64,000 nucleotides of DNA from Pseudomonadota bacterium (GTDB taxonomy: Bacteria; Desulfobacterota; Desulfobacteria; Desulfobacterales; JBDRRP01), in contig JBDRRP010000121.1 in the NCBI GenBank assembly GCA_043825735.1, positions 1-64,000 of the forward strand, written 5' to 3'. Positions 1 to 64,000 of the stretch are shown here, in pieces. Every line of letters begins with the position of its first letter. Within the stretch, counting starts at the first letter, position 1. The notes under the pieces are model-generated. The model was given only the letters and a program-made list of their open reading frames with translations. It ran no database searches and was not told the origin of the DNA. The translations under genes and the position numbers were made by a program.

Positions 1-57
1 GGATTTCAGCACAAAAGGACCCAAGAGACCTAAGGGACCAAAAAGACTTGGCGACCT

Positions 58-160
58 AAACGATCCTAACGATCCCAACGATCCTAACGATCCCAACGAT
101 CCCAACGCCGCTTATTGCCGGACCGCGCCTCCGGCGCCAACCGTGTACCTTGTACCTTGC
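58..160. repeat. Nonamer tandem repeat (AACGATCCY x~5), 20-bp core CGCGCCTCCGGCGCCAACCG (124-143) and heptamer repeat (TGTACCT)
   Basis: Read directly; the same architecture and an identical 20-mer recur at 3877-3896. Confidence 0.85.
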
Positions 161-235
161 ACCGTTTTTCCCTTGCCAGATACAATTAAGAACAGTATAA
201 GAGTGATACAGAAGAACTATTCTAAAGGATATTAT

Positions 236-1015
236 ATGACGCGTCATATTGCCGTTGCCATGGCCAAGGGGGGGGTGGGAAAGACCACCACTTCGGTCAG
301 TCTGGCCCATGGGCTGGCCGCCCTGGGAAACAAGGTCCTGCTGGTGGACTGCGACACGCAGAACCAGGTGAGCCTGTTTCTGGGTATCAAACCCACCCAC
401 GGCCTCTATGAATTTATCACCGGCAAGGATGAGAAGGGGCAGGCGGTGGCCCGGAAGGAAACGCTGTTTTCGGCCCGGCCCAATCTGTGGGTGCTCTCTG
501 GCGGCATCAAACTGGTGGAGCTCAAGAACTGGCTGGGCGAGCAGCCCCGGGATCAGCGCCAGACGATCCTGAGCAATGCGTTCGTCACCAAGGAAGGTGC
601 GCTGGACTTTCTCATTTTCGACTGCGCGCCGGGCTGGGACGTGCTGAGCGTGAACATTCTCATGGCAGCCCGCGAGGTGGTCTGCCCCGTGGCCCTTCAG
701 GCGCCGGCATTCGAAGGGCTGAAGACCTTTTTCAGCTATCTGCTCAGCGCCCAGAAGCTCAACAGCGCACTGCAGCTTCGCTACGTTTTGCCCACCATGT
801 ACGACCGGCGCACGCGTCAATCCGACGCGCTGCTCAAGCAGCTTCACCGCCTGTTCAGGAAACAATACTGCGAGCCGATCCCCTACAACGTCCGCCTGCC
901 CGAAGCCGCCGGCAACGGGAAAACCATTTTCGAGCACGCCCCCGATTCCCCCGGGGCGGCAGGCTATAAAAAAATGCTCAGGAGGGTGATCAATGACGAA
1001 CCAGCAACCATCTGA
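236..1015 (+). CDS. parA: ParA/Soj family ATPase
   Basis: Deviant Walker A KGGVGKTT, LLVDCDTQNQ, DFLIFDCAP, PTMYDRR; ATG at 236 (MTRHIAVAMAK) preferred over 143. Confidence 0.85.
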   Translation: MTRHIAVAMAKGGVGKTTTSVSLAHGLAALGNKVLLVDCDTQNQVSLFLGIKPTHGLYEFITGKDEKGQAVARKETLFSARPNLWVLSGGIKLVELKNWLGEQPRDQRQTILSNAFVTKEGALDFLIFDCAPGWDVLSVNILMAAREVVCPVALQAPAFEGLKTFFSYLLSAQKLNSALQLRYVLPTMYDRRTRQSDALLKQLHRLFRKQYCEPIPYNVRLPEAAGNGKTIFEHAPDSPGAAGYKKMLRRVINDEPATI

Positions 1016-1307
1016 CGCGCCGGATTTCTTTGAATCCTCCCCTATCGACCCGGTCATAACGGCCTCCGGAGGCACCGCCCGAAGCGGCCCCGGCCGGCCC
1101 CCGTCACCGGTGCCCAAGAAAAAGGCCGGCTTTTACCTGTCCAAAGACATCCTCGACCGGTTCGACCGCACCTTTTATACCCTCAAGCTCGCCGGTCACA
1201 CCATCGAAAACAAGTCCGCGCTGCTGGAGGCGGCGCTGGTTTTCGCCCTGGACGATGTGGATCGCAAGGACGCCAGTGAAATTTTAGGGCGGTTGGCATC
1301 GGGGTGA
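993..1307 (+). CDS. Small ParA-associated protein, probable ribbon-helix-helix (ParG-like) partner
   Basis: Overlaps parA stop; Pro/Gly-rich N-terminus, then KKKAGFYLSKDILDRFD...NKSALLEAAL strand-helix-helix pattern. Confidence 0.55.
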   Translation: MTNQQPSDAPDFFESSPIDPVITASGGTARSGPGRPPSPVPKKKAGFYLSKDILDRFDRTFYTLKLAGHTIENKSALLEAALVFALDDVDRKDASEILGRLASG

Positions 1308-1328
1308 TAGGGCTGAACTGCGCGAGAT

Positions 1329-1850
1329 TCACCACGAAGTTCACGAAGGACACGAAGAAAGAGACTCTGGACTACAGAGCTCGCAGAGGGCCGCAGAGAA
1401 ACAGTGTATTGTTTTGGGTTATCTCCGTGTTCTCTGTGTTCTCTGTGGTAATTTTGTATTTCGAACCGATCAAATTCCATTGTTCTGCGAAAAGTTCCCC
1501 GGCCGTCATGCCGGGCTTGATCCGGCATCCAGCAGTGCCGCCGGCTGTAAGCCGGTACTCGAGAATACCTGGCTTCAGGATGAATCCGGATACAAGAAGA
1601 ATTTGAAATCACTGGATCCCGGCCTTCGCCGGGATGACGGAAAAAAGGGAAAATTCGCATATTCACGAGGTCATCAAAGTCCGTGTCCTCTTGTCAAAAC
1701 AACCCGTTCGGGTTACATGGAGGCCGGTTTTGCGGGATCCCGGCCTCCCACCTTCGCTCTACGAGCTTCGGCGGACAGGTCGCCGGGATGACAGAAAATA
1801 CACTGTGTTTTTTTGGTTTATCTCTGCGCTCTCTGTGTCCTCTGTGGTGA
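1329..1850. repeat. Composite intergenic repeat region (9-nt periodic arms, REP-like GTCATGCCGGG...CCGGGATGAC hairpins, MITE-like ends)
   Basis: CACGAAG x3 (1329-1358), CAGAG/CTCTG inverted arms (1371-1449), REP-like hairpins 1505-1638 and 1735-1792, CTCTG arm 1821-1850. Confidence 0.8.
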
Positions 1851-1909
1851 TATCGATTTTTATGGAAAAATTGGTTGAAAATGACATACGGAAAGGTCAC
1901 TGAATTATC

Positions 1910-2791
1910 ATGAAAGGCATCATTCTAGCCGGGGGATCGGGCACGCGGCTGTATCCGATTTCAAAGGTGGTCAGCAAGCAGCTGTTGCCGGTCTACGACA
2001 AGCCCATGATCTATCATCCCCTGTCGGTGCTCATGCAGGCCGAGATCCGGGATGTGCTGATCATCTCCACCCCCCACGACCTGCCGCTCTTTGAAAAGCT
2101 CCTGGAAGACGGCCACCAGTGGGGGTTGAATTTCAGCTACGCCGAGCAGCCCCGCCCCGAAGGGCTGGCCCAGGCCTTTATCATCGGCAAATCCTTCATC
2201 GGAAAAGACAACGTCTGCCTCGTCTTGGGAGACAATATCTTCTACGGACACGGGCTGACCGAAAAACTCATGAGCGCCCGGAACCGAAACGCCGGCGCCA
2301 CGGTTTTCGGTTACTGGGTAAAAGACCCCCAGCGATACGGCGTGGTTGAATTCGATTCCTCCGGCCAGGCCGTGAGTATCGAGGAAAAGCCGACAAAACC
2401 CAAATCCAACTACGCGGTCACCGGCCTCTATTTTTACGACAACCAGGTGGTGGACATCGCAGCCGGCCTGAAGCCCTCCCCCCGCGGAGAGCTCGAGATC
2501 ACCGACGTGAATCTGGCTTATCTTCGCAGGGAGCAGCTCCAGGTGGAACTCATGGGCCGCGGCATCGCCTGGCTCGACACCGGGACCCACGAAAGCCTCA
2601 TGCAGGCGGCCAGTTTCATCGAAGTCATCCAGAACCGGCAGGGGCTCAAGGTCGCCTGCGTGGAAGAAATCGCCTACCGGCAAGGCTATATCGGCGCCGA
2701 GCAGATCCGAAAACTGGCTGCGCCCATGGCCAAAAACAGCTACGGCCAATACCTGATGGGTCTTTTGACCTATGAAAGCCCGCGGTCATGA
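1910..2791 (+). CDS. rfbA: Glucose-1-phosphate thymidylyltransferase
   Basis: [48 protein letters not shown]. Confidence 0.97.
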
Positions 2792-3345
2792 AAATTACCC
2801 CCACTGATATCAACGGCCTGCTGGTGGTCACCCCAAGGATCTTCCCCGACAAGCGGGGGCGCTTTCTGGAAACCTTTCAGGCCGAGCGCTATGCCGACGC
2901 AGGCATTGCCGGACCGTTTGTCCAGGACAACATGTCCCGTTCGGTGCGCGGCACCCTGCGCGGACTGCATTTTCAGATCCGGCGCCCCCAGGCCAAACTC
3001 GTTCACGTAATCCAGGGAAAGATCTTCGATGTCGCCGTTGACCTGCGCCCGGGATCACCCACCTTTAAAAAGTATGTGGGCGTGACGCTTTCGGGCGAGG
3101 ACCACTGCCAGCTCTTTATCCCGGAAGGCTTCGCCCACGGGTTTTGCGTCCTGAGCGATGAGGCGATCTTCGCCTACAAATGCACGGATTACTACGCACC
3201 TGCCGACGAGGGGGGGGTGCTCTGGTCGGATCCGGATATCGGCATCGCGTGGCCTCTTGCCGATCCCATCGTCTCGGAAAAGGATGCGGCGTTGCCGCGG
3301 TTGAAGGATTTGTCGCCGGAGCTACTGCCGGGAAAGGCCAGATGA
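2788..3345 (+). CDS. rfbC: dTDP-4-dehydrorhamnose 3,5-epimerase
   Basis: [46 protein letters not shown] overlap with rfbA. Confidence 0.97.
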
Positions 3346-3935
3346 CAGAGGACAGAGGACAGAGGACAGCAACTGCGAAGAGGGTTGTCCACAGATTGCG
3401 CCTACACGGCTTTAAATGCGACACAGATTTTCACAGATTAAGGGCAAAAGGGGCGGCCTTTGGCCGAAGGGCAACAGCGAAGAATAATTGGACGCAGATC
3501 CTCCTTCGCCAAGGCTACGGCGGACAGGTGAACGCGATAAACGCTGAAAAAGAAGAAGGGCAGCTGCGCCGCAACTGCAACAGCAACTGCTGAATTAACC
3601 GCGGATTACGCAGATAGCGCAGATGGACGGCCTACGGCCGGAAAACGAAAATCAAAAGCAAAGCTATTTGACAGGATTTACAGGATAAACAGGATAAAGG
3701 CGGCCTACGGCCAATCAGTCCGATCCGACCAAACAACCTAAACGATCCAAACGATCCTAACGCTCATAACGATCTTAACGCTCATAACGATCTTAACGAT
3801 CTTAACGATCCTAACGCTCTTAACGATCCTAACGCTCCTAACGGGCTAAACGATCAAAACGCGTCGGCGGCCTGAACGCGCCTCCGGCGCCAACCGCGCT
3901 TCACTTTTCACTATTTACTTTTCACTATTTACTTT
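3344..3935. repeat. Stack of short periodic repeat modules between rfbC and rfbD
   Basis: GACAGAG heptamers, CACAGATT/CGCAGAT/ACAGGAT nonamer arms, GGCCTWYGGCC hairpins, AACGMTCHT nonamer x~13, TYACTWT heptamers. Confidence 0.85.
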
Positions 3936-3951
3936 TTACCGGGAGCCCTCC

Positions 3952-4851
3952 ATGTCCCTACTTCTCACCGGCGCTTACGGACAACTAGGCAAGGAAATCA
4001 TCCGGCAGGCGCCGGGAGCCGGGATATCGGTCATCGCCACGGATATCGATACGGTGGACATCACCGATGCGGATGCTGTGGCAGGGCTCATGGATCTTCA
4101 CCGGCCACGCATCTGCGTCAACGCTGCGGCTTACACCCAGGTGGACCGCGCCGAGACCCAACCGGACGCGGCCTTTGCCGTCAACCGGGACGGCCCGCTG
4201 ATTCTGGCCCGACACTGCCGGCGCGTGGGCATTCCCCTGATCCATATCTCAACGGATTTCGTCTTCGACGGAACGCTGGGTCGCCCCTATGAAGAGACGG
4301 ACACCCCCTGCCCCGTGAGTGTCTACGGCGGAAGTAAAGCCGCCGGGGACGCCGCCGTGCAGGAGACGCTGCCGGAGCACATCATCCTTCGCACCGCCTG
4401 GCTCTACGGCACCGACGGCCCCAGTTTCGTCCACACCATGCTGCGACTGGCCGGAGAAAAAGAGCGCCTTGCCGTGGTAGACGACCAGGTGGGCTCTCCC
4501 ACGGCCGCCGAAAACCTGGCCCGGGCCGTGATCACCCTGGCCGGGCGGCACCTTGCTGGCAGATCATCCATGCCCTGGGGCATATTCAATATGACCGACG
4601 GCGGTGCCGTGTCCTGGTGCGAGTTTGCCCGGACCATCATTGCCAGCGCCGCGCGTCTGGGCATGGTAAAAAACATTCCGGTGGACCCCATTTCCACGGC
4701 TGAATTTGGTGCGCCCGCTAGGCGCCCCGCCTATTCAGTGCTGAACTGCCGCCGAATCACAGAGGTCTATGGCATCGGACAAGAGCCGTGGGAAACCGCT
4801 CTGGAAAGAACCCTTTCGCGCATCGCCGCCAACGGCGCCGCCCCGCCATGA
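3952..4851 (+). CDS. rfbD: dTDP-4-dehydrorhamnose reductase
   Basis: LLTGAYGQLG, NAAAYTQVDRAE, ISTDFVFDG, YGGSK, DQVGSPT, ARRPAYSVL. Confidence 0.95.
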   Translation: MSLLLTGAYGQLGKEIIRQAPGAGISVIATDIDTVDITDADAVAGLMDLHRPRICVNAAAYTQVDRAETQPDAAFAVNRDGPLILARHCRRVGIPLIHISTDFVFDGTLGRPYEETDTPCPVSVYGGSKAAGDAAVQETLPEHIILRTAWLYGTDGPSFVHTMLRLAGEKERLAVVDDQVGSPTAAENLARAVITLAGRHLAGRSSMPWGIFNMTDGGAVSWCEFARTIIASAARLGMVKNIPVDPISTAEFGAPARRPAYSVLNCRRITEVYGIGQEPWETALERTLSRIAANGAAPP

Positions 4852-6110
4852 CCACCGCCCCACCACCCGAGCGCCGCGGCCCAGTGGAGCTGCTGGCGCC
4901 GGCCGGCAATTTCGAAAAACTGGAAGTGGCCATCCACTACGGCGCCGATGCGGTCTACCTGGCCGGCCGGGATTTCAGCCTGCGCAGCTACGCCGACAAC
5001 TTCACCCCCGAGGAACTGGACCGGGCCATCCGGCTGGGCCACGCCATGGGCATCCGCCTTTACGTGACGTGCAACACCTTTCCCCGAGACGCGGAGATGC
5101 CCGCACTGCGCTCGTTTTTAAGCGCTCTGGGCGACATGAAACCCGATGCGGTCATCGTGGCTGATCCGGGCGTCGCCCTGATGGCCCGGCAGCTCATCCC
5201 GCACATTCCGCTTCATATCAGCACGCAGGCCAACACCACCCACGCCGCCAGCGCCGATTTTTGGCACCGTTTCGGCGCCAGCCGAGTGAATGCGGCGCGA
5301 GAGCTTGGCCTTGACGCGCTCGCCGCGCTTGTGGCGGCATCTCCCATCGAAGTGGAAGCCTTTGTTCACGGAGCACTGTGCATCTCCTACAGCGGGCGAT
5401 GCCTGCTGAGCAGTTTCATGGCACACCGCGACGGCAACCGGGGCCAGTGCGCCCAGCCCTGCCGGTGGGAATACGCCCTGGTGGAGGCGACACGCCCGGG
5501 CCGGTACATGCCGGTGACCCAGGACTCGCGGGGCACCTATATCTTCAATTCCCGGGACCTTTGCATGATCGCGCATCTGCCCGCACTGCTGGCTACGGGC
5601 GTGCGCACCCTTAAAATCGAAGGCCGCATGAAGGGCGTCCACTACCTGGCGACGGTCGTCAAAACGTACCGGGAAGCGATCGATGCCGCCATGGCCGGCG
5701 GCGACCCGTCACCGAGCCTGCCCCGCTGGGAACGGGAACTGTCGCGGATCAACACCCGGGGCTATTGCACAGGATTTTACCTCGGCGCGCCGGAAAGCCC
5801 GCCGTCAGAGGGCATCACGGATCACTATGCCGAAGGATACCGATTTGCCGGTCAGGTGGTGGCTTGCCCGGCGCCGGAATGGGTGCGGGTGGCGGTGAAA
5901 AACCGGATCCAGTCCGGGGACCGGCTGGAAATTCTCCGCCCCCGCGGCGAAAGCCGATCCGAGATCATCACCCGGCTGCAAGGCGTGGACGGGGCAGCGC
6001 TCACCTGCGCCCAGGCTGGAACGATAGTGGATATCCAGACGACGCTGGCCGCAGATAAGATGGATCTTATTCGTGTGCGTGCGGATCCAGAAGCGCCAGC
6101 GCCCGCTTAA
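4848..6110 (+). CDS. U32 peptidase family protein (TrhP/YegQ-like Fe-S RNA hydroxylation family)
   Basis: ELLAPAG, GADAVY, HISTQAN, HGALCISYSGRCLLS, NRGQCAQPCR, LKIEGRMK; ATG 4848 overlaps rfbD stop. Confidence 0.88.
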   Translation: MTTAPPPERRGPVELLAPAGNFEKLEVAIHYGADAVYLAGRDFSLRSYADNFTPEELDRAIRLGHAMGIRLYVTCNTFPRDAEMPALRSFLSALGDMKPDAVIVADPGVALMARQLIPHIPLHISTQANTTHAASADFWHRFGASRVNAARELGLDALAALVAASPIEVEAFVHGALCISYSGRCLLSSFMAHRDGNRGQCAQPCRWEYALVEATRPGRYMPVTQDSRGTYIFNSRDLCMIAHLPALLATGVRTLKIEGRMKGVHYLATVVKTYREAIDAAMAGGDPSPSLPRWERELSRINTRGYCTGFYLGAPESPPSEGITDHYAEGYRFAGQVVACPAPEWVRVAVKNRIQSGDRLEILRPRGESRSEIITRLQGVDGAALTCAQAGTIVDIQTTLAADKMDLIRVRADPEAPAPA

Positions 6111-6363
6111 AGGCGGCGCTGGTGTCAGCCGTAATCCGGGCGGCGGTTTCCAACTCGGCGGCCACTTCGGAAAACCCCTCATCGACGGCTTTTTTCGCCC
6201 AGTCCCGGAAGTTGGCCGCGTGCTCGTCGTTATGGCGGATCCAGTGGGTCACCAGTTTGATCATTTTCTGGTCAAATGTTAACGTGTCGCCCGATGCGGG
6301 GTGATGATGGTCGTGGTCATGTTCGTGCTCGTGGGGGTGATCATGGTCATGATGGTGGCTCAT
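6067..6363 (-). CDS. His-rich small helical protein, putative metal-binding protein or chaperone
   Basis: N-terminal HHHDHDHPHEHEHDHDHHH tract, then KLVTHWIRHNDEHAANFRDWA helical domain; SD AAGGAG upstream. Confidence 0.7.
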   Translation of the reverse strand: MSHHHDHDHPHEHEHDHDHHHPASGDTLTFDQKMIKLVTHWIRHNDEHAANFRDWAKKAVDEGFSEVAAELETAARITADTSAAFKRALALLDPHAHE

Positions 6364-6426
6364 GGGATTCTCCTTGGTCTCGTGATTTTGGAAAAATCAG
6401 CACCGCGATTGAGCGAAGCCTGAATA

Positions 6427-6700
6427 TTGATGACCCTGTAACAATTCGGAATCTCTCGCTAAGCCGCAAAGATCGCAAAGTTAACGCATTGATGGTAATG
6501 ATGCTTTTCTTGGCGTACTTGGCGCCTTTGCGAGAGAATTGCTTTTTTACTGCGCTACCAGCAGTGATTGAGGCAAATCGGATTTGAGTCCTAATTTAGC
6601 CTGACTGCCGATTTTTAGTATTTTATCCATGAAATTCTCTGCGTCTTTGCGCCTCCTTGTCAGGGCGTAACTCGCAGAGCGAAACCTGATGCGCGAGAAC
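6427..6700. repeat. MITE-like element with CGCAAAG/CTTTGCG 9-nt arms, plus a second partial arm
   Basis: TTGATGACCCTGTAACAATTCGGAATCTCTCGC...CTTTGCGAGAGAATTGCTTTTTTAC parallels 57328-57501 and 59122-59175. Confidence 0.7.
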
Positions 6701-6784
6701 GGGCTTTAGGTTGCGGCCAACTTAATCACCACCGGGTGCGTTCGTCAACACCGCCCCCCCTGATATCGACAGGTTCCCTCGCCC

Positions 6785-8764
6785 ATGCGCCAGAGCGGAC
6801 ACCATAGCGGCAAGTGGCTGATCGCGGTCATCGTCGCATCCGCCGTGGCCGCGGGCATCACCGCCGGCGCGAGTGTGGCGCTCTTTCGGGACCTGCCCCA
6901 GATTCGCGGGCTGGAGCACTTCTCACCCGACGCCATCACCCGGATCTACAGCGCCGAAGGCCAACTCCTGGCCGAGCTTTACGCCGAGCACCGCCAGCCC
7001 GTTGGGTTCAAGGATATCCCCGCCCCGCTCATCGCCGCGCTGGTGGCCACCGAAGATCGTCAGTTTTACCAGCACGGCGGGGTGGATCTCAAAGGCATCG
7101 CCCGCGCACTCGTGAAAGACATCCTGGCCGGCGAATTCATCGAAGGGGCGAGCACCATCACTCAGCAGCTCTCAAAAACGCTGTTTCTCACCCCCGAGAA
7201 AAACTTGATGCGAAAGCTCAGGGAAGCGGTGCTGTCTTTGCAGATCGAGCGGCGCTACACGAAAAACGAAATCATCACCCTTTATCTCAACCAGGTGTAT
7301 TTCGGCTCGGGGGCTTATGGTATTGCGGCCGCGGCCGGCACTTTTTTCGGAAAATCCGTGGAGGCCCTCACCCTGGCAGAATGCGCCCTTATTGCGGGGA
7401 TGCCCAAGGCGCCATCGGTCTATACCCCCTTAGTGAACCCCGCCCTGGCCGTGAAGCGGCGGAACATGGTGTTGCGCCAGATGGTCGACACCGGCGCCAT
7501 CACTACCGAAGCCTATCAGCAGGCCGCTGTCGAACCGCTGACCCTGGGCAAACGCCAGCGCCCCGATTCCATTGCCCCCTATTTCATCGATTTCATTCGC
7601 CCCGCCCTGGAGTCTGCCGTAGGCACCAGCGCCATGTATAGCAGCGGGATGAGTGTTCACACCACCATTCAGTCGAAGCTTCAAAAAGCGGCCAATACCG
7701 CCGTGCAGGCAGGGCTGGCGGAGCTCGCCGAGCGCATGCGCCGCAACCGGGTGCCAAGCGCCGAGCCCCAGGCCGCCCTGGTAGCCCTCAATGTTCCCAC
7801 CGGTGCAGTGATTGCCATGGTCGGCGGGACGGACTACGCGCAAAGTTCTTACAATCGGGCAACGGTCGCCCAACGGCAGCCGGGCTCGGCATTCAAACCC
7901 ATCCTATACGCGTATGCGATCTCCCAGGGCTATCCGCAGAACACCCTGCTCCTGGACGCCCCGGTCGCCTATGACCACGGTGTGGGAGATACCACCTGGC
8001 TGCCGGACAATTTCTCCACGGGTGTATTTGAAGGAGACATCACCTTTCGATGGGCGCTGGCCAAATCAAAAAATATCCCGGCAGTGCGGTTGATGGATAT
8101 CATGGGGCCCTCAGCCGTGGCCGATTTTGCGCGGCGCCTGGGAATACAATCTCCGCTGCGGGCCAACCTCTCGCTGGCCCTGGGCACTTCCGAGGCGACC
8201 CTGCTGGATCTGACCACCGCCTACACGGTGTTTGCCAGTGGCGGCAAGCACGTAACCCCTTACGGCATCACGTCCATCACCGATCGGGACGGTCGCACCC
8301 TGTGGCAGGGCCGCCCACAGAGCTACCCGGTGCTGGACCGGTTGTCAGCGGCTGTCGTCACCGACATGCTGTCCGGGGTGATCTCAGAGGGCACCGGCCA
8401 GCGCGCTGCCGGGCTGGGGCGCCCGCTCGCCGGAAAAACAGGCACCACCAACGACTACCGCGATGCCCTGTTTGTGGGATTCAGCCCCGCCACGACGGTG
8501 GGCGTCTGGGTGGGTCAGGACGACAATACCGCCCTGGGACCTTATGAAACCGGTGCCAAGGCAGCGCTGCCGATCTGGACGGCATTCATGGCCGCCGTAC
8601 TGGAGACCGAGCCTGTGGGCTACTTCGATGTCCCGGACGGCACCACCCACATCAGCATTGATCCGGTAACCGGCGTGAAACGGCCCGATGGCGCCGTTGG
8701 CAGCGTCCGCGCGCTCTTTCGCACCGCCGATCTGGGCAAAGCATTCCCGCCGCCGCATCCTTGA
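6785..8764 (+). CDS. Class A penicillin-binding protein (PBP1A family, transglycosylase/transpeptidase)
   Basis: ATEDRQFYQHGGVD, GASTITQQL, RKLRE, YLNQVYFG, RQPGSAFKP (SxxK), SKN (SxN), KTGT. Confidence 0.93.
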   Translation: MRQSGHHSGKWLIAVIVASAVAAGITAGASVALFRDLPQIRGLEHFSPDAITRIYSAEGQLLAELYAEHRQPVGFKDIPAPLIAALVATEDRQFYQHGGVDLKGIARALVKDILAGEFIEGASTITQQLSKTLFLTPEKNLMRKLREAVLSLQIERRYTKNEIITLYLNQVYFGSGAYGIAAAAGTFFGKSVEALTLAECALIAGMPKAPSVYTPLVNPALAVKRRNMVLRQMVDTGAITTEAYQQAAVEPLTLGKRQRPDSIAPYFIDFIRPALESAVGTSAMYSSGMSVHTTIQSKLQKAANTAVQAGLAELAERMRRNRVPSAEPQAALVALNVPTGAVIAMVGGTDYAQSSYNRATVAQRQPGSAFKPILYAYAISQGYPQNTLLLDAPVAYDHGVGDTTWLPDNFSTGVFEGDITFRWALAKSKNIPAVRLMDIMGPSAVADFARRLGIQSPLRANLSLALGTSEATLLDLTTAYTVFASGGKHVTPYGITSITDRDGRTLWQGRPQSYPVLDRLSAAVVTDMLSGVISEGTGQRAAGLGRPLAGKTGTTNDYRDALFVGFSPATTVGVWVGQDDNTALGPYETGAKAALPIWTAFMAAVLETEPVGYFDVPDGTTHISIDPVTGVKRPDGAVGSVRALFRTADLGKAFPPPHP

Positions 8765-8774
8765 AAAAACGATT

Positions 8775-9155
8775 TCACCACGGAGTTCACGGAGAACACG
8801 GAGAAAAACAGAACTGATAGCGTACCTGTCAGAATAATGTTCCGTTTGATCCCCAAGATCCAATCGGGGTCGGGATCGAAATCGGGATCGAAATCGATGT
8901 CTTCCGCGGTCGATACCGATAGCGATTTCGATTTCGATGCTCACACGGCGTTGTTGCCCAAATGGAACGTATTAATTTCGGTCGTCATACCGGGCTCGAT
9001 CCGGTATCCAGCGCTGCGGCGGCCTGGTTCCCGGCCTTCGCCGGGATGACAAGAGAACCCAGAACCGACACCCTCCGTTGCCCTTCGGTCGTCATGCCGG
9101 GCTCGATCCGGCATCCAGCGCTGCGGCAGTCTGGTTCCCGGCCTTCGCCGGATGT
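8775..9155. repeat. Composite intergenic repeats: CACGGAG nonamer arm, hexamer (RATCGR) inverted arms, two REP-like units
   Basis: CACGGAG x3 at 8779-8803; ATCGRR/CGATT hexamers 8862-8938; near-identical units TTCGGTCGTCATRCCGGGCTCGATCCGGYATCCAGCGCTGCGGC..CTGGTTCCCGGCCTTCGCCGG at ~8977 and ~9084. Confidence 0.85.
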
Positions 9156-9195
9156 TCCATATATCGAAAAATCAGTTTTTTGATTTTTCGATTTG

Positions 9196-9224
9196 TTGAC
9201 TTCTTTCGCGCGGTAGCCTATTAA
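9196..9224 (+). promoter_or_regulatory. Putative sigma70-type promoter for the CHASE2 cyclase operon
   Basis: TTGACT-17 nt-TATTAA about 100 nt upstream of ATG 9321. Confidence 0.3.
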
Positions 9225-9320
9225 AATGATAGATCATTCGATAAGTTACGGCCATCAGCGCGCTCCGGGGCCAAAGGAGCCGCCGCCATTCACCACCCTG
9301 GAGATTTCAGCGGAGGCCCG

Positions 9321-11564
9321 ATGAAGAAAATCTTTCGTCTCAATCCCTATAAAATCTCGTTCCTCATCACCGTCATCGGTCTTATCGGATATCTCGTGGG
9401 TCTGCCGATTTTGGATCTCATGGAACTCAAGACCATCGATCTGAGATTCCGTTTCCGGGGCAACATTACGGCGAGCCCCGACGTGGCGCTGGCTGTGATC
9501 GACGAAAAGAGCGTCAACGAGGAAGGCAAATGGGTCTGGCCCCGGTCAAAAATCGCCGCCCTCATCGACAAGCTGGATGCTTCCGGCGCCCGTGTCATCG
9601 GTTTTGATATCGGCTTTCTCGAACCTGACGACCAGCGCGTCGTCACTGCCTTGTCAAAGCTGGAAGCAGATCTTGCCACCCAGCAGCTGTCAAACGAGGC
9701 GATCGCCAAGATCGTCAGCGCTCTCAAAACGCAGACCGATGAAGACGCCCTGCTGGCGGAGGCCATCAAACGGTCCAAAGCAAAAATCGTACTCGGGTAC
9801 TTCTTCCACATGGGAGATGTCGATCTGAGGCACGTGGATGAGGCCACCATTCAGCAGCACACGGAAAACATCAAGGGCGGCAGCCACAAATTTGTTCGAT
9901 ATGCCTCCGCCGAAGCCCAGCGCGCCCCGCTCATCGCGGCTCAAATGCCCCAGTCCAACATCGCCCCGCTGGCTGCGGCGACACGCTACGCCGGATTCTT
10001 CAACATGATCCCCGACGAAGACGGCGTCGTCAGATGGATCCCAGCGGTGGTCAAGTTCCGCGACACGCTCTACGCGCCGTTGTCTTTCATGGCCGCCAGT
10101 GCATACTGGGATGAGCCCCTGTCGGTTTCCGTGGCCGATACCGGCGTTGAATCCGTCAATATCGGCATCCGTTCGGCACCCACCGATGAATACGGGCGCG
10201 TTCTCATCAACTACCACGGCCCCCAGGAAACCTTTCCCCACCTGTCCATCACGGATATTCTTCACGACCAGATCCCCAGGGAGGCCATCGAAAACCGCAT
10301 CATTCTGGTGGGGGCGACAGCGGTCGGCATCTACGACCTCAGGGTCACGCCCTTTGGCAACGTATTTCCCGGGCTTGAAGTACACGCCAACATGGTCAGC
10401 AGCATTCTCGAATCCGATTACCTGCATAAGCCGGGCTGGGGAGCCATCTTTGACATCATGGGCATGGTGAGCTGCGGCTTTTTGCTGGGATTCATTCTCG
10501 CCAGAACCGGTGTTATCGCGGGTGGGGTTGCGGCCGGTGTTTTCATGACGATCTATATCCTCGTTTGCCTGTATCTGTTCAGCAGCCGTGGGCTGGTGGT
10601 AAACATGGTCTACCCGCTGACCGTGCTGCTGCTCACCTACAGCGCTATCACCGCCTACAAATACCTCACGGAAAGCCAGCAGAAGAAATTCATCAAAGAC
10701 GCCTTCTCCACCTACATGGCACCGGCAGTGGTCAAGCAGCTCATCGACTCTCCCGAATCGCTGGTGCTTGGCGGCGAGGAACGCGAGATCACCGCCTTCT
10801 TTTCAGACGTGCAGGGGTTCACCAGCATCTCCGAAAGCCTCACGCCGGCCGAACTGGTGGAACTGCTCAATGAGTTTCTCACCGAGATGACCGATGTCAT
10901 CCTGGCGCACGAAGGCACGGTGGATAAATTTGAAGGCGACGCCATCATCGCCTTCTTCGGAGCGCCGAACGTCATGGAAAACCATGCGGAAGTGGCATGC
11001 ATGTCATGCATCGACATGCAGTTGCGGCTTGAAAAACTGCGCCGCAAATGGCGCAGCGAAGGCAAACCGGAGCTGCACATGCGCATCGGTCTGGCCTCCG
11101 GCCTTGCCGTAGTGGGAAACATGGGGTCCAAAAATCGGATGGACTACACCATGATGGGCGATACCGTCAACACGGCCGCGCGCCTGGAAGGCGTCAATAA
11201 AGTCTACGGCATCTACACCCTCATCAGCGACGCCACGCGGCAAGCCGCCGGCGACATCATCGTCACCCGCGAAATCGATGCCATCAACGTCGTTGGAAAG
11301 GGATTGCCCATCACCATTTACGAAATCCTGGGCTACTCCGGCAATACCGATGCGCAACTGCTCCAGGTGGCCGACGAGTATTCGCTGGGTCTGGCCGCCT
11401 ACCGGCAACGGGACTGGAACCGGGCCATCATCCATTTTAACAAGGCGCTGAGCATCGCCCCCGCAGACGGTCCCAGCAAGACGCTGCTCAAGCGTTGCAA
11501 TGAATTCAAGCAATCGCCGCCGACCCCCGACTGGAATGGCGCATTTGCAATGACACACAAGTAG
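9321..11564 (+). CDS. CHASE2-domain membrane adenylate cyclase (class III) with C-terminal TPR-like helix pair
   Basis: N-terminal TM; CHASE2 motifs (VIDEKS..GKWVWPR, DEDGVVR, PGLEVHAN); 3 TM; FSDVQGFT, DKFEGDAI, DYTMMGDTVNTAARLEG. Confidence 0.93.
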   Translation: MKKIFRLNPYKISFLITVIGLIGYLVGLPILDLMELKTIDLRFRFRGNITASPDVALAVIDEKSVNEEGKWVWPRSKIAALIDKLDASGARVIGFDIGFLEPDDQRVVTALSKLEADLATQQLSNEAIAKIVSALKTQTDEDALLAEAIKRSKAKIVLGYFFHMGDVDLRHVDEATIQQHTENIKGGSHKFVRYASAEAQRAPLIAAQMPQSNIAPLAAATRYAGFFNMIPDEDGVVRWIPAVVKFRDTLYAPLSFMAASAYWDEPLSVSVADTGVESVNIGIRSAPTDEYGRVLINYHGPQETFPHLSITDILHDQIPREAIENRIILVGATAVGIYDLRVTPFGNVFPGLEVHANMVSSILESDYLHKPGWGAIFDIMGMVSCGFLLGFILARTGVIAGGVAAGVFMTIYILVCLYLFSSRGLVVNMVYPLTVLLLTYSAITAYKYLTESQQKKFIKDAFSTYMAPAVVKQLIDSPESLVLGGEEREITAFFSDVQGFTSISESLTPAELVELLNEFLTEMTDVILAHEGTVDKFEGDAIIAFFGAPNVMENHAEVACMSCIDMQLRLEKLRRKWRSEGKPELHMRIGLASGLAVVGNMGSKNRMDYTMMGDTVNTAARLEGVNKVYGIYTLISDATRQAAGDIIVTREIDAINVVGKGLPITIYEILGYSGNTDAQLLQVADEYSLGLAAYRQRDWNRAIIHFNKALSIAPADGPSKTLLKRCNEFKQSPPTPDWNGAFAMTHK

Positions 11565-11618
11565 AAAAACGCTTGTTCAAAAAGTTCAAATTGACATTAT
11601 CTGAACCATTGAATTGGT

Positions 11619-11703
11619 TACCACAAAGAACACGAAGTTCACGAAGAAAAGTATTAATAATGGGTTGCAAAAATCTTCGTGCGCTTGGGTAACTTTGTGG
11701 TGA
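11619..11703. repeat. Inverted 9-nt-period arms around an AT-rich spacer
   Basis: ACCACAAAGAACACGAAGTTCACGAAG ... CTTCGTGCGCTTGGGTAACTTTGTGGT. Confidence 0.8.
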
Positions 11704-11738
11704 TCAAAACGCGGCCAGCCTCGCAAAGGATTGAAGTC

Positions 11739-14279
11739 ATGGGGATATTCAAACGGCATCCGATGGTCGTTACCGGCATGAGCATTACCGTATTGTTTTT
11801 GCTGCTCAACATCGTCCGGGTCGGTTTTCTCGACACGCTTGAGCTCAAGTTCTACGATATCCGGATGAATCTGAGGACATCACCGGACAGCGAGAGCCAC
11901 ATTGTCATCGTGGACATCGATGACGACTCCATCGAAAAACTCGGCCGGTGGCCGTGGCCCCGAAACATCATCGCCCGGGGCGTGGAAAAAATTAATGAGG
12001 GAAAGCCCAAGGTCATCGGCCTCAACCTGATCCTCAGCGAGGCTGAACGCAGCCCCGGGCTCGGGCCTTTACAACAACTCCAGGAACAATTCACCGCATC
12101 CCTGCTGGGACTTACCGGCGAAGACGGCCAGCGGTTTATCGCCGCCATCCAGAACCACATTCAGCAATTGGACAATGACCGCATCCTGGCCAGTGCCATC
12201 GGCGCATCGGGGAATGTGGTTCTGCCCGTCTATTTCAAATCGGGTGTTTCCGGCAGCAGTCTCTCTGCCGAGGATGCCGCGCTGTTGAAAAACCAGATCA
12301 TCACCCAGATCATCGATCCCACCGGCTATGGTCTTCCCCAAGCCAGCGATGTGGTTCTACCGACGGTGGCGTTCTTCTCAGCGGCCAGCGGCATCGGTCA
12401 CATCAACCTGGCTTACGACATGGACGGCACGGCCCGCAGGGAACTTCTCCTTTACGACTACAACGGCATGGTGGTTCCCGCCTACACGCTGCGCCTGGCT
12501 TGCCAGTTTCTCAACGTCAATATCAAAAACGTCAGCGCGGAGTTGGGAAGTCACATTAAGGCCGGCACCAACATCCTTCCGCTCACTCCCCAGTCCTCGT
12601 TTCTGGTGAGCTTCAAAGGGCCTCGGGGATCTTTCAAGCGGTATGCCTACTTCGATGTGATCAACGACAAGATCCCCCTGCAGGTCTTCCGCAACAAGCT
12701 CGTTCTGGTGAGCGCCTCGGCATCGGGAATCATGAATCCGCTCAGCACCCCCACCGATTCCACCATGCCCTACGGAGAGTTCTCGGCCCACACCATCTGG
12801 TCCATCCTCAACCGGCAATACATCAGCGAGCCCCAGTGGGGCCGCACTGCCGAGCTGATCATGATCCTGGTGATCGGGCTGATTATCACATTCGTGCTGC
12901 CGCGGATGAAAGCGATACTCGCCGGTATCGTCTTCTGGGTGCTGGCCCTGGGGCTGGTGGGCGGCGCCACCGCGCTTTTCGTGGCAGAAGGGATATGGGT
13001 GGGCATGACCTACCCGCTGCTTCAGCTCATTTTGGGCTATATCGGTGTATTGAGCATCAAATACTTCGTCACCGAAACCGGCAAGGAAAAGATGGAAGGC
13101 GAGTCGGCTGAAACCAACCGTATGCTGGGCCTCAGCTTCCAGAACCAGGGCATGCTCGATATGGCCTTTGACAAGTTTCGCCGGGTACCGGTGGACGATC
13201 AGGTGAAAGACCTGCTCTACAACCTGGCGCTGGACTATGAACGAAAGCGCCAACTCAACAAGGCGGCGAGCGTATTTGAATACATCGAAAGTCACGACCC
13301 CAAATTCAAGGACGCGGCAGGTCGCAAGCGAAAGCTCATGCAGGCCAGTGAAACCATGGTCTTTGGCGAAGGGGGGCTCGGCGGCGGCGGCGGTGGAGAC
13401 GGTCTTCTGGCGACCGGAACCGACACCCGTCCAACACTGGGCCGATACGAAATTATTAAGCAACTCGGCAAGGGGGCCATGGGGATCGTCTATCTGGGCC
13501 AGGACCCGCGCATCAACCGCACCACGGCGATCAAGACCTTCCGTTTCGGTGAAGACTTCAGCCCCGAAGAGGCCGAAAAGCTCAAAGAAAAATTTTTCAG
13601 AGAGGCCGAAAGCGCCGGGACCTTGTCCCACCCCAACATCGTCACCATCTATGATGCCGGCGATGAGCAGGATCTTGCCTATATCGCCATGGAGTTTTTA
13701 GAAGGTACCGATCTCGAAGCCCACACCAAGAAGGGTAGCCTTTTGCCAATCCGGCAGGTCATCGACCACGTGGGCAATGTCGCCGACGCACTCGGCTACG
13801 CCCACGACAAGGGTGTCGTTCACCGGGACATCAAGCCCGCCAACATCATGCTGCTGAAAACCGGGGTGGTCAAAATCACCGACTTCGGCATCGCCCGGAT
13901 CACCGCCACCTCACAGACGCAGACCGGCGTTGTGAAAGGGACCCCTTACTACATGTCGCCCGAGCAGTTTTCAGGAGAAAAGGTCGACGGCCGCTCAGAC
14001 ATCTTCTCCCTGGGCACCATGCTCTTCCAGATGCTGACCGGTGAGCTGCCTTTCCGGGCCGACAGTCCGCCGGCCCTCATGCACCAGATCATGAATGTCA
14101 AACACCCGGATCCGAGAACGCTGAACCCGAAGATTGTCAAGCCGCTGGTTACCATCATCGACAAGGCACTGGAAAAGGATCGGGCCAAACGCTACCAGAA
14201 AGCCGCCCAGATGGGCGCGCACCTCAAGGAACTGGGCAGACGCATCGATGCGGTGGTGGCTAAGAAAAAAATTGATTAA
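11739..14279 (+). CDS. CHASE2-domain membrane Hanks-type Ser/Thr protein kinase
   Basis: CHASE2 (IVDIDDDSIEKLGRWPWPR), 3 TM, TPR-like segment, kinase GKGAMGIVY, AIK, HRDIKPAN, DFG, GTPYYMSPE; ATG 11739 preferred. Confidence 0.93.
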   Translation: MGIFKRHPMVVTGMSITVLFLLLNIVRVGFLDTLELKFYDIRMNLRTSPDSESHIVIVDIDDDSIEKLGRWPWPRNIIARGVEKINEGKPKVIGLNLILSEAERSPGLGPLQQLQEQFTASLLGLTGEDGQRFIAAIQNHIQQLDNDRILASAIGASGNVVLPVYFKSGVSGSSLSAEDAALLKNQIITQIIDPTGYGLPQASDVVLPTVAFFSAASGIGHINLAYDMDGTARRELLLYDYNGMVVPAYTLRLACQFLNVNIKNVSAELGSHIKAGTNILPLTPQSSFLVSFKGPRGSFKRYAYFDVINDKIPLQVFRNKLVLVSASASGIMNPLSTPTDSTMPYGEFSAHTIWSILNRQYISEPQWGRTAELIMILVIGLIITFVLPRMKAILAGIVFWVLALGLVGGATALFVAEGIWVGMTYPLLQLILGYIGVLSIKYFVTETGKEKMEGESAETNRMLGLSFQNQGMLDMAFDKFRRVPVDDQVKDLLYNLALDYERKRQLNKAASVFEYIESHDPKFKDAAGRKRKLMQASETMVFGEGGLGGGGGGDGLLATGTDTRPTLGRYEIIKQLGKGAMGIVYLGQDPRINRTTAIKTFRFGEDFSPEEAEKLKEKFFREAESAGTLSHPNIVTIYDAGDEQDLAYIAMEFLEGTDLEAHTKKGSLLPIRQVIDHVGNVADALGYAHDKGVVHRDIKPANIMLLKTGVVKITDFGIARITATSQTQTGVVKGTPYYMSPEQFSGEKVDGRSDIFSLGTMLFQMLTGELPFRADSPPALMHQIMNVKHPDPRTLNPKIVKPLVTIIDKALEKDRAKRYQKAAQMGAHLKELGRRIDAVVAKKKID

Positions 14280-14312
14280 GACAATCAGTGGGTTAGAACC
14301 CTATCGCGGATC

Positions 14313-14341
14313 TTGACCCGCCCAATTGAATTGTGTATACA
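14313..14341 (+). promoter_or_regulatory. Putative internal sigma70 promoter upstream of the PP2C/FHA genes
   Basis: TTGACC-17 nt-TATACA. Confidence 0.3.
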
Positions 14342-14441
14342 TTCATGATTGCCGTTAAATGCTGCCATCGGCGCGCACGCGGTGTTTCCCCCTGCCGGTC
14401 GACGCTTTTACGGATTTCGGATTGATGACGGAGACGTGCTT

Positions 14442-15272
14442 ATGTTTGTCGTCGAGTCTGCCGGCATGACCGATGTGGGCAGAAAACGCAAAAACAACGA
14501 AGATGCGCTTTTCATCGATGACAAGCAGAATCTGTACGTCGTTGCCGACGGCATGGGAGGCCACCGCGCCGGCGAAGTGGCCAGTATGATCGTCATCGAC
14601 ACCATCCGTGAGTTCATGCAACGACCAGTTGACGCTGACGCAGCGGAAGATCTTCCACTTCCGGACGACACGCTGTCGGCAGAAGCAAACAGGCTGGTTG
14701 CAAGCATCCAAATGGCCAATCTGGAAGTTCACGAAACGGCCAGGAGCAAAGAAGTATTCAACGGGATGGGCTCGACTGTCTCGGCAATCATGTTTTCCGA
14801 TGAGGCCATGATTGCCGCCAATGTCGGTGACAGTCCCATTTACCTGATCCATAATGGCAAGATTGAACGGCTCTCGGTGCCCCATAATGTCATTACCGAG
14901 CAGGCGGCCATTGATCCTGACGCCGCTCAGAAAATCGGAAAAGCCTTCGGGCACATGCTGACGCGTGCCATGGGGCTGACCGAAACGGTCCAGGCCGATG
15001 TCTCTGAAATCCCTGTATTCAGAGGGGATAAGATCGTCATCAGCTCCGACGGACTCAGCGACAAGGTGAGTCCTGAAGAAATCCTTGAAGTCATGTCAGG
15101 CAGTAGCGTTCAAGAGGCATGCCGCACACTGGTCCAAATGGCCAACGACAGGGGCGGTGACGATAATGTGACGGTCATCACGTTACATGTAAACGCTGTG
15201 TCGCACAGCGACAGCGGCCTCGCCGGATGGATGGTTCGAATTTTTTCGCCGCTGAAAAAGTTATTTTCCTAA
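14442..15272 (+). CDS. PP2C/PPM family Ser/Thr phosphatase (Stp1/PrpC-like)
   Basis: TDVGRKRKNNED, VADGMGGHRAGEVAS, GMGST, NVGDS, SSDGL, GGDDNVT. Confidence 0.95.
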   Translation: MFVVESAGMTDVGRKRKNNEDALFIDDKQNLYVVADGMGGHRAGEVASMIVIDTIREFMQRPVDADAAEDLPLPDDTLSAEANRLVASIQMANLEVHETARSKEVFNGMGSTVSAIMFSDEAMIAANVGDSPIYLIHNGKIERLSVPHNVITEQAAIDPDAAQKIGKAFGHMLTRAMGLTETVQADVSEIPVFRGDKIVISSDGLSDKVSPEEILEVMSGSSVQEACRTLVQMANDRGGDDNVTVITLHVNAVSHSDSGLAGWMVRIFSPLKKLFS

Positions 15273-15287
15273 TAATGAGGTCATAAC

Positions 15288-15986
15288 ATGCCGATCATCA
15301 CTTTAAAGTTCAAAGACAACGTCCTTGGCGAATACCGCATCGGAGAGGGAAAATCGCTGACCATCGGCAGAAAGGATAGCAACGATATCCCTATTGAAAA
15401 CCTGGCGGTTTCCGGCCACCACGCTAAAATCGACGCTGTCGGCGACGGCTACCTGCTCACCGATCTCAAGAGCAAAAACGGCAGCTTCGTCAACAAGACC
15501 CTGGCCTCATCCCACTGGCTCCAGGAAGGCGATGTCATCCTCATTGGCAAGCACACCCTGGTGTTCTCCTATGCCGAAGGCGAGGATCGCCCCGCCCAGG
15601 TCCAGAACATGGACCAGACAATGGTCATGGACACCGACAAATACCGTGAGATGCTGGCCAAGGCGGCGCCTGCCAATGGGCAGGCCAAAAAGGCCGCCAT
15701 CGGCGTGCTCTCCTACCTGTCCGGCGGTGAAGGCGAGGTGGAACTCGTCAAGAAACTGATCAAGATCGGCAAAAACAGCGCCAACGACATCGTCGTGGGA
15801 GGGCTCATGATGGGCCAGACGGCAGCCACCATCAGCAAGCGGCCCAACGGCTACTCGCTGGCCTATGTCGAAGGCATGACCAAACCCAAGGTCAACGGCG
15901 AAGTGGTGAAGGAATCGGTCATGCTCAAGGAATTTGACAACATCGAAATCGGTTCGGTCAAGTTCCAGTTTTTTATCAAGTCCTGA
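15288..15986 (+). CDS. Double FHA-domain protein
   Basis: FHA1: IGR..NDI....AVSGHHA...DLKSKNGSFVN; linker with DQTMVM; second degenerate FHA (IGKNSANDI...KVNG...DNIEIG). Confidence 0.9.
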   Translation: MPIITLKFKDNVLGEYRIGEGKSLTIGRKDSNDIPIENLAVSGHHAKIDAVGDGYLLTDLKSKNGSFVNKTLASSHWLQEGDVILIGKHTLVFSYAEGEDRPAQVQNMDQTMVMDTDKYREMLAKAAPANGQAKKAAIGVLSYLSGGEGEVELVKKLIKIGKNSANDIVVGGLMMGQTAATISKRPNGYSLAYVEGMTKPKVNGEVVKESVMLKEFDNIEIGSVKFQFFIKS

Positions 15987-16009
15987 CCACCACTTTACTA
16001 AATACCACC

Positions 16010-16047
16010 ACCGGCAGGGGGAACAGTTCCGCTGCCGGTTCTTTTTG
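16010..16047 (+). terminator. Rho-independent terminator between the convergent operons
   Basis: Stem ACCGGCAGGGGGAAC/GTTCCGCTGCCGGT followed by TCTTTTT. Confidence 0.7.
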
Positions 16048-16056
16048 TCAGCCGCG

Positions 16057-17904
16057 TCAAGGGGGCGGTGCCGGCAGAGCAGGCAGTGTCGTTGGCATGG
16101 CCGGTGTGGTGGGCGTTCCGTTTTTATCTCCGGCGAAAATCCCCACGGCGGCATTATTGCCGCCGCCTTTATCCATGGCCCATGCCCCGCCGACATGCTC
16201 ACCGCCGGGTCCGAAAAGAGATCCTACCAAAGATTTGTACGCGACGGCGCCCCCGCCAATGGCCCAGGTGCCACCGGTGACGGTAAACTCACCGCTGGTG
16301 CCGATAAAACTGCCGGTACCGCCGCTAATACCGGCGGTTTTCGCGCCTCCGTCGCTGACACTCAAGTTGAAATTGGAGACGCTGTGGCTCGGGACGTTGA
16401 TGTCGCAGGAAAATGTCCCCACCATGTCCGTGCCGCCGGTGCCGCTCCAATAGGTGCCCCAGGCCTGCCCGCCATAGGTGCCCACGATACCGGCCGCAGC
16501 GGCATCGCTCGTGGGAATGCCGCTCATGTGGTAGCTGCGCTCGGTTACGGCATAGGACGGTGTGCCGGCCCCGCCGGGCTGAACCCACTTGGACATGCGC
16601 CAGAATCCCCACTCCATGTAGTCGTTTTTCCCCAGCATGTCATTCGTTGGGTAACCGGGTGAGTTCTCGGGGTTGTCCATCTGGCGACTGGTCCCCAGAT
16701 CTCCGGTATCGGCCGGTCCGCCGGCCAGGGTCTTGATCTGCTTGACGTAAGGCGTCGTCTCCAAGTCGCTGCTGGTGCCGAAGGCCGTTATAGAGCCGGC
16801 CCCATCAACAATGGACTTACCCATTACGCTGGTGCCGTCCATGTTGGTCCGCGTGCTGTTGGTATAGATGTCGGCCAGATTATATGTAGACGGCGGGCCG
16901 GGATTATAGCGCGTCAGCAATGCCGAGAAATAACCGTACTTCTTTCCGGCGATGACCGATTCCTGAATCACCTGGGTGGTCTGGTTCTGGGTAAAATCGG
17001 TGCCGCCCGACGCCAGTGCCTGTGTTGCGGCCGCCTCTTCGGTGGGCGATGTCGATGATTGCGGGGTTCCTGTGCCGCCGCCGTCCTGCTCCTGGGGCTC
17101 TGGGGCACCCTCGCCTTCTCCGGTTACCGAAACGTCTCCCAGAAACGCAGCTGCCGCGCCGGCCGGTGCTGCCCCCACCACGCCGGCTCCCTGCGCTGAG
17201 ACACCCAGCTGCTGGCCGGCCCCCACCTGGGTGGTGGTCCCGTCCGCCGTTGAGGTGACCGCCACGGTGCCATCGAATCCCAGTACGACGGTATCGGGCG
17301 GCGGCGGGGGGGCGGCAGGCCCGGCCCCCGGAGCGGGCGCACCGGCCGCCTGAGGAATGATTTCCACTCCGAATTTCGTCCCCCGGACCCCGCAGACGGC
17401 CGTGGGTGTCGCCACTTCGGCCTCTACCTGCCGGTATCGCAGCAGCCGCATCACATAAAAGACCGCCTTGCCCCGCAACATGCTGAACCGGGATCGCTTC
17501 CGGCTGTTTTTTCTTTCATCGAGCACCTGATCGATGCTGATCCGGCCGTCGATGCCCATGGTGATCACATCGTCGGTAACAAACCGCAGCCGGCAGCGGC
17601 CGTCGGCCAGCGTGTAGATCACGTCGCCGGCATACAGCGCATCGCCCTTTGCCGCGCGGTAGGCCCCGGCGCCGCGCGCATGGTCAACGACGACACTGCC
17701 GGACTGGCCGTGAATGATTCCCACCGGCTTGCCGCCGAGCGGGATGAAGGAATCCATTACCGTGCGATCGGTCAGCTCTGGCGGGAGATCGGCGGCACCG
17801 CTGAGATTCGGGAAAATGCATACTGCGGCTATTATCACTGCGGTCCACACGTTTCGCCAGGCGCGCACCGATTCTTTTTGCAAAAAGTATTGGCGGTTAT
17901 GCAT
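16057..17904 (-). CDS. Secreted FecR-domain protein with C-terminal transferrin-binding-protein-like (TbpB-type) beta-barrel
   Basis: Signal-like N-terminus; FecR motif GDVIYT..DGRCRL.F...TPTAVCGVRGTKF; Pro/Ala linker; C-terminal LVGSLFGPGGEHVGGAW...AVGIFAGDK. Confidence 0.8.
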   Translation of the reverse strand: MHNRQYFLQKESVRAWRNVWTAVIIAAVCIFPNLSGAADLPPELTDRTVMDSFIPLGGKPVGIIHGQSGSVVVDHARGAGAYRAAKGDALYAGDVIYTLADGRCRLRFVTDDVITMGIDGRISIDQVLDERKNSRKRSRFSMLRGKAVFYVMRLLRYRQVEAEVATPTAVCGVRGTKFGVEIIPQAAGAPAPGAGPAAPPPPPDTVVLGFDGTVAVTSTADGTTTQVGAGQQLGVSAQGAGVVGAAPAGAAAAFLGDVSVTGEGEGAPEPQEQDGGGTGTPQSSTSPTEEAAATQALASGGTDFTQNQTTQVIQESVIAGKKYGYFSALLTRYNPGPPSTYNLADIYTNSTRTNMDGTSVMGKSIVDGAGSITAFGTSSDLETTPYVKQIKTLAGGPADTGDLGTSRQMDNPENSPGYPTNDMLGKNDYMEWGFWRMSKWVQPGGAGTPSYAVTERSYHMSGIPTSDAAAAGIVGTYGGQAWGTYWSGTGGTDMVGTFSCDINVPSHSVSNFNLSVSDGGAKTAGISGGTGSFIGTSGEFTVTGGTWAIGGGAVAYKSLVGSLFGPGGEHVGGAWAMDKGGGNNAAVGIFAGDKNGTPTTPAMPTTLPALPAPPP

Positions 17905-17930
17905 CGTTAGGGTCTCCTGAAACGGTGGTG

Positions 17931-19361
17931 TTAAAATTGAAAACCGACATTCACCGTATGGGTGGTTTTGTCCCAGGCATAAAGGGCCAAATCGGAGTTG
18001 TTGTCCGTGTAGGCGAAGACATACGATAGAAACCAGTGTTTGAAAAACGGCTGACTCAGGGCAGCGGTGTAATAGTGGCGCGTATCATGCCGCTCTAGAC
18101 CGTTATAGGGGAATCCCTGGGCAGTCGTATAGTTGCGCTTGGCCCACTGGTAGGCTGCGTAAATCTCCGTTCGCGTGGGCCACTGGGCAAACAGGCTGAG
18201 CCCGGCCACCGGTGCCGTGTAGGCATAGGTCTCATCGACCGTCTTCACGTGGTCGTAGCCGATGTCCGCGCTGATCACGACCTGCCGGTCCATCAGATAC
18301 AGCGTCGGCGTCAGGTTAACAAAATGACGGGTACTGTTAAGGCTGTCTGCACGGGCGTCTTCAAAAAACCGCTCCTGCTGGTAGACATAACTCCCTCGAA
18401 GACTGAATTGGGGCGCGAAAAAGATTTCATAACTGGGATCCACGTGAAGGATATAGGAGAGTCTTTCGCTGCCGTATTCGGTATAGGTATAGCCGAAAGG
18501 CACTTTGAGGATGCTTTTTTCGCTCGCCCACCAAGGGCCCGTATTGATATCCACGGCTGAATAGTTGAACATGCCGTAGTCTTTGTAGCCTTTGGCGTAA
18601 AGGTTCAGTGCGCTGTTCCAGAGCAGCCCCTTGGGGGCTCCCAGGTCATAGGCGATATTGCCCATCACCTGGGCCACGGTGGCCTGATCCGAGAGCTTGG
18701 CCGACGTCGCGGCCGGTGAAAAGGAGGTGCCGCCGGGCAGCGAGTAGACACCGGGATCAGGCCCCGAACTGATATTGTCGTCCCACATATAGCCAAGGGT
18801 GCCACGGATATTGCCGAACCAGCGACGGGTCCGCTCGTCAATGGCCTGGAGCATGCGATCGACGTTTTCGCGCACGCTGCCCGGCAGATCGGCGAACCGA
18901 ACTTTTTCCAGTTCGGATTTCGAGGCGTCGTAACGGCCCTGCTTGAAATAGAGCGTGGCCAGTTCCAGGCGCACCCGGTGCAGCGCCGGATCCAATTGGA
19001 GCATCTTTGTAAATTCCGCCTCCGCCAGTGCCGGATCCCCGGCATTGGCCGCGCTCGTCCCCAGCCAGAACATCACGTCCATGGTGGCGACCTTGTCGGC
19101 GATTTCCCTGAATATGGGCAGTGCCAGCGAAAATTTGCGATCATAGTACAGCGTCAAGGCGTGGGCCAGCAAGGCATCGAGGTTCTGCACTTCATCGGGC
19201 GTCATTTTCTTGAGCGTTTCAACGGCTTCGAGGTTGACCCGCTCTGTGCTCCCGAAATCACCGGTCACCGTTTCCGCGGATGCGACGCCAACAAGCACCC
19301 CCACCAACAGCGCCGCTGTCAGTACCGTCCCCGATTTGCGCAACCACGCCATCGATCTCAC
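17931..19361 (-). CDS. TPR plus outer-membrane beta-barrel protein (Slam/DUF560-like)
   Basis: Signal peptide, TPR helices (FWLGTSA.., RVRLELATLY), GYMWDDNI first-strand motif, aromatic-rich strands, C-terminal beta-signal VNVGFQF. Confidence 0.8.
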   Translation of the reverse strand: MRSMAWLRKSGTVLTAALLVGVLVGVASAETVTGDFGSTERVNLEAVETLKKMTPDEVQNLDALLAHALTLYYDRKFSLALPIFREIADKVATMDVMFWLGTSAANAGDPALAEAEFTKMLQLDPALHRVRLELATLYFKQGRYDASKSELEKVRFADLPGSVRENVDRMLQAIDERTRRWFGNIRGTLGYMWDDNISSGPDPGVYSLPGGTSFSPAATSAKLSDQATVAQVMGNIAYDLGAPKGLLWNSALNLYAKGYKDYGMFNYSAVDINTGPWWASEKSILKVPFGYTYTEYGSERLSYILHVDPSYEIFFAPQFSLRGSYVYQQERFFEDARADSLNSTRHFVNLTPTLYLMDRQVVISADIGYDHVKTVDETYAYTAPVAGLSLFAQWPTRTEIYAAYQWAKRNYTTAQGFPYNGLERHDTRHYYTAALSQPFFKHWFLSYVFAYTDNNSDLALYAWDKTTHTVNVGFQF

Positions 19362-19518
19362 CTTTTCCCCTCCATGGATTGAAAATTCTCCGCAGCCGCC
19401 TCAATGTCATTTTGAAATGTGCGCCAGCGTTCTATGGCAGGTTAGTGAACTCTCGCAGTGCCGTCAAGCGACTTTGCTCCCATTCATCGTCAGGTTCACT
19501 CGCGCCCCCGTTCTCAGC

Positions 19519-19554
19519 AAAAAGGGCACACGACGGTGCGCCCGCCGTGTGCCC
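19519..19554 (-). terminator. Rho-independent terminator after the giant FecR gene
   Basis: GGGCACACG/CGTGTGCCC stem with A5 on + (U-tract on -). Confidence 0.65.
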
Positions 19555-19576
19555 AAGGACGAATTTTGCTTCAGTG

Positions 19577-22500
19577 TTATTCTGGGCCGCTCAAATTGGC
19601 GTTCGTGACGACGCCGGCGCCGGTTCCGGTGAACGTTGAATCGCTGGTATTCTGGCCGGCCGCTGCGCCGTTGAAACTGACATCCCAGTTGGCACCGGAT
19701 TCGTTGATTGCGGCCACGCTCCCGGAGCCGCTTTCAACGGTGGCCCCCCAGGTGCCGCCAGTGCCGGCGGCCCAGTTTTGGACAACAAAATTCGCGGTGG
19801 CGAAACCCGTAAGTGGCACCGTGTCCGTAACGGCCGGCGTCGACCCAAAAAAACCGGAAACCGCATCCGTAGCCCATACCGTCGGCGGCGTGCCCATGGC
19901 GCTCGCTGCAAAGAACGTAATGTTGTTCATAGTAACGTAAAGATTGCCGTCGTTGCCGGAAAGACTGCCATTGCCGACTTCCCAGCTGGGGATATTCATA
20001 GCGTCGAGCACCTCATGGGCACCGTTTCTCACGCTGGCCAGATAGGCCGGCGTGTCCATGCTCACCGTGGCGGCGCCGGCGACCCAGGTGCCGGAAGCCC
20101 AGGTGGCGGGATCAGCCGGATCGAACAGGCCTTTCAATTCCCCGCCCATGACGCCGGTCATCCCGTCGTCCCAGTGGACCCAGGCGCCGTTGACATCGCC
20201 CCCGAACCGATTAATCGGAGGGTCGGCCGGGAGTTTCTTACCCCAATCGTCTCCCATGACCTGAATGAAATGCAGCGTGTCGGCATCTTCCAGCACCAGG
20301 CTAAGCTGCCACGGCGTATCGGCATCGCCGCCGAACCCGCTGGCGATTCCGGCCAGAGCGACAGCAGTGGCACTGGTCGGGCCACCGCCGCCCGGTGTCG
20401 GTACCGATTCCCAGGCGATCTCCGAAAGGGTGATAGTGCCCGGGCCGCCGCCGTAAGAGCCTTCCTGAAAGATGATACCGCTGCTGCTCAGGTAATTGCT
20501 GAAGCCGTCCATACCCGGCAGCAGGGTGGCCTCCAGATCCCAGTACCCTCCCGGACCCTCGGCTAAAAACCCGTCATTCATGTAATACGCCTGGCCGCAA
20601 TCGATACGGCCCGTATAAAGTGCCGGGTCGCTGCCATCGGCGCTGCTGCGGATGGCCACCATCGCACCGGTGATCAGCCCCTGATCATCTACAGCACCCA
20701 CGGCGCCAACACCGTAGAGATCCGGGTCGGTCTCTGTGACGGCCTTTCCCTGACTCCAGGCGGCCCAGAGATAATTGGCGCCGCCGTAGTTTTCCTCGAA
20801 ACCGAAATCCCCCAGCCCCCAGACCTTCAGTGTTTCATCTGCGTTTTCGATACCGCCTAGAAGGCCCCGAGTGTCGGCGACATCGAAAAAACCGCCATAG
20901 TAGAGGCTATCGTTGTTGTGTGAAGCATCCCAGTAAAACATACCCTGCTGCCCATCGATGCCCCATTCGGCAGAGAAACTCAGAGGCTGGGTCGATTCGT
21001 AACTGCCGACGCCGAGGCCGATCCATGTGCCAGCGTTTGATCCTTCGGAGGCAAAAGGACCGATCGATGCCTCATACAGCCCCCAGAACGGCCCGCTCAT
21101 CTGGCCGCGATGGGAATAGGTCATGTAGTTGCCGTCAAGGCCGCCTTCAATGGTACCACCGTCGTACCAGGTGCTCTCGACGTGTGCCAGCCAGTACCCT
21201 TCATCCCTATCCCGCACGCCGAAAGCGCCGTGCCCGCCGAGAGTGGCGCTCCAGTCGACAGTGCCCTCCGGTTTATCCGCAAAAACACCCGGATCCCCTG
21301 AGCCATCGCCGAGTTTAATGTTGTAAACGCCGAACGGCAGACTGACAGTCTGCCCCAAGTCCTCGTCATAGTAGTTGATGAACCGGCTGCGGGCGGTGTA
21401 GCCGCCTGCGGAACTCGTGCCCTCCAGGCCCTCCGTGTAAAACTGACCGTCCAGATAGGCATCGAAACCGATGAAGGCCCTGTCGGCTTCGGCGGTGTCG
21501 ACATTGTATGCGGCGGGCACCAGTGCAGCCATATCCCGACCGGTCAGGTCGCCTTCCAAAATCCAGAAGCCGCTATTGTCAGCCCCTGCCAGATGGATGC
21601 CATAAACGGGGCCTTCGATCATATGAACCGAGCCCAGCGGATCGTATACCAGCGAGGCGGTGTATAAATACTGATCTGCGAAAATGTCATCGATCGCATT
21701 ACCCGACCAGATCCCGCCGCTATAGCCGGCCACACCGCCGACGCCGCTCGAATCGCCGACCGTGTCGGCGGTCAGGGAAACGCTCCAAAGATACGGCGCC
21801 CCTGGTCCGGTGTCGGTATACGCGCCCATGCCGATCAGCAAGTAGTCCCCATCACCATATTCGGTAAGGCCCAAGAGTCCCGTCAGATCGCCCGCGCTGC
21901 CGATCGTGCCGGCGTCATTGCCGATAAGGTTGGCCTGCGGGCCGCCGATGTCGCCGCTGTATGACAGCTCGGTGAATGCCTCGTAAATACCGACGCCGGC
22001 GCCGATCCATGTGCCGGTGGATTCACCGGGGTCATCGAAGAGTCCGAATAAATTGCCGAACATTTCTCCGTAATGGGTCCGGGTAAGGTACGGGCCATAC
22101 AATTCACCGTCGATGATGCCGGAGTCCCCGCTGCCGTAAGGGAGCCAGTAGGTATCGGCAAATGTCATCCAGTATCCTTCATCCCCGGGGGCCGCGCCGA
22201 AGACGCCCTCGCCACCCAATATCATGGCGGCATCGGGGTCCCCCGACGGTTTTCCCGTGAAACCGGTGCCTTCGCCGTCGCCGATCCGGAGACTGAAGAC
22301 ACCGTATGGCAGGGACACGGTGTTATCGTCATTCGCGATGTAGGTGGTCTCCAGCAGGGTGATGCCCCCGTAAATACTGCCGGTGTCGCCCTCATAGTCC
22401 CAAAAGGTTCCGACCAGGCCACCGCCGCTGGTCGACTGACTGCCAAGCTGGGCGTCTGCGACGCTGTAACCCTCCGGTACCGTCATTTCCGCCCTATCCA

Positions 22501-25500
22501 TCGTCGCCGAGGCATCCCAGATGCCGCTGGCGCGGGTGGCGTCCATCTCGTAAAAAGTCCCCCCCATGATTCCCATCAGCAAGCTCACTGTGTCCTCAGG
22601 GGTAGCGATGAGCATCGCTGCGGCGCCGGGTACCATATCTCCGCGCCGGTCCGTATCAGCGCCCTTCATCCAAATGCCGGCCGAATAGCCGCCGCTGTAA
22701 CCGGGGTTTCCCACCGCCATCCCATTGAGTCCAGTGCTCCACAGATAGGGCCCCCCGTATCCGGATTCGAGGCCGCCGAAGCCGTCGTCCGTATAGGTGC
22801 CCATGGCGAGCAGTTCATAATCGCCGCCGACGCCCGGATAAATACCGAAAATGCCCCCTTCGTTGCCGGCGACATCGATACTGCCCTCACTGTTGTAATA
22901 GAGGGTGCTGTCGCCCCAGTCGCCGCTGTAGGCCAGTGGATAGGTGCCGGCCCAGCCGCCGACGACCTGGTTGGTCCACTCTCCCATGGTCCCTGGATCC
23001 GTAAAGCCGGCAATATCGCCCCTCACAGTGCCGAACCAGGTTTCAGTGAGATAGCGGCCGTTTTCCAGATATCCGGTGACCTCCCCGTCATCATTCCAGA
23101 AAATGTCGGCGTCGGCCCGCCAGTAGCCCTGGTCCGAGTCATTGGAGCCGAAAACGGCGGCGCCGCCGATGGTGGCGGTAAAGCTGTTGACGCCTTCGCC
23201 CCGGGTGAAATCGCCCTTGCTGAGCTGAAGGCTGAAAATGCCCATGGGAATCGTGTCGCCCAGGACCGATTCGATATTCCATGACAGGGTGTCGATCGTC
23301 GGCGCCGTGAGGGTGATGTCCGTGTCAAATTGCGGATACAGCCTGACACCGTCAAAATCACCGGTTGCCGACCGGGTGGTGTAGTTGCCGATCGATGTCG
23401 TGGCCGAGGCGTACCGTGCCCAGTCGCCGTTCAGTTCCCAGATATCGAGCGCGTCATCCCAGGTCCCGCTCGCCTGGCCGTAGAGCAGGCCCGCGTGCCC
23501 GCCGCTGGCGAGGTAGGGCGTTTGGTAAAGCCCGTAGATGTGAACATCGGTGATCGTACCGTCGGGTTTCCAGAGTCCTGCGGCCACGGCCTGGACCACC
23601 CGCTGATCGGCCGCCGACTCGGAAATGGGCCATTGATCCGATCCCTGGAACCCGGTCGCGAAAATATGTATACTCCCGGGCGCGGAAAGGCTCCCTATGG
23701 TCCCCAGTGCCCAGAAATCCGACGATGTTGTCACCCACGGCGCTGAAAGGCTGCCGATGGCCGCGCTAAAGTCACCGCCATCGGTACCGATCGCGGCACC
23801 GTCTTTAAAAAAGAGCCCCGAGCCGTTTTCATCCTGGATAATGGTTCCGCCCCAGGCAAGATCCTGGGATTCAAAGGTACCCACGCTGGAGGCGATCCAG
23901 GTGCCGCTTTCATCGGGCGGGGCGTCGGCACCGGTATTTTGACCAAACACCGGCCCTGTGAAGGCGCCCCGATGGGTGGCGGTCTGATAGACACCGCTCA
24001 GATTACCGGTGATTTCTCCGTCCGCGGTCCAGTTGCCGGCGAGATCCGCCGCATAAAACATGGGGCCGCCGGAGCCGTCACTGGTGTAAGTGCGTCCGCC
24101 CAGGCGCGCCGACCAGACGGTATAAGTCCCATCGCCCGGTCGCTGGAACGTATTGCCGTCTCCCAGGCGAAAATCATAGATGCCCCAGCCGGTGGCCGCG
24201 GATTCCCTATCCCAGAGAGAGATGAACATTGACAGGTCGTCGAGGCCGCCGGTGATGAGACCGGCATAATCGCTGGTGGCGGTGCTGATAAATGCGCCGG
24301 AAAGACCGGATGCGGCCATCCACTGTGGGGAGATGGATGCGCTGTTGGACAGGGTTTCTTTATAGGAGGACGACAGCGTCCCGCTGACGGACCACATATC
24401 GACCCCCTCGAACCAGTTGCCGGCCAGACTGCCGGCCATGACCCCGGCCCGGCCGTCCGGGGCCAGGGTGAGGCTGGCCGCGTAACCCGCAAAGGTGCCG
24501 TCGGCCTTCCACAAGCCGTTGGCAAAGCCCATGAGACTGCCGTCATGTTCTCCCGGCGCTTCGATGCCCCAGCCCTGGAGAAACGAGTTGAGAAGATAGC
24601 TGGTGGCCGGCGGGCCGGCAGTGTAGCTGTAATCGCCCATGGCGAAGAAATCCACGGTAGCGCTGTCCCATGGGGCCGAAAACCCGCCGAAAAGGCCTTC
24701 ATCGCTGCCTTCGCCAAACTCACTGAAACTGCCGGTGTCGCTTTTGTAGAGAGTCCCCGCACCCCCGCTCCACTGACCGCCGTAGCGCATGAGATCCAGG
24801 GTGGCGGTCCCCTGCTCGATGCTGCGGTAGTTAGTGCCGTCTCCGTCATGGGTGCCCCGCTGCCAGAGGCTCAGCGCACCGAGGTAGTCGCTATCGATAT
24901 AGGTCAGCGGCTGGTCATTGTAACCGGAAAGGGCCACGTGCCCGGCGCCGTCGTCGCTGCCCTCGATGAAGCCTAACGTGTAGCCGTTGCTACCTGTTTG
25001 GCCATAAAGCGTCACAAAGGAAGTGCCCAGCAGAGATGCATCCACCGAACCGCCGCTGGTCTGGAGCGTCCAGACACTGAGAATGCGCTCACGCCCCGTG
25101 GAAACGCCTGTCGCATCAATACCGGTGATCATCTTGTTGGCGACGCTGAAGCCGCCGCCGGTACCGATGCTTCCGATCTCCGGCAGCCCGCTCAGCAGGG
25201 TTGACAGGGGAGCGCTGATATCGGTCCCGGAGCCGGCAATGCCCAAAGCATTGGTGCGCCAGGCCGGTCCCTTAGCCGACAGGCTCCCTCCGGAAAGGCT
25301 TCCCGGCAAAAGACTGTAGACATAACCGGCCTTGGCGTCGGCAGCGACATAGATGCCGTTATAAAGTCCTTCCCACGAGCCCACGGTGCCTCCCAGAAAC
25401 CCCACGAAACCGCCGCCGGTATCCATATCCCCGTCGGCCCGCTGGGCGGCGGTATTCCCGCCGGCGTACTGCGCATTGACCTCAAAAGTGCCGGTATTTG

Positions 25501-26332
25501 TTTTGTCGCTGATGCTGCCCTGCAAGGTTCCATCGAAGGCCCCAGGCCCCAGAGCCGCTGAAAACAGGGTGTATGTATCCGTGGATGGGCTTGGCGGGTT
25601 CGGCGGCGTGTCGATCGTGCCGCCGTCAGACACCTTGTCTCCATCGACGGGGTCATTTGACGGTGGCGGACCCTGCGTGTCATCGACTTTGGTATCGCCG
25701 CTGGCTTCCCCGTCGTCGTCTTCAAGAACCAGATCTTTGTCCAGTGCGGGCCGGATCACCGGCGGCTTGTCGGCGGAAACCACCACCATGGACTGGCCGG
25801 CTTTGACCTCTCTCACCTCGTCGGGCTGATTGGCGCTGAAGGCGTAGACGACGCCCGATTTAACTGCCGACTCGGAAATTCCATCAATGAAGGATACGAA
25901 AAAGTCGGTACCACGCACGCCGCAGACGGCCGTTGGGGTATGCACCTCGTAGCGGTTTTCATTTTGCTTGCTGAAAAAGCCCGCGGCGCGGGTAACGATA
26001 TTCTGCACCTTTCCTTCAAAAAGGTTGAAGATGCTCTTGGACGTCTTCGCATCGCCCTGGTACTGGGTGATGCGTACCCGGCTGTTGGCGGCCAGACGCA
26101 TGATGCTGCCGTCGGCAAAGGTGATCTCGGCCTGCGATTGGCCACGAGTCAGTACTGTCTGCCCTTCATCGACAGCGTCGCCGAGCGTTGCAACGACCGG
26201 CGGCTTTCCCGGCGGGACGATTGCGACGGCGCCTTTGACCTGGGTCAACGTTCCAACACCGGCTGCCGCAAACGCAATGAACACCCACGACAGCAACACC
26301 GCTGCCACGCACATGCCATATCGCCGTTTCAT
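19577..26332 (-). CDS. Giant (2251 aa) secreted FecR-domain protein with ~310-aa beta-rich internal repeats
   Basis: Signal peptide; FecR motif FADGS..RL...TPTAVCGVRGTDF; acidic/Pro linker; Gly/Asp/aromatic-rich repeats with recurring G(T/E)WxxxxVG, (E/Q)GYW and GxYxTxxHxG motifs. Confidence 0.85.
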   Translation of the reverse strand: MKRRYGMCVAAVLLSWVFIAFAAAGVGTLTQVKGAVAIVPPGKPPVVATLGDAVDEGQTVLTRGQSQAEITFADGSIMRLAANSRVRITQYQGDAKTSKSIFNLFEGKVQNIVTRAAGFFSKQNENRYEVHTPTAVCGVRGTDFFVSFIDGISESAVKSGVVYAFSANQPDEVREVKAGQSMVVVSADKPPVIRPALDKDLVLEDDDGEASGDTKVDDTQGPPPSNDPVDGDKVSDGGTIDTPPNPPSPSTDTYTLFSAALGPGAFDGTLQGSISDKTNTGTFEVNAQYAGGNTAAQRADGDMDTGGGFVGFLGGTVGSWEGLYNGIYVAADAKAGYVYSLLPGSLSGGSLSAKGPAWRTNALGIAGSGTDISAPLSTLLSGLPEIGSIGTGGGFSVANKMITGIDATGVSTGRERILSVWTLQTSGGSVDASLLGTSFVTLYGQTGSNGYTLGFIEGSDDGAGHVALSGYNDQPLTYIDSDYLGALSLWQRGTHDGDGTNYRSIEQGTATLDLMRYGGQWSGGAGTLYKSDTGSFSEFGEGSDEGLFGGFSAPWDSATVDFFAMGDYSYTAGPPATSYLLNSFLQGWGIEAPGEHDGSLMGFANGLWKADGTFAGYAASLTLAPDGRAGVMAGSLAGNWFEGVDMWSVSGTLSSSYKETLSNSASISPQWMAASGLSGAFISTATSDYAGLITGGLDDLSMFISLWDRESAATGWGIYDFRLGDGNTFQRPGDGTYTVWSARLGGRTYTSDGSGGPMFYAADLAGNWTADGEITGNLSGVYQTATHRGAFTGPVFGQNTGADAPPDESGTWIASSVGTFESQDLAWGGTIIQDENGSGLFFKDGAAIGTDGGDFSAAIGSLSAPWVTTSSDFWALGTIGSLSAPGSIHIFATGFQGSDQWPISESAADQRVVQAVAAGLWKPDGTITDVHIYGLYQTPYLASGGHAGLLYGQASGTWDDALDIWELNGDWARYASATTSIGNYTTRSATGDFDGVRLYPQFDTDITLTAPTIDTLSWNIESVLGDTIPMGIFSLQLSKGDFTRGEGVNSFTATIGGAAVFGSNDSDQGYWRADADIFWNDDGEVTGYLENGRYLTETWFGTVRGDIAGFTDPGTMGEWTNQVVGGWAGTYPLAYSGDWGDSTLYYNSEGSIDVAGNEGGIFGIYPGVGGDYELLAMGTYTDDGFGGLESGYGGPYLWSTGLNGMAVGNPGYSGGYSAGIWMKGADTDRRGDMVPGAAAMLIATPEDTVSLLMGIMGGTFYEMDATRASGIWDASATMDRAEMTVPEGYSVADAQLGSQSTSGGGLVGTFWDYEGDTGSIYGGITLLETTYIANDDNTVSLPYGVFSLRIGDGEGTGFTGKPSGDPDAAMILGGEGVFGAAPGDEGYWMTFADTYWLPYGSGDSGIIDGELYGPYLTRTHYGEMFGNLFGLFDDPGESTGTWIGAGVGIYEAFTELSYSGDIGGPQANLIGNDAGTIGSAGDLTGLLGLTEYGDGDYLLIGMGAYTDTGPGAPYLWSVSLTADTVGDSSGVGGVAGYSGGIWSGNAIDDIFADQYLYTASLVYDPLGSVHMIEGPVYGIHLAGADNSGFWILEGDLTGRDMAALVPAAYNVDTAEADRAFIGFDAYLDGQFYTEGLEGTSSAGGYTARSRFINYYDEDLGQTVSLPFGVYNIKLGDGSGDPGVFADKPEGTVDWSATLGGHGAFGVRDRDEGYWLAHVESTWYDGGTIEGGLDGNYMTYSHRGQMSGPFWGLYEASIGPFASEGSNAGTWIGLGVGSYESTQPLSFSAEWGIDGQQGMFYWDASHNNDSLYYGGFFDVADTRGLLGGIENADETLKVWGLGDFGFEENYGGANYLWAAWSQGKAVTETDPDLYGVGAVGAVDDQGLITGAMVAIRSSADGSDPALYTGRIDCGQAYYMNDGFLAEGPGGYWDLEATLLPGMDGFSNYLSSSGIIFQEGSYGGGPGTITLSEIAWESVPTPGGGGPTSATAVALAGIASGFGGDADTPWQLSLVLEDADTLHFIQVMGDDWGKKLPADPPINRFGGDVNGAWVHWDDGMTGVMGGELKGLFDPADPATWASGTWVAGAATVSMDTPAYLASVRNGAHEVLDAMNIPSWEVGNGSLSGNDGNLYVTMNNITFFAASAMGTPPTVWATDAVSGFFGSTPAVTDTVPLTGFATANFVVQNWAAGTGGTWGATVESGSGSVAAINESGANWDVSFNGAAAGQNTSDSTFTGTGAGVVTNANLSGPE

Positions 26333-26465
26333 CTGACGCCTCCTGGCCGATATCCGGCCCTTCCCTCGCCCTCACGGCTTCAAGGGAAAAATCGCCCGTG
26401 ACGCAGTGGTTTCATCTTACAGCGACCCTCCACGGTTCGTCAACGTATCCATGGATGGGCACCAG

Positions 26466-28022
26466 TTAGAACCGATACTCTAAGCCCGCCGAAAAGATAC
26501 TCCGGTTGTAATCGTAAATGGCGACATTGGAAAATTGGCGGGTGTACGTGTACTGGACAATCAGCATGAGGTCTTTCATCAGGTCAAAATTTACCCCGCC
26601 TGTGGCTTGATATATGTCGTCACGCCGTTGCTCGAAAACGGCTGTCCCCACACCGTTGATAACCCTCGGATCGGGGCTTTCATTGTCGTAAAATTTGTAA
26701 AAAGCCTGCAGCCCCAGTTGAAAGCGCAGCCGCTGCGTAGCGGGAATCGTCGTGTTGGCGACGATCTGATAGCCCTGGTTGCTCCACCAGGCACCATTGG
26801 CATTTTCATCGATATAAGCCAGCCGTATGTTGGCAAAAAGACCTGCGGCATTGGACCACAACCAGCTTATATAGGTACGGAAAGCATCCGAATCCCTGTC
26901 AGCGGCGTCCACTGTCGCCGGGAGGGTAAATTCCTTCTTATCGTATCCGGCGAACACCTCGAGCACCTGTGCGGGCTTCAACACATAGCGCCACATAGGG
27001 CCGATACTGAAATACTGGGAGGCCTCCTGGTAATAAGGGCGCTTTTTGGATGCGTAGTTATAGTTGGCGGCGATGTTGAGCGAGTAGCGACCGAAATCAT
27101 AACCCGGCACCATATAAAATCCACCGGAGAGGGTGTCATTGTCGGTGGATTGATTTTGGTAAAGGCTGCCAGAAAAAACACCTTGAGCGTTGAACAGCCA
27201 CTTTCCCGGTACAAGCGGCCGGTAATCCACCCGCAGACTGCCGTTGAGTCCCGGGCTATAGGACGGGACGGCTCCGGGCCATGGCGGCGCGTCGTTGGTG
27301 TCGTTCCAGCGCAGCAGCAGGTTGGAATCATAGAGACCGGACACGGAGGCCGTGAACCGCCATACGTCTTCCAGGCGCTTGTCCACGGAGTCCTGGTATT
27401 GCCGAGCGAAGCTGGCGAGATCCGAACCGGGATCAAGCAGAACCACCTGCCGAAGCCGCTCTTTGGCGGCGTCCAGGTTCTTGGCTCGAATGAGGTTCAT
27501 TGCGATCTGAAAATCAGATGACTGTCCGTAGGCGGGGTCCAGCTTTTTAGTCGCCTCGAATGCCTCGACAGCGTCATCGTAGCGCCCCTGCTTGCCACAA
27601 AGCAGCCCCTTGAGAAAAGTAATTTTGGCCGGGGCGAAGCCTGCTTTTTCCGCCACACCGATCCATTTCTCCGCAGCGGTCAGATCACCCGGTTGCCCCA
27701 TCCTGATCAATACGTCAACCAGTTCCACAAGGGCTTCCTGAATGGGCGGACTCAGTTCCACCGCATTCTGAAATTGACCGGCGGCCTTGGAGTACTCGGC
27801 CAGTTGTTTGTAGGTCAGCCCAAGAAAAAATGCAGCCGTGCTCGAACCGGGTTCTTTCTCCCGGGCCTTGAGAAAAGCCGCCTCCGCTGCCAGATAGGCG
27901 CTTTGCTTGTAAAGATCGATTCCTTGCAGCAGTTCCGGGCTCTCGGCCCTGACGGCAGTGGCCGGAAACAGACCGGCGACTGTCGCTACCAGAATCATGG
28001 CCAGCGTTGACAGGTACTTCAA
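26466..28022 (-). CDS. TPR plus outer-membrane beta-barrel protein (Slam-like), second paralog
   Basis: Signal peptide, multiple TPRs, LYDSNL first-strand motif, RRDD near C-terminus, beta-signal SAGLEYRF; SD GAGGAGG. Confidence 0.8.
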   Translation of the reverse strand: MKYLSTLAMILVATVAGLFPATAVRAESPELLQGIDLYKQSAYLAAEAAFLKAREKEPGSSTAAFFLGLTYKQLAEYSKAAGQFQNAVELSPPIQEALVELVDVLIRMGQPGDLTAAEKWIGVAEKAGFAPAKITFLKGLLCGKQGRYDDAVEAFEATKKLDPAYGQSSDFQIAMNLIRAKNLDAAKERLRQVVLLDPGSDLASFARQYQDSVDKRLEDVWRFTASVSGLYDSNLLLRWNDTNDAPPWPGAVPSYSPGLNGSLRVDYRPLVPGKWLFNAQGVFSGSLYQNQSTDNDTLSGGFYMVPGYDFGRYSLNIAANYNYASKKRPYYQEASQYFSIGPMWRYVLKPAQVLEVFAGYDKKEFTLPATVDAADRDSDAFRTYISWLWSNAAGLFANIRLAYIDENANGAWWSNQGYQIVANTTIPATQRLRFQLGLQAFYKFYDNESPDPRVINGVGTAVFEQRRDDIYQATGGVNFDLMKDLMLIVQYTYTRQFSNVAIYDYNRSIFSAGLEYRF

Positions 28023-28266
28023 AATTCCGCCTCCTCGCAGATTAGGCTGTTTTCATCTCAAGGGCCGCCCCAGGTTGGACCGTGTCGACGGGATAGGGCG
28101 TTGAAGTAAATCGGATAGCAAACATATACCAGTTCGAAACCGCATTTCAATCGATTTCGGTCCGGAATTCTTCCGCGGCAGGGGTGACGACATCAGCAGA
28201 AAGTTACCTTACTGGTCGGAATTCGGGTCTTGCCTGAAAACAAAATCGAGCATTTGTGAACGGGCA

Positions 28267-29331
28267 CTAGTTGTAAATGAGGTTCATGGGCAGCGGCGGA
28301 TATTTCCACACCCCGGGTTTGGGCAGCAGGTGCTGGCCACCAACGGTCAACCAGTTCAGATCCTGCTTGAGGTCTCGCAGTTTACCGTCGTCAGGGGGGC
28401 GCGAATGATCGGTATAGGCATAGGTCGTTAGAAAGATGCACACGCCGCCGCCTTTCACGCGGGAAACCACGTAATTTTTCATGAAGGTCCGCGGCTGGAG
28501 CTGATGCTCGCTGGCGATCTGATCCAGCTCCGCATCGGAAAAATTCATGAGCACCGCCTTTGACGTACCGCGCTCGGAGATACGAATGAGAGAGCGGGAC
28601 TCCGACGAGCCCACGTAAACCGTGGCAATACAGGGGATATTGCGCAGGTACTGGGCGGCGACAATGGCAGCGGTCCGGCGGCCGCCCACCATCACCGGCA
28701 CGCCGTGGTATTCGAAAAACTTCTTCTGCAGATCCTCGGCGTACTTGTCGCCTTTTTCATAAAGGTCTTTTGAAATGTACCGCAGGTTGCGGGCCATGCT
28801 TTCGGCTGCATCGGCAATGGGCCAGTCGATGCGTACGTGGAAATGGGTCAGGCCGTAACGGTTTCGGGTATTGCTGGATGGATCCCTCTGAATCATCAGG
28901 GCGTAGTCAACGGGAAGCAGATCGGTGAGAAAGTCAAAGAAATGGACCGAATCCATAAACTTCTGGGTCCGATCATACTGCTGGCCCAATGGCAGCTGGC
29001 CAACATGCATCAGATTTGATTTGGTTGTCCGATTGACGTCGAAAAAGCGGATGTACTTCTTGTGGACGGCCGGCACACTGTCTTCGATGAATATGATCAG
29101 AAAGGCATTCTGGCACTCGTACTCATTGGCAGGGATGCGGGCGCGCGGTTTCAACTCCCGTTTTTCTACAAAGGGGTACGGAATATTTTGCGCCTGAAAC
29201 CGGTCGTAGGAGGCGATCAGTGCATAATTGAGCACGAACTGGTCCAGCTCATCCCGGAGCATTTCATAATAGGACCGCCGGAGCCGGTTGGCCAAGCTGA
29301 GTTCCTCTCTGACACTCCAGAAAGCCACCAC
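28267..29331 (-). CDS. Hypothetical cytoplasmic protein (354 aa)
   Basis: Long ORF with SD AGGAGG and typical codon use; no family recognised. Confidence 0.75.
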   Translation of the reverse strand: MVAFWSVREELSLANRLRRSYYEMLRDELDQFVLNYALIASYDRFQAQNIPYPFVEKRELKPRARIPANEYECQNAFLIIFIEDSVPAVHKKYIRFFDVNRTTKSNLMHVGQLPLGQQYDRTQKFMDSVHFFDFLTDLLPVDYALMIQRDPSSNTRNRYGLTHFHVRIDWPIADAAESMARNLRYISKDLYEKGDKYAEDLQKKFFEYHGVPVMVGGRRTAAIVAAQYLRNIPCIATVYVGSSESRSLIRISERGTSKAVLMNFSDAELDQIASEHQLQPRTFMKNYVVSRVKGGGVCIFLTTYAYTDHSRPPDDGKLRDLKQDLNWLTVGGQHLLPKPGVWKYPPLPMNLIYN

Positions 29332-29409
29332 ATCCTCCTAAACCGAAAATTGTTAATTTTTGCATAGATAACACTATTTTAGGATATCGTCAACGCTGTC
29401 TAACCAGAA

Positions 29410-29700
29410 TTAAAATCGATGGCGCCCACCGCGTTCGGCCCATCGGGTGATGGGCCCGCGGTAACGATAGACGACGCCGGCCACCACCATGCTCGCAAGC
29501 GCCACCGCGATCGCAGCACGGTAATCCCTGTTCAGCAGCGAAGCGCCCTGAATACTCAGCACAAAGGTCCCCGGAATCCGGCCAAAGGCGGCCATGAGAA
29601 GGCGCAGGCTCAGGGGCAGCGCCGTCAAACATAGAAACAGGCAGAAGTAATCCTTTGGAAAGCAAGGATGAAAGACCAGGTCCGCTGCGGTTCGGCAAGG
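29410..29700 (-). pseudogene. C-terminal remnant of a TVP38/TMEM64 (VTT/DedA) membrane protein
   Basis: PCFPKDYFCLFLCLTALPL...AFGRIPGTFVLSIQG resembles the family motif PGFPKDxLC...GRxPG; 5' part replaced by hexamer repeats. Confidence 0.5.
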
Positions 29701-29710
29701 GCAGATCATC

Positions 29711-29856
29711 CAAATCGAAATCGGGATCGCTATCGAAATCGAACCGTCATTGGCGGTGGCGCGAACACGGCGAGAGCCCCCCAAGGCTGCCGCCATTAAT
29801 CGGCCAGTCCCCGGCTGTATAAATCGATTTCGATTCTGATAGCGGTTTCGATTCTG
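29711..29856. repeat. Hexamer-period inverted arms (AATCGA/TCGATT type)
   Basis: AAATCGAAATCGGGATCGCTATCGAAATCGAA ... ATCGATTTCGATTCTGATAGCGGTTTCGATTCTGA; same type at 8862-8938 and 31222-31322. Confidence 0.75.
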
Positions 29857-29896
29857 AGGAAATCAACCGCCGGTGAAAAGGATGGATGGACACGAT

Positions 29897-31084
29897 CTAT
29901 GATTGAACGGCTTCCAGCGCATCCACCGCCGGCAGGGATTTTCCTTCCATGAGATGTAAAAATGCGCCGCCGCCGGTGGAAATATAGGTGATCCGCTGGG
30001 CCTGCCCGGATTTATGGACGGCCACATCGGTATCCCCGCCCCCCACGATGGTCAGTGCCCCGGAATCGGCGACATTGTGCACCATCTGCATGGTCCCATG
30101 GCTAAAGGGCTCCATCTCAAAGACCCCCATGGGGCCGTTCCAGATAATGGTGCCGGCATCGGCCAACACCTCGTTAAACAAGGTCACTGAGGCCGGGCCG
30201 ATGTCCAGGGCCATCCACCCGTCGGGGATTTCCTGAACCGGCACGATGCGCGTGGCTGCCTTCTCGCTGAAGGCATCTGCCACGACAACGTCCACAGGCA
30301 GATAGAAGGCGATCCCCATCGCGGCCGCTTTGCTCATGATGGCGCCGGCCACATCCACCAGATCCGCTTCCACGGTGGAATTTCCGGTGCCGATGCCCTG
30401 GCTCTTGAGAAACGTGTTGGCCATGGCCCCACCAATGATGAACTTATTGACATGATTGATCATGTTCTCCAGGGCGCCCAGCTTGCTGGAAACCTTGGCG
30501 CCGCCGATGATGGCCACCAGGGGGCGTTCGGGCTCGGCCATGGCCTTCCTGAAATAGTCCATTTCCGTCTGCAGCAGAAAACCGGCTCCGGCGGTGCGCA
30601 CATGCCGGGTAATGGCTTCAACCGAGGCTTCGGCACGGTGGGAAACGGCAAACGCGTCGTTGATGTAGACATCGCAAAGAGCGGCCAGCTGCCCGGCAAA
30701 CGACGCATCGTTGGCCCCCTCCTCCGGATGGAAGCGCAGGTTCTCCAGAAGCAGGATCTCGCCAATGGCCAGATCATCGACCATGGCCGCCACCTCGGGG
30801 CCGATGCAGTCCGGGGCCATCTTCACCTGGCATTTGAGCAGACGCCCCAGCCGCTTGGCCACGGGGGCCAGGCTCATCTGGGGGACCCGCTTGCCTTTGG
30901 GGCGTCCCAGATGGGAAGCCAGGATCAGCCGGGCACCGTGATCCATGGCGTATCTGATGGTGGGAAGCACGGCGTTGATGCGCGTGTCGTCGGTGATGTT
31001 CTGGTCGCTGTCCAAGGGGACATTGAAGTCCACCCGAATGAGCACCCGCCGGCCGGAAAGATCGATGTCTTTGATGGTTTTCAT
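29897..31084 (-). CDS. pgk: Phosphoglycerate kinase
   Basis: [47 protein letters not shown]; start MKTIKD at 31084. Confidence 0.97.
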
Positions 31085-31114
31085 GGCGCAAGCCTCCCTA
31101 TTACCCTTATTGAT

Positions 31115-31322
31115 TACCACGAAGTTCACGAAGGACACGAAGGTGTAACACCCCCCTTGTCTTCTGGATTTGCTTCGTGCATTTCGTGGTGACGATATCC
31201 ATGCTACGGATTGGGTTTGTCGCAATTCGCTATCGGTATCGAAATCGATTTCCTGTGCGCCCGCACAGTTTCGTATTTAGCTTACACGTCGTTACGATTC
31301 CGATAGCGATCCCGATTCGATG
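31115..31322. repeat. CACGAAG nonamer inverted arms followed by hexamer arms
   Basis: ACCACGAAGTTCACGAAGGACACGAAG (identical to 1331-1357) ... CTTCGTGCATTTCGTGGT; then TATCGGTATCGAAATCG / CGATTCCGATAGCGATCCCGAT. Confidence 0.8.
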
Positions 31323-31345
31323 TGGATCACCCCTCGCAGCGGGTG

Positions 31346-31609
31346 TCACTCATCGCCGGGAGTTTTCTTACGGCTCAACGCTTTCCGCCGAGACCACCGT
31401 GAAACGAAACCGATCATACCGGCGTGATAGGCCCGGTCAACGCATTCCATTTTTACCGTCACCCCTTCAGCGCTTTTTACAGCCGCCCTCAGGCAGGCCG
31501 TTTTGCAGCGGCACACCGAGCACGATTCCGGTGTGTGGCGCAGGCCGTCATCGCCCATGGGGAATACGTTTTCCAGTTTGGCAAAGCAATAGGGGTTGTC
31601 GGTGGGCAT
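31346..31609 (-). CDS. Small Cys-rich hypothetical protein (87 aa), possible metal-binding
   Basis: MPTDNPYCF...ESCSVCRCKTAC; SD GGAGG upstream of ATG 31609. Confidence 0.6.
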   Translation of the reverse strand: MPTDNPYCFAKLENVFPMGDDGLRHTPESCSVCRCKTACLRAAVKSAEGVTVKMECVDRAYHAGMIGFVSRWSRRKALSRKKTPGDE

Positions 31610-31658
31610 TTTCCTCCCGGGGCTTGTACACCGCCGGAGTCTCGGCCCCGGCAGGGGG

Positions 31659-32435
31659 TCAGTCCATGAGCTTGCGTTCAAAATCGGCGTGCATGGTTGA
31701 GATGATGCCGTTGTCTGCAAAACTATAATATCGATGCCCGCCGATGACAATATGCTCGTGCACCCGGATATCCAGAAGGCGGCAGGCAAACACCAGTCGA
31801 CGTGTGATCGCCACATCCTCGGGAGATGGATCGGGCACTTGCGACGGGTGGTTGTGGGCGAATATCACTGCGGCCGCTTTGCGCTCAAGCGCGTTTTTCA
31901 CCACCTCCCGGGGATAGACCGCACTGGCTGTCAGCGTTCCTTCGAAAAGCAAATCGGTTCCCGTCACCTGGTTTTTGGCATCCAGGAAAACGGCCATAAA
32001 GCATTCCCGGTCTTTTCCCTGGAGCAGGTGCACCAGATAATCGTAGAGTTCGCGCGAGTTGCCCAAAACGGGACGCCCCATGAGCCGCTGGGCGAGATAG
32101 CGGTCGGCCACTGCCGTGATCAGCTTGATTCCCAGGATGTTTTGCGGCCCGAGACCGGGCACCTGACAAAGGGCGGCACCACCGGCGTCCAGAACGCCGT
32201 TGAGTGAGCCGAAATGGTCCATGGCCGCCTTGGCCGCCGGCTTGCAATCTTTGCGCGGCGTGCCGAGCGTCAGCAGGAGTTCGATGATTTCATAGTCGTG
32301 GAATCCGTCCAGACCCGATTTCAGAAACCGCTCCCGGAGCCGCTGGCGGTGACCGGCCGAGCCCTTCGCCGCCGAGGCCGGAGGCCTTATGGATTTTTCT
32401 GATTCAGGTGCCATGGGGCGGGTTCCGTGATGCAT
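31659..32435 (-). CDS. radC: RadC/UPF0758 JAB-domain protein
   Basis: GHRQRLRERFL, YEIIELLL, GTLTASAVYPREV, AHNHPS...SPED, HEHIVIG; start could be 32414. Confidence 0.92.
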   Translation of the reverse strand: MHHGTRPMAPESEKSIRPPASAAKGSAGHRQRLRERFLKSGLDGFHDYEIIELLLTLGTPRKDCKPAAKAAMDHFGSLNGVLDAGGAALCQVPGLGPQNILGIKLITAVADRYLAQRLMGRPVLGNSRELYDYLVHLLQGKDRECFMAVFLDAKNQVTGTDLLFEGTLTASAVYPREVVKNALERKAAAVIFAHNHPSQVPDPSPEDVAITRRLVFACRLLDIRVHEHIVIGGHRYYSFADNGIISTMHADFERKLMD

Positions 32436-32469
32436 AATGCGCCAGTGGGGTTCACCACTGAGTGAAATT

Positions 32470-32654
32470 TCACCACGAGAACACGGAGCGCACGGAGGTT
32501 TTTAACCCAAAAAAGAATATTTCTCGCGCAGAGGCGCGGAGACGCAGAGAACTGCGGGCAATTGAATTGCGCAAGTGCTTTTCCCTGCGCCTCTGCGCCT
32601 CTGCGGAAGATATGAATTATAAAATCTCCGTGTCCTCCGTGTACTCCGTGGTGA
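32470..32654. repeat. Nested inverted-arm element (CGCAGAG arms inside CACGGAG arms)
   Basis: Outer CACGGAG... / ...CTCCGTG x3; inner CGCAGAG x3 / CTCTGCG x3. Confidence 0.85.
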
Positions 32655-32663
32655 TAAAAACCA

Positions 32664-33722
32664 TTATCCGCCGTTGTTGACGGAAGGATCGATGTCGTAG
32701 CGCTCGTGTTTGAGGTCCCGGGACATCAACCGGATCAATGCCTCCCGAGGGCTGGTGTCCTCGTGCAGGATCTTGTAAATCTCATGGGAAATGGGCATGT
32801 CCACGCCGAGGCGGCGTGAGAGGTTATAGACGGACTTGGCCGTCTTGACCCCTTCGGCGACCATCCGCATTTCAGCAAGGATCTCGGCAAGGGTCATCCC
32901 TTCGCCGATTTTTTTACCCACCATGTGATTGCGGCTAAGATCTCCGGTACAGGTCAGAATCAAATCCCCCACGCCGGAAGGGCCGGTGAATGTGTCCGGG
33001 TTGGCACCAAGCTGTTGCCCGAGCCGCCGGATCTCGGCCAATCCGCGGGTGATCAGGGCGGCGCGGGTGTTGAGGCCGAGTTGCATGCCGTCGATAATGC
33101 CGGCGGCGATGGCGATGACGTTTTTCACCGCTCCCCCCAGTTCCACACCAATGATGTCTTCGCTGGTGTAAACGCGAAAGTAGGGGGTAGCGAACACGTG
33201 CTGAATCTGCTCGGCCTGGATACTATCGGTAGCGGCCAGGGTCACCACGGTCGGTGCCATGGCCGCCACTTCCTTGGCGAAACTGGGACCCGAGAGCACC
33301 GCGATACGCCGCGGCCCGATGGCGGGCAGCGTCTCGGCAAGAATGCCGGACATCGTGAGGTGCGTCTGGTTTTCGATGCCTTTGGAGGCGGAAACGACGA
33401 TGGTGGCGTCGTCGATAAAAGGGGCCATCTGGGATGACACGCCGCGCATGACATGGGAGGGCACCACCACGAGGACAAGGTCCTTGCGACGCACCACCGC
33501 GGCGATATCGGTGGAGGGTGTCAGATTCTCCGACAATCGGACGCCCGGCAAAAACACCGTGTTCTCACGGTGATCTCGCACCTGTGCGCAGATTTCCGGT
33601 TCGAAGATCCACCAGTCTACGAGGTATCCTTTAAGGGCTAAAAGATTGGCCAGGGCAGTCCCCCAACTGCCCCCCCCCACGACGCCGATGCGCCATGCCG
33701 CAATGTCGTTTTCAGTCTGCAT
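32664..33722 (-). CDS. gpsA: NAD(P)H-dependent glycerol-3-phosphate dehydrogenase
   Basis: GGGSWGTALA, ASKGIE, LSGPSFA, GAVKNVIAIAAG, GDLILTC...SRN, AEGVKT. Confidence 0.96.
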   Translation of the reverse strand: MQTENDIAAWRIGVVGGGSWGTALANLLALKGYLVDWWIFEPEICAQVRDHRENTVFLPGVRLSENLTPSTDIAAVVRRKDLVLVVVPSHVMRGVSSQMAPFIDDATIVVSASKGIENQTHLTMSGILAETLPAIGPRRIAVLSGPSFAKEVAAMAPTVVTLAATDSIQAEQIQHVFATPYFRVYTSEDIIGVELGGAVKNVIAIAAGIIDGMQLGLNTRAALITRGLAEIRRLGQQLGANPDTFTGPSGVGDLILTCTGDLSRNHMVGKKIGEGMTLAEILAEMRMVAEGVKTAKSVYNLSRRLGVDMPISHEIYKILHEDTSPREALIRLMSRDLKHERYDIDPSVNNGG

Positions 33723-33734
33723 GATTCCAATCCG

Positions 33735-36203
<2,469 letters not shown>

Positions 36204-36325
36204 AGATTAAAGACCTGTTTTGTGGCGTGGCCCGGCACACGCTGTGGCCGGGCTATGGGTGTCACCGTCTGCCAACCCGCGGCAACGGCATCGGATCGGG
36301 AAAAGGCCCGCCCCCTTGAGGATCG

Positions 36326-37423
36326 TCACGCCCGGTCCTCTTGCGGATCAGGCGATGCCTCCTCAACCATGCGCTGGTAATTGGCGTGATAGATGTCTGT
36401 GAGCGTGAGAAACCCGGTCACCACCAGTGGACCGTAGATGATGCCCAGGATGCCGAATAGCTTTAATCCGCCCAGTATCGCCAGAAACACCAGCAAAGTG
36501 TGCATCTTCACCCGGTGCCCGACGATTTTCGGCTTCAATATGTATTCCACCCCTCCTGAAAGAACAATATAAAAAAAGATAAAGCATATGCCCGCCAGGA
36601 TGCGCCCTTTGAGCACCAGGAGAATCGCTGCCGGTACGAAAACGATGCCGATACCCACGATGGGCAGGAACGCGAGAAGCCCCATGATGACCCCCCAGAG
36701 GATTGCCGAAGGTATGCCGGCCAGGGAAAACGCCAGACCGCCCGCGATGCCCTGGATTAGTCCGCAGACCCCGTTGCCCACGAGCACCGCCCCGGCCATG
36801 TCCTTGAACTTCTCGATCAACTGGATGTCCTCGTCATTGGGCATGGGGGACAGTTCCACAATGAACGTCATCAGACGATCACCGTCCATGAGCAGATAGT
36901 AGACCACGAGGATCATTAATAAGAAATAAACCACGAAATTGAGCACGTTGGAGGCAATGGCACTGGCCTGCTGGTAAAGAAAAAGGCCCACCACCTTGCC
37001 GCTCTCGGATAAGGCGCGGTTGACCTGCTCGGCGCTGAACTGGATATTGAACGCCGCCAGATAATCGTTTGCCAGTTCCACGGCACGGTTGTTTTCCAGA
37101 AGCTGACGCACCTGGTCGTTCAGAGCGGCGTTCTTTCCCATGAGATAAAGCCCGTAGGCCTCCTTTGACAGCACACCCACGAGAAGAACGGTTGGGATAA
37201 AAACGATCACCAGAATGAGCAGACATGTCAGCAGGGAGGCGGGGGTATCGCCGATCCGAGCCGCGAGATACCGAAAGGCGGGTTTGAACAGACCGGTAAC
37301 AACCGCGCCCAGTACCAGAACGGACACAAAAGGCCAGAGCAGTTTTCCCAGAAGGTACATGGAGACCAGGAAAAGGGCGAGAAAAAACCAGAAGAGGGCT
37401 TTGGAGGAAGCGTGCTGCTCCAT
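36326..37423 (-). CDS. AI-2E family (PerM/YdiK-like) transporter
   Basis: Multi-TM; YYLLMDG, LAFLPIVG, YILKPKIVG, GGLKLFGILGIIYGP; start MEQH at 37423. Confidence 0.88.
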   Translation of the reverse strand: MEQHASSKALFWFFLALFLVSMYLLGKLLWPFVSVLVLGAVVTGLFKPAFRYLAARIGDTPASLLTCLLILVIVFIPTVLLVGVLSKEAYGLYLMGKNAALNDQVRQLLENNRAVELANDYLAAFNIQFSAEQVNRALSESGKVVGLFLYQQASAIASNVLNFVVYFLLMILVVYYLLMDGDRLMTFIVELSPMPNDEDIQLIEKFKDMAGAVLVGNGVCGLIQGIAGGLAFSLAGIPSAILWGVIMGLLAFLPIVGIGIVFVPAAILLVLKGRILAGICFIFFYIVLSGGVEYILKPKIVGHRVKMHTLLVFLAILGGLKLFGILGIIYGPLVVTGFLTLTDIYHANYQRMVEEASPDPQEDRA

Positions 37424-37555
37424 TTTCGATCTCACGGCAAGTGGCGACATCCGCGAGGCGCCGCAGCGTCCACAGTGCCACCGGTTGGGTCGGCAGTAGG
37501 CAGGACTGCGCGCGGATCCCGACGGCCACAGGGAAACAGTATCGCGCCAAACAGC

Positions 37556-37597
37556 CAAAAGCCGGCCACGGCGGCGGCAACCGCGCCGTGGCCGGCC
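37556..37597 (-). terminator. Rho-independent terminator
   Basis: GCCGGCCACGGCG/CGCCGTGGCCGGC stem followed by a U-tract on -. Confidence 0.6.
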
Positions 37598-37633
37598 GGA
37601 TGACAGGTGACGTCTCTGAAGACGCTGACAGTG

Positions 37634-37792
37634 TTATTTGCTGATCAGGCCGCCTGCGAAGGTATACAGGAGGACTTCATAAACGGCGACGGCGACATAA
37701 TTGCCATGGGTGGCCCAATAGACAATCCCGCCGCCAACGATGGCAGGCACACCACAAAACACCATGATTCCGAGCTTCCTGCTGATGTCCAT
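37634..37792 (-). CDS. Small two-TM membrane protein (52 aa), absent from the ORF track
   Basis: MDISRKLGIMVFCGVPAIVGGGIVYWATHGNYVAVAVYEVLLYTFAGGLISK*; SD AAGGAGG 8 nt upstream; terminator downstream. Confidence 0.7.
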   Translation of the reverse strand: MDISRKLGIMVFCGVPAIVGGGIVYWATHGNYVAVAVYEVLLYTFAGGLISK

Positions 37793-37920
37793 CCCTCATG
37801 CCTCCTTCAAGCGATTGCGTTTCACGCTTCAGCGGATGTCTCAATCACCCGCAAACCGTTTAAACGAGCGAATATTAACAAAAAACGCTAATAGAGTAAA
37901 GATGCAAATAGGCGCCGCGG

Positions 37921-39207
37921 TTACCGTTCGATGATCATGGCCATCCCCATCCCGCCGCCGATGCACATACTCACCAAGCCGGTGCTGTAGCCCTTGCGAA
38001 CCATCTGGTTCATGCCCGTGACCATTTGCCGCGCACCGGTGGCGCCGATGGGGTGACCCAGCGAGATGCCGGAGCCCATTTCGTTGGGCTTGTCGACGGG
38101 GATGCCCAGTTCCTTCATACAACCGATGGCCTGAGCGGCGAATGCCTCGTTGAGTTCAATGAGCTGGATGTCGCCGATCTGCATACCGGCAGTGGCCAGG
38201 GCTCGGCGGATGGCCGGCACCGGCCCGATCCCCATGTAGGCGGGATCGACGCCGCCGGAGGCAACCGCGGTGATCCGGACCACCGGGGTCAGTCCCAAGG
38301 CCTTCGCCTTTTCGGCGCTCATGAGCAGCACGGCCGCGGCACCGTCATTGATTCCCGACGCATTGCCAGCCGTCACGGACCCGTCTTTTTTGAACACCGG
38401 CTTGAGGGCGGCCATTTTCTCAATGCTGGTATCCATGGGACGCTCGTCGGTATCGAATACCGTCTCGCCTTTGCGGGAGGTCATGATCACCGGGAGAATC
38501 TCCTGGGCGAAACGGCCGTCACGGATCGCCGCCATGGCGCGCTGGTGGCTGAGCACCCCCAGTTCATCCTGCTCCTGGCGCCCGATGCCATAAGCCGCGG
38601 CAATGTTTTCGGCGGTCACCCCCATGTGGTATCCGTAAAAAATCTCATAGAGTCCATCATAGACCATAAGATCGGTGACCTCCCCAACGCCGGTCAACTC
38701 CATCCGGTGACCCCACCGAGCCTTGGGCAGCGCCATGGGGGCCTGACTCATGGACTCCTGGCCACCGGCAAGCACGACATCGGCCTGTCCGGTCATAATG
38801 GACGCCGCGCCGATGGCGATCGCTTTGAGTCCGGACCCGCAGACCTTGTTGATCGTAAACGCCGGGGTTTCCTTGGGGATACCGGCGCGGATCATGGCCT
38901 GACGGGCGGGATTCTGCCCAAGGCCTGCCTGCAGCACGTTGCCCATAACGACCTCATCGATGCTGACGGGGGTTGCTCCGGCATCCCAGGCGCCGGCCCG
39001 GGTTTCCAACTCGATGGGGCCCTGGTCCTTGAAACGATCCGGGACCACCGAGCCAAAGGCCTCCCCTACCACCGGCCGCAGGTTCAACTGACGCAGCAGG
39101 CCACGCATAACCGTAGCCCCCAGTTCCACTGCGGAAACCGTTTTCAGAGCGCCGCCGAAACTGCCCACGGCGGTACGCATTCCACCGACAATCACAACTT
39201 CTTTCAT
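37921..39207 (-). CDS. Acetyl-CoA C-acetyltransferase (thiolase)
   Basis: GNVLQAGLGQNPARQ, NKVCGSG, TAGNASGINDGAA, NEAF, GHPIGATG, CIGGG. Confidence 0.95.
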   Translation of the reverse strand: MKEVVIVGGMRTAVGSFGGALKTVSAVELGATVMRGLLRQLNLRPVVGEAFGSVVPDRFKDQGPIELETRAGAWDAGATPVSIDEVVMGNVLQAGLGQNPARQAMIRAGIPKETPAFTINKVCGSGLKAIAIGAASIMTGQADVVLAGGQESMSQAPMALPKARWGHRMELTGVGEVTDLMVYDGLYEIFYGYHMGVTAENIAAAYGIGRQEQDELGVLSHQRAMAAIRDGRFAQEILPVIMTSRKGETVFDTDERPMDTSIEKMAALKPVFKKDGSVTAGNASGINDGAAAVLLMSAEKAKALGLTPVVRITAVASGGVDPAYMGIGPVPAIRRALATAGMQIGDIQLIELNEAFAAQAIGCMKELGIPVDKPNEMGSGISLGHPIGATGARQMVTGMNQMVRKGYSTGLVSMCIGGGMGMAMIIER

Positions 39208-39433
39208 AATTACACTCTCCCTCCCTGTTGATTTACCAAGCCAAGGCACCTATGGTGCGCTCAGTTGCTTTTCGTTGCCGGTAATCGTAATCGAAAATGG
39301 CCTAATGCCTTACTGGTAAGCCCCCATCGTTTTCAGGGAACTTAAAAAACGCAGCTCTGGGCCAGAAGATGCCGTTTATGGGCGGACACTGGTTAACACA
39401 ACAGCCGAAGTCGGGTCAACGGGTGCAGCCGCC

Positions 39434-40222
39434 ATGTGTCTTGTTTTTTTCGCCTACTCACACCATCCGGACTACCGGGTCATTCTTGCGGCCAACCGCG
39501 ATGAATTCTATCACCGCCCCACGGATCCCATGGCTTTCTGGTCAGACGCCCCGGACATTCTGGCCGGAAGGGATCTGGAGGCCGGCGGCACGTGGCTGGG
39601 CATTCATCGCAGTGGACGTTGGGCTGCGCTCACCAACTACCGGGACCCGGCCGCCCACCGCAGCGACGCCACATCCCGGGGAGCACTGATCGGCCGCTTC
39701 CTGTCCGGACGGAAAACGGCGATGGATTACGTGGCGGGCGTGTCCGCAGCGACGGCACGCTACAACGGCTTCAACCTGGTGGTGGACGACGGTCGCAGCC
39801 TGGCCTATCTGGACAGCCGCACGGCGCGCCCCAGAGAGCTGGGGCCCGGGATTTACGGGCTGAGCAATCACCTGCTGGACACCCCGTGGCCGAAGGTTTC
39901 CAATGGCAAACGCCGTTTCGAGCGTCTGGTGGCATCCGAAACGGTCTCCACGGCAAAGATGATGACCCTGCTGGCGGATCGCCGGGTGCCGCCGGACGCG
40001 GCGCTTCCCGACACGGGGGTGGGCCTTGAATGGGAGCGGCGGCTGGGGCCGATATTTATCGCATCGCCGGATTACGGCACCCGCTGCAGTTCGGTGCTGC
40101 GCATCACCAACAGCGGCCGGGTGGAGGTCGCGGAACGGTCCTACCAGATCACCCAGGGCGCCGTGTCAGGAACCAAGGATCGCCGGTTCGCGTTTCAGGT
40201 CTCTGGCGGTGGCGGGTTTTAG
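39434..40222 (+). CDS. NRDE/TANGO2 family protein
   Basis: MCL N-terminus, ANRDEF..RP, GRDLEAGGTW, SRG, LSN..LDTPWPK, YGTR. Confidence 0.92.
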   Translation: MCLVFFAYSHHPDYRVILAANRDEFYHRPTDPMAFWSDAPDILAGRDLEAGGTWLGIHRSGRWAALTNYRDPAAHRSDATSRGALIGRFLSGRKTAMDYVAGVSAATARYNGFNLVVDDGRSLAYLDSRTARPRELGPGIYGLSNHLLDTPWPKVSNGKRRFERLVASETVSTAKMMTLLADRRVPPDAALPDTGVGLEWERRLGPIFIASPDYGTRCSSVLRITNSGRVEVAERSYQITQGAVSGTKDRRFAFQVSGGGGF

Positions 40223-40342
40223 TGTCGTTTCCTACCGATATGACGCACTCCCGATGGTGTCGTCCCGAATGCCTGCTTCCTGCGACAAGCTCAATGTCGA
40301 TCATCGGGATTCTCAACAACATTTGAGCATCGTGTTGTTTTT

Positions 40343-40378
40343 CACTCGAATCCTTGGACCCTCGGACCCTTGGCCCCT
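40343..40378. repeat. Octamer-period arm (CCCTYGRM)
   Basis: TTGTTTTTCACTCGAATCCTTGGACCCTCGGACCCTTGGCCCC, near-identical to 50985-51028. Confidence 0.7.
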
Positions 40379-41303
40379 ATCCTTCGCTGTTGATGGCCTC
40401 GAGCACCTCCGCGACAACTCGATCGGCCTCGCCATATGGCACCTGACAGGTGCCCACGGCCTTATGCCCTCCGCCACCATAGGTAAACATCAGCGCGCCC
40501 ACATCCACCGTGGAGGAGCGGTTGATGACACTGTGGCCCACCGAAATGACAGCCCGTTCCCGGTGCCTTCCGTCCATGACCCGCACCGAAATATTCTTGT
40601 CCGGAAACACCACGTACTCCAGAAAACGGTTTCCACTAGGGATGTCTTCCATGCCGCGAAAGTCAAGCAAAATGGCATTGCCTCGAATCCTGGCATTGGC
40701 GAGGAGAAATTTTTTATAACGCTGGTTTTCTTCCCGATAGACCACCACGCGATCGGCAAAATCGGGCATGGAGAGAATGGTTTCGGCATCCTGGGTGCGA
40801 AGGAGTTCCGGCAGGCGCCGCATGAGCTCGAAATTGCTCACCGTAAAATCCTTTTTCAATCCAAGCCCGGTGCGGGGGTCGGCAATGAAGGCCAACAGCA
40901 TCCAGCCTTGGGGATCAAGGATGTCCACCTCGGTAAACTGGGCTGCATCGGCGATGTCCACCACCATCAGCAACTCATCGAATCTGGCCAGTTTGCCGGC
41001 ATGTGCCGGGTCCTTGCCATAGTAATTGGCGATAACCCGGGCGGCACTGGGTTCCGGCTCACAGGCCCCTTGAAATTGGCCGTGAAGTTCGAGACGCTGC
41101 CCCTCGCTGGAGTGGTGATCAAACCAGAGCCCGCATCCCTTCACAAAAGGGACGTTGGCCAGCACATCATCGGTGGTTACCGCCACCTTGCCGTCCTGAA
41201 CGTCCTTTGGATGGACAAAAAGGATATCATCGATGATGCCGAGCTCCTGCAAAATTGCAGCGCACACCAGCCCGTCGAAATCGGAACGCGTGATCAGTCT
41301 CAT
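40377..41303 (-). CDS. DHH-family phosphoesterase (often annotated exopolyphosphatase-like)
   Basis: RLITRSDFDGLVC, HPKDVQ, FDHH, PSAARV, GGGGH. Confidence 0.85.
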   Translation of the reverse strand: MRLITRSDFDGLVCAAILQELGIIDDILFVHPKDVQDGKVAVTTDDVLANVPFVKGCGLWFDHHSSEGQRLELHGQFQGACEPEPSAARVIANYYGKDPAHAGKLARFDELLMVVDIADAAQFTEVDILDPQGWMLLAFIADPRTGLGLKKDFTVSNFELMRRLPELLRTQDAETILSMPDFADRVVVYREENQRYKKFLLANARIRGNAILLDFRGMEDIPSGNRFLEYVVFPDKNISVRVMDGRHRERAVISVGHSVINRSSTVDVGALMFTYGGGGHKAVGTCQVPYGEADRVVAEVLEAINSEG

Positions 41304-41373
41304 AGCGGTTTCTCCTTACCCGTTGACGCGGACACTTGCCCGGCGCTCATGACGCCTGCCCAGCCGGCAGGTA

Positions 41374-42765
41374 TCAGCGTTGCCCCTCATGGGAATTCAG
41401 CGACCGCCGACGGCGCCTGGCTTCCTTCCAGTGCGCCATCCGCTGGCGAATTTTTTTTTCATACCCGAAATCGGAGGGTTCGTAAATTGTTTCATGGGTA
41501 AGCGCCTCGGGCATGTATCGCTGCCCCGAATAGCCGTCGTCGCAGTCGGGATCGTACTGGTAGCCCTTGCCGTAGTCCAGCGTTTTCATCAGCCGGGTGG
41601 GGGCGTTTCGAATATGCAGCGGCACCGGTTGTGCCCCGGTGCGTTCCACAAGGATTTTTGCCCGCTGATAGGCATTGTAGGTCCGGTTGCTCTTGGGTGC
41701 GGTGGCCAGGTACACAGCGGCCTGCACCAGCGCCAGTTCCCCTTCCGGGGTGCCCAGCAACCGATAGGCGGCCAAAGCATCCATGGTAAGCGTCAAGGCG
41801 TAAGGGTCGGCATTTCCCACATCTTCAGAGGCAAACCGGATCATGCGCCGGGCAATGTATCTGGGATCTTCACCTGCGGCGAGCATCCGCGTCAGCCAGT
41901 ACACGGCGGCGTCGGGATCACTGCCGCGCATGCTTTTGTGGAGGGCCGAGATGAGGTTGTAATGCTCCTCACCGGATTTGTCATAACGGACGGCCTTTCG
42001 CTGAAGGGCCCGTTCGACATCCTCCAATGTGATGGCGACAGGGGGGCCGGCCTCGGCTGGCGCATCGACAGCCGATAACGGCCCCGCTACCGACATGTCT
42101 GCGACGATCTCAAGGCTGTTCAGGGCATATCGCAAATCTCCGTCCGCCATCGCCACCAGATGATCCAGGGCTTCGATGGAGAACGTCAGCCCCCGGCCGC
42201 CGATGCCGTTGCGGCGATCGTCGACAGCCCTCTGAAGTACGGCGCGCATGTCCTCGGAAGAAAGCGGCTCCAGGACGATGACCCGGCAGCGGCTCATGAG
42301 GGCGGGAATGACTTCGAAAGAGGGATTTTCCGTGGTGGCGCCGATGAGGGTGATCAGGCCGCTTTCCACATGGTGGAGAAAGGCGTCCTGCTGGGCTTTG
42401 TTGAAGCGGTGGATTTCGTCCACGAACAGGATGGTGCGCCGGTGGTGGTGATGCAACTGCTGCTTGGCATCGGCCACCACTGACCGGATCTCCTTGACCC
42501 CTGAAAGGACGGCGGAAAAAGCCACCACGTGGGCACGCGTCTCCCCGGCGATGATGCGCGCCAGGGTGGTCTTGCCGCAGCCGGGCGGCCCCCAGAAGAT
42601 CATGGAAAAAATGCGGTCGTTTTCGATGGCTGTCCGGATGACAGCACCCGGCCCCACAACGGCCTGCTGGCCGATAAAATCGTCCAGCGCCTTGGGGCGC
42701 ATACGTTCGGCAAGGGGACGCTCGGCTGCCACCGCCTGTCTGCCGGCCTGTTCGAAGAGATCCAC
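41374..42765 (-). CDS. rarA: Replication-associated recombination protein A (RarA/MgsA AAA+ ATPase)
   Basis: [59 protein letters not shown]. Confidence 0.95.
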
Positions 42766-42780
42766 GGCGACGGCCTCCGT

Positions 42781-44175
42781 CTACTTTCTGCGAGTGCCGC
42801 GTTTGCGTGATGATTTGCCGCGGGCTGTAAAGGAGGGGGGCTTTTTATAGTCGTCGAACTGAAGACGCCCGGAGCGCTGGCGAAACATCAGCCGCAGAGG
42901 CGTCTGGTGCAGCCCCGTGCCTTCCCGGATCCGGTTCGTCAGATAGCGGCGGTAGGAAAAGTGTACGGCATCCGGATAGTTGACAAACAAGACGAAGGTC
43001 GGCGGTTTTGTTGAAGACTGGGTGGCGTATAGAAATTTGATCCGGCGCCCGCGGTGCAGCGACGGCTCGTTTCTATCAACAGCCTCCTTGAGGATCCGGT
43101 TCAATGGACCGGTGCCAATGCGGCTGTTGTACTGGGTATTGACCGTGTCGATGGCCTCGAAGATCCGGTGCATGCGCTGCCCGGTGAGCGCCGATACGGT
43201 AATGACCGGGGCAAATTGCAGGAACTTGGCCTGCTCTCTGAGTTTTTCAGCATACTGGGCGGCGGAGTTTTGGTCCTTTTCCACCAGATCCCATTTGTTG
43301 AGCAAAAACACGCACCCGCACCCGCGTTCTTCGGCGTACCCGGCTATGGAGATGTCCTGGTCGGTGACCCCTTCGGCGGCATCCAGCACGATGAGTGCCA
43401 CATCACAGCGGGAGAGGCTTCTGAGCGCCATGATAATGGAAATTTTCTCCAGATGGGCCTGCACCCGGCCCTTGCGGCGGATACCGGCCGTGTCCACGAG
43501 CCGGTAATTCTTGCCGTAAGCCTTGCAGATGCTGTCCACAGAATCGCGTGTCGTGCCGGGCACTTCGCTGACCACCAGACGGTCTTCTCCCAAAAGCCGG
43601 TTGATGAGAGAGGACTTGCCCGCATTGGGGCGCCCCACCACCGCCACACGCACAATGTCGGCCTCGGGCTTTGAGTCCGCGGCCGGATAGTCGGCCACCA
43701 CCGCATCCATGAGATCCATGATACCGTACTTGTGCTCGGCGGAAACCGGAAAGACGGTCTCTAAACCCAGGGCGTAAAAATCGGAAAGCGCGCCTTCCTG
43801 TTGAGAGTCGTCGATCTTGTTGACGGCAAAAAAAACAGGTTTCGCGAGCTGGCGGGTGATGGTCGTCATCTCACGGTCATAGGGTGAGAGGCCATGCTTT
43901 CCATCGAAAAGCTGGATCACGGCATCGGCCTCTGCGATGGCCGCCATGACCTGCTGCCGAATCTGATCGGCAAACGGGTCTTCTCCGGGAGCGGCAAATC
44001 CGCCGGTATCCACCAGGGTAAAGGCGACGCCGTTCCACTCGGCGTCCGCATAGTGACGGTCTCGGGTCACGCCCGGCCTGTCGTTCACCATGGCGTCCCG
44101 TGTTCCGGTGAGGCGGTTGAACAGCGTCGACTTGCCGACGTTGGGCCTTCCGACAATTGCGATAATGGGTTTCAT
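42781..44175 (-). CDS. der: Ribosome biogenesis GTPase Der (EngA)
   Basis: Two G domains (GRPNVGKS/DTGG/NKID; GRPNAGKS/DTAG/NKWD) and KH-like C-terminus. Confidence 0.97.
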   Translation of the reverse strand: MKPIIAIVGRPNVGKSTLFNRLTGTRDAMVNDRPGVTRDRHYADAEWNGVAFTLVDTGGFAAPGEDPFADQIRQQVMAAIAEADAVIQLFDGKHGLSPYDREMTTITRQLAKPVFFAVNKIDDSQQEGALSDFYALGLETVFPVSAEHKYGIMDLMDAVVADYPAADSKPEADIVRVAVVGRPNAGKSSLINRLLGEDRLVVSEVPGTTRDSVDSICKAYGKNYRLVDTAGIRRKGRVQAHLEKISIIMALRSLSRCDVALIVLDAAEGVTDQDISIAGYAEERGCGCVFLLNKWDLVEKDQNSAAQYAEKLREQAKFLQFAPVITVSALTGQRMHRIFEAIDTVNTQYNSRIGTGPLNRILKEAVDRNEPSLHRGRRIKFLYATQSSTKPPTFVLFVNYPDAVHFSYRRYLTNRIREGTGLHQTPLRLMFRQRSGRLQFDDYKKPPSFTARGKSSRKRGTRRK

Positions 44176-44189
44176 GAATGCCGTTTCAC

Positions 44190-44966
44190 TTAGTGCAATA
44201 TCTGACTGAGAAAGAGCTTGGTGCGCTCGTGCTGGGGGTTGTTGAAGAACGCCTCGGGGTTGTTGCTCTCCACGATCTGGCCGTAGTCCATAAAAAGCAC
44301 CCGGTGGGCCACGCTCTTGGCGAACCCCATTTCATGGGTCACGACCATCATGGTCATGCCATCCTGGGCCAGGCCGATCATGACATCTAGTACTTCCTTG
44401 ATCATCTCCGGATCAAGAGCGCTGGTGGGCTCGTCAAAGAGCATGATCTTTGGCGACATGCACAGGCTCCGGGCAATCGCCACCCGCTGCTGCTGGCCGC
44501 CGGAGAGCTGCCCCGGGAATTTTTTGGCCTGCTCGGCGATCTGGACTTTTTCAAGGTACAGCATGGCCGTTTCTTCGGCCTCTTTTTTGGGTACTTTGCG
44601 CACCCAGATGGGTCCCAATGTGAGGTTCTCCAAAATGGTGAGATGGGGAAAGAGGTTGAAATGCTGGAAGACCATTCCCACTTCGGCCCTGATTTTTTCA
44701 ATATTTTTGATGTTGTTGGTAAGCTCGGTGCCGTCGACAATGATCCGCCCGCGCTGGTGCTCCTCCAGCCGATTGATGCACCGGATCAAGGTCGATTTGC
44801 CCGAACCCGACGGACCGCAGATGACAATCCGCTCCTGGCGCTTGACGCTCAGGTGGATATCTTTCAGAACGTGGAAATCTCCGTACCACTTGTGCATGCC
44901 GATGATCTCAACGATGGCGTCATCATCAGACACATCCTTGGGCACCGGGGTTTGTTCAGTCGTCAT
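44190..44966 (-). CDS. aapP: Polar amino-acid ABC transporter ATP-binding protein (AapP-like)
   Basis: [33 protein letters not shown]. Confidence 0.88.
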
Positions 44967-45021
44967 GTGTCCGTCCTCATTGCGTGTCCATCCTCAACCC
45001 GGCAACCGCGGCCGGGGCAGG

Positions 45022-46122
45022 TCAATGACCCGTGTCGAGTTCCCGCTCCAGGCGGCGACTGTACTGGGACATGGAAAAACACCCCAGAAAATATAGCACT
45101 GCGACGAAAATATACGCCTCTCGGCTGAACCCCATCCACTCTGGGTTGGAAAGCACCGACTGGGTCGTCTTCAGCAGGTCCCACAAGGCGATAATCACCA
45201 CCAGCGAGGTGTCCTTGAAGGCGGAAATAAGGATGCTCACCGTCGGTGGTATCACCATCTTCAAGGCCTGGGGTAAAATAATGAGCCGCATGGTCAAAAC
45301 GTAATTGAGCCCCATGGATTCGGCGGCTTCATACTGCCCCTTGGACATCCCCTGGAGCCCCCCGCGCACCACTTCGGCGATATAGGCGGCGGTAAACAAG
45401 ATGATGGCCACCTGGGCCCTCAGGATGTTGTTGATGGTCACCCCTTCCGGCAAAAAGAGCGGGAAGATGATGGAGCCCATAAACAAAAGGCTGATCAGGG
45501 GAACCCCCCGAATCAACTCGATATAGACGATACACAGGATCTTCACCCCCCGCATGCTGGACTGGCGGCCCAGGGCCAGGATCACCCCAAAGGGATAGGC
45601 GGCGGTAAGACCGAAAATCGAGAGCAGCAGGGTCAGCGGCAGCCCGCCCCACTGGGCGCTGTCCACCGAACGCAGTCCAAGAATGCCCCCTTTCATGAGC
45701 AGACCCATGGCAGCGAGGCCGATGATCCAGGCCCAGAAAAGAGACTTTCGCCAGTGGCGCCGGTCACGGCTGTAGAAAAGCAGTGCGAACAACAGCAGCA
45801 TGGCCACCAGCGGCCGCCACTGCAGATCATACGGGTAAAATCCGAAAAGGATGAACCGGAAGTTATGCGAAATGACCGACCAGCAGGCGCCGCTCGATTC
45901 CCGGCAGATCTGCCCTGTCGTGAACCACATGCTGTCGATAAACAGCCAGCGGACCATTGGCGGCACAACGAGGCCGAGGCCGTAAAGGGTGATCAGTGTG
46001 AGCACGGAGTTGAACCACCCGTTGAAAAGGTTGGCCCGGACCCAGCCCAGCGCCCCCACACTGGCTACCGGTGGGCGCAGTGTCTTTTCGATGATGGATG
46101 TGTCAGGTTTTCCCATGGGCAT
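45022..46122 (-). CDS. aapM: Amino-acid ABC transporter permease (AapM-like)
   Basis: WGGLPLTL, YIELIRGVPLI, AYIAEVVRGG..GQYEAA, FKDTSL. Confidence 0.85.
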   Translation of the reverse strand: MPMGKPDTSIIEKTLRPPVASVGALGWVRANLFNGWFNSVLTLITLYGLGLVVPPMVRWLFIDSMWFTTGQICRESSGACWSVISHNFRFILFGFYPYDLQWRPLVAMLLLFALLFYSRDRRHWRKSLFWAWIIGLAAMGLLMKGGILGLRSVDSAQWGGLPLTLLLSIFGLTAAYPFGVILALGRQSSMRGVKILCIVYIELIRGVPLISLLFMGSIIFPLFLPEGVTINNILRAQVAIILFTAAYIAEVVRGGLQGMSKGQYEAAESMGLNYVLTMRLIILPQALKMVIPPTVSILISAFKDTSLVVIIALWDLLKTTQSVLSNPEWMGFSREAYIFVAVLYFLGCFSMSQYSRRLERELDTGH

Positions 46123-46125
46123 CGG

Positions 46126-47298
46126 TTACCGCTCCACCAGCTTGGCCTTCTTGTTGTACCAGTTCATAAAGGAGGAGGTGGACAGACTGAAAAAAAGATA
46201 ACAGACCATGATCAGCGCCACCCCTTCGATGGCCTGGCCGGTCTGGTTGATGGTGGTGTTGGCCACGGAGACAAAATCCGGGAAGCCGATGGCAATGGCC
46301 AGCGAACTGTTTTTGGTCAGATTGAGCATCTGGCTGGTGAGCGGCGGGATGATTACCCGCAGCGCCTGGGGTAAAATCACCAGGCTCAGCACATGACCGG
46401 ATTTCAGACCCAGCGCCATGGCCGCCTCTGTCTGCCCCTTGCTGACCGCCTGAATGCCGGCCCGAACCACTTCGGCCACGAAAGCAGCCGTGTAGAGCAC
46501 CAGACCGAGCAACAGGGCCACGAATTCAGGGCTGACAGTCATCCCGCCTTTAAAATTGAACCCGGTCAGCACCGGTTTGTCCATGGTCGTGGGCGCGCCG
46601 AAACACAGCCATATCACCAGCGGCACGCCGACGATCATTGCCAGTGACGTCCAGAACACGGGAAAAAGCCTGCCGGTGAGATCCTGCCGCCGCCGGGCCC
46701 AGCGTTTCAGGAAAAAGGCGCAAATCACCGCCACGACCAGACCGACGAACATGGCGCTGTGGGCAGGATGCGCTGCCGGTATGCCGAAGATGAGACCCCG
46801 GTTGCAAACAAACACGCCGTCGATTGGGGCCAGCGCCTGACGCGGCGCCGGGAACGCCTCGTAGAACAGCGCATACCAGAAAAACAGCTGGAGCAGCACC
46901 GGGATGTCCTGCATGACTTCCACGTATAGCGAAGCCAATTTGCTCACCAGCCAGTTGCGCGACAACCGGGCAAGGCCGACAAACGTACCGAGCATGACCG
47001 TGAGCAGGTTGCCGATAAGGGCCACCATCAGCGTGTTGAGCACACCGACCCACAGGGCCCGCGCGTAGGAATCGGCGGCCGAATAGCGCACCAGACTTTC
47101 ACCGATCTCGAAAGAAGCCTCTTTCTGTAGGAAACCGAACCCGGTGGCGATCGATTGCTTGTCAAGATTGTGAAGGGTGTTTGAAACAAGATAGAACCCG
47201 AGCAGGCCAACCATGCCGAGGATACCGATCTGGTAAACGATGGCCCGTTTTTTGGGATCCAGCCAGAAAGGCACTTTTTCTTCTTGAGTCATTTTCAT
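46126..47298 (-). CDS. aapQ: Amino-acid ABC transporter permease (AapQ-like)
   Basis: TGFGFL, GVLNTL, ARLSRNWL, GFNFKGG, AEVVRAGI..GQTEAA, LTKNSSLA. Confidence 0.85.
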   Translation of the reverse strand: MKMTQEEKVPFWLDPKKRAIVYQIGILGMVGLLGFYLVSNTLHNLDKQSIATGFGFLQKEASFEIGESLVRYSAADSYARALWVGVLNTLMVALIGNLLTVMLGTFVGLARLSRNWLVSKLASLYVEVMQDIPVLLQLFFWYALFYEAFPAPRQALAPIDGVFVCNRGLIFGIPAAHPAHSAMFVGLVVAVICAFFLKRWARRRQDLTGRLFPVFWTSLAMIVGVPLVIWLCFGAPTTMDKPVLTGFNFKGGMTVSPEFVALLLGLVLYTAAFVAEVVRAGIQAVSKGQTEAAMALGLKSGHVLSLVILPQALRVIIPPLTSQMLNLTKNSSLAIAIGFPDFVSVANTTINQTGQAIEGVALIMVCYLFFSLSTSSFMNWYNKKAKLVER

Positions 47299-47577
47299 GG
47301 TGTGGGATGATGTGCCTGAAGGGTCCGGTCGGCTGACTGAAGCATGGCAAACCGTTCCCCAGAAAGGACGATCCCCCGGCCACAGCCGGTGCAGCCGGGG
47401 GCGCCAGTAGTATGTACTTGTGCACATCAGCAAATAGCATCATTCGTCCCTCGGCGGCAGTCGCTGCGCAACTGAGCCTTGCCGGAAACCGCAACCTGCC
47501 ATCTGTTGACGGACACTAACTAAACAGTAACTCAGTTCCAAGAGTCGCGTGGCGCCAAAGAGGGCCACGCGCTTCGA

Positions 47578-48597
47578 TTAACGAAACGGAATGGCGTACA
47601 TCAGGCCGCCGTTGGTCCACAGGGCATTGAGCCCTCTTTCCAGTCCGAGGGGGGTCTTGGGCCCCACGGTGGCGTCATACACTTCACCGTAGTTGCCGAC
47701 CTGCTTGATGATATTGTAAGCGAACTTGTCGTCCAGACCCAGCGTCGCGCCAAGGCCCGCCGTGGTACCCAGAAACCGCATGATCTGGGGATCGGTGCTG
47801 GTCAGCATGGTATCAACGTTCTTGGAGGTGATGCCGAATTCTTCGGCCTGGATCATGGCCATGATCGAGAACTTCACGATGTCGAACCACTGGTCGTCGC
47901 CGTGACGCACCACCGGGGCCAGAGGCTCTTTGGAGATAATCTCGGGAAGAATCACATAGTCGGCCGGTTTCGGCGCAACGGAACGCTGGGCAGCCAGTTG
48001 GGAGACATCAGAGGTGAGCACGTCGCAGCGGCCGGCAAAGAAGGCCTTGTTGAGTTCGGCGGTCTGCTCGATCACCACCGGTTTCCACTTCATGTTCATC
48101 TTGCGGAAGTAATCGGCCGCATTCAACTCGGTGGTGGTTCCGGGCAGTACACATACCGTGGCGCCTTCCAGATCCTTGGCGCTCTTTACACCGAGTTTCT
48201 TGGGTACCAGAAAGCCCTGGCCGTCGTAGTAGTTCACCACCGTAAAATTAAGACCGTTGGTGGTTTCCCGGGTCAGGGTGGCCGTGGTGTTGCGGCACAG
48301 CACATCGATTTCTTTGGACTGGAGCGCCGGCAGACGCTGGACGGCCGTGAGGGCGACGAACTTCACCTTGTTGGCATCGCCAAAAACCGCGGCGGCGATG
48401 GCGCGGGCCGTATCGGCATCGAGACCTTTCCACACGCCCTTTTCATCGGGCATGCTAAAGCCAAAGACACCGCCATTCACACCGGCGATCAGCTCGCCTC
48501 TAGAGCGCACTTCTTCCAGAGTGCCGGCGACGGCCACGGTGGAAACAAGCAGCAGGGCCATTACGACTGCAACAAGTCTCAAACGATTAGATGTCAT
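47578..48597 (-). CDS. aapJ: Amino-acid ABC transporter substrate-binding protein (AapJ-like)
   Basis: Signal peptide, ARAIAAAVFGD, YYDGQGF, CVLPGTTTE, ISKEPL, VGNYGE; SD GGAGG. Confidence 0.88.
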   Translation of the reverse strand: MTSNRLRLVAVVMALLLVSTVAVAGTLEEVRSRGELIAGVNGGVFGFSMPDEKGVWKGLDADTARAIAAAVFGDANKVKFVALTAVQRLPALQSKEIDVLCRNTTATLTRETTNGLNFTVVNYYDGQGFLVPKKLGVKSAKDLEGATVCVLPGTTTELNAADYFRKMNMKWKPVVIEQTAELNKAFFAGRCDVLTSDVSQLAAQRSVAPKPADYVILPEIISKEPLAPVVRHGDDQWFDIVKFSIMAMIQAEEFGITSKNVDTMLTSTDPQIMRFLGTTAGLGATLGLDDKFAYNIIKQVGNYGEVYDATVGPKTPLGLERGLNALWTNGGLMYAIPFR

Positions 48598-48881
48598 CCC
48601 CTGTACCTCCTTAACTGAATGCAAAAGGTTTACCCGATGGCTGAAGGTATCAGCCGCTTTTTGAACACTGTCTCCGGCAGTAGGTTGTGCCGGGGCGCTC
48701 TCTCCAATAATTCTGATCGACCTGCCATGATTACACGAGCACCCCCTTATTATCAAGAAGAACCTGGGAATTTGGAATATCGGCGCCCTGCGAAACCATG
48801 ACCCATAAGCGCTTGACGGAACCGCTGACAAACGGTTACCATGGGGTCCGAAATACTTGAAATCTCATCAAGGAGGATACC

Positions 48882-49499
48882 GTGACCGTCCACCGCACAA
48901 ATAGATGCATCACCGTTTTGACGGCCGTCGTGGCACTGACGCTGATGGCCTGCAGCACCACGTCTTACCTCAAGGTCACCTATCAGCTTCCCGGTACCGA
49001 TACCGGACCTTCCGGAAAAAGCGTCTTTCTAAAAGTGACTGATGGCACCGGGGGCACCCCTTTTCTGGGGTCCAATGCCAAAGAAGATCTAAAACACTTC
49101 ACCGGCTTGTTTTCCGTGTGGGTGCAAGGAAAGCTCCCCAAGCCAACGATGAAAGGCGCCTACGACGTCAGCGGCCTCTTCGACACCGCATTCCGGGAGC
49201 GGCTGACCACAGCGGGTGTGACCATCGTCGACACCCCCTCAGATACCGTCCCGACCCTCCAAATCAATCTCACTGCGTTTCAAATCGACATGGATGGAAG
49301 GCAATGGACCACGCGACTGGACTACGTGGCCAGCATGCGCCTCAATGGCGAAAAACTCACCACCCAGACGGTGAGCGGGTCTGCCGAACGGGCAAAAATC
49401 GTCGGCACTGGCGATGCGGAAACACTGCTCGGGGAAACCGTCACCACCATGGTCAACCAGTTGGATCTCAACAAACTGTTCGGGCACCCGCAACTGTGA
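48882..49499 (+). CDS. Putative lipoprotein (YajG-like)
   Basis: SD AGGAGG, GTG start, lipobox LMAC. Confidence 0.7.
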   Translation: MTVHRTNRCITVLTAVVALTLMACSTTSYLKVTYQLPGTDTGPSGKSVFLKVTDGTGGTPFLGSNAKEDLKHFTGLFSVWVQGKLPKPTMKGAYDVSGLFDTAFRERLTTAGVTIVDTPSDTVPTLQINLTAFQIDMDGRQWTTRLDYVASMRLNGEKLTTQTVSGSAERAKIVGTGDAETLLGETVTTMVNQLDLNKLFGHPQL

Positions 49500-49502
49500 T
49501 GC

Positions 49503-49853
49503 TCAGACGATGTGCCCGCGATTGGGCACGATGCAAATAAACCGGAAGGGGGTCTCGCCGGTGTTTTTGAACTGATGTACCGTGCCCTCCGGAACAAATG
49601 CATAGGCGCCGACTTCCATTTCGTGGTCCACGCCGTCCATGTGCAACTGACCGCTGCCGGCCACCACATAATTGATGTGGGGCCAGTCGTGGGCATGTTT
49701 GGGCGAATAACCATTCTGGCCCAATTCAACGATCCGCATGACGTGATCCTGCCAGCCCTCGTCCGCCGAAATCAGCACTTTCATTGCCGCTTCATGGACC
49801 TCGATGCTGTTGATGGGTACCGCCGCTGTTTTTTTCTCATTGGCTACAATCAT
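49503..49853 (-). CDS. Cupin domain protein
   Basis: HAHDWPH...GSG...PEGTVHQFKN; SD GGAGG before ATG 49853. Confidence 0.85.
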   Translation of the reverse strand: MIVANEKKTAAVPINSIEVHEAAMKVLISADEGWQDHVMRIVELGQNGYSPKHAHDWPHINYVVAGSGQLHMDGVDHEMEVGAYAFVPEGTVHQFKNTGETPFRFICIVPNRGHIV

Positions 49854-49992
49854 ATGAAACGCCTCCATTGCCTTTTTGAATTCCGTAAAATGGCCGCACA
49901 GCGCATATTTGTTTTCACCACCGGTTGTCGAATCGAAAATAATGCATATTATGCGCCAGAAATAGCGCTGATTTGAGGAAGGATCGTATTAA

Positions 49993-50175
49993 ATGTCCAG
50001 AAAAAAGAGCCTGATTGAGTGTGTTTGCCCGAAATGCGGCGCGACGCACAAAATGAGCATGATGTGGACAGGCAGGGGAAAACCGAGAAAGTATTGTCCA
50101 AACTGTAAGAGTGGCCTGGCCACCATCAACAGCATAGACATATACGGCGTATCATCCCGATCGTCCAAACCTTAG
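49993..50175 (+). CDS. Small zinc-ribbon-like protein (60 aa)
   Basis: CVCPKCG...H...WTGRG...YCPNC; SD GAGGAAGG; hairpin downstream at 50177-50202. Confidence 0.6.
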   Translation: MSRKKSLIECVCPKCGATHKMSMMWTGRGKPRKYCPNCKSGLATINSIDIYGVSSRSSKP

Positions 50176-50245
50176 TCAGGCGTGCGCTTGAGCGCCGCCT
50201 GATTAACCGCCCCCCCCTTCAACCAACGCCCGGACGAAACACCAA

Positions 50246-50758
50246 CTATAGCTTGTTTGTCGTCACACGGTAGCAAAGCATCACCAGTTGAGTGTCGATC
50301 CGTTCCACCGTGTTCAATTCCAGGGGCAGATCCACCGCGGCAGTGAACAGAGACATCCCGTCACCGAAAAACCGGGAAGACACGGTGAGCACCACCTCTC
50401 CGATGAGCCCCGCATGGGCAAAAAGGGTGTTCACCGTCGCCCCTCCGGCCAGAACGGCTTCCTGATAGCCCCTTTCTTCCAACGAAGCCACGATCTTCTC
50501 CGGCGGCAGCCCCGTATACCACAGATCGCCCTGATCCGAAATGCGCCGCGCGTTTCGGGTCATGACCACGTTCAGACGACCGGGAAGGGGGGCACCGATG
50601 GTGTCGTATGTGCGCGATCCCATGATCACCACACCCGCCTTTCTGCTCAGGCGTGCAAAGAGCCGTTTGTCCACGGTGCCGGTCCAATCGGGGAAATGAT
50701 CAGCGTGTTTGGCGATCTTGCCATCAGCGGTGATGGCCATGAGCATTACCACCTTCAT
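50246..50758 (-). CDS. Dihydrofolate reductase / RibD C-terminal family protein
   Basis: MAITADGKIA, VIMGSRTY, PLPGRLNVV, LAGGATV; SD GGAGG. Confidence 0.85.
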   Translation of the reverse strand: MKVVMLMAITADGKIAKHADHFPDWTGTVDKRLFARLSRKAGVVIMGSRTYDTIGAPLPGRLNVVMTRNARRISDQGDLWYTGLPPEKIVASLEERGYQEAVLAGGATVNTLFAHAGLIGEVVLTVSSRFFGDGMSLFTAAVDLPLELNTVERIDTQLVMLCYRVTTNKL

Positions 50759-50807
50759 GGAGACCTCCAGGTTGGTGATGTTTAGGGCCTGGCCAATCGA
50801 ATTTGAG

Positions 50808-51028
50808 AAAAGGGTCCGAGGGTTCAAGGGGCCCAGGGGTCAAGCGACACCACTGGGTGTCATTCAGAAATCTTGCGGCTGGCAGCTGATCACCGTAGCA
50901 TTTTTGAGGCGAAATCAAATCGCTCTCCCAATGCAGGTGGCTCAAAGCCGTTCGGTCCGTATAAGTATTTTGCGGTTTTCTTTGTTGTTTTTCACTCGAA
51001 CCCTTGGCCCCTCGACCCCTTGAACCCT
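50808..51028. repeat. Octamer-period inverted-arm element
   Basis: AGGGTCCGAGGGGTTCAAGGGGCCCAGGGGTCAAG ... CTCGAACCCTTGGCCCCTCGACCCCTTGAACCCT. Confidence 0.75.
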
Positions 51029-51102
51029 TTATCCATGGCCCCTGTCCATCGACCAACAGAATAGGTAGATGATCCAGATTTTTTAGACAGTATCCGGAGC
51101 TC

Positions 51103-53256
51103 TTATTTCGATGTTGCCACCCACACGCCCTGCCAATCGGCAGGCGGATGATCCCGCAATTGAGCGCATTTGCCGGCGTAGACCGCCGCGGCCGGATCGG
51201 TTCCGGCGATGTCCTCAAAAAGCGCCTGGGCATCCTGGAATCGGCCTTCATAAAACGCCCCGAGCCCTTTCTGAAAAGTCCGAACGAGGTCAGCGCACCG
51301 GGCGGCATCTGCAGGAAACATGGGCTCAAAGACGCCTACCGGCGCCTTTCGTCCCACCACCGCCAATCGGGCCAGTTCTCGGACGACAAAACGCTCATCG
51401 AGTAAAATGCGCGTGTTCTGAGATATCATGGTGTAAGTGCCGAACTGTTTGTTTGCGCCTTCCAGCCGTGCGGCAAGGTTCACGGCATCGCCCAGCATGG
51501 TGTAATCGAAGCGACTGCTGGAGCCCAGGTTCCCCACAACGGCCTCCCCGGTGTTGATGCCGATGCGCATGTAAAGATCCTTGCCGGTGCGCTCACGAAA
51601 CTTCGGTCTGAGGGCACCTAATGTCTGCTGGCAGCGCAGGGCCGCTCGGACAGCGCACGCGGCATGATCGGCAACCTCAAGGGGGGCGTTCCAGAAGGCG
51701 ATGATGGCGTCACCCTCGTATTTGTCTACGGTGCCGCCCTCCTCCCAGATGATGTCGGTCATGGCAGAGAGATAATCATTGAGCAGCGCGGTCAAGGCCT
51801 CCGGGTCAAGGCCTTCTGAAATGGTCGTAAACCCCTGAAGGTCCGAGAAAAATATAGACAGCATCTTGCGCTCGCCCCCCAGCTTGAGGCGCTCCGGGTT
51901 GGCGATGAGCTGCTCGATCACCACGGGGCTCAGATACTGGCTGAACGCATTCTTGATAAAGCGCTTCTGTCGGCCTTCGATGATGATTTTCATGACCAGG
52001 GTCAGCGCGACCGTCAATATGGCGGCCAGTTCCACCGCCACCAGTGGAACCCACACCCCCAGATGATATCCCCCGGCCGCCACCGCGACAGGAACGGATA
52101 GGCCAAACGCAGCGACGATCATGATGGCGGTGGTCGACGCCAGCATTGCCCCTGTCACCCCGAGCAGTGCGGCAATTGAGAGGATCAGCGCCACGGAGGC
52201 CCCAGTGGACAGGGGGCGTATGAAATCGTTGGAGATCACATTGTCCAGAAGCGTCGCCTGGATTTCCACTCCTGAAAATACACCGCCCATGGGCGTGGCA
52301 CGCGCTTCGAACAGGCCGGGCGCGGAGAATCCCAAAAAAACGATTTTTCCCCTGAAGGCATCCGGATCGGTGATGGTGGGCGCCTGGCCGTCGCGTAGAC
52401 GGATTTCCGATTGTAAAACGGCCGCAGCGCTGTAACTACGATAGGTCCCGGCCGATCCCCGAAACCGCAGGATTACCCGCCCATTGGCATCCGTGGGAAC
52501 CCGTTTTCCGGCCAGTGTCAAACCGCCCATATCAGTGCCGAACACCGCCACGCCCGGATGCTGAATCACCCAGGGCGCCACGGCAAGGGTCGGCACCATC
52601 CGGCCATCGAAAACGGCGAACAATGGCGCGCGGCGATAGATCCCGTCCGGATCCGGGGGGATCTGCACATTTCCCAGCGCGGCCGCCGCCTGTCGCAGCG
52701 CGTCAATGGGCAGGCTCGCACGGGGGAAAACAAACCCTCCGTTCGGATGCCTGCCGATCCAGCCGTCCACCGGCGCGGGTACCGGCAGTACCGGGGCGGG
52801 CCCCTGCGGCCACTGTCGGCGTGCGCCGGTCTCTTGCCCGATAAATGCGGCCAGTGCCACGTCCGGCGCCGCCCCCACGCTCTCGGCGAACACCTGGTCG
52901 TCTGGCACCCCATAAGTCGACGGTTCGGTAAACAGAACATCAATGGCAATGGCCCGAACGCCGTGCCTCCGGCAGAAATCCACAACGGCAGCGTACATTT
53001 CCCTTGGCCAGGGCCAGCCCAAACCGTTTTCCCGCTGGGCCCAGTCGAGGCTGTTCTGGTCCACGAGGATGAGCCGGATCTGATCGGTGGCCGGCCCTGG
53101 ACGGGCCATTGCCCTGGCACGCCAATCAAAGCTTCGGGCCTCCCATGAATCGAGCCATCCAAGGCCCCAGAGGGCAGTCGACAACAGCCCGGCGATCAGG
53201 GCGATGCCGATGCCCTGGGCCATGGGTCTGCGGGTCGTGGCGGCGATATTGATCAC
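51103..53256 (-). CDS. Second CHASE2-domain adenylate cyclase
   Basis: LVDQNSL..GWPWPR, DPDGIYRR, SGVEIQA, 3 TM, FSDLQGFT, DKYEGDAI, DYTMLGDAVNLAARLEG. Confidence 0.93.
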   Translation of the reverse strand: MINIAATTRRPMAQGIGIALIAGLLSTALWGLGWLDSWEARSFDWRARAMARPGPATDQIRLILVDQNSLDWAQRENGLGWPWPREMYAAVVDFCRRHGVRAIAIDVLFTEPSTYGVPDDQVFAESVGAAPDVALAAFIGQETGARRQWPQGPAPVLPVPAPVDGWIGRHPNGGFVFPRASLPIDALRQAAAALGNVQIPPDPDGIYRRAPLFAVFDGRMVPTLAVAPWVIQHPGVAVFGTDMGGLTLAGKRVPTDANGRVILRFRGSAGTYRSYSAAAVLQSEIRLRDGQAPTITDPDAFRGKIVFLGFSAPGLFEARATPMGGVFSGVEIQATLLDNVISNDFIRPLSTGASVALILSIAALLGVTGAMLASTTAIMIVAAFGLSVPVAVAAGGYHLGVWVPLVAVELAAILTVALTLVMKIIIEGRQKRFIKNAFSQYLSPVVIEQLIANPERLKLGGERKMLSIFFSDLQGFTTISEGLDPEALTALLNDYLSAMTDIIWEEGGTVDKYEGDAIIAFWNAPLEVADHAACAVRAALRCQQTLGALRPKFRERTGKDLYMRIGINTGEAVVGNLGSSSRFDYTMLGDAVNLAARLEGANKQFGTYTMISQNTRILLDERFVVRELARLAVVGRKAPVGVFEPMFPADAARCADLVRTFQKGLGAFYEGRFQDAQALFEDIAGTDPAAAVYAGKCAQLRDHPPADWQGVWVATSK

Positions 53257-54210
53257 TTACCCCACTGTCCTGAGAAACGCGGTGAAGCGTTTTTGCCGAA
53301 TGACCGGCGGCGATGGGGCGGGAGCGCCGCCGATCCATCCTGAAACCTCGGCCATACGCTCGGCCGGATCAGGATGGGTGCGTGCAAAATCGGTCCCGCC
53401 AGTCCGCAGCCGTTTTTTCATCTGTGCCAGCATGTCCACCAGGGCGCTGGGGGCGTATCCGATACGCTCCAGTATGGTCACGGCCGCCCTGTCGGCCTCG
53501 GATTCGAACTGACGTGAGTAGCCGGCGTTTACGAGCGTTGTGGTAATATCACCGATGGCGCCCTCGAACGATTTCGTCAATTGCGCCAGGTCGGCGCCCC
53601 CGAGTTGCTTGGCCCCTTCCGTAGCCACAATCGACAGCGCCTCGGTAATCCGCTGTTTGTGGATGGCCTGGAGGCCGTGCCGGTGCTGAACATGCCCGAT
53701 CTCGTGAGCCAGCACCGCGGCAGCGGCATCCTCAGACCGGCAGCAGGCCAGCATGCCGCGTGTCACGAAAACGAGCCCCCCCGGTGCCGCAAATGCATTG
53801 ATATCCGGGCTGTCGAGAACCAGAAAGTGGTAGCCGTTGAAGGTCTCGGGCAGATCCGACGCCTGGGCAAGGGCCTGCCCAAGCGTGTTGAGATAACTGT
53901 TGGCGGCAGGGTCAGGATATGGCGAGTAGCGTTGCAAAATTTGTGCGGAGACAGCCCTGCCGATATAATAGGCCTGCTCTGGGGTGATGTCCTGAAAACT
54001 TCGGGCCACGGCCGAACCGCTTTTTACAATGGCATCGGCCTGCTCCTGGGTGAGAACCCCGGAAGCGGTTCCCAGCGCCGCCCCCACCCGCGAGGCCTCT
54101 TCCATGCCCTGACAACCGGACAGCACCGCCGACAGCGCCCCGGACATCACCACACCGGCGGCGCACCTGCCCATGGTCAACAGAAAGTCCCGTCTGTCGA
54201 TGGTATTCAC
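53257..54210 (-). CDS. M48 family zinc metalloprotease, probable Tat-exported lipoprotein
   Basis: IDRRDFL, lipobox LSGC, NAFAAPGG, HEIGH, YSRQFESEAD, THP. Confidence 0.88.
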   Translation of the reverse strand: MNTIDRRDFLLTMGRCAAGVVMSGALSAVLSGCQGMEEASRVGAALGTASGVLTQEQADAIVKSGSAVARSFQDITPEQAYYIGRAVSAQILQRYSPYPDPAANSYLNTLGQALAQASDLPETFNGYHFLVLDSPDINAFAAPGGLVFVTRGMLACCRSEDAAAAVLAHEIGHVQHRHGLQAIHKQRITEALSIVATEGAKQLGGADLAQLTKSFEGAIGDITTTLVNAGYSRQFESEADRAAVTILERIGYAPSALVDMLAQMKKRLRTGGTDFARTHPDPAERMAEVSGWIGGAPAPSPPVIRQKRFTAFLRTVG

Positions 54211-54704
54211 TGGGCCCCTCCTTTCCCGGCCACGCCCCCTTCTTCAAGAAAGACCAGAATCTGGCGCGGGGCCACGGTGAAGGTCTCCATCCGGTCTACC
54301 CAGGTAAAATCCAGTTCCTGATGCGTTTCCCGGTAACTGGCTTCAACCGATTCGTTAAATCCCTTCCCGGCAAGCGCCACCTCATCACTGCGGGCGGCAA
54401 GTTCTGCATTTTTGGCACCCGCGACAAGGACGATGGACTTGCTGGTCAACGCCGACCCATGGATCCACCCTGTCACCGGCGTACCGGTGACAGACCGCAC
54501 TTGAAACCAGCCGTTACGATTGGAAAGGACGTCCACAGGGTCTGCGTATTTGAGCGTCCCGGCAGGTCTGGCCAGAAAGGACGGGGCCGTACGCAGCATC
54601 CCCTCCCGAACCTGGACGGTCATCCGATTGGGGCTCGTGCCGCCGGCCGAGGCGATAAGAAACACCGCCAGCAGCATTATGATCGTCACCACACGTCGTC
54701 GCAT
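54207..54704 (-). CDS. Secreted SH3b-domain protein
   Basis: Signal peptide, LRTAPS...GWFQV...GWIH, C-terminal ALAGKGFN..VE; SD AAGGAGG; GTGA overlap with the M48 gene. Confidence 0.8.
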   Translation of the reverse strand: MRRRVVTIIMLLAVFLIASAGGTSPNRMTVQVREGMLRTAPSFLARPAGTLKYADPVDVLSNRNGWFQVRSVTGTPVTGWIHGSALTSKSIVLVAGAKNAELAARSDEVALAGKGFNESVEASYRETHQELDFTWVDRMETFTVAPRQILVFLEEGGVAGKGGAQ

Positions 54705-54979
54705 GGTCACCTCCTTTGCAGGGTAAAAAAACAAAACGGCGGGGCCCTTCACATCAAGCTCCCGAAGGTCGGCAGGCATCCTGCTTCGGGCACCCGCAAC
54801 CGGATCTCGGACATGTATATTATACCTGCCGTCAGGTGTAAATGCCAGGTCCCCAAGCGAGGGGTGTTTATGGATGCATTTGGTTTGAACGGGAAGAAAA
54901 GGGAGAAATTGCAGAGCGATGGAAACGACCCGTGACAGAGACGTCCGCACGAACGGTGGCACCGATTTTCAGCTGCCTG

Positions 54980-56524
54980 TTAAAATTGCTTTTTCCCGTC
55001 GATGCGGACAAATGCATCCACCACGGCGGGATCGAATTGGGTGCCGGCACAAGAGGTGATGATGCCCATGATTTTTTCCCGCGGCATCTTCTGCCGGTAG
55101 ACACGATCAGAGGCCATTGCATCGTATGCATCGCAGACCGACAGGATCCGAGCCAGAAACGGAATGTCTTCGCCGCTCAACCCATCGGGATATCCGTTAC
55201 CGTCGAAGCGTTCATGGTGGCTTCGGATGATTTGCTGCTCCCGCTCCCACATCCCCAGATGGCCGACAATGTCTGCCCCGATAACGGGATGCTCCTTGAT
55301 CTTGTCGAACTCTTCCTGGGTCAGGCGGTCGGGTTTAAGCAGGATGTCGTCGCGAATGCCGATTTTCCCGATATCATGAAGCTGTCCGGCAAAATTGAGC
55401 ACATCGAGCTCCTCGGTGGTACATCCGAGTTCCTCTCCCAGAACCAGGGCCAGATCGGTGACTCTATTGGAGTGCTTCTGGGTGTAAGAATCTCGCGCCT
55501 CAACGGCCTTCACAAAGCCGAACAGTGTGGCAAAGAGATTTTCGTAGATATTCTCGTAAAGGGCCAAGTTCTCTATGGCGTTGGCCGCATTCTGGGCCAT
55601 ATACGTCATGTAGAAAAGATCTTTTTCGGTGAACTGTTTAACGTCGGCGAATACGGCGGCCACCAGGATTCCGAACACCTTTTTACGAATTTTGAGCGGC
55701 ACCGCCACAAAGGAAGACATCACCGCCGGCAGATCCACGGTGCCGTTGTTTTGAGACACCAGCAGCGGTATTTCATCTGCCGCGGTCTCCATGACCACGC
55801 GGGCCAGTTTTTTCAGGTCGCGCTCACCCAGCTGGGATCGGGTGGACGAGGTACCATTGCCGCCGCCTTCACCAGGCCGCTTCTTTCCAAAGGTGACCGC
55901 CATCTCCATGGGGTCGGCCATGGCATCGTTGATGATGAAAAACCGCGACTCGTTGGCGTGGGTGATCTCTGTTGCCATTTGGGTGATGCGCTGGAGCACA
56001 CCGGCGCTGCTGCTGATGGATGTGAAATCGGTCATGATCTGGTTGAGGATGTGGAGTTCCTCCACTTTAGCGGTCAGCTCCCCGTTAAGCCGCTCCAGCC
56101 GGGCCTTGCCTTCCACTTCATTTTTCAACAAAAGGTTTTCGGCAAACAGTTTGCGCTCCCTAAGAACCCTGCGCACACACAGCTCCATTTGATTCAAGTT
56201 CACCGGTTTGATAAGAAAATCAACCACGCCGTTTTTAAGCGTCTGAATGGTATTGTCCAGGGATGGATAACCGGTCATGATGATGACCGGCAGGGAATTG
56301 TCTATCCTCCGGATATGCTCCGCCAGTTCGAGACCGTCCATTTCCGGCATATTGATATCCGTAAAGCAACAGTCCACCGATTCCGATTCCAGTAAGTGAA
56401 CCGCCTCCTTGCCATTGGCGGCAGTCACAACGTCATACCCTTTCAGGGCAAAGTACTCTTTGGCTACGTCGATGATACTCTGCTCATCATCAACCAGCAG
56501 GATCTTTTCTCTTTTTACCGCCAT
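54980..56524 (-). CDS. Response regulator (REC)-GAF-HD-GYP c-di-GMP phosphodiesterase
   Basis: LLVDDE, TDINMPEMDG, KP; GAF (VAVPLKIRKKVFGIL); HSNRV, LHDIGK, HHERFDGNGYP. Confidence 0.92.
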   Translation of the reverse strand: MAVKREKILLVDDEQSIIDVAKEYFALKGYDVVTAANGKEAVHLLESESVDCCFTDINMPEMDGLELAEHIRRIDNSLPVIIMTGYPSLDNTIQTLKNGVVDFLIKPVNLNQMELCVRRVLRERKLFAENLLLKNEVEGKARLERLNGELTAKVEELHILNQIMTDFTSISSSAGVLQRITQMATEITHANESRFFIINDAMADPMEMAVTFGKKRPGEGGGNGTSSTRSQLGERDLKKLARVVMETAADEIPLLVSQNNGTVDLPAVMSSFVAVPLKIRKKVFGILVAAVFADVKQFTEKDLFYMTYMAQNAANAIENLALYENIYENLFATLFGFVKAVEARDSYTQKHSNRVTDLALVLGEELGCTTEELDVLNFAGQLHDIGKIGIRDDILLKPDRLTQEEFDKIKEHPVIGADIVGHLGMWEREQQIIRSHHERFDGNGYPDGLSGEDIPFLARILSVCDAYDAMASDRVYRQKMPREKIMGIITSCAGTQFDPAVVDAFVRIDGKKQF

Positions 56525-56750
56525 GGACCTCGTCCGATGCGTTGGGGCCAGTCACCGCCTCCGGTATTGAATCCCTGCATCATGTGCCGGAGGCACGCAG
56601 CTGGCGGGTTGAGAACTTCTGTAAAGATTATATCTGCCGGCGGGCACCAAACTTTAGCATTTTTTATCACGCCGCAGCGGGCGACGCGCCCTTTCAGCGA
56701 TCTTGCAATTGACACCAGACTCAGAGTTATTTAGTGTCCGTCCATAAGTA

Positions 56751-56815
56751 TTTGAAATCCCTTGATCCCGGCCTTCCGCCGTCGCTGCGCTATGGCGGAC
56801 AGGTAGCCGGGATGA
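56751..56815. repeat. REP-like hairpin carrying a ~29-bp inserted module
   Basis: GATCCCGGCCT[TCCGCCGTCGCTGCGCTATGGCGGACAGG]TAGCCGGGATGA versus the empty form at 1614-1638. Confidence 0.75.
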
Positions 56816-56836
56816 AAAAAAAAGGAGATCCGCCTC

Positions 56837-57148
56837 ATGAGTACCGCCATCGACAAGACGTCAGCACCCGGCGCGCACCAGTGGGTGTTTGTCATTGTGC
56901 AGCATCCCGAAAACAACCCTCAGATCGCCGGCCAGCACGATGAAGCGGCCGAAGTGGCCTATATCCCTGCGTATTTCACCCGCGAGGACGCCCAGCAGGG
57001 GCTCCTGCACCTGACGCTGCCCAAATCGTCCCGCTATGAAATTCAGGCGTTCATGTACGATGACCTGTGCGCCCAGGCCCGTGCCGGCAGCTTCCTGGTC
57101 TATCTTGTGGACGCCGACGGGGGGGTTCTGCAGAGATTGGCACCATAA
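56837..57148 (+). CDS. Hypothetical protein (103 aa)
   Basis: SD AGGAG, plausible globular composition and codon use. Confidence 0.65.
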   Translation: MSTAIDKTSAPGAHQWVFVIVQHPENNPQIAGQHDEAAEVAYIPAYFTREDAQQGLLHLTLPKSSRYEIQAFMYDDLCAQARAGSFLVYLVDADGGVLQRLAP

Positions 57149-57180
57149 ATAGCGCGCTATTTATCCGGTTTCGAAAATCC

Positions 57181-57507
57181 TCAAGCCTTGACAAACTCGT
57201 AAAAAGTCTGAAATCACCACAGAGGACGCAGAGAGCGCAGAGATAACTTATTAATTATTCATAATATTCTCTGCGTTCCTCTGCGGTCTCTGTGGTTAAA
57301 AATCACTTTTTACGGTTTCATCAAGCCTTGATAGCCCCGTAAAAAGTCCGAATCTCTCGCAAAGCCGCCGTTCGACAGGCTCACGGCCCTGAGCGAAGTC
57401 GAAGGGCAGCGATCGCAAAGATAACTGATTGATATTATAAATGTTTTTCTTTGCGTTCTTAGCGCCTTTGCGAGAAAATTGCTTTTTCACGGCTTCATCA
57501 AGCCTTG
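57181..57507. mobile_element. Tandem pair of MITE-like cassettes separated by a thrice-repeated TCAAGCCTTG junction
   Basis: TCAAGCCTTG at 57181, 57321 and 57498; each unit has TTGA-N6-CGTAAAAAGT ... CTTTTT(C)ACG-N6-TCAA ends and internal 9-nt arms. Confidence 0.7.
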
Positions 57508-57721
57508 CCATGGACCAAAATCTACTATTTTTGGACGGGCACTTAATAGCGTTAACCGTTTTTTTCTTGACGTTTTTTTAAAATATAATATCTATTAATT
57601 CTCTGAATTATATTTAATGCGCGTGAGGGTGGTGGAATGCATCGCCCGGCATCAGCCGGGCGGCGTTTCACGTGTTCATAGGACGGTTGCTTCGGCAGCG
57701 AAAAGGAAAAGGAGAGTGGTT

Positions 57722-57922
57722 TTGGCTGAAGGCATCGTAAAATGGTTCAGTGACAAGAAAGGGTATGGTTTCATTGAAAGCGCAGAAGGCAAGGATGTAT
57801 TCGTGCACTTTTCTGCCATCAACATGCCGGGATTTAAGACCCTGTCAGAAGGTGACCGCGTCACCTTTGAACTGGAAGAAGGCGACCGCGGCCCGGCGGC
57901 GGCGAACGTCGTCAAAAATTAA
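57722..57922 (+). CDS. csp: Cold-shock protein (CspA family)
   Basis: [42 protein letters not shown] start after SD AGGAG. Confidence 0.95.
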
Positions 57923-57940
57923 CCCACTGGAACAGCACCA

Positions 57941-57979
57941 ACGCATCCCGCTGGCATTGCCAGTGGGATGCGTTTTTTT
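57941..57979 (+). terminator. Rho-independent terminator after csp
   Basis: ACGCATCCCGCTGGCA/TGCCAGTGGGATGCGT stem plus T7. Confidence 0.8.
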
Positions 57980-57991
57980 GCGGATGATGCC

Positions 57992-59113
57992 ATGGCCGTG
58001 AATGTTCTGTTTATCGAAGCCTTTTCAGGCGGATCCCACGCGGATTTTGTAAACGGTCTGGCCAAGCACTCGCGGCACCACATCGATGTGCTCAGACTGC
58101 CGGCGCGGTTCTGGAAGTGGCGCATGCGCGGAGCGGCCCTCTACCTGGCCCCCCGGATTGAAGATATCACCCGCTATGATGTCATCATGAGCTCAAACAT
58201 GATGAGCCTGTCTGATTTTTGCACTCTCTCAGGCCCGTCCATGCCTCCCGCGATCCTCTATTTTCATGAAAACCAGCTCACCTATCCCCTGCCGCCCGGC
58301 GCGGTCATGGACATGCAGTTCGGATTCACCGACATCACCTCGGCCCTGGCTGCCACGCAGGTCTGTTTTAACTCGGCATTTCACATGCGGCTGTTCTTAG
58401 ACACCCTGCCGGGGTTCATCCGGAAAATGCCTGAATTCCACCCGGATTGGGTGGTAAAGGCCATCCGCCGAAAGTCATCCGTTCACTATCCCGGCGTGGA
58501 TTTAACCGATGCGGGCGATGTGGCCGAACGCTGCCTGCAGGCGCCACCGCTGGTGATCTGGAACCACCGGTGGGAATTTGACAAAAACCCGGATGATTTT
58601 TTTGACGCCTTGATAGAAGTCGCCGGGCGAGGAATCGATTTTCGTCTGGCGATTCTGGGAAAAAATTACCAGAACAGCCCCCATGCCTTTGAAAACGCCC
58701 GCTCGGTGCTGTCGGATCGCATCGTGGCCTATGGCCATGAGCCCTACAAAGAAACCTACCGTCAATGGCTCCGGCAGGGCCATCTTGTGGTCAGTACGGC
58801 CGTCCAGGAAAACTACGGCATCAGCATCATCGAAGCCATCCATGCCGGGTGCCTTCCCCTGCTGCCCCGGCGCCTTTCCTACCCCGAGATACTGCCGGCC
58901 CGATACCATGATGCGTTCATATACGAAGACCAGGGCGATCTCGTGGAAAAGCTCTGCCGTCACCTCGGCGCCGCTGCCACCGCGATGCCGCTTCGGCGTG
59001 CACTGTCGGCGGCCATGACCGCTTATGGGTGGTCGGCCGTCATCGCCGGCTATGACGAAATGCTGGAAACGGTTGCCGCCGCCGGCAATCGCGCCGGGAA
59101 AATTTTCAGATAG
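57992..59113 (+). CDS. DUF3524-domain GT-B glycosyltransferase (GTDC1/QTMAN-like)
   Basis: FSGGSH, PARFWKWRMRG, YFHENQLTYP, FNSAFH, WNHRWEFDKNP, ENYGISIIEA, RLSYPE. Confidence 0.82.
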   Translation: MAVNVLFIEAFSGGSHADFVNGLAKHSRHHIDVLRLPARFWKWRMRGAALYLAPRIEDITRYDVIMSSNMMSLSDFCTLSGPSMPPAILYFHENQLTYPLPPGAVMDMQFGFTDITSALAATQVCFNSAFHMRLFLDTLPGFIRKMPEFHPDWVVKAIRRKSSVHYPGVDLTDAGDVAERCLQAPPLVIWNHRWEFDKNPDDFFDALIEVAGRGIDFRLAILGKNYQNSPHAFENARSVLSDRIVAYGHEPYKETYRQWLRQGHLVVSTAVQENYGISIIEAIHAGCLPLLPRRLSYPEILPARYHDAFIYEDQGDLVEKLCRHLGAAATAMPLRRALSAAMTAYGWSAVIAGYDEMLETVAAAGNRAGKIFR

Positions 59114-59121
59114 CGGGACGT

Positions 59122-59332
59122 CTGATTTCTCTGTAAAAAATCGGAATCTCTCGCAAAGTCGCCAAGTACGCAAAGCTAAATCACATTAATAATTCTGGTT
59201 ATCCACAAAACTCAAGTAACCTCGCCGGTGCATCGCAATCCCCGATGTTTTTGATCACAACGAAGTTCACGAAGGTTTTCTAACCCACTTGTTTTTGGCT
59301 TTCTTCGTGCACTTCGTGGCCTTCGTGGTTCA
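59122..59332. repeat. Partial MITE-like end with CGCAAAG arm, then CACGAAG/CTTCGTG inverted arms
   Basis: CTGTAAAAAATCGGAATCTCTCGCAAAGTCGCCAAGTACGCAAAG; ACGAAGTTCACGAAG...CTTCGTG x3. Confidence 0.75.
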
Positions 59333-59335
59333 CAC

Positions 59336-60307
59336 TCAAGAAACGAGGCGGTGCATTTTGCCCGGAAACCGTCGGCCGTAGAAGGTTTCCAGCCGCCGCG
59401 TGCAGGCGGCCACGGCGGCCATGTCGATGCCGGTGGCAATGCCCAATCCCTGGCAAAGCTGGATGGTGTCTTCGGTGGCGATGTTGCCGGCGGCGCCGTC
59501 CACAAAGGGGCAGCCGCCCATGCCGCCCAGGGCCGTGTCGAACCGGCTCACGCCCCGTTGAAGTGCCGTCATGACATTCACCAGCCCCAGCCCGCGGGTG
59601 TCGTGAAAGTGCAGCCCCAGGGGCAGTGCACCGGCAATAGGGGCGATCTCGGCCAGCAGAGCGTCCACCGTCACCGGTGTCGCCAGGCCGGTGGTGTCGG
59701 CCAGGGACAGAACGTCGACGCCGGCATCCACGTAATCGCGCACCAGCGCCCCCACGAATGCCGGATCGGTGGGACCGTCGACCAGACAGCCGAAGGCGCA
59801 CTGAACGCCGGCAATGACGTGCATCCCGTAATCCCTGGCGGCGATGATCATGCGGCCGGCGGCCGCCCGTGCCTGGGCCAGGTGCATGCCGGCATTTCGC
59901 AGGCCGTGGGATTCGCTGGCGGAAATTGAGACCTCCACCCATTTCGCACCACAATCACCGGCCCGTCGCACCCCGGTCTCATTAAGCACCAGCGCCGAGA
60001 GCGCCACATTGGCAGGTGTTCCCAGCCGATCGAAAAGATTCTCGGCATCGGCCATCTGAGGCACCTTGCCCGGGTGCACGAAGGCGGCGATCTGGATGTG
60101 CCGGCATCCGGCATCCATCAATGCACGGATGGTTTCGACCTTGTCGTCGGTTGGAATGATTCGGGATTCGAACTGAAATCCGTCCCGGGGGCCGACTTCA
60201 ACCAGGATAACCGATGAGGGTATCGTCCCGAACGCCTCGCGGTCGGTGCGACGCGCAGGCGCATTCGGCCCCTGAACCAGCGAGGGGTGATCCAGAGGGC
60301 TATTCAT
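59336..60307 (-). CDS. Hydroxymethylglutaryl-CoA lyase
   Basis: EVGPRDGFQ, VPQMAD, AFGC, LADTTG, LHFHDTRG, GMGGCPF, GNIATED. Confidence 0.92.
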   Translation of the reverse strand: MNSPLDHPSLVQGPNAPARRTDREAFGTIPSSVILVEVGPRDGFQFESRIIPTDDKVETIRALMDAGCRHIQIAAFVHPGKVPQMADAENLFDRLGTPANVALSALVLNETGVRRAGDCGAKWVEVSISASESHGLRNAGMHLAQARAAAGRMIIAARDYGMHVIAGVQCAFGCLVDGPTDPAFVGALVRDYVDAGVDVLSLADTTGLATPVTVDALLAEIAPIAGALPLGLHFHDTRGLGLVNVMTALQRGVSRFDTALGGMGGCPFVDGAAGNIATEDTIQLCQGLGIATGIDMAAVAACTRRLETFYGRRFPGKMHRLVS

Positions 60308-60440
60308 AAAAAAAGTCCGATATAGTATTGACGCCGGCAAACCGGCGGGGATAAGGGACTCCGACACCGGCGGTTCGTTCGGGCTTGCGCTCCCGACCCG
60401 AAAACATCTAATTCGTGTCCATCCAGAAATGGTAGATTGT

Positions 60441-60666
60441 CCTTGGACACCCTGCGCTGCGCGCTGGGCGTCAGGATTAAACCGCGTGGTTCTGGGCAAG
60501 GCCCGAGCAAGTTCTCAACCGGAGCAATAGCCAGCTATTTGTCTTGGAAACCCGGTGCTTCGCACCGGGTTCCAGTCGAACAGCCCGAGGATTGAGAACG
60601 CGCGAGTACGCCGCCCAGGACCAGCCCTTCGCCTGGACCCCTGAGCGAAGCGAAGGGGTTCTAAGG
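60441..60666. repeat. ~225-bp concentric palindromic element (MITE-like or structured RNA)
   Basis: Nested complementary pairs CCTTGGAC/GTTCTAAGG, TGGTTCTGGGC/GCCCAGGACCA, GTTCTCAA/TTGAGAAC, AACCCGGTGC/GCACCGGGTT. Confidence 0.65.
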
Positions 60667-60704
60667 CAAAGATGCCGTTTATGGGTGGACAATAGTTTAT
60701 ATTC

Positions 60705-62003
60705 ATGGATATGCCCCAATCAAGACATTTATCGCCTGCCCGGTGCCCCCGGGATGCCGATGCCCCCTTACGCATCTGCCTGCTCAGCTACCGCAGCAAT
60801 CCCCACAGCGGCGGGCAGGGCGTCTATATCAAAAACCTGAGCCGCGCCCTGAAGCACCTGGGACACCGTGTCGACGTGCTCACCGGCCCGCCCCAGACCC
60901 TGAATGTGGATCCGGACATCAACGTCCACCGCCTTGCCTGTCTGGATCTTTACGACCCCAGCAACCCGTTCCGCATTCCGACGCTCACCGAGCTCTCCGA
61001 CCCGGTCAATCTGATGGAATGGCTGGGTGTGGCGACCATGGGATTTCCCGAACCGTTCACTTTCGGGCTGCGGGCCTGGTCTTTTTTGCGCAAAAACGGG
61101 CACCGCTATGACATCATTCATGACAACCAGAGCCTGTCGTACGGCGTGTGGGCCGCCAGCCGGTCTGTGCCGTCTGTGGCCACCATCCACCACCCCATCA
61201 CCGTAGATCTGCGGATCGCCATGGCCGCGGCAAAACCATTTTGGGAAAAGCTCAAGCAGCTGCGCTGGTACGCCTTCATACCCATGCAAAAACAGGTGGC
61301 GCGTCGGCTGCACCGGATCATCACCGTGTCCGAGTGCGCGCGCCGCGATATCGTAGACGCTTTCGGCATTCGCCAGGAACGCTGCATCACCGTACCCAAC
61401 GGAATCGACACCCAGCTTTTCAGACCCCTGCCCGGCATTCAAAGAGACCCGAACCGAGTGATTGTCACCAACAGCGCCGATACCCCCCTCAAAGGTCTCG
61501 GGCATCTGCTCACCGCCGTTGACCAGCTCCGACGCCAGGGCCGTGCCGTAAAGCTGGTGGTCATCGGTGCCCCGAAAAAAAACGGCGTCATCGAGCGCCA
61601 AGTGCGCAGCCTCGATGTGGGGCGGCTGGTCACGTTTACCGGACGGGTTTCCGACGCCGAGTTGGTTCGGCAATACGCCCGCGCCAGTGTGGCGGTGGTC
61701 CCCTCGGAATACGAGGGTTTCGGTCTGCCGGTGGGCGAGGCCATGGCCTGCGGCGTTCCGGTGGTCAGCAGCACCGGCGGTGCGCTGCCGGAAGTGGTGG
61801 GAGAGGCCGGCGTCCTGGTACCACCCGCCGACCCACAGGCCCTAGCAGCAGCCATCACCCGTCTGCTGGAAGCGCCGGCTCAGGCCGAAGCCCTGGGATG
61901 GGCCGGATATCGCCGCGTGCAGCGGCATTTTTCCTGGGAAGCTGCCGCCCGCAAAACCATCACCGTTTACCGGGAAACCATCGATGCGTACCATCGCCCT
62001 TGA
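60705..62003 (+). CDS. Glycosyltransferase family 4
   Basis: LLSYRSNPHSGGQGVY, HDNQSL, TIHHPI, LKGL, YEGFGLPVGEAMACG. Confidence 0.9.
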   Translation: MDMPQSRHLSPARCPRDADAPLRICLLSYRSNPHSGGQGVYIKNLSRALKHLGHRVDVLTGPPQTLNVDPDINVHRLACLDLYDPSNPFRIPTLTELSDPVNLMEWLGVATMGFPEPFTFGLRAWSFLRKNGHRYDIIHDNQSLSYGVWAASRSVPSVATIHHPITVDLRIAMAAAKPFWEKLKQLRWYAFIPMQKQVARRLHRIITVSECARRDIVDAFGIRQERCITVPNGIDTQLFRPLPGIQRDPNRVIVTNSADTPLKGLGHLLTAVDQLRRQGRAVKLVVIGAPKKNGVIERQVRSLDVGRLVTFTGRVSDAELVRQYARASVAVVPSEYEGFGLPVGEAMACGVPVVSSTGGALPEVVGEAGVLVPPADPQALAAAITRLLEAPAQAEALGWAGYRRVQRHFSWEAAARKTITVYRETIDAYHRP

Positions 62004-62700
62004 GCGTCTGAATCTACCCCCGGGCGTCCGTGTGCTGGACATCGGCTGCGGCAGCGGCCGTCACACCGCCGCCGCCTACGAGCTTCCGGGCTGCCGTGCC
62101 GTCGGCGTGGACATAAACCCCGAGGATCTCGAGGCCGCCCGCGGCCGGCTGCGGTTCCACGACAGCGTCGGGGTCCACGGGGGCGGCTTGTGGGCGCTGG
62201 CCGCCGCCGACAGCCTGGCCCTGCCCTTTGCCGACGGCGCCTTCGATCTCGTCATCTGCTCGGAGGTGCTCGAGCATATTGCCGACCACCGGCGGGCGCT
62301 CACCGAAGCGGTGCGGGTGCTGACGCCCGGCGGACTGTTGGCGGTGAGCGTGCCCCGGTTCTGGCCGGAGGCCCTCTGCTGGCGGCTTTCAGCGACCTAC
62401 GCCGGCACCGCCGGCGGCCACATCCGCATCTATACGCACCGAAAACTGCTGTTGCTGCTCGGTGAGACCGGCGTCACCCCTTTCGCCCGCCACTGGGCGC
62501 ACGCCCTCCACAGCCCCTACTGGTGGCTCAAATGCCTGGTGGGCCCCCACCGGGAAAACTGCGCGCCGGTCAAGCTCTACCACCGCCTACTCACCTGGGA
62601 CATGATGAAAAAACCGGCCATCACCCGATGGACCGAGCGCCTGCTCAACCCGGTGATGGGAAAAAGCCTTGTCGTCTACGGACGGAAACCGGCGCAATAG
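61984..62700 (+). CDS. Class I SAM-dependent methyltransferase
   Basis: VLDIGCGSGRH, LPFADGAFDLVICSEVLEH, HALHSPYWWLKC; overlaps the GT4 gene. Confidence 0.9.
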   Translation: MRTIALERLNLPPGVRVLDIGCGSGRHTAAAYELPGCRAVGVDINPEDLEAARGRLRFHDSVGVHGGGLWALAAADSLALPFADGAFDLVICSEVLEHIADHRRALTEAVRVLTPGGLLAVSVPRFWPEALCWRLSATYAGTAGGHIRIYTHRKLLLLLGETGVTPFARHWAHALHSPYWWLKCLVGPHRENCAPVKLYHRLLTWDMMKKPAITRWTERLLNPVMGKSLVVYGRKPAQ

Positions 62701-62799
62701 CCCCCCTGCCCCGCCAACAGCCCCGCCCCCCCATGCAATGGCGTCCGCCGCCCCCTGGCGCCTCCGGCAACAGGTTGCCGCACCCTGACGTTTCGGCGC

Positions 62800-63612
62800 G
62801 TGGCCTATAGGGTCGAACTGCCGGCCGTTGACAGCGACACGCCGCCGCCGAGCGTCGAATTCACCGCGGTGCCATCGCAGACGGATCAGCCCGGGGTCGA
62901 GGTCTGCTTTCATGCCCAAAGCACCGGCGGCGGGATCGGCGAGGTCCGGCTGTTTCACAACGGCAAGCTGATCGCTTCGGACGGCTATTACAAGGAAATG
63001 GCAAAGACATCGGAGAAGATGCAGCTTGCCGACGAGGCCGCCACCAAGACCAACATCCTGATGAAGATCGCGGAGATCTCCCGGAAGATCAAGCCCTCCG
63101 ACAGCTTCATCTTCTTCGTGGCGGGGCACGGCGTGCTGCTGCAAAACCAGTACTACATGCTGACCCATGATTTCAGCGGCGCGGCGGACGAGCGCAGCAT
63201 GATCAGCTCCAACGAAATCGTGGAGATGTCCAAAGACATCAAATCGCTCAGTCAGCTGTTCATCTTCGACACCTGCCATGCGGGCGGCGTGGACTTCATC
63301 GTGAGCGGGCTCTACGACGCACGGATGTCCGTATTGGCCAAAAAGATGGGCCTTCATATCTACGCGTCGGCCAACGACAAGCAGGCGGCCCTGGACGGCT
63401 ACCAGGGCAACGGCCTCTTCACCCACGCCTTGCTGGACGGGCTCAACAACAACAAAGGGGCCGACAAGAACAAGGATGGCAAGGTCAGTATCGTCGGGCT
63501 GGGAGACTACTCCCAGAAAACAACAACGACCCTGTCCAGAGCGCTTGGCCATGCCCAGACACCGCTGATTATCAATTTCGGAAAGGACAGCCCGATCTAC
63601 CAATTGCGGTGA
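62800..63612 (+). pseudogene. Truncated caspase-family (C14, metacaspase-like) protein
   Basis: His/Cys dyad motifs FFVAGHG and IFDTCHAG, GNGLFTHALLDGL, ADKNKDG, QTP; no clear SD, and the first caspase strand appears missing. Confidence 0.6.
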
Positions 63613-63732
63613 GCCTGTCGCCATCGACAGCCTTGGACCGCCCCAGTCGCTCGCGGCGGGGCGGAACCGTCCGGGGGGCGGCATCGGGGGAGTGATCCGG
63701 GCAGGGGCTGGAAACCACCCGGCAATGACGCC

Positions 63733-63832
63733 GTAGGGGCACCCCCGCTGTGGGTGCCCTGCCCTTCGCGTTGCATGCGCCAGGGGAGAAAATCCACGGG
63801 GGCGATGGGCAGGCACGGGGGCCTGCCCCTAC
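63733..63832. repeat. GTAG-type REP pair
   Basis: GTAGGGGCACCCCCGCTGTGGGTGCCCT ... GGGCAGGCACGGGGGCCTGCCCCTAC. Confidence 0.7.
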
Positions 63833-63851
63833 AGAGACGCCGAGGAGAATG

Positions 63852-64000
63852 TCAATAGGCGTACTTCCGGGGAGGGGCCGGCGCGGCGCAGGGTTTGCGC
63901 CGCAGCAGGCGAAGGGATTTGACCTGCCGGTGCACTTCGAAGAGCCCCGAGGCCAGCGCGTACTCGTAGACTTCGAAGGGGGAAAGCCCTCCGTCTTCGG
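63852..64000 (-). CDS. 3' end of a probable class I SAM-dependent methyltransferase (partial; continues beyond the window)
   Basis: Manual translation ...EDGGLSPFEVYEYALASGLFEVHRQVKSLRLLRRKPCAAPAPPRKYAY*. Confidence 0.5.
   Translation of the reverse strand, partial: EDGGLSPFEVYEYALASGLFEVHRQVKSLRLLRRKPCAAPAPPRKYAY

Follow-up and report, generated by a model that had tools for sequence, protein, structure and literature searches.

Gene content of the locus

We analysed a window of 64,000 nucleotides (the whole stretch of DNA under study), in which a preliminary description had placed eight contiguous genes, in two convergent arrays. The list of open reading frames and Pfam matches bear this out; all eight genes are real and intact, at the coordinates below:

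9321 to 11564, + strand: CHASE2 class III nucleotide (adenylate) cyclase, predicted, 747 aa (Pfam CHASE2 E 7e-59, Guanylate_cyc E 3e-22)
11679 to 14279, + strand: CHASE2 Hanks-type Ser/Thr kinase, 866 aa (Pfam CHASE2 E 2e-54, Pkinase E 1e-53)
14349 to 15272, + strand: PP2C-family Ser/Thr phosphatase (Pfam PP2C_2 E 3e-18)
15288 to 15986, + strand: two-FHA-domain protein, phospho-threonine reader (Pfam FHA, two stretches, E 4e-22)
16057 to 17904, - strand: cargo 1, FecR protein, 615 aa (AF2, Foldseek, family profile)
17931 to 19361, - strand: barrel 1, Slam/DUF560-family outer-membrane protein, 476 aa (SlipAM and TPR_Slam matches of family members)
19524 to 19554, - strand: terminator-like hairpin 3' of cargo 2 (13 pairs, 10 of them G-C, and a T run; consensus match only)
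19577 to 26332, - strand: cargo 2, FecR protein, 2251 aa (Pfam FecR E 7e-14)
26466 to 28022, - strand: barrel 2, TPR and C-terminal barrel, 518 aa (TPR and weak BBP2 matches in Pfam; HHalign to the barrel 1 family)

The + strand thus reads cyclase, kinase, PP2C and FHA protein, and the - strand barrel 2, cargo 2, barrel 1 and cargo 1, with gaps from left to right across the eight genes of 115, 70, 16, 71, 27, 216 and 134 bp. ATG 11739 and ATG 14442 appear to be the likelier starts of the kinase and PP2C genes, respectively. The hairpin and T run after cargo 2 suggest that the two barrel-cargo pairs would be read as separate transcripts; the hairpin search found 28 such sites, against 18.4 in shuffles. 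A promoter scan stayed at chance level (9 sites vs 8.4).

The two cargos and two CHASE2 receptors that had been counted are indeed those of the locus, but the count is only local, since a third CHASE2 cyclase lies at 51103-53256 of the window, the genome has five CHASE2 genes, and another barrel-cargo pair lies elsewhere in it, on contig C17. Region-4 and receptor-barrel searches of the window's contig (C121) were blank, in agreement with the earlier claim that ECF sigma factors and TonB-dependent receptors are missing. Neither an ECF sigma factor nor a TonB-dependent transducer was found on C121 or C17, and visual inspection of the 60 commonest neighbour clusters revealed no cluster of the sigma/TonB type.

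The barrels are related to Slam pores

Neither window barrel matches PF04575 on its own at E<=0.1, and it is through their homologues that they are classed as Slam-like. In the barrel 1 family, SlipAM (PF04575) was found in 50 of 57 members and TPR_Slam in 57 of 57 at E<=0.001, the latter domain falling below cut-off in barrel 1 itself. Barrel 1 is 52% identical to its C17 paralogue, whose SlipAM match spans 1-288 of 288 and is above the cut-off. The TPR of barrel 1 is N-terminal and the protein ends in a C-terminal Phe; its family profile retrieved only TPR proteins from the PDB. Both barrels carry a TPR domain (Pfam). PF04575 was found in a minority of the 120 homologues of barrel 2 listed, and not in barrel 2 itself. 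HHalign between the two family profiles yielded a probability of 99.4 (E 7e-22, 466 columns). These sequence comparisons place barrel 1 in the Slam/DUF560 family and make barrel 2 a distant homologue of it, and they support the Slam-like barrels of the preliminary description.

The cargos share a FecR head and differ in their C-termini

Cargo 1 comprises a signal peptide, a FecR head (~48-258), a disordered linker (264-315), a handle (323-462) and an 8-stranded TbpB-like barrel (474-594). Its AF2 model (pLDDT 84) matched TbpB, NHBA, fHbp, HphA and PupR in Foldseek, and its family profile matched TbpB 5kkx (E 8e-9) and also NHBA; TbpB_B_D was detected in 23 of 77 family members. By sequence and model, cargo 1, encoded next to a barrel gene, has a predicted C-terminal TbpB-type 8-stranded barrel, as do substrates of the T11SS (type 11 secretion; Slam/DUF560).

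Cargo 2 is very acidic and Gly-rich. A signal peptide is followed by the FecR head (26-205), an acidic Pro-rich linker, repeats of ~315 aa with a half period of 153 aa, and a C-terminal domain pair; we estimate a string of ~13 barrels. The last 310 aa are predicted to form two conserved 8-stranded all-beta domains in tandem (AF2 pLDDT 89), for which Foldseek returned no match at E<=0.001. With VIA, the best Z was 6.6, to 8-stranded barrels, fHbp reached 4.1 and none reached 8, the last domain being barely covered. The best ESM Atlas score was a weak 0.85, and a homologue search with this C-terminus gave 2 matches. This absence of a significant structural match does not show a new fold. Neither Pfam nor Foldseek gave a significant TbpB match for cargo 2; an exported C-terminus of TbpB-like kind is supported for cargo 1.

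Both cargos begin with no more than a hydrophobic, signal-peptide-like segment (hydropathy), directly followed by FecR. That the cargos are lipoproteins was rejected, a lipobox-like motif being present in 7 of 409. The notion of an exchangeable cargo is supported, as C-termini differ between loci. Indeed, many barrel partners are only FecR plus a disordered tail, which makes the FecR head the constant part.

Ordinary T11SS secretion could also account for these proteins: the complete cargo with its FecR head would be released or shown on the surface, where it would act as an adhesin or capture a ligand, and the cyclase would only be inherited alongside, to regulate expression or to watch for cargo left in the periplasm. 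With its SPI-type signal and C-terminal 8-stranded barrel, cargo 1 is laid out like the soluble cargos described in parts of PMC8406197, and the length of cargo 2-type proteins varies as in adhesins, from about 600 to over 3500 aa. On the other hand, some partners end without a barrel, and none of the four CRP-like sites with <=2 mismatches lies upstream of the barrels: all are intragenic, the best (15167) within the PP2C gene.

The FecR head is related to a retention plug

A further argument against full release comes from the head itself. Its profile matches PDB 5IX9 (E 1e-10) over positions 14-96 of 209 only. Cargo 2 alone also matches 5IX9 (E 0.002), and a match to NCBIfam retention_LapA (E 7e-4) is under the family cut-off. 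5IX9 is identified as the RIN plug in parts of PMC5550230. Profile comparison thus shows homology between this periplasmic retention plug of T1SS adhesins and the head's N-terminal half, which would link cell-surface signalling with adhesin anchoring. As in the RTX adhesins MpIBP and LapA, the head is followed by a linker that is thin and by long repeats rich in beta structure. In contrast to them, the head extends to a full FecR domain, the export route would be Sec/Slam rather than T1SS/TolC, and Pfam found no RTX families in the cargos at E<=0.1.

The cleavage position of E. coli FecR, G181-T182, aligns to a conserved Gly-Thr column (E 1e-5 for one sequence), where 382 of 397 aligned heads have Gly and then either Thr or Ser; the position is Gly175-Thr176 in cargo 1 and Gly141-Thr142 in cargo 2. 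The Paracoccus and Shinella trios of barrel, cargo and cyclase have Gly-Ala here, so cleavage is not universal. Parts of PMC12036975 report that the self-cleaved pieces of E. coli FecR remain bound until force parts them.

The FecR beta-solenoid fold (PupR in Foldseek) and the Gly-Thr position are shared with the anti-sigma factors FecR, FoxR and PupR. A classical anti-sigma role of the cargos was rejected, however: unlike those proteins, they come without a cytoplasmic anti-sigma domain, a transmembrane or inner-membrane anchor, an STN domain, an ECF sigma factor or a TonB receptor, and the outer membrane is where the proposed tether would be suspended.

A CHASE2 cyclase accompanies FecR cargos

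The cyclase has, by hydropathy, a transmembrane segment at 10-36, a periplasmic CHASE2 domain and three more transmembrane segments at ~373-443, before the catalytic domain (488-660) and a C-terminal TPR. Motifs at 493, 534 and 608 retain two Asp, which we take to bind metal, Lys and Thr/Asp, which we take to select the purine, and the Asn and Arg. The 9321 protein has the hallmarks of a class III adenylate cyclase, and a preference for ATP is predicted. It is 63% identical to the cyclase of the triad locus L017. Its CHASE2 domain had no match among PDB sequences.

Of 105 FecR-selected loci whose flanks were long enough, 96 had a barrel gene upstream of FecR at a distance of <=2 kb. When loci were selected by their barrel, CHASE2 lay no more than 5 kb away in 13 of 18 whose cargo combines FecR and TbpB (about 0.7% expected by chance), vs 0 of 4 whose TbpB cargo is without FecR, two of which carry TPR and CsgG-like heads. 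The barrel is thus repeatedly found with a FecR-TbpB cargo and a CHASE2 cyclase, and recurrent co-localisation is what the preliminary description had made its reading depend on. Trios are both convergent and co-directional, and occur on Paracoccus and Shinella plasmids, in Geobacteraceae and in Nitrospirota. CHASE2 was present in 127 of 134 FecR-positive genomes vs 23 of 67 FecR-negative ones, a comparison favoured by a FecR profile built from CHASE2-adjacent genes; within families, the figures were 22/24 vs 4/14 (f7) and 6/7 vs 0/14 (f8).

The linkage is rarer for type-2 cargos, of which 2 of 10 (barrel-2-selected), 11 of 78 (GTDB; 10 of 39 with full flanks) and 1 of 79 (metagenomes; 0 of 16 with full flanks) had CHASE2 nearby. 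In a mirror-tree of 35/43 paired loci, given the cyclase, the values were 0.39 for FecR-CHASE2 and 0.34 for barrel-CHASE2, and the signal is not specific. That most type-2 pairs are without nearby CHASE2 favours ordinary secretion, but the fact that CHASE2 linkage tracks the FecR head in TbpB cargos does not, and we consider that reading unlikely.

A functional link could also be missing altogether, with two or three unrelated modules side by side. The kinase operon is usually elsewhere in the genome, and no CHASE2 gene was found within the 20 kb read around the C17 pair. Yet recurrence across several gene orders and phyla, together with the co-occurrence within families, makes this highly improbable, as does a Campylobacterota cluster of like content (described in parts of PMC9239204).

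The kinase operon is mostly a separate module

The kinase retains its Gly-loop, Lys, HRD and DFG motifs; the PP2C protein matches NCBIfam Stp1 with E 4e-59, under the family cut-off. A barrel adjoined none of the 18 kinase-PP2C-FHA loci, and a FecR gene only one. The operon is hence mostly a separate module, a separately conserved switch that stands here between cyclase and cargos.

This bears on the cognate pairs first suggested as possible. Spelled out, each cargo would have its own CHASE2 receptor in the locus, one signalling to cAMP and the other, that of cargo 2, to the kinase. A few loci resemble such an arrangement: in family f139, L265 has kinase, PP2C, FHA, barrel and FecR genes co-directional, and L267 has FHA, barrel and FecR genes at a contig end; L074 has a small FecR gene 3' of FHA, and L023 has barrel 1 and a cargo ~6 kb from FHA/PP2C/kinase. 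However, the kinase-linked FecR proteins (L265, L267) are short and form a clade apart from both window cargos, and the CHASE2 neighbour of cargo 2 relatives, where there is one, is a cyclase (both of our phylogenetic trees are quick trees). Because the operon mostly stands alone, the idea of two cognate pairs finds no support, and we give it a slim chance. Pairing cargo 2 with the kinase was rejected as the default.

A proposed relay across the envelope

The best model, with a probability of roughly 0.55, is a three-part trans-envelope relay, in which a tether retained in a pore is read by the cyclase. The cargo, with its hydrophobic N-terminal segment and no lipobox, would be exported by Sec and fed into its dedicated Slam-type barrel. 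By analogy with the T11SS, the beta-barrel(s) or disordered tail at its C-terminus would reach the surface, and its linker of 43-117 residues would occupy the pore. The folded FecR head, too large for the pore, would stay in the periplasm as a plug, like the homologous RIN domain. It probably self-cleaves at the conserved Gly-Thr, the pieces presumably remaining bound as in FecR and FoxR. The periplasmic CHASE2 of the inner-membrane cyclase would sense the state of the head through a putative contact, and binding or pull at the surface would thus alter cAMP. The most probable unit is that of cargo 1, barrel 1 and the 9321 cyclase. A CHASE2 cyclase is probably also fed by cargo 2 and by the orphan C17 pair, and the kinase-PP2C-FHA operon may respond to a different class of FecR heads.

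Counting against this model are the mostly CHASE2-free surroundings of type-2 cargos, the 23 genomes with CHASE2 and no FecR match, the unspecific mirror-tree, the Gly-Ala trios and the partial RIN match. So do parts of two papers: the S. meliloti FecR-domain gene smc02177 is dispensable for plant-signal perception by CHASE2 cyclases (PMC5498481), and secretion is complete for soluble T11SS cargos, HrpC among them (PMC8406197).

As in T11SS systems (cargos TbpB, fHbp, NHBA, hemophilin/HrpC), the gene of a barrel with TPR and of the SlipAM family immediately precedes that of a protein with a signal peptide and a terminal 8-stranded barrel, and cargo 1 also shares the handle and TbpB-like barrel. 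Here, however, there is a FecR/plug head, no lipobox and a CHASE2 cyclase instead of TonB receptors; the barrels of cargo 2 have no TbpB match and some partners have no barrel. FecR and cyclases are absent from the main text of PMC12282271 and from the consulted parts of that of PMC8406197; one co-occurrence table in PMC12282271 lists FecR (FDR 0.24) and not CHASE2.

The system of Sinorhizobium meliloti formed by NsrA and CyaK/CyaD1/D2 is alike in that an outer-membrane component is needed to activate an inner-membrane CHASE2 cyclase, as we propose here. NsrA presumably has a FecR domain, which we observed in the NsrA-like proteins L102 and L103. In a split version of such a receptor, the barrel would bind the outside signal and a wholly periplasmic FecR protein, sitting on the TPR, would relay it to CHASE2, with no threading. 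L102 and L103 fuse FecR, TPR and barrel directly upstream of a CHASE2 cyclase, short FecR partners have no folded export domain, and CyaK signal perception requires NsrA, according to parts of PMC7529298. However, NsrA is a single protein of ~1200 aa with a ~600-aa barrel and no secreted cargo, whereas FecR and TPR-barrel are separate genes in the window. Homology to an NsrA-type barrel was rejected, since the C-terminal halves of the two NsrA-like proteins scored <4 bits against the window barrel profiles; the split NsrA receptor of the preliminary description survives as an analogy only. The TbpB-type barrel of cargo 1 marks T11SS substrates and the ~13 barrels of cargo 2 would better fit a surface structure. 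We find the split receptor quite unlikely.

Mo et al. (2022) proposed a single pathway for a Campylobacterota cluster of CHASE2 cyclase, phosphodiesterase, FecR protein and TPR protein, as described in parts of PMC9239204. This gene set matches that of the window, but the section on the cluster is without the Slam identity of the TPR protein, the cargo barrel, the plug homology, the cleavage site or a mechanism; a phosphodiesterase of that type was not seen at our locus, where a kinase operon is present instead. A Burkholderia operon (PMC5192318) likewise encodes a secreted FecR-domain protein beside a CHASE2 receptor, with a LysM peptidoglycan anchor instead of a pore tether and a histidine kinase as output.

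A broader possibility, which we regard as doubtful, is that bacteria widely possess an equivalent of adhesion GPCRs: a plug of the FecR/RIN kind, itself self-cleaved, would hold a Slam-exported surface protein in its pore, force on the exposed part would extract the C-fragment, and the freed periplasmic N-fragment would be the CHASE2 ligand for a cyclase, Ser/Thr kinase or histidine kinase.

Taken as a whole, the preliminary description is supported for the barrels, cargo 1, the linkage to a cyclase, the missing sigma factor and receptor and the exchangeable C-termini, and unsupported for cognate pairing. We found no paper linking Slam pores, the FecR head or plug and CHASE2 in the open-access literature searched. 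The secreted FecR head is a concrete candidate ligand for CHASE2. If the tether model is true, Slam pores would have a new job, that of holding a signalling tether, and our analysis suggests that contact at the surface may be reported through it to a cAMP sensor.

An intact eight-gene locus

The preliminary description set out an array of eight genes on two strands, and all eight open reading frames (ORFs) were found intact:

9321-11564, + strand: CHASE2 cyclase
next on the + strand: CHASE2 kinase, PP2C and FHA protein (the kinase operon)
16057-17904, - strand: cargo 1, a secreted protein with a FecR domain as its head
17931-19361, - strand: barrel 1, forming pair 1 with cargo 1
19577-26332, - strand: cargo 2, also FecR-headed
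26466-28022, - strand: barrel 2, forming pair 2 with cargo 2

Pfam assigns CHASE2 plus cyclase, CHASE2 plus kinase, PP2C and FHA domains to the + strand products; of the - strand products, two match TPR and two FecR. The locus matches the rest of the window in G+C, and homologues of its proteins come from Desulfobacterales and their relatives. The genome contains five CHASE2 genes. Its matches to ECF-type sigma factors and TonB receptors all lie on other contigs, in agreement with the claim that the window holds neither.

A third CHASE2 cyclase, with no FecR gene nearby, lies directly downstream of a 251-aa and a 317-aa ORF (all three within 51103-54962, - strand). Judged by reading its sequence, the 317-aa product resembles an M48-type peptidase lipoprotein, and this candidate may be another sort of periplasmic CHASE2 input. 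The 354-aa ORF at 28267-29331 (- strand) has no match in Pfam or NCBIfam; a similar protein precedes pgk in five fetched loci. Inside the PP2C gene, at 15167-15182 and some 105 bp ahead of the start of FHA, lies a CRP-like palindrome with one mismatch.

Barrels and cargos

As single sequences, neither barrel 1 nor barrel 2 matches SlipAM. The proposal that both are Slam-like holds for barrel 1, since 50 of the 57 members of its alignment match SlipAM; barrel 2 has no SlipAM match of its own and belongs to a homologous family by profile comparison (466 columns aligned, 99.4% probability). The last residue is Phe or Tyr in 55/57 members of the barrel-1 family and 112/117 of the barrel-2 family. 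A second barrel-cargo locus of the same genome, on contig C17 (8441-11676 of the fetched region), encodes a Slam barrel and a FecR-TbpB cargo that are 52% and 32% identical to the members of pair 1, the barrel scoring above the SlipAM cut-off across the entire model. No CHASE2 gene occurs within the 20 kb read around this pair, which may signal in trans.

The predicted model of cargo 1 (77 sequences, pLDDT 84) runs from a FecR solenoid through a low-confidence linker (43-117 residues in the 77 rows, median 67) and a handle to an 8-stranded barrel. Among its Foldseek matches are PupR, an anti-sigma regulator, as well as TbpB, NHBA, fHbp and HphA, and the family profile matches TbpB with an E-value of 8e-9. 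Cargo 2 repeats every 315 residues or so, with a half period of 153 residues. In a prediction from 75 sequences (pLDDT 89), its last 310 residues form two all-beta domains of eight strands each, with a weak likeness to small barrels (Z up to 6.6) and no Foldseek match at E≤0.001; from the repeat period, the entire body would consist of about 13 such barrels. Relatives of cargo 2 range from about 600 to more than 3500 residues. Many other barrel partners consist of FecR and a Pro/Thr/acidic tail and nothing else (27 hand-picked short proteins, of which at least two, from loci L161 and L293, appear to have a folded C-terminal portion).

Linkage of barrel, FecR cargo and CHASE2

Neighbourhoods were annotated by running our own profiles on mechanically called ORFs. 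Of 201 genomes of the class, 43 contain a match to the barrel-1 profile; from its 50 non-self rows, 40 loci were fetched (two of those omitted being second pieces of fetched genes), and 39 of them contain a profile match. The predicted recurrence of barrel, FecR cargo and CHASE2 was borne out: of the 18 loci whose cargo has both FecR and TbpB parts, 13 have a CHASE2 gene no more than 5 kb away, against 1/9 with FecR only, 0/4 with a TbpB cargo lacking FecR and 0/8 with no cargo seen, several of these loci being cut by contig ends. The chance expectation is about 0.7%, kin among the loci not being independent. Linkage is weaker for cargos of the cargo-2 kind: 2/10 in loci selected by barrel 2, 11/78 among the best 80 of 536 GTDB hits and 1/79 among the best 80 of 215 metagenomic hits. 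Of 157 loci, 105 have 3.5 kb or more of upstream sequence, and in 96 of these a barrel lies within 2 kb upstream of the FecR gene. Among 40 hand-chosen loci across phyla, a barrel occurs in 34 and CHASE2 in 15; of nine plasmid cyclases fetched from 40 listed, seven have a FecR neighbour and two (Paracoccus, Shinella) the entire trio of Slam-type barrel, FecR cargo and CHASE2 cyclase.

At the genome level, CHASE2 is present in 127/134 genomes with a secreted-type FecR match versus 23/67 without, a count biased because the FecR profile was made from CHASE2-adjacent FecRs. The co-occurrence persists inside families f7 and f8 and has no significance in eight smaller families. Caulobacter, Synechococcus and Deinococcus, the three controls in which CHASE2 is present, all have a FecR match.

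Other combinations were also seen. In L031 (1-2106) and L033 (10515-12830), the TbpB-barrel partner of a Slam-type barrel is headed by TPR and CsgG-like domains, not FecR, and the L033 barrel has a cNMP-binding Ser/Thr kinase and a PP2C in its vicinity. In Azospirillum (L101, 7623-11512), the gene after a CHASE2 cyclase encodes a two-partner secretion pore of the ShlB/FhaC kind, a different type of translocator as neighbour. In Shinella and Ensifer (L098, L099), the FecR/CHASE2-cyclase genes have as neighbours a cNMP-binding protein and ABC genes for NHLP bacteriocin export. Eight Geobacteraceae/Nitrospirota loci (L154 14531-15307 and seven more) share a neighbour from one conserved cluster, which resembles, by reading, an MBL-fold phosphodiesterase.

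The kinase operon is mostly separate

Twenty kinase regions were chosen by ORF length, of which 18, several stopping at contig ends, contain a CHASE2 kinase. PP2C and FHA genes follow it in 16 of the 18; a CHASE2 cyclase is nearby in two, one of which, L072, has the gene order of the window locus, and a FecR gene in one. None of the 18 has a barrel near the kinase, and in a quick FecR tree the CHASE2-linked relatives of cargo 2 adjoin cyclases, which argues against the suggested one-to-one match of the two cargos with the two CHASE2 receptors. Conversely, two loci of family f139 join such genes in one direction, L265 (3260-9820) with CHASE2 kinase, PP2C, FHA, barrel and short FecR, and L267 (2-3108) with FHA, barrel and short FecR; in the same tree their FecRs cluster away from both window cargos.

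The cyclase at 9321-11564 is closest (63%) to that of trio L017, whose barrel shares 50% identity with barrel 1 and whose cargo shares 35% with cargo 1. Taken with the kinase survey, these identities mark out cyclase, barrel 1 and cargo 1 as the conserved unit, with the kinase operon and pair 2 added to it.

The FecR head as a proposed plug

PDB 5IX9 is matched by a profile built from 44 FecR heads, with an E-value of 1e-10 and over the first half of the head only; cargo 2 alone matches it at E 0.002 and also, weakly, a LapA retention-module model. According to PMC5550230, 5IX9 is RIN, which is excluded by its size from the TolC pore and thereby anchors an adhesin. Furthermore, a conserved Gly|Thr column of the head, Gly175|Thr176 in cargo 1, aligns to G181|T182 of E. 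coli FecR. Gly followed by Thr or Ser occurs in 382/397 head rows (12 of 409 sequences were dropped as short or masked), and the search patterns used to gather the heads made no use of the conserved Thr. The Paracoccus and Shinella (alphaproteobacterial) trios have Gly-Ala at this position. FoxR self-cleaves at such a site via an N-O acyl shift (PMC11637429), and PMC12036975 describes FecR fragments that remain bound until TonB force pulls them apart.

Plug homology and cleavage-site conservation lead us to infer that the cargo, exported through the barrel, would be a tether retained in the pore, its head left in the periplasm, probably cleaved, and sensed by CHASE2 through a contact that would carry the signal. 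We give this reading a probability of roughly 0.55. Against it count the Gly-Ala of the two alphaproteobacterial trios, the mirror-tree signal, which is non-specific, the weak CHASE2 linkage of cargos of the cargo-2 kind, and a negative result for smc02177 (PMC5498481, section 17).

Very short FecR ORFs (about 150-170 aa) that end soon after Gly|Thr were also seen, for example G063:C17:43042, G015:C39:61692 and G145:C95:25027 (genome:contig:position), several with CHASE2 no further than about 1 kb away. Their sequences resemble a stand-alone N-fragment.

Relation to known systems

Earlier work records a Campylobacterota cluster of cyclase, phosphodiesterase, FecR and TPR (Mo et al., PMC9239204), Voronina-type operons of LysM-FecR and CHASE2 kinase (PMC5192318), NsrA-CyaK (PMC7529298 and PMC13001267), mtxA ahead of a CHASE2 cyclase (PMC4439547) and the definitions of the T11SS (PMC8406197 and PMC12282271). 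The system encoded here would function like a cell-surface signalling relay, yet belongs to neither the FecIRA nor the NsrA family. Within the open-access literature, the locus is a real, conserved and uncharacterised T11SS variant linked to cAMP signalling, to which the window adds the plug homology, the cleavage site, a giant tandem-barrel cargo and the separateness of the kinase operon.
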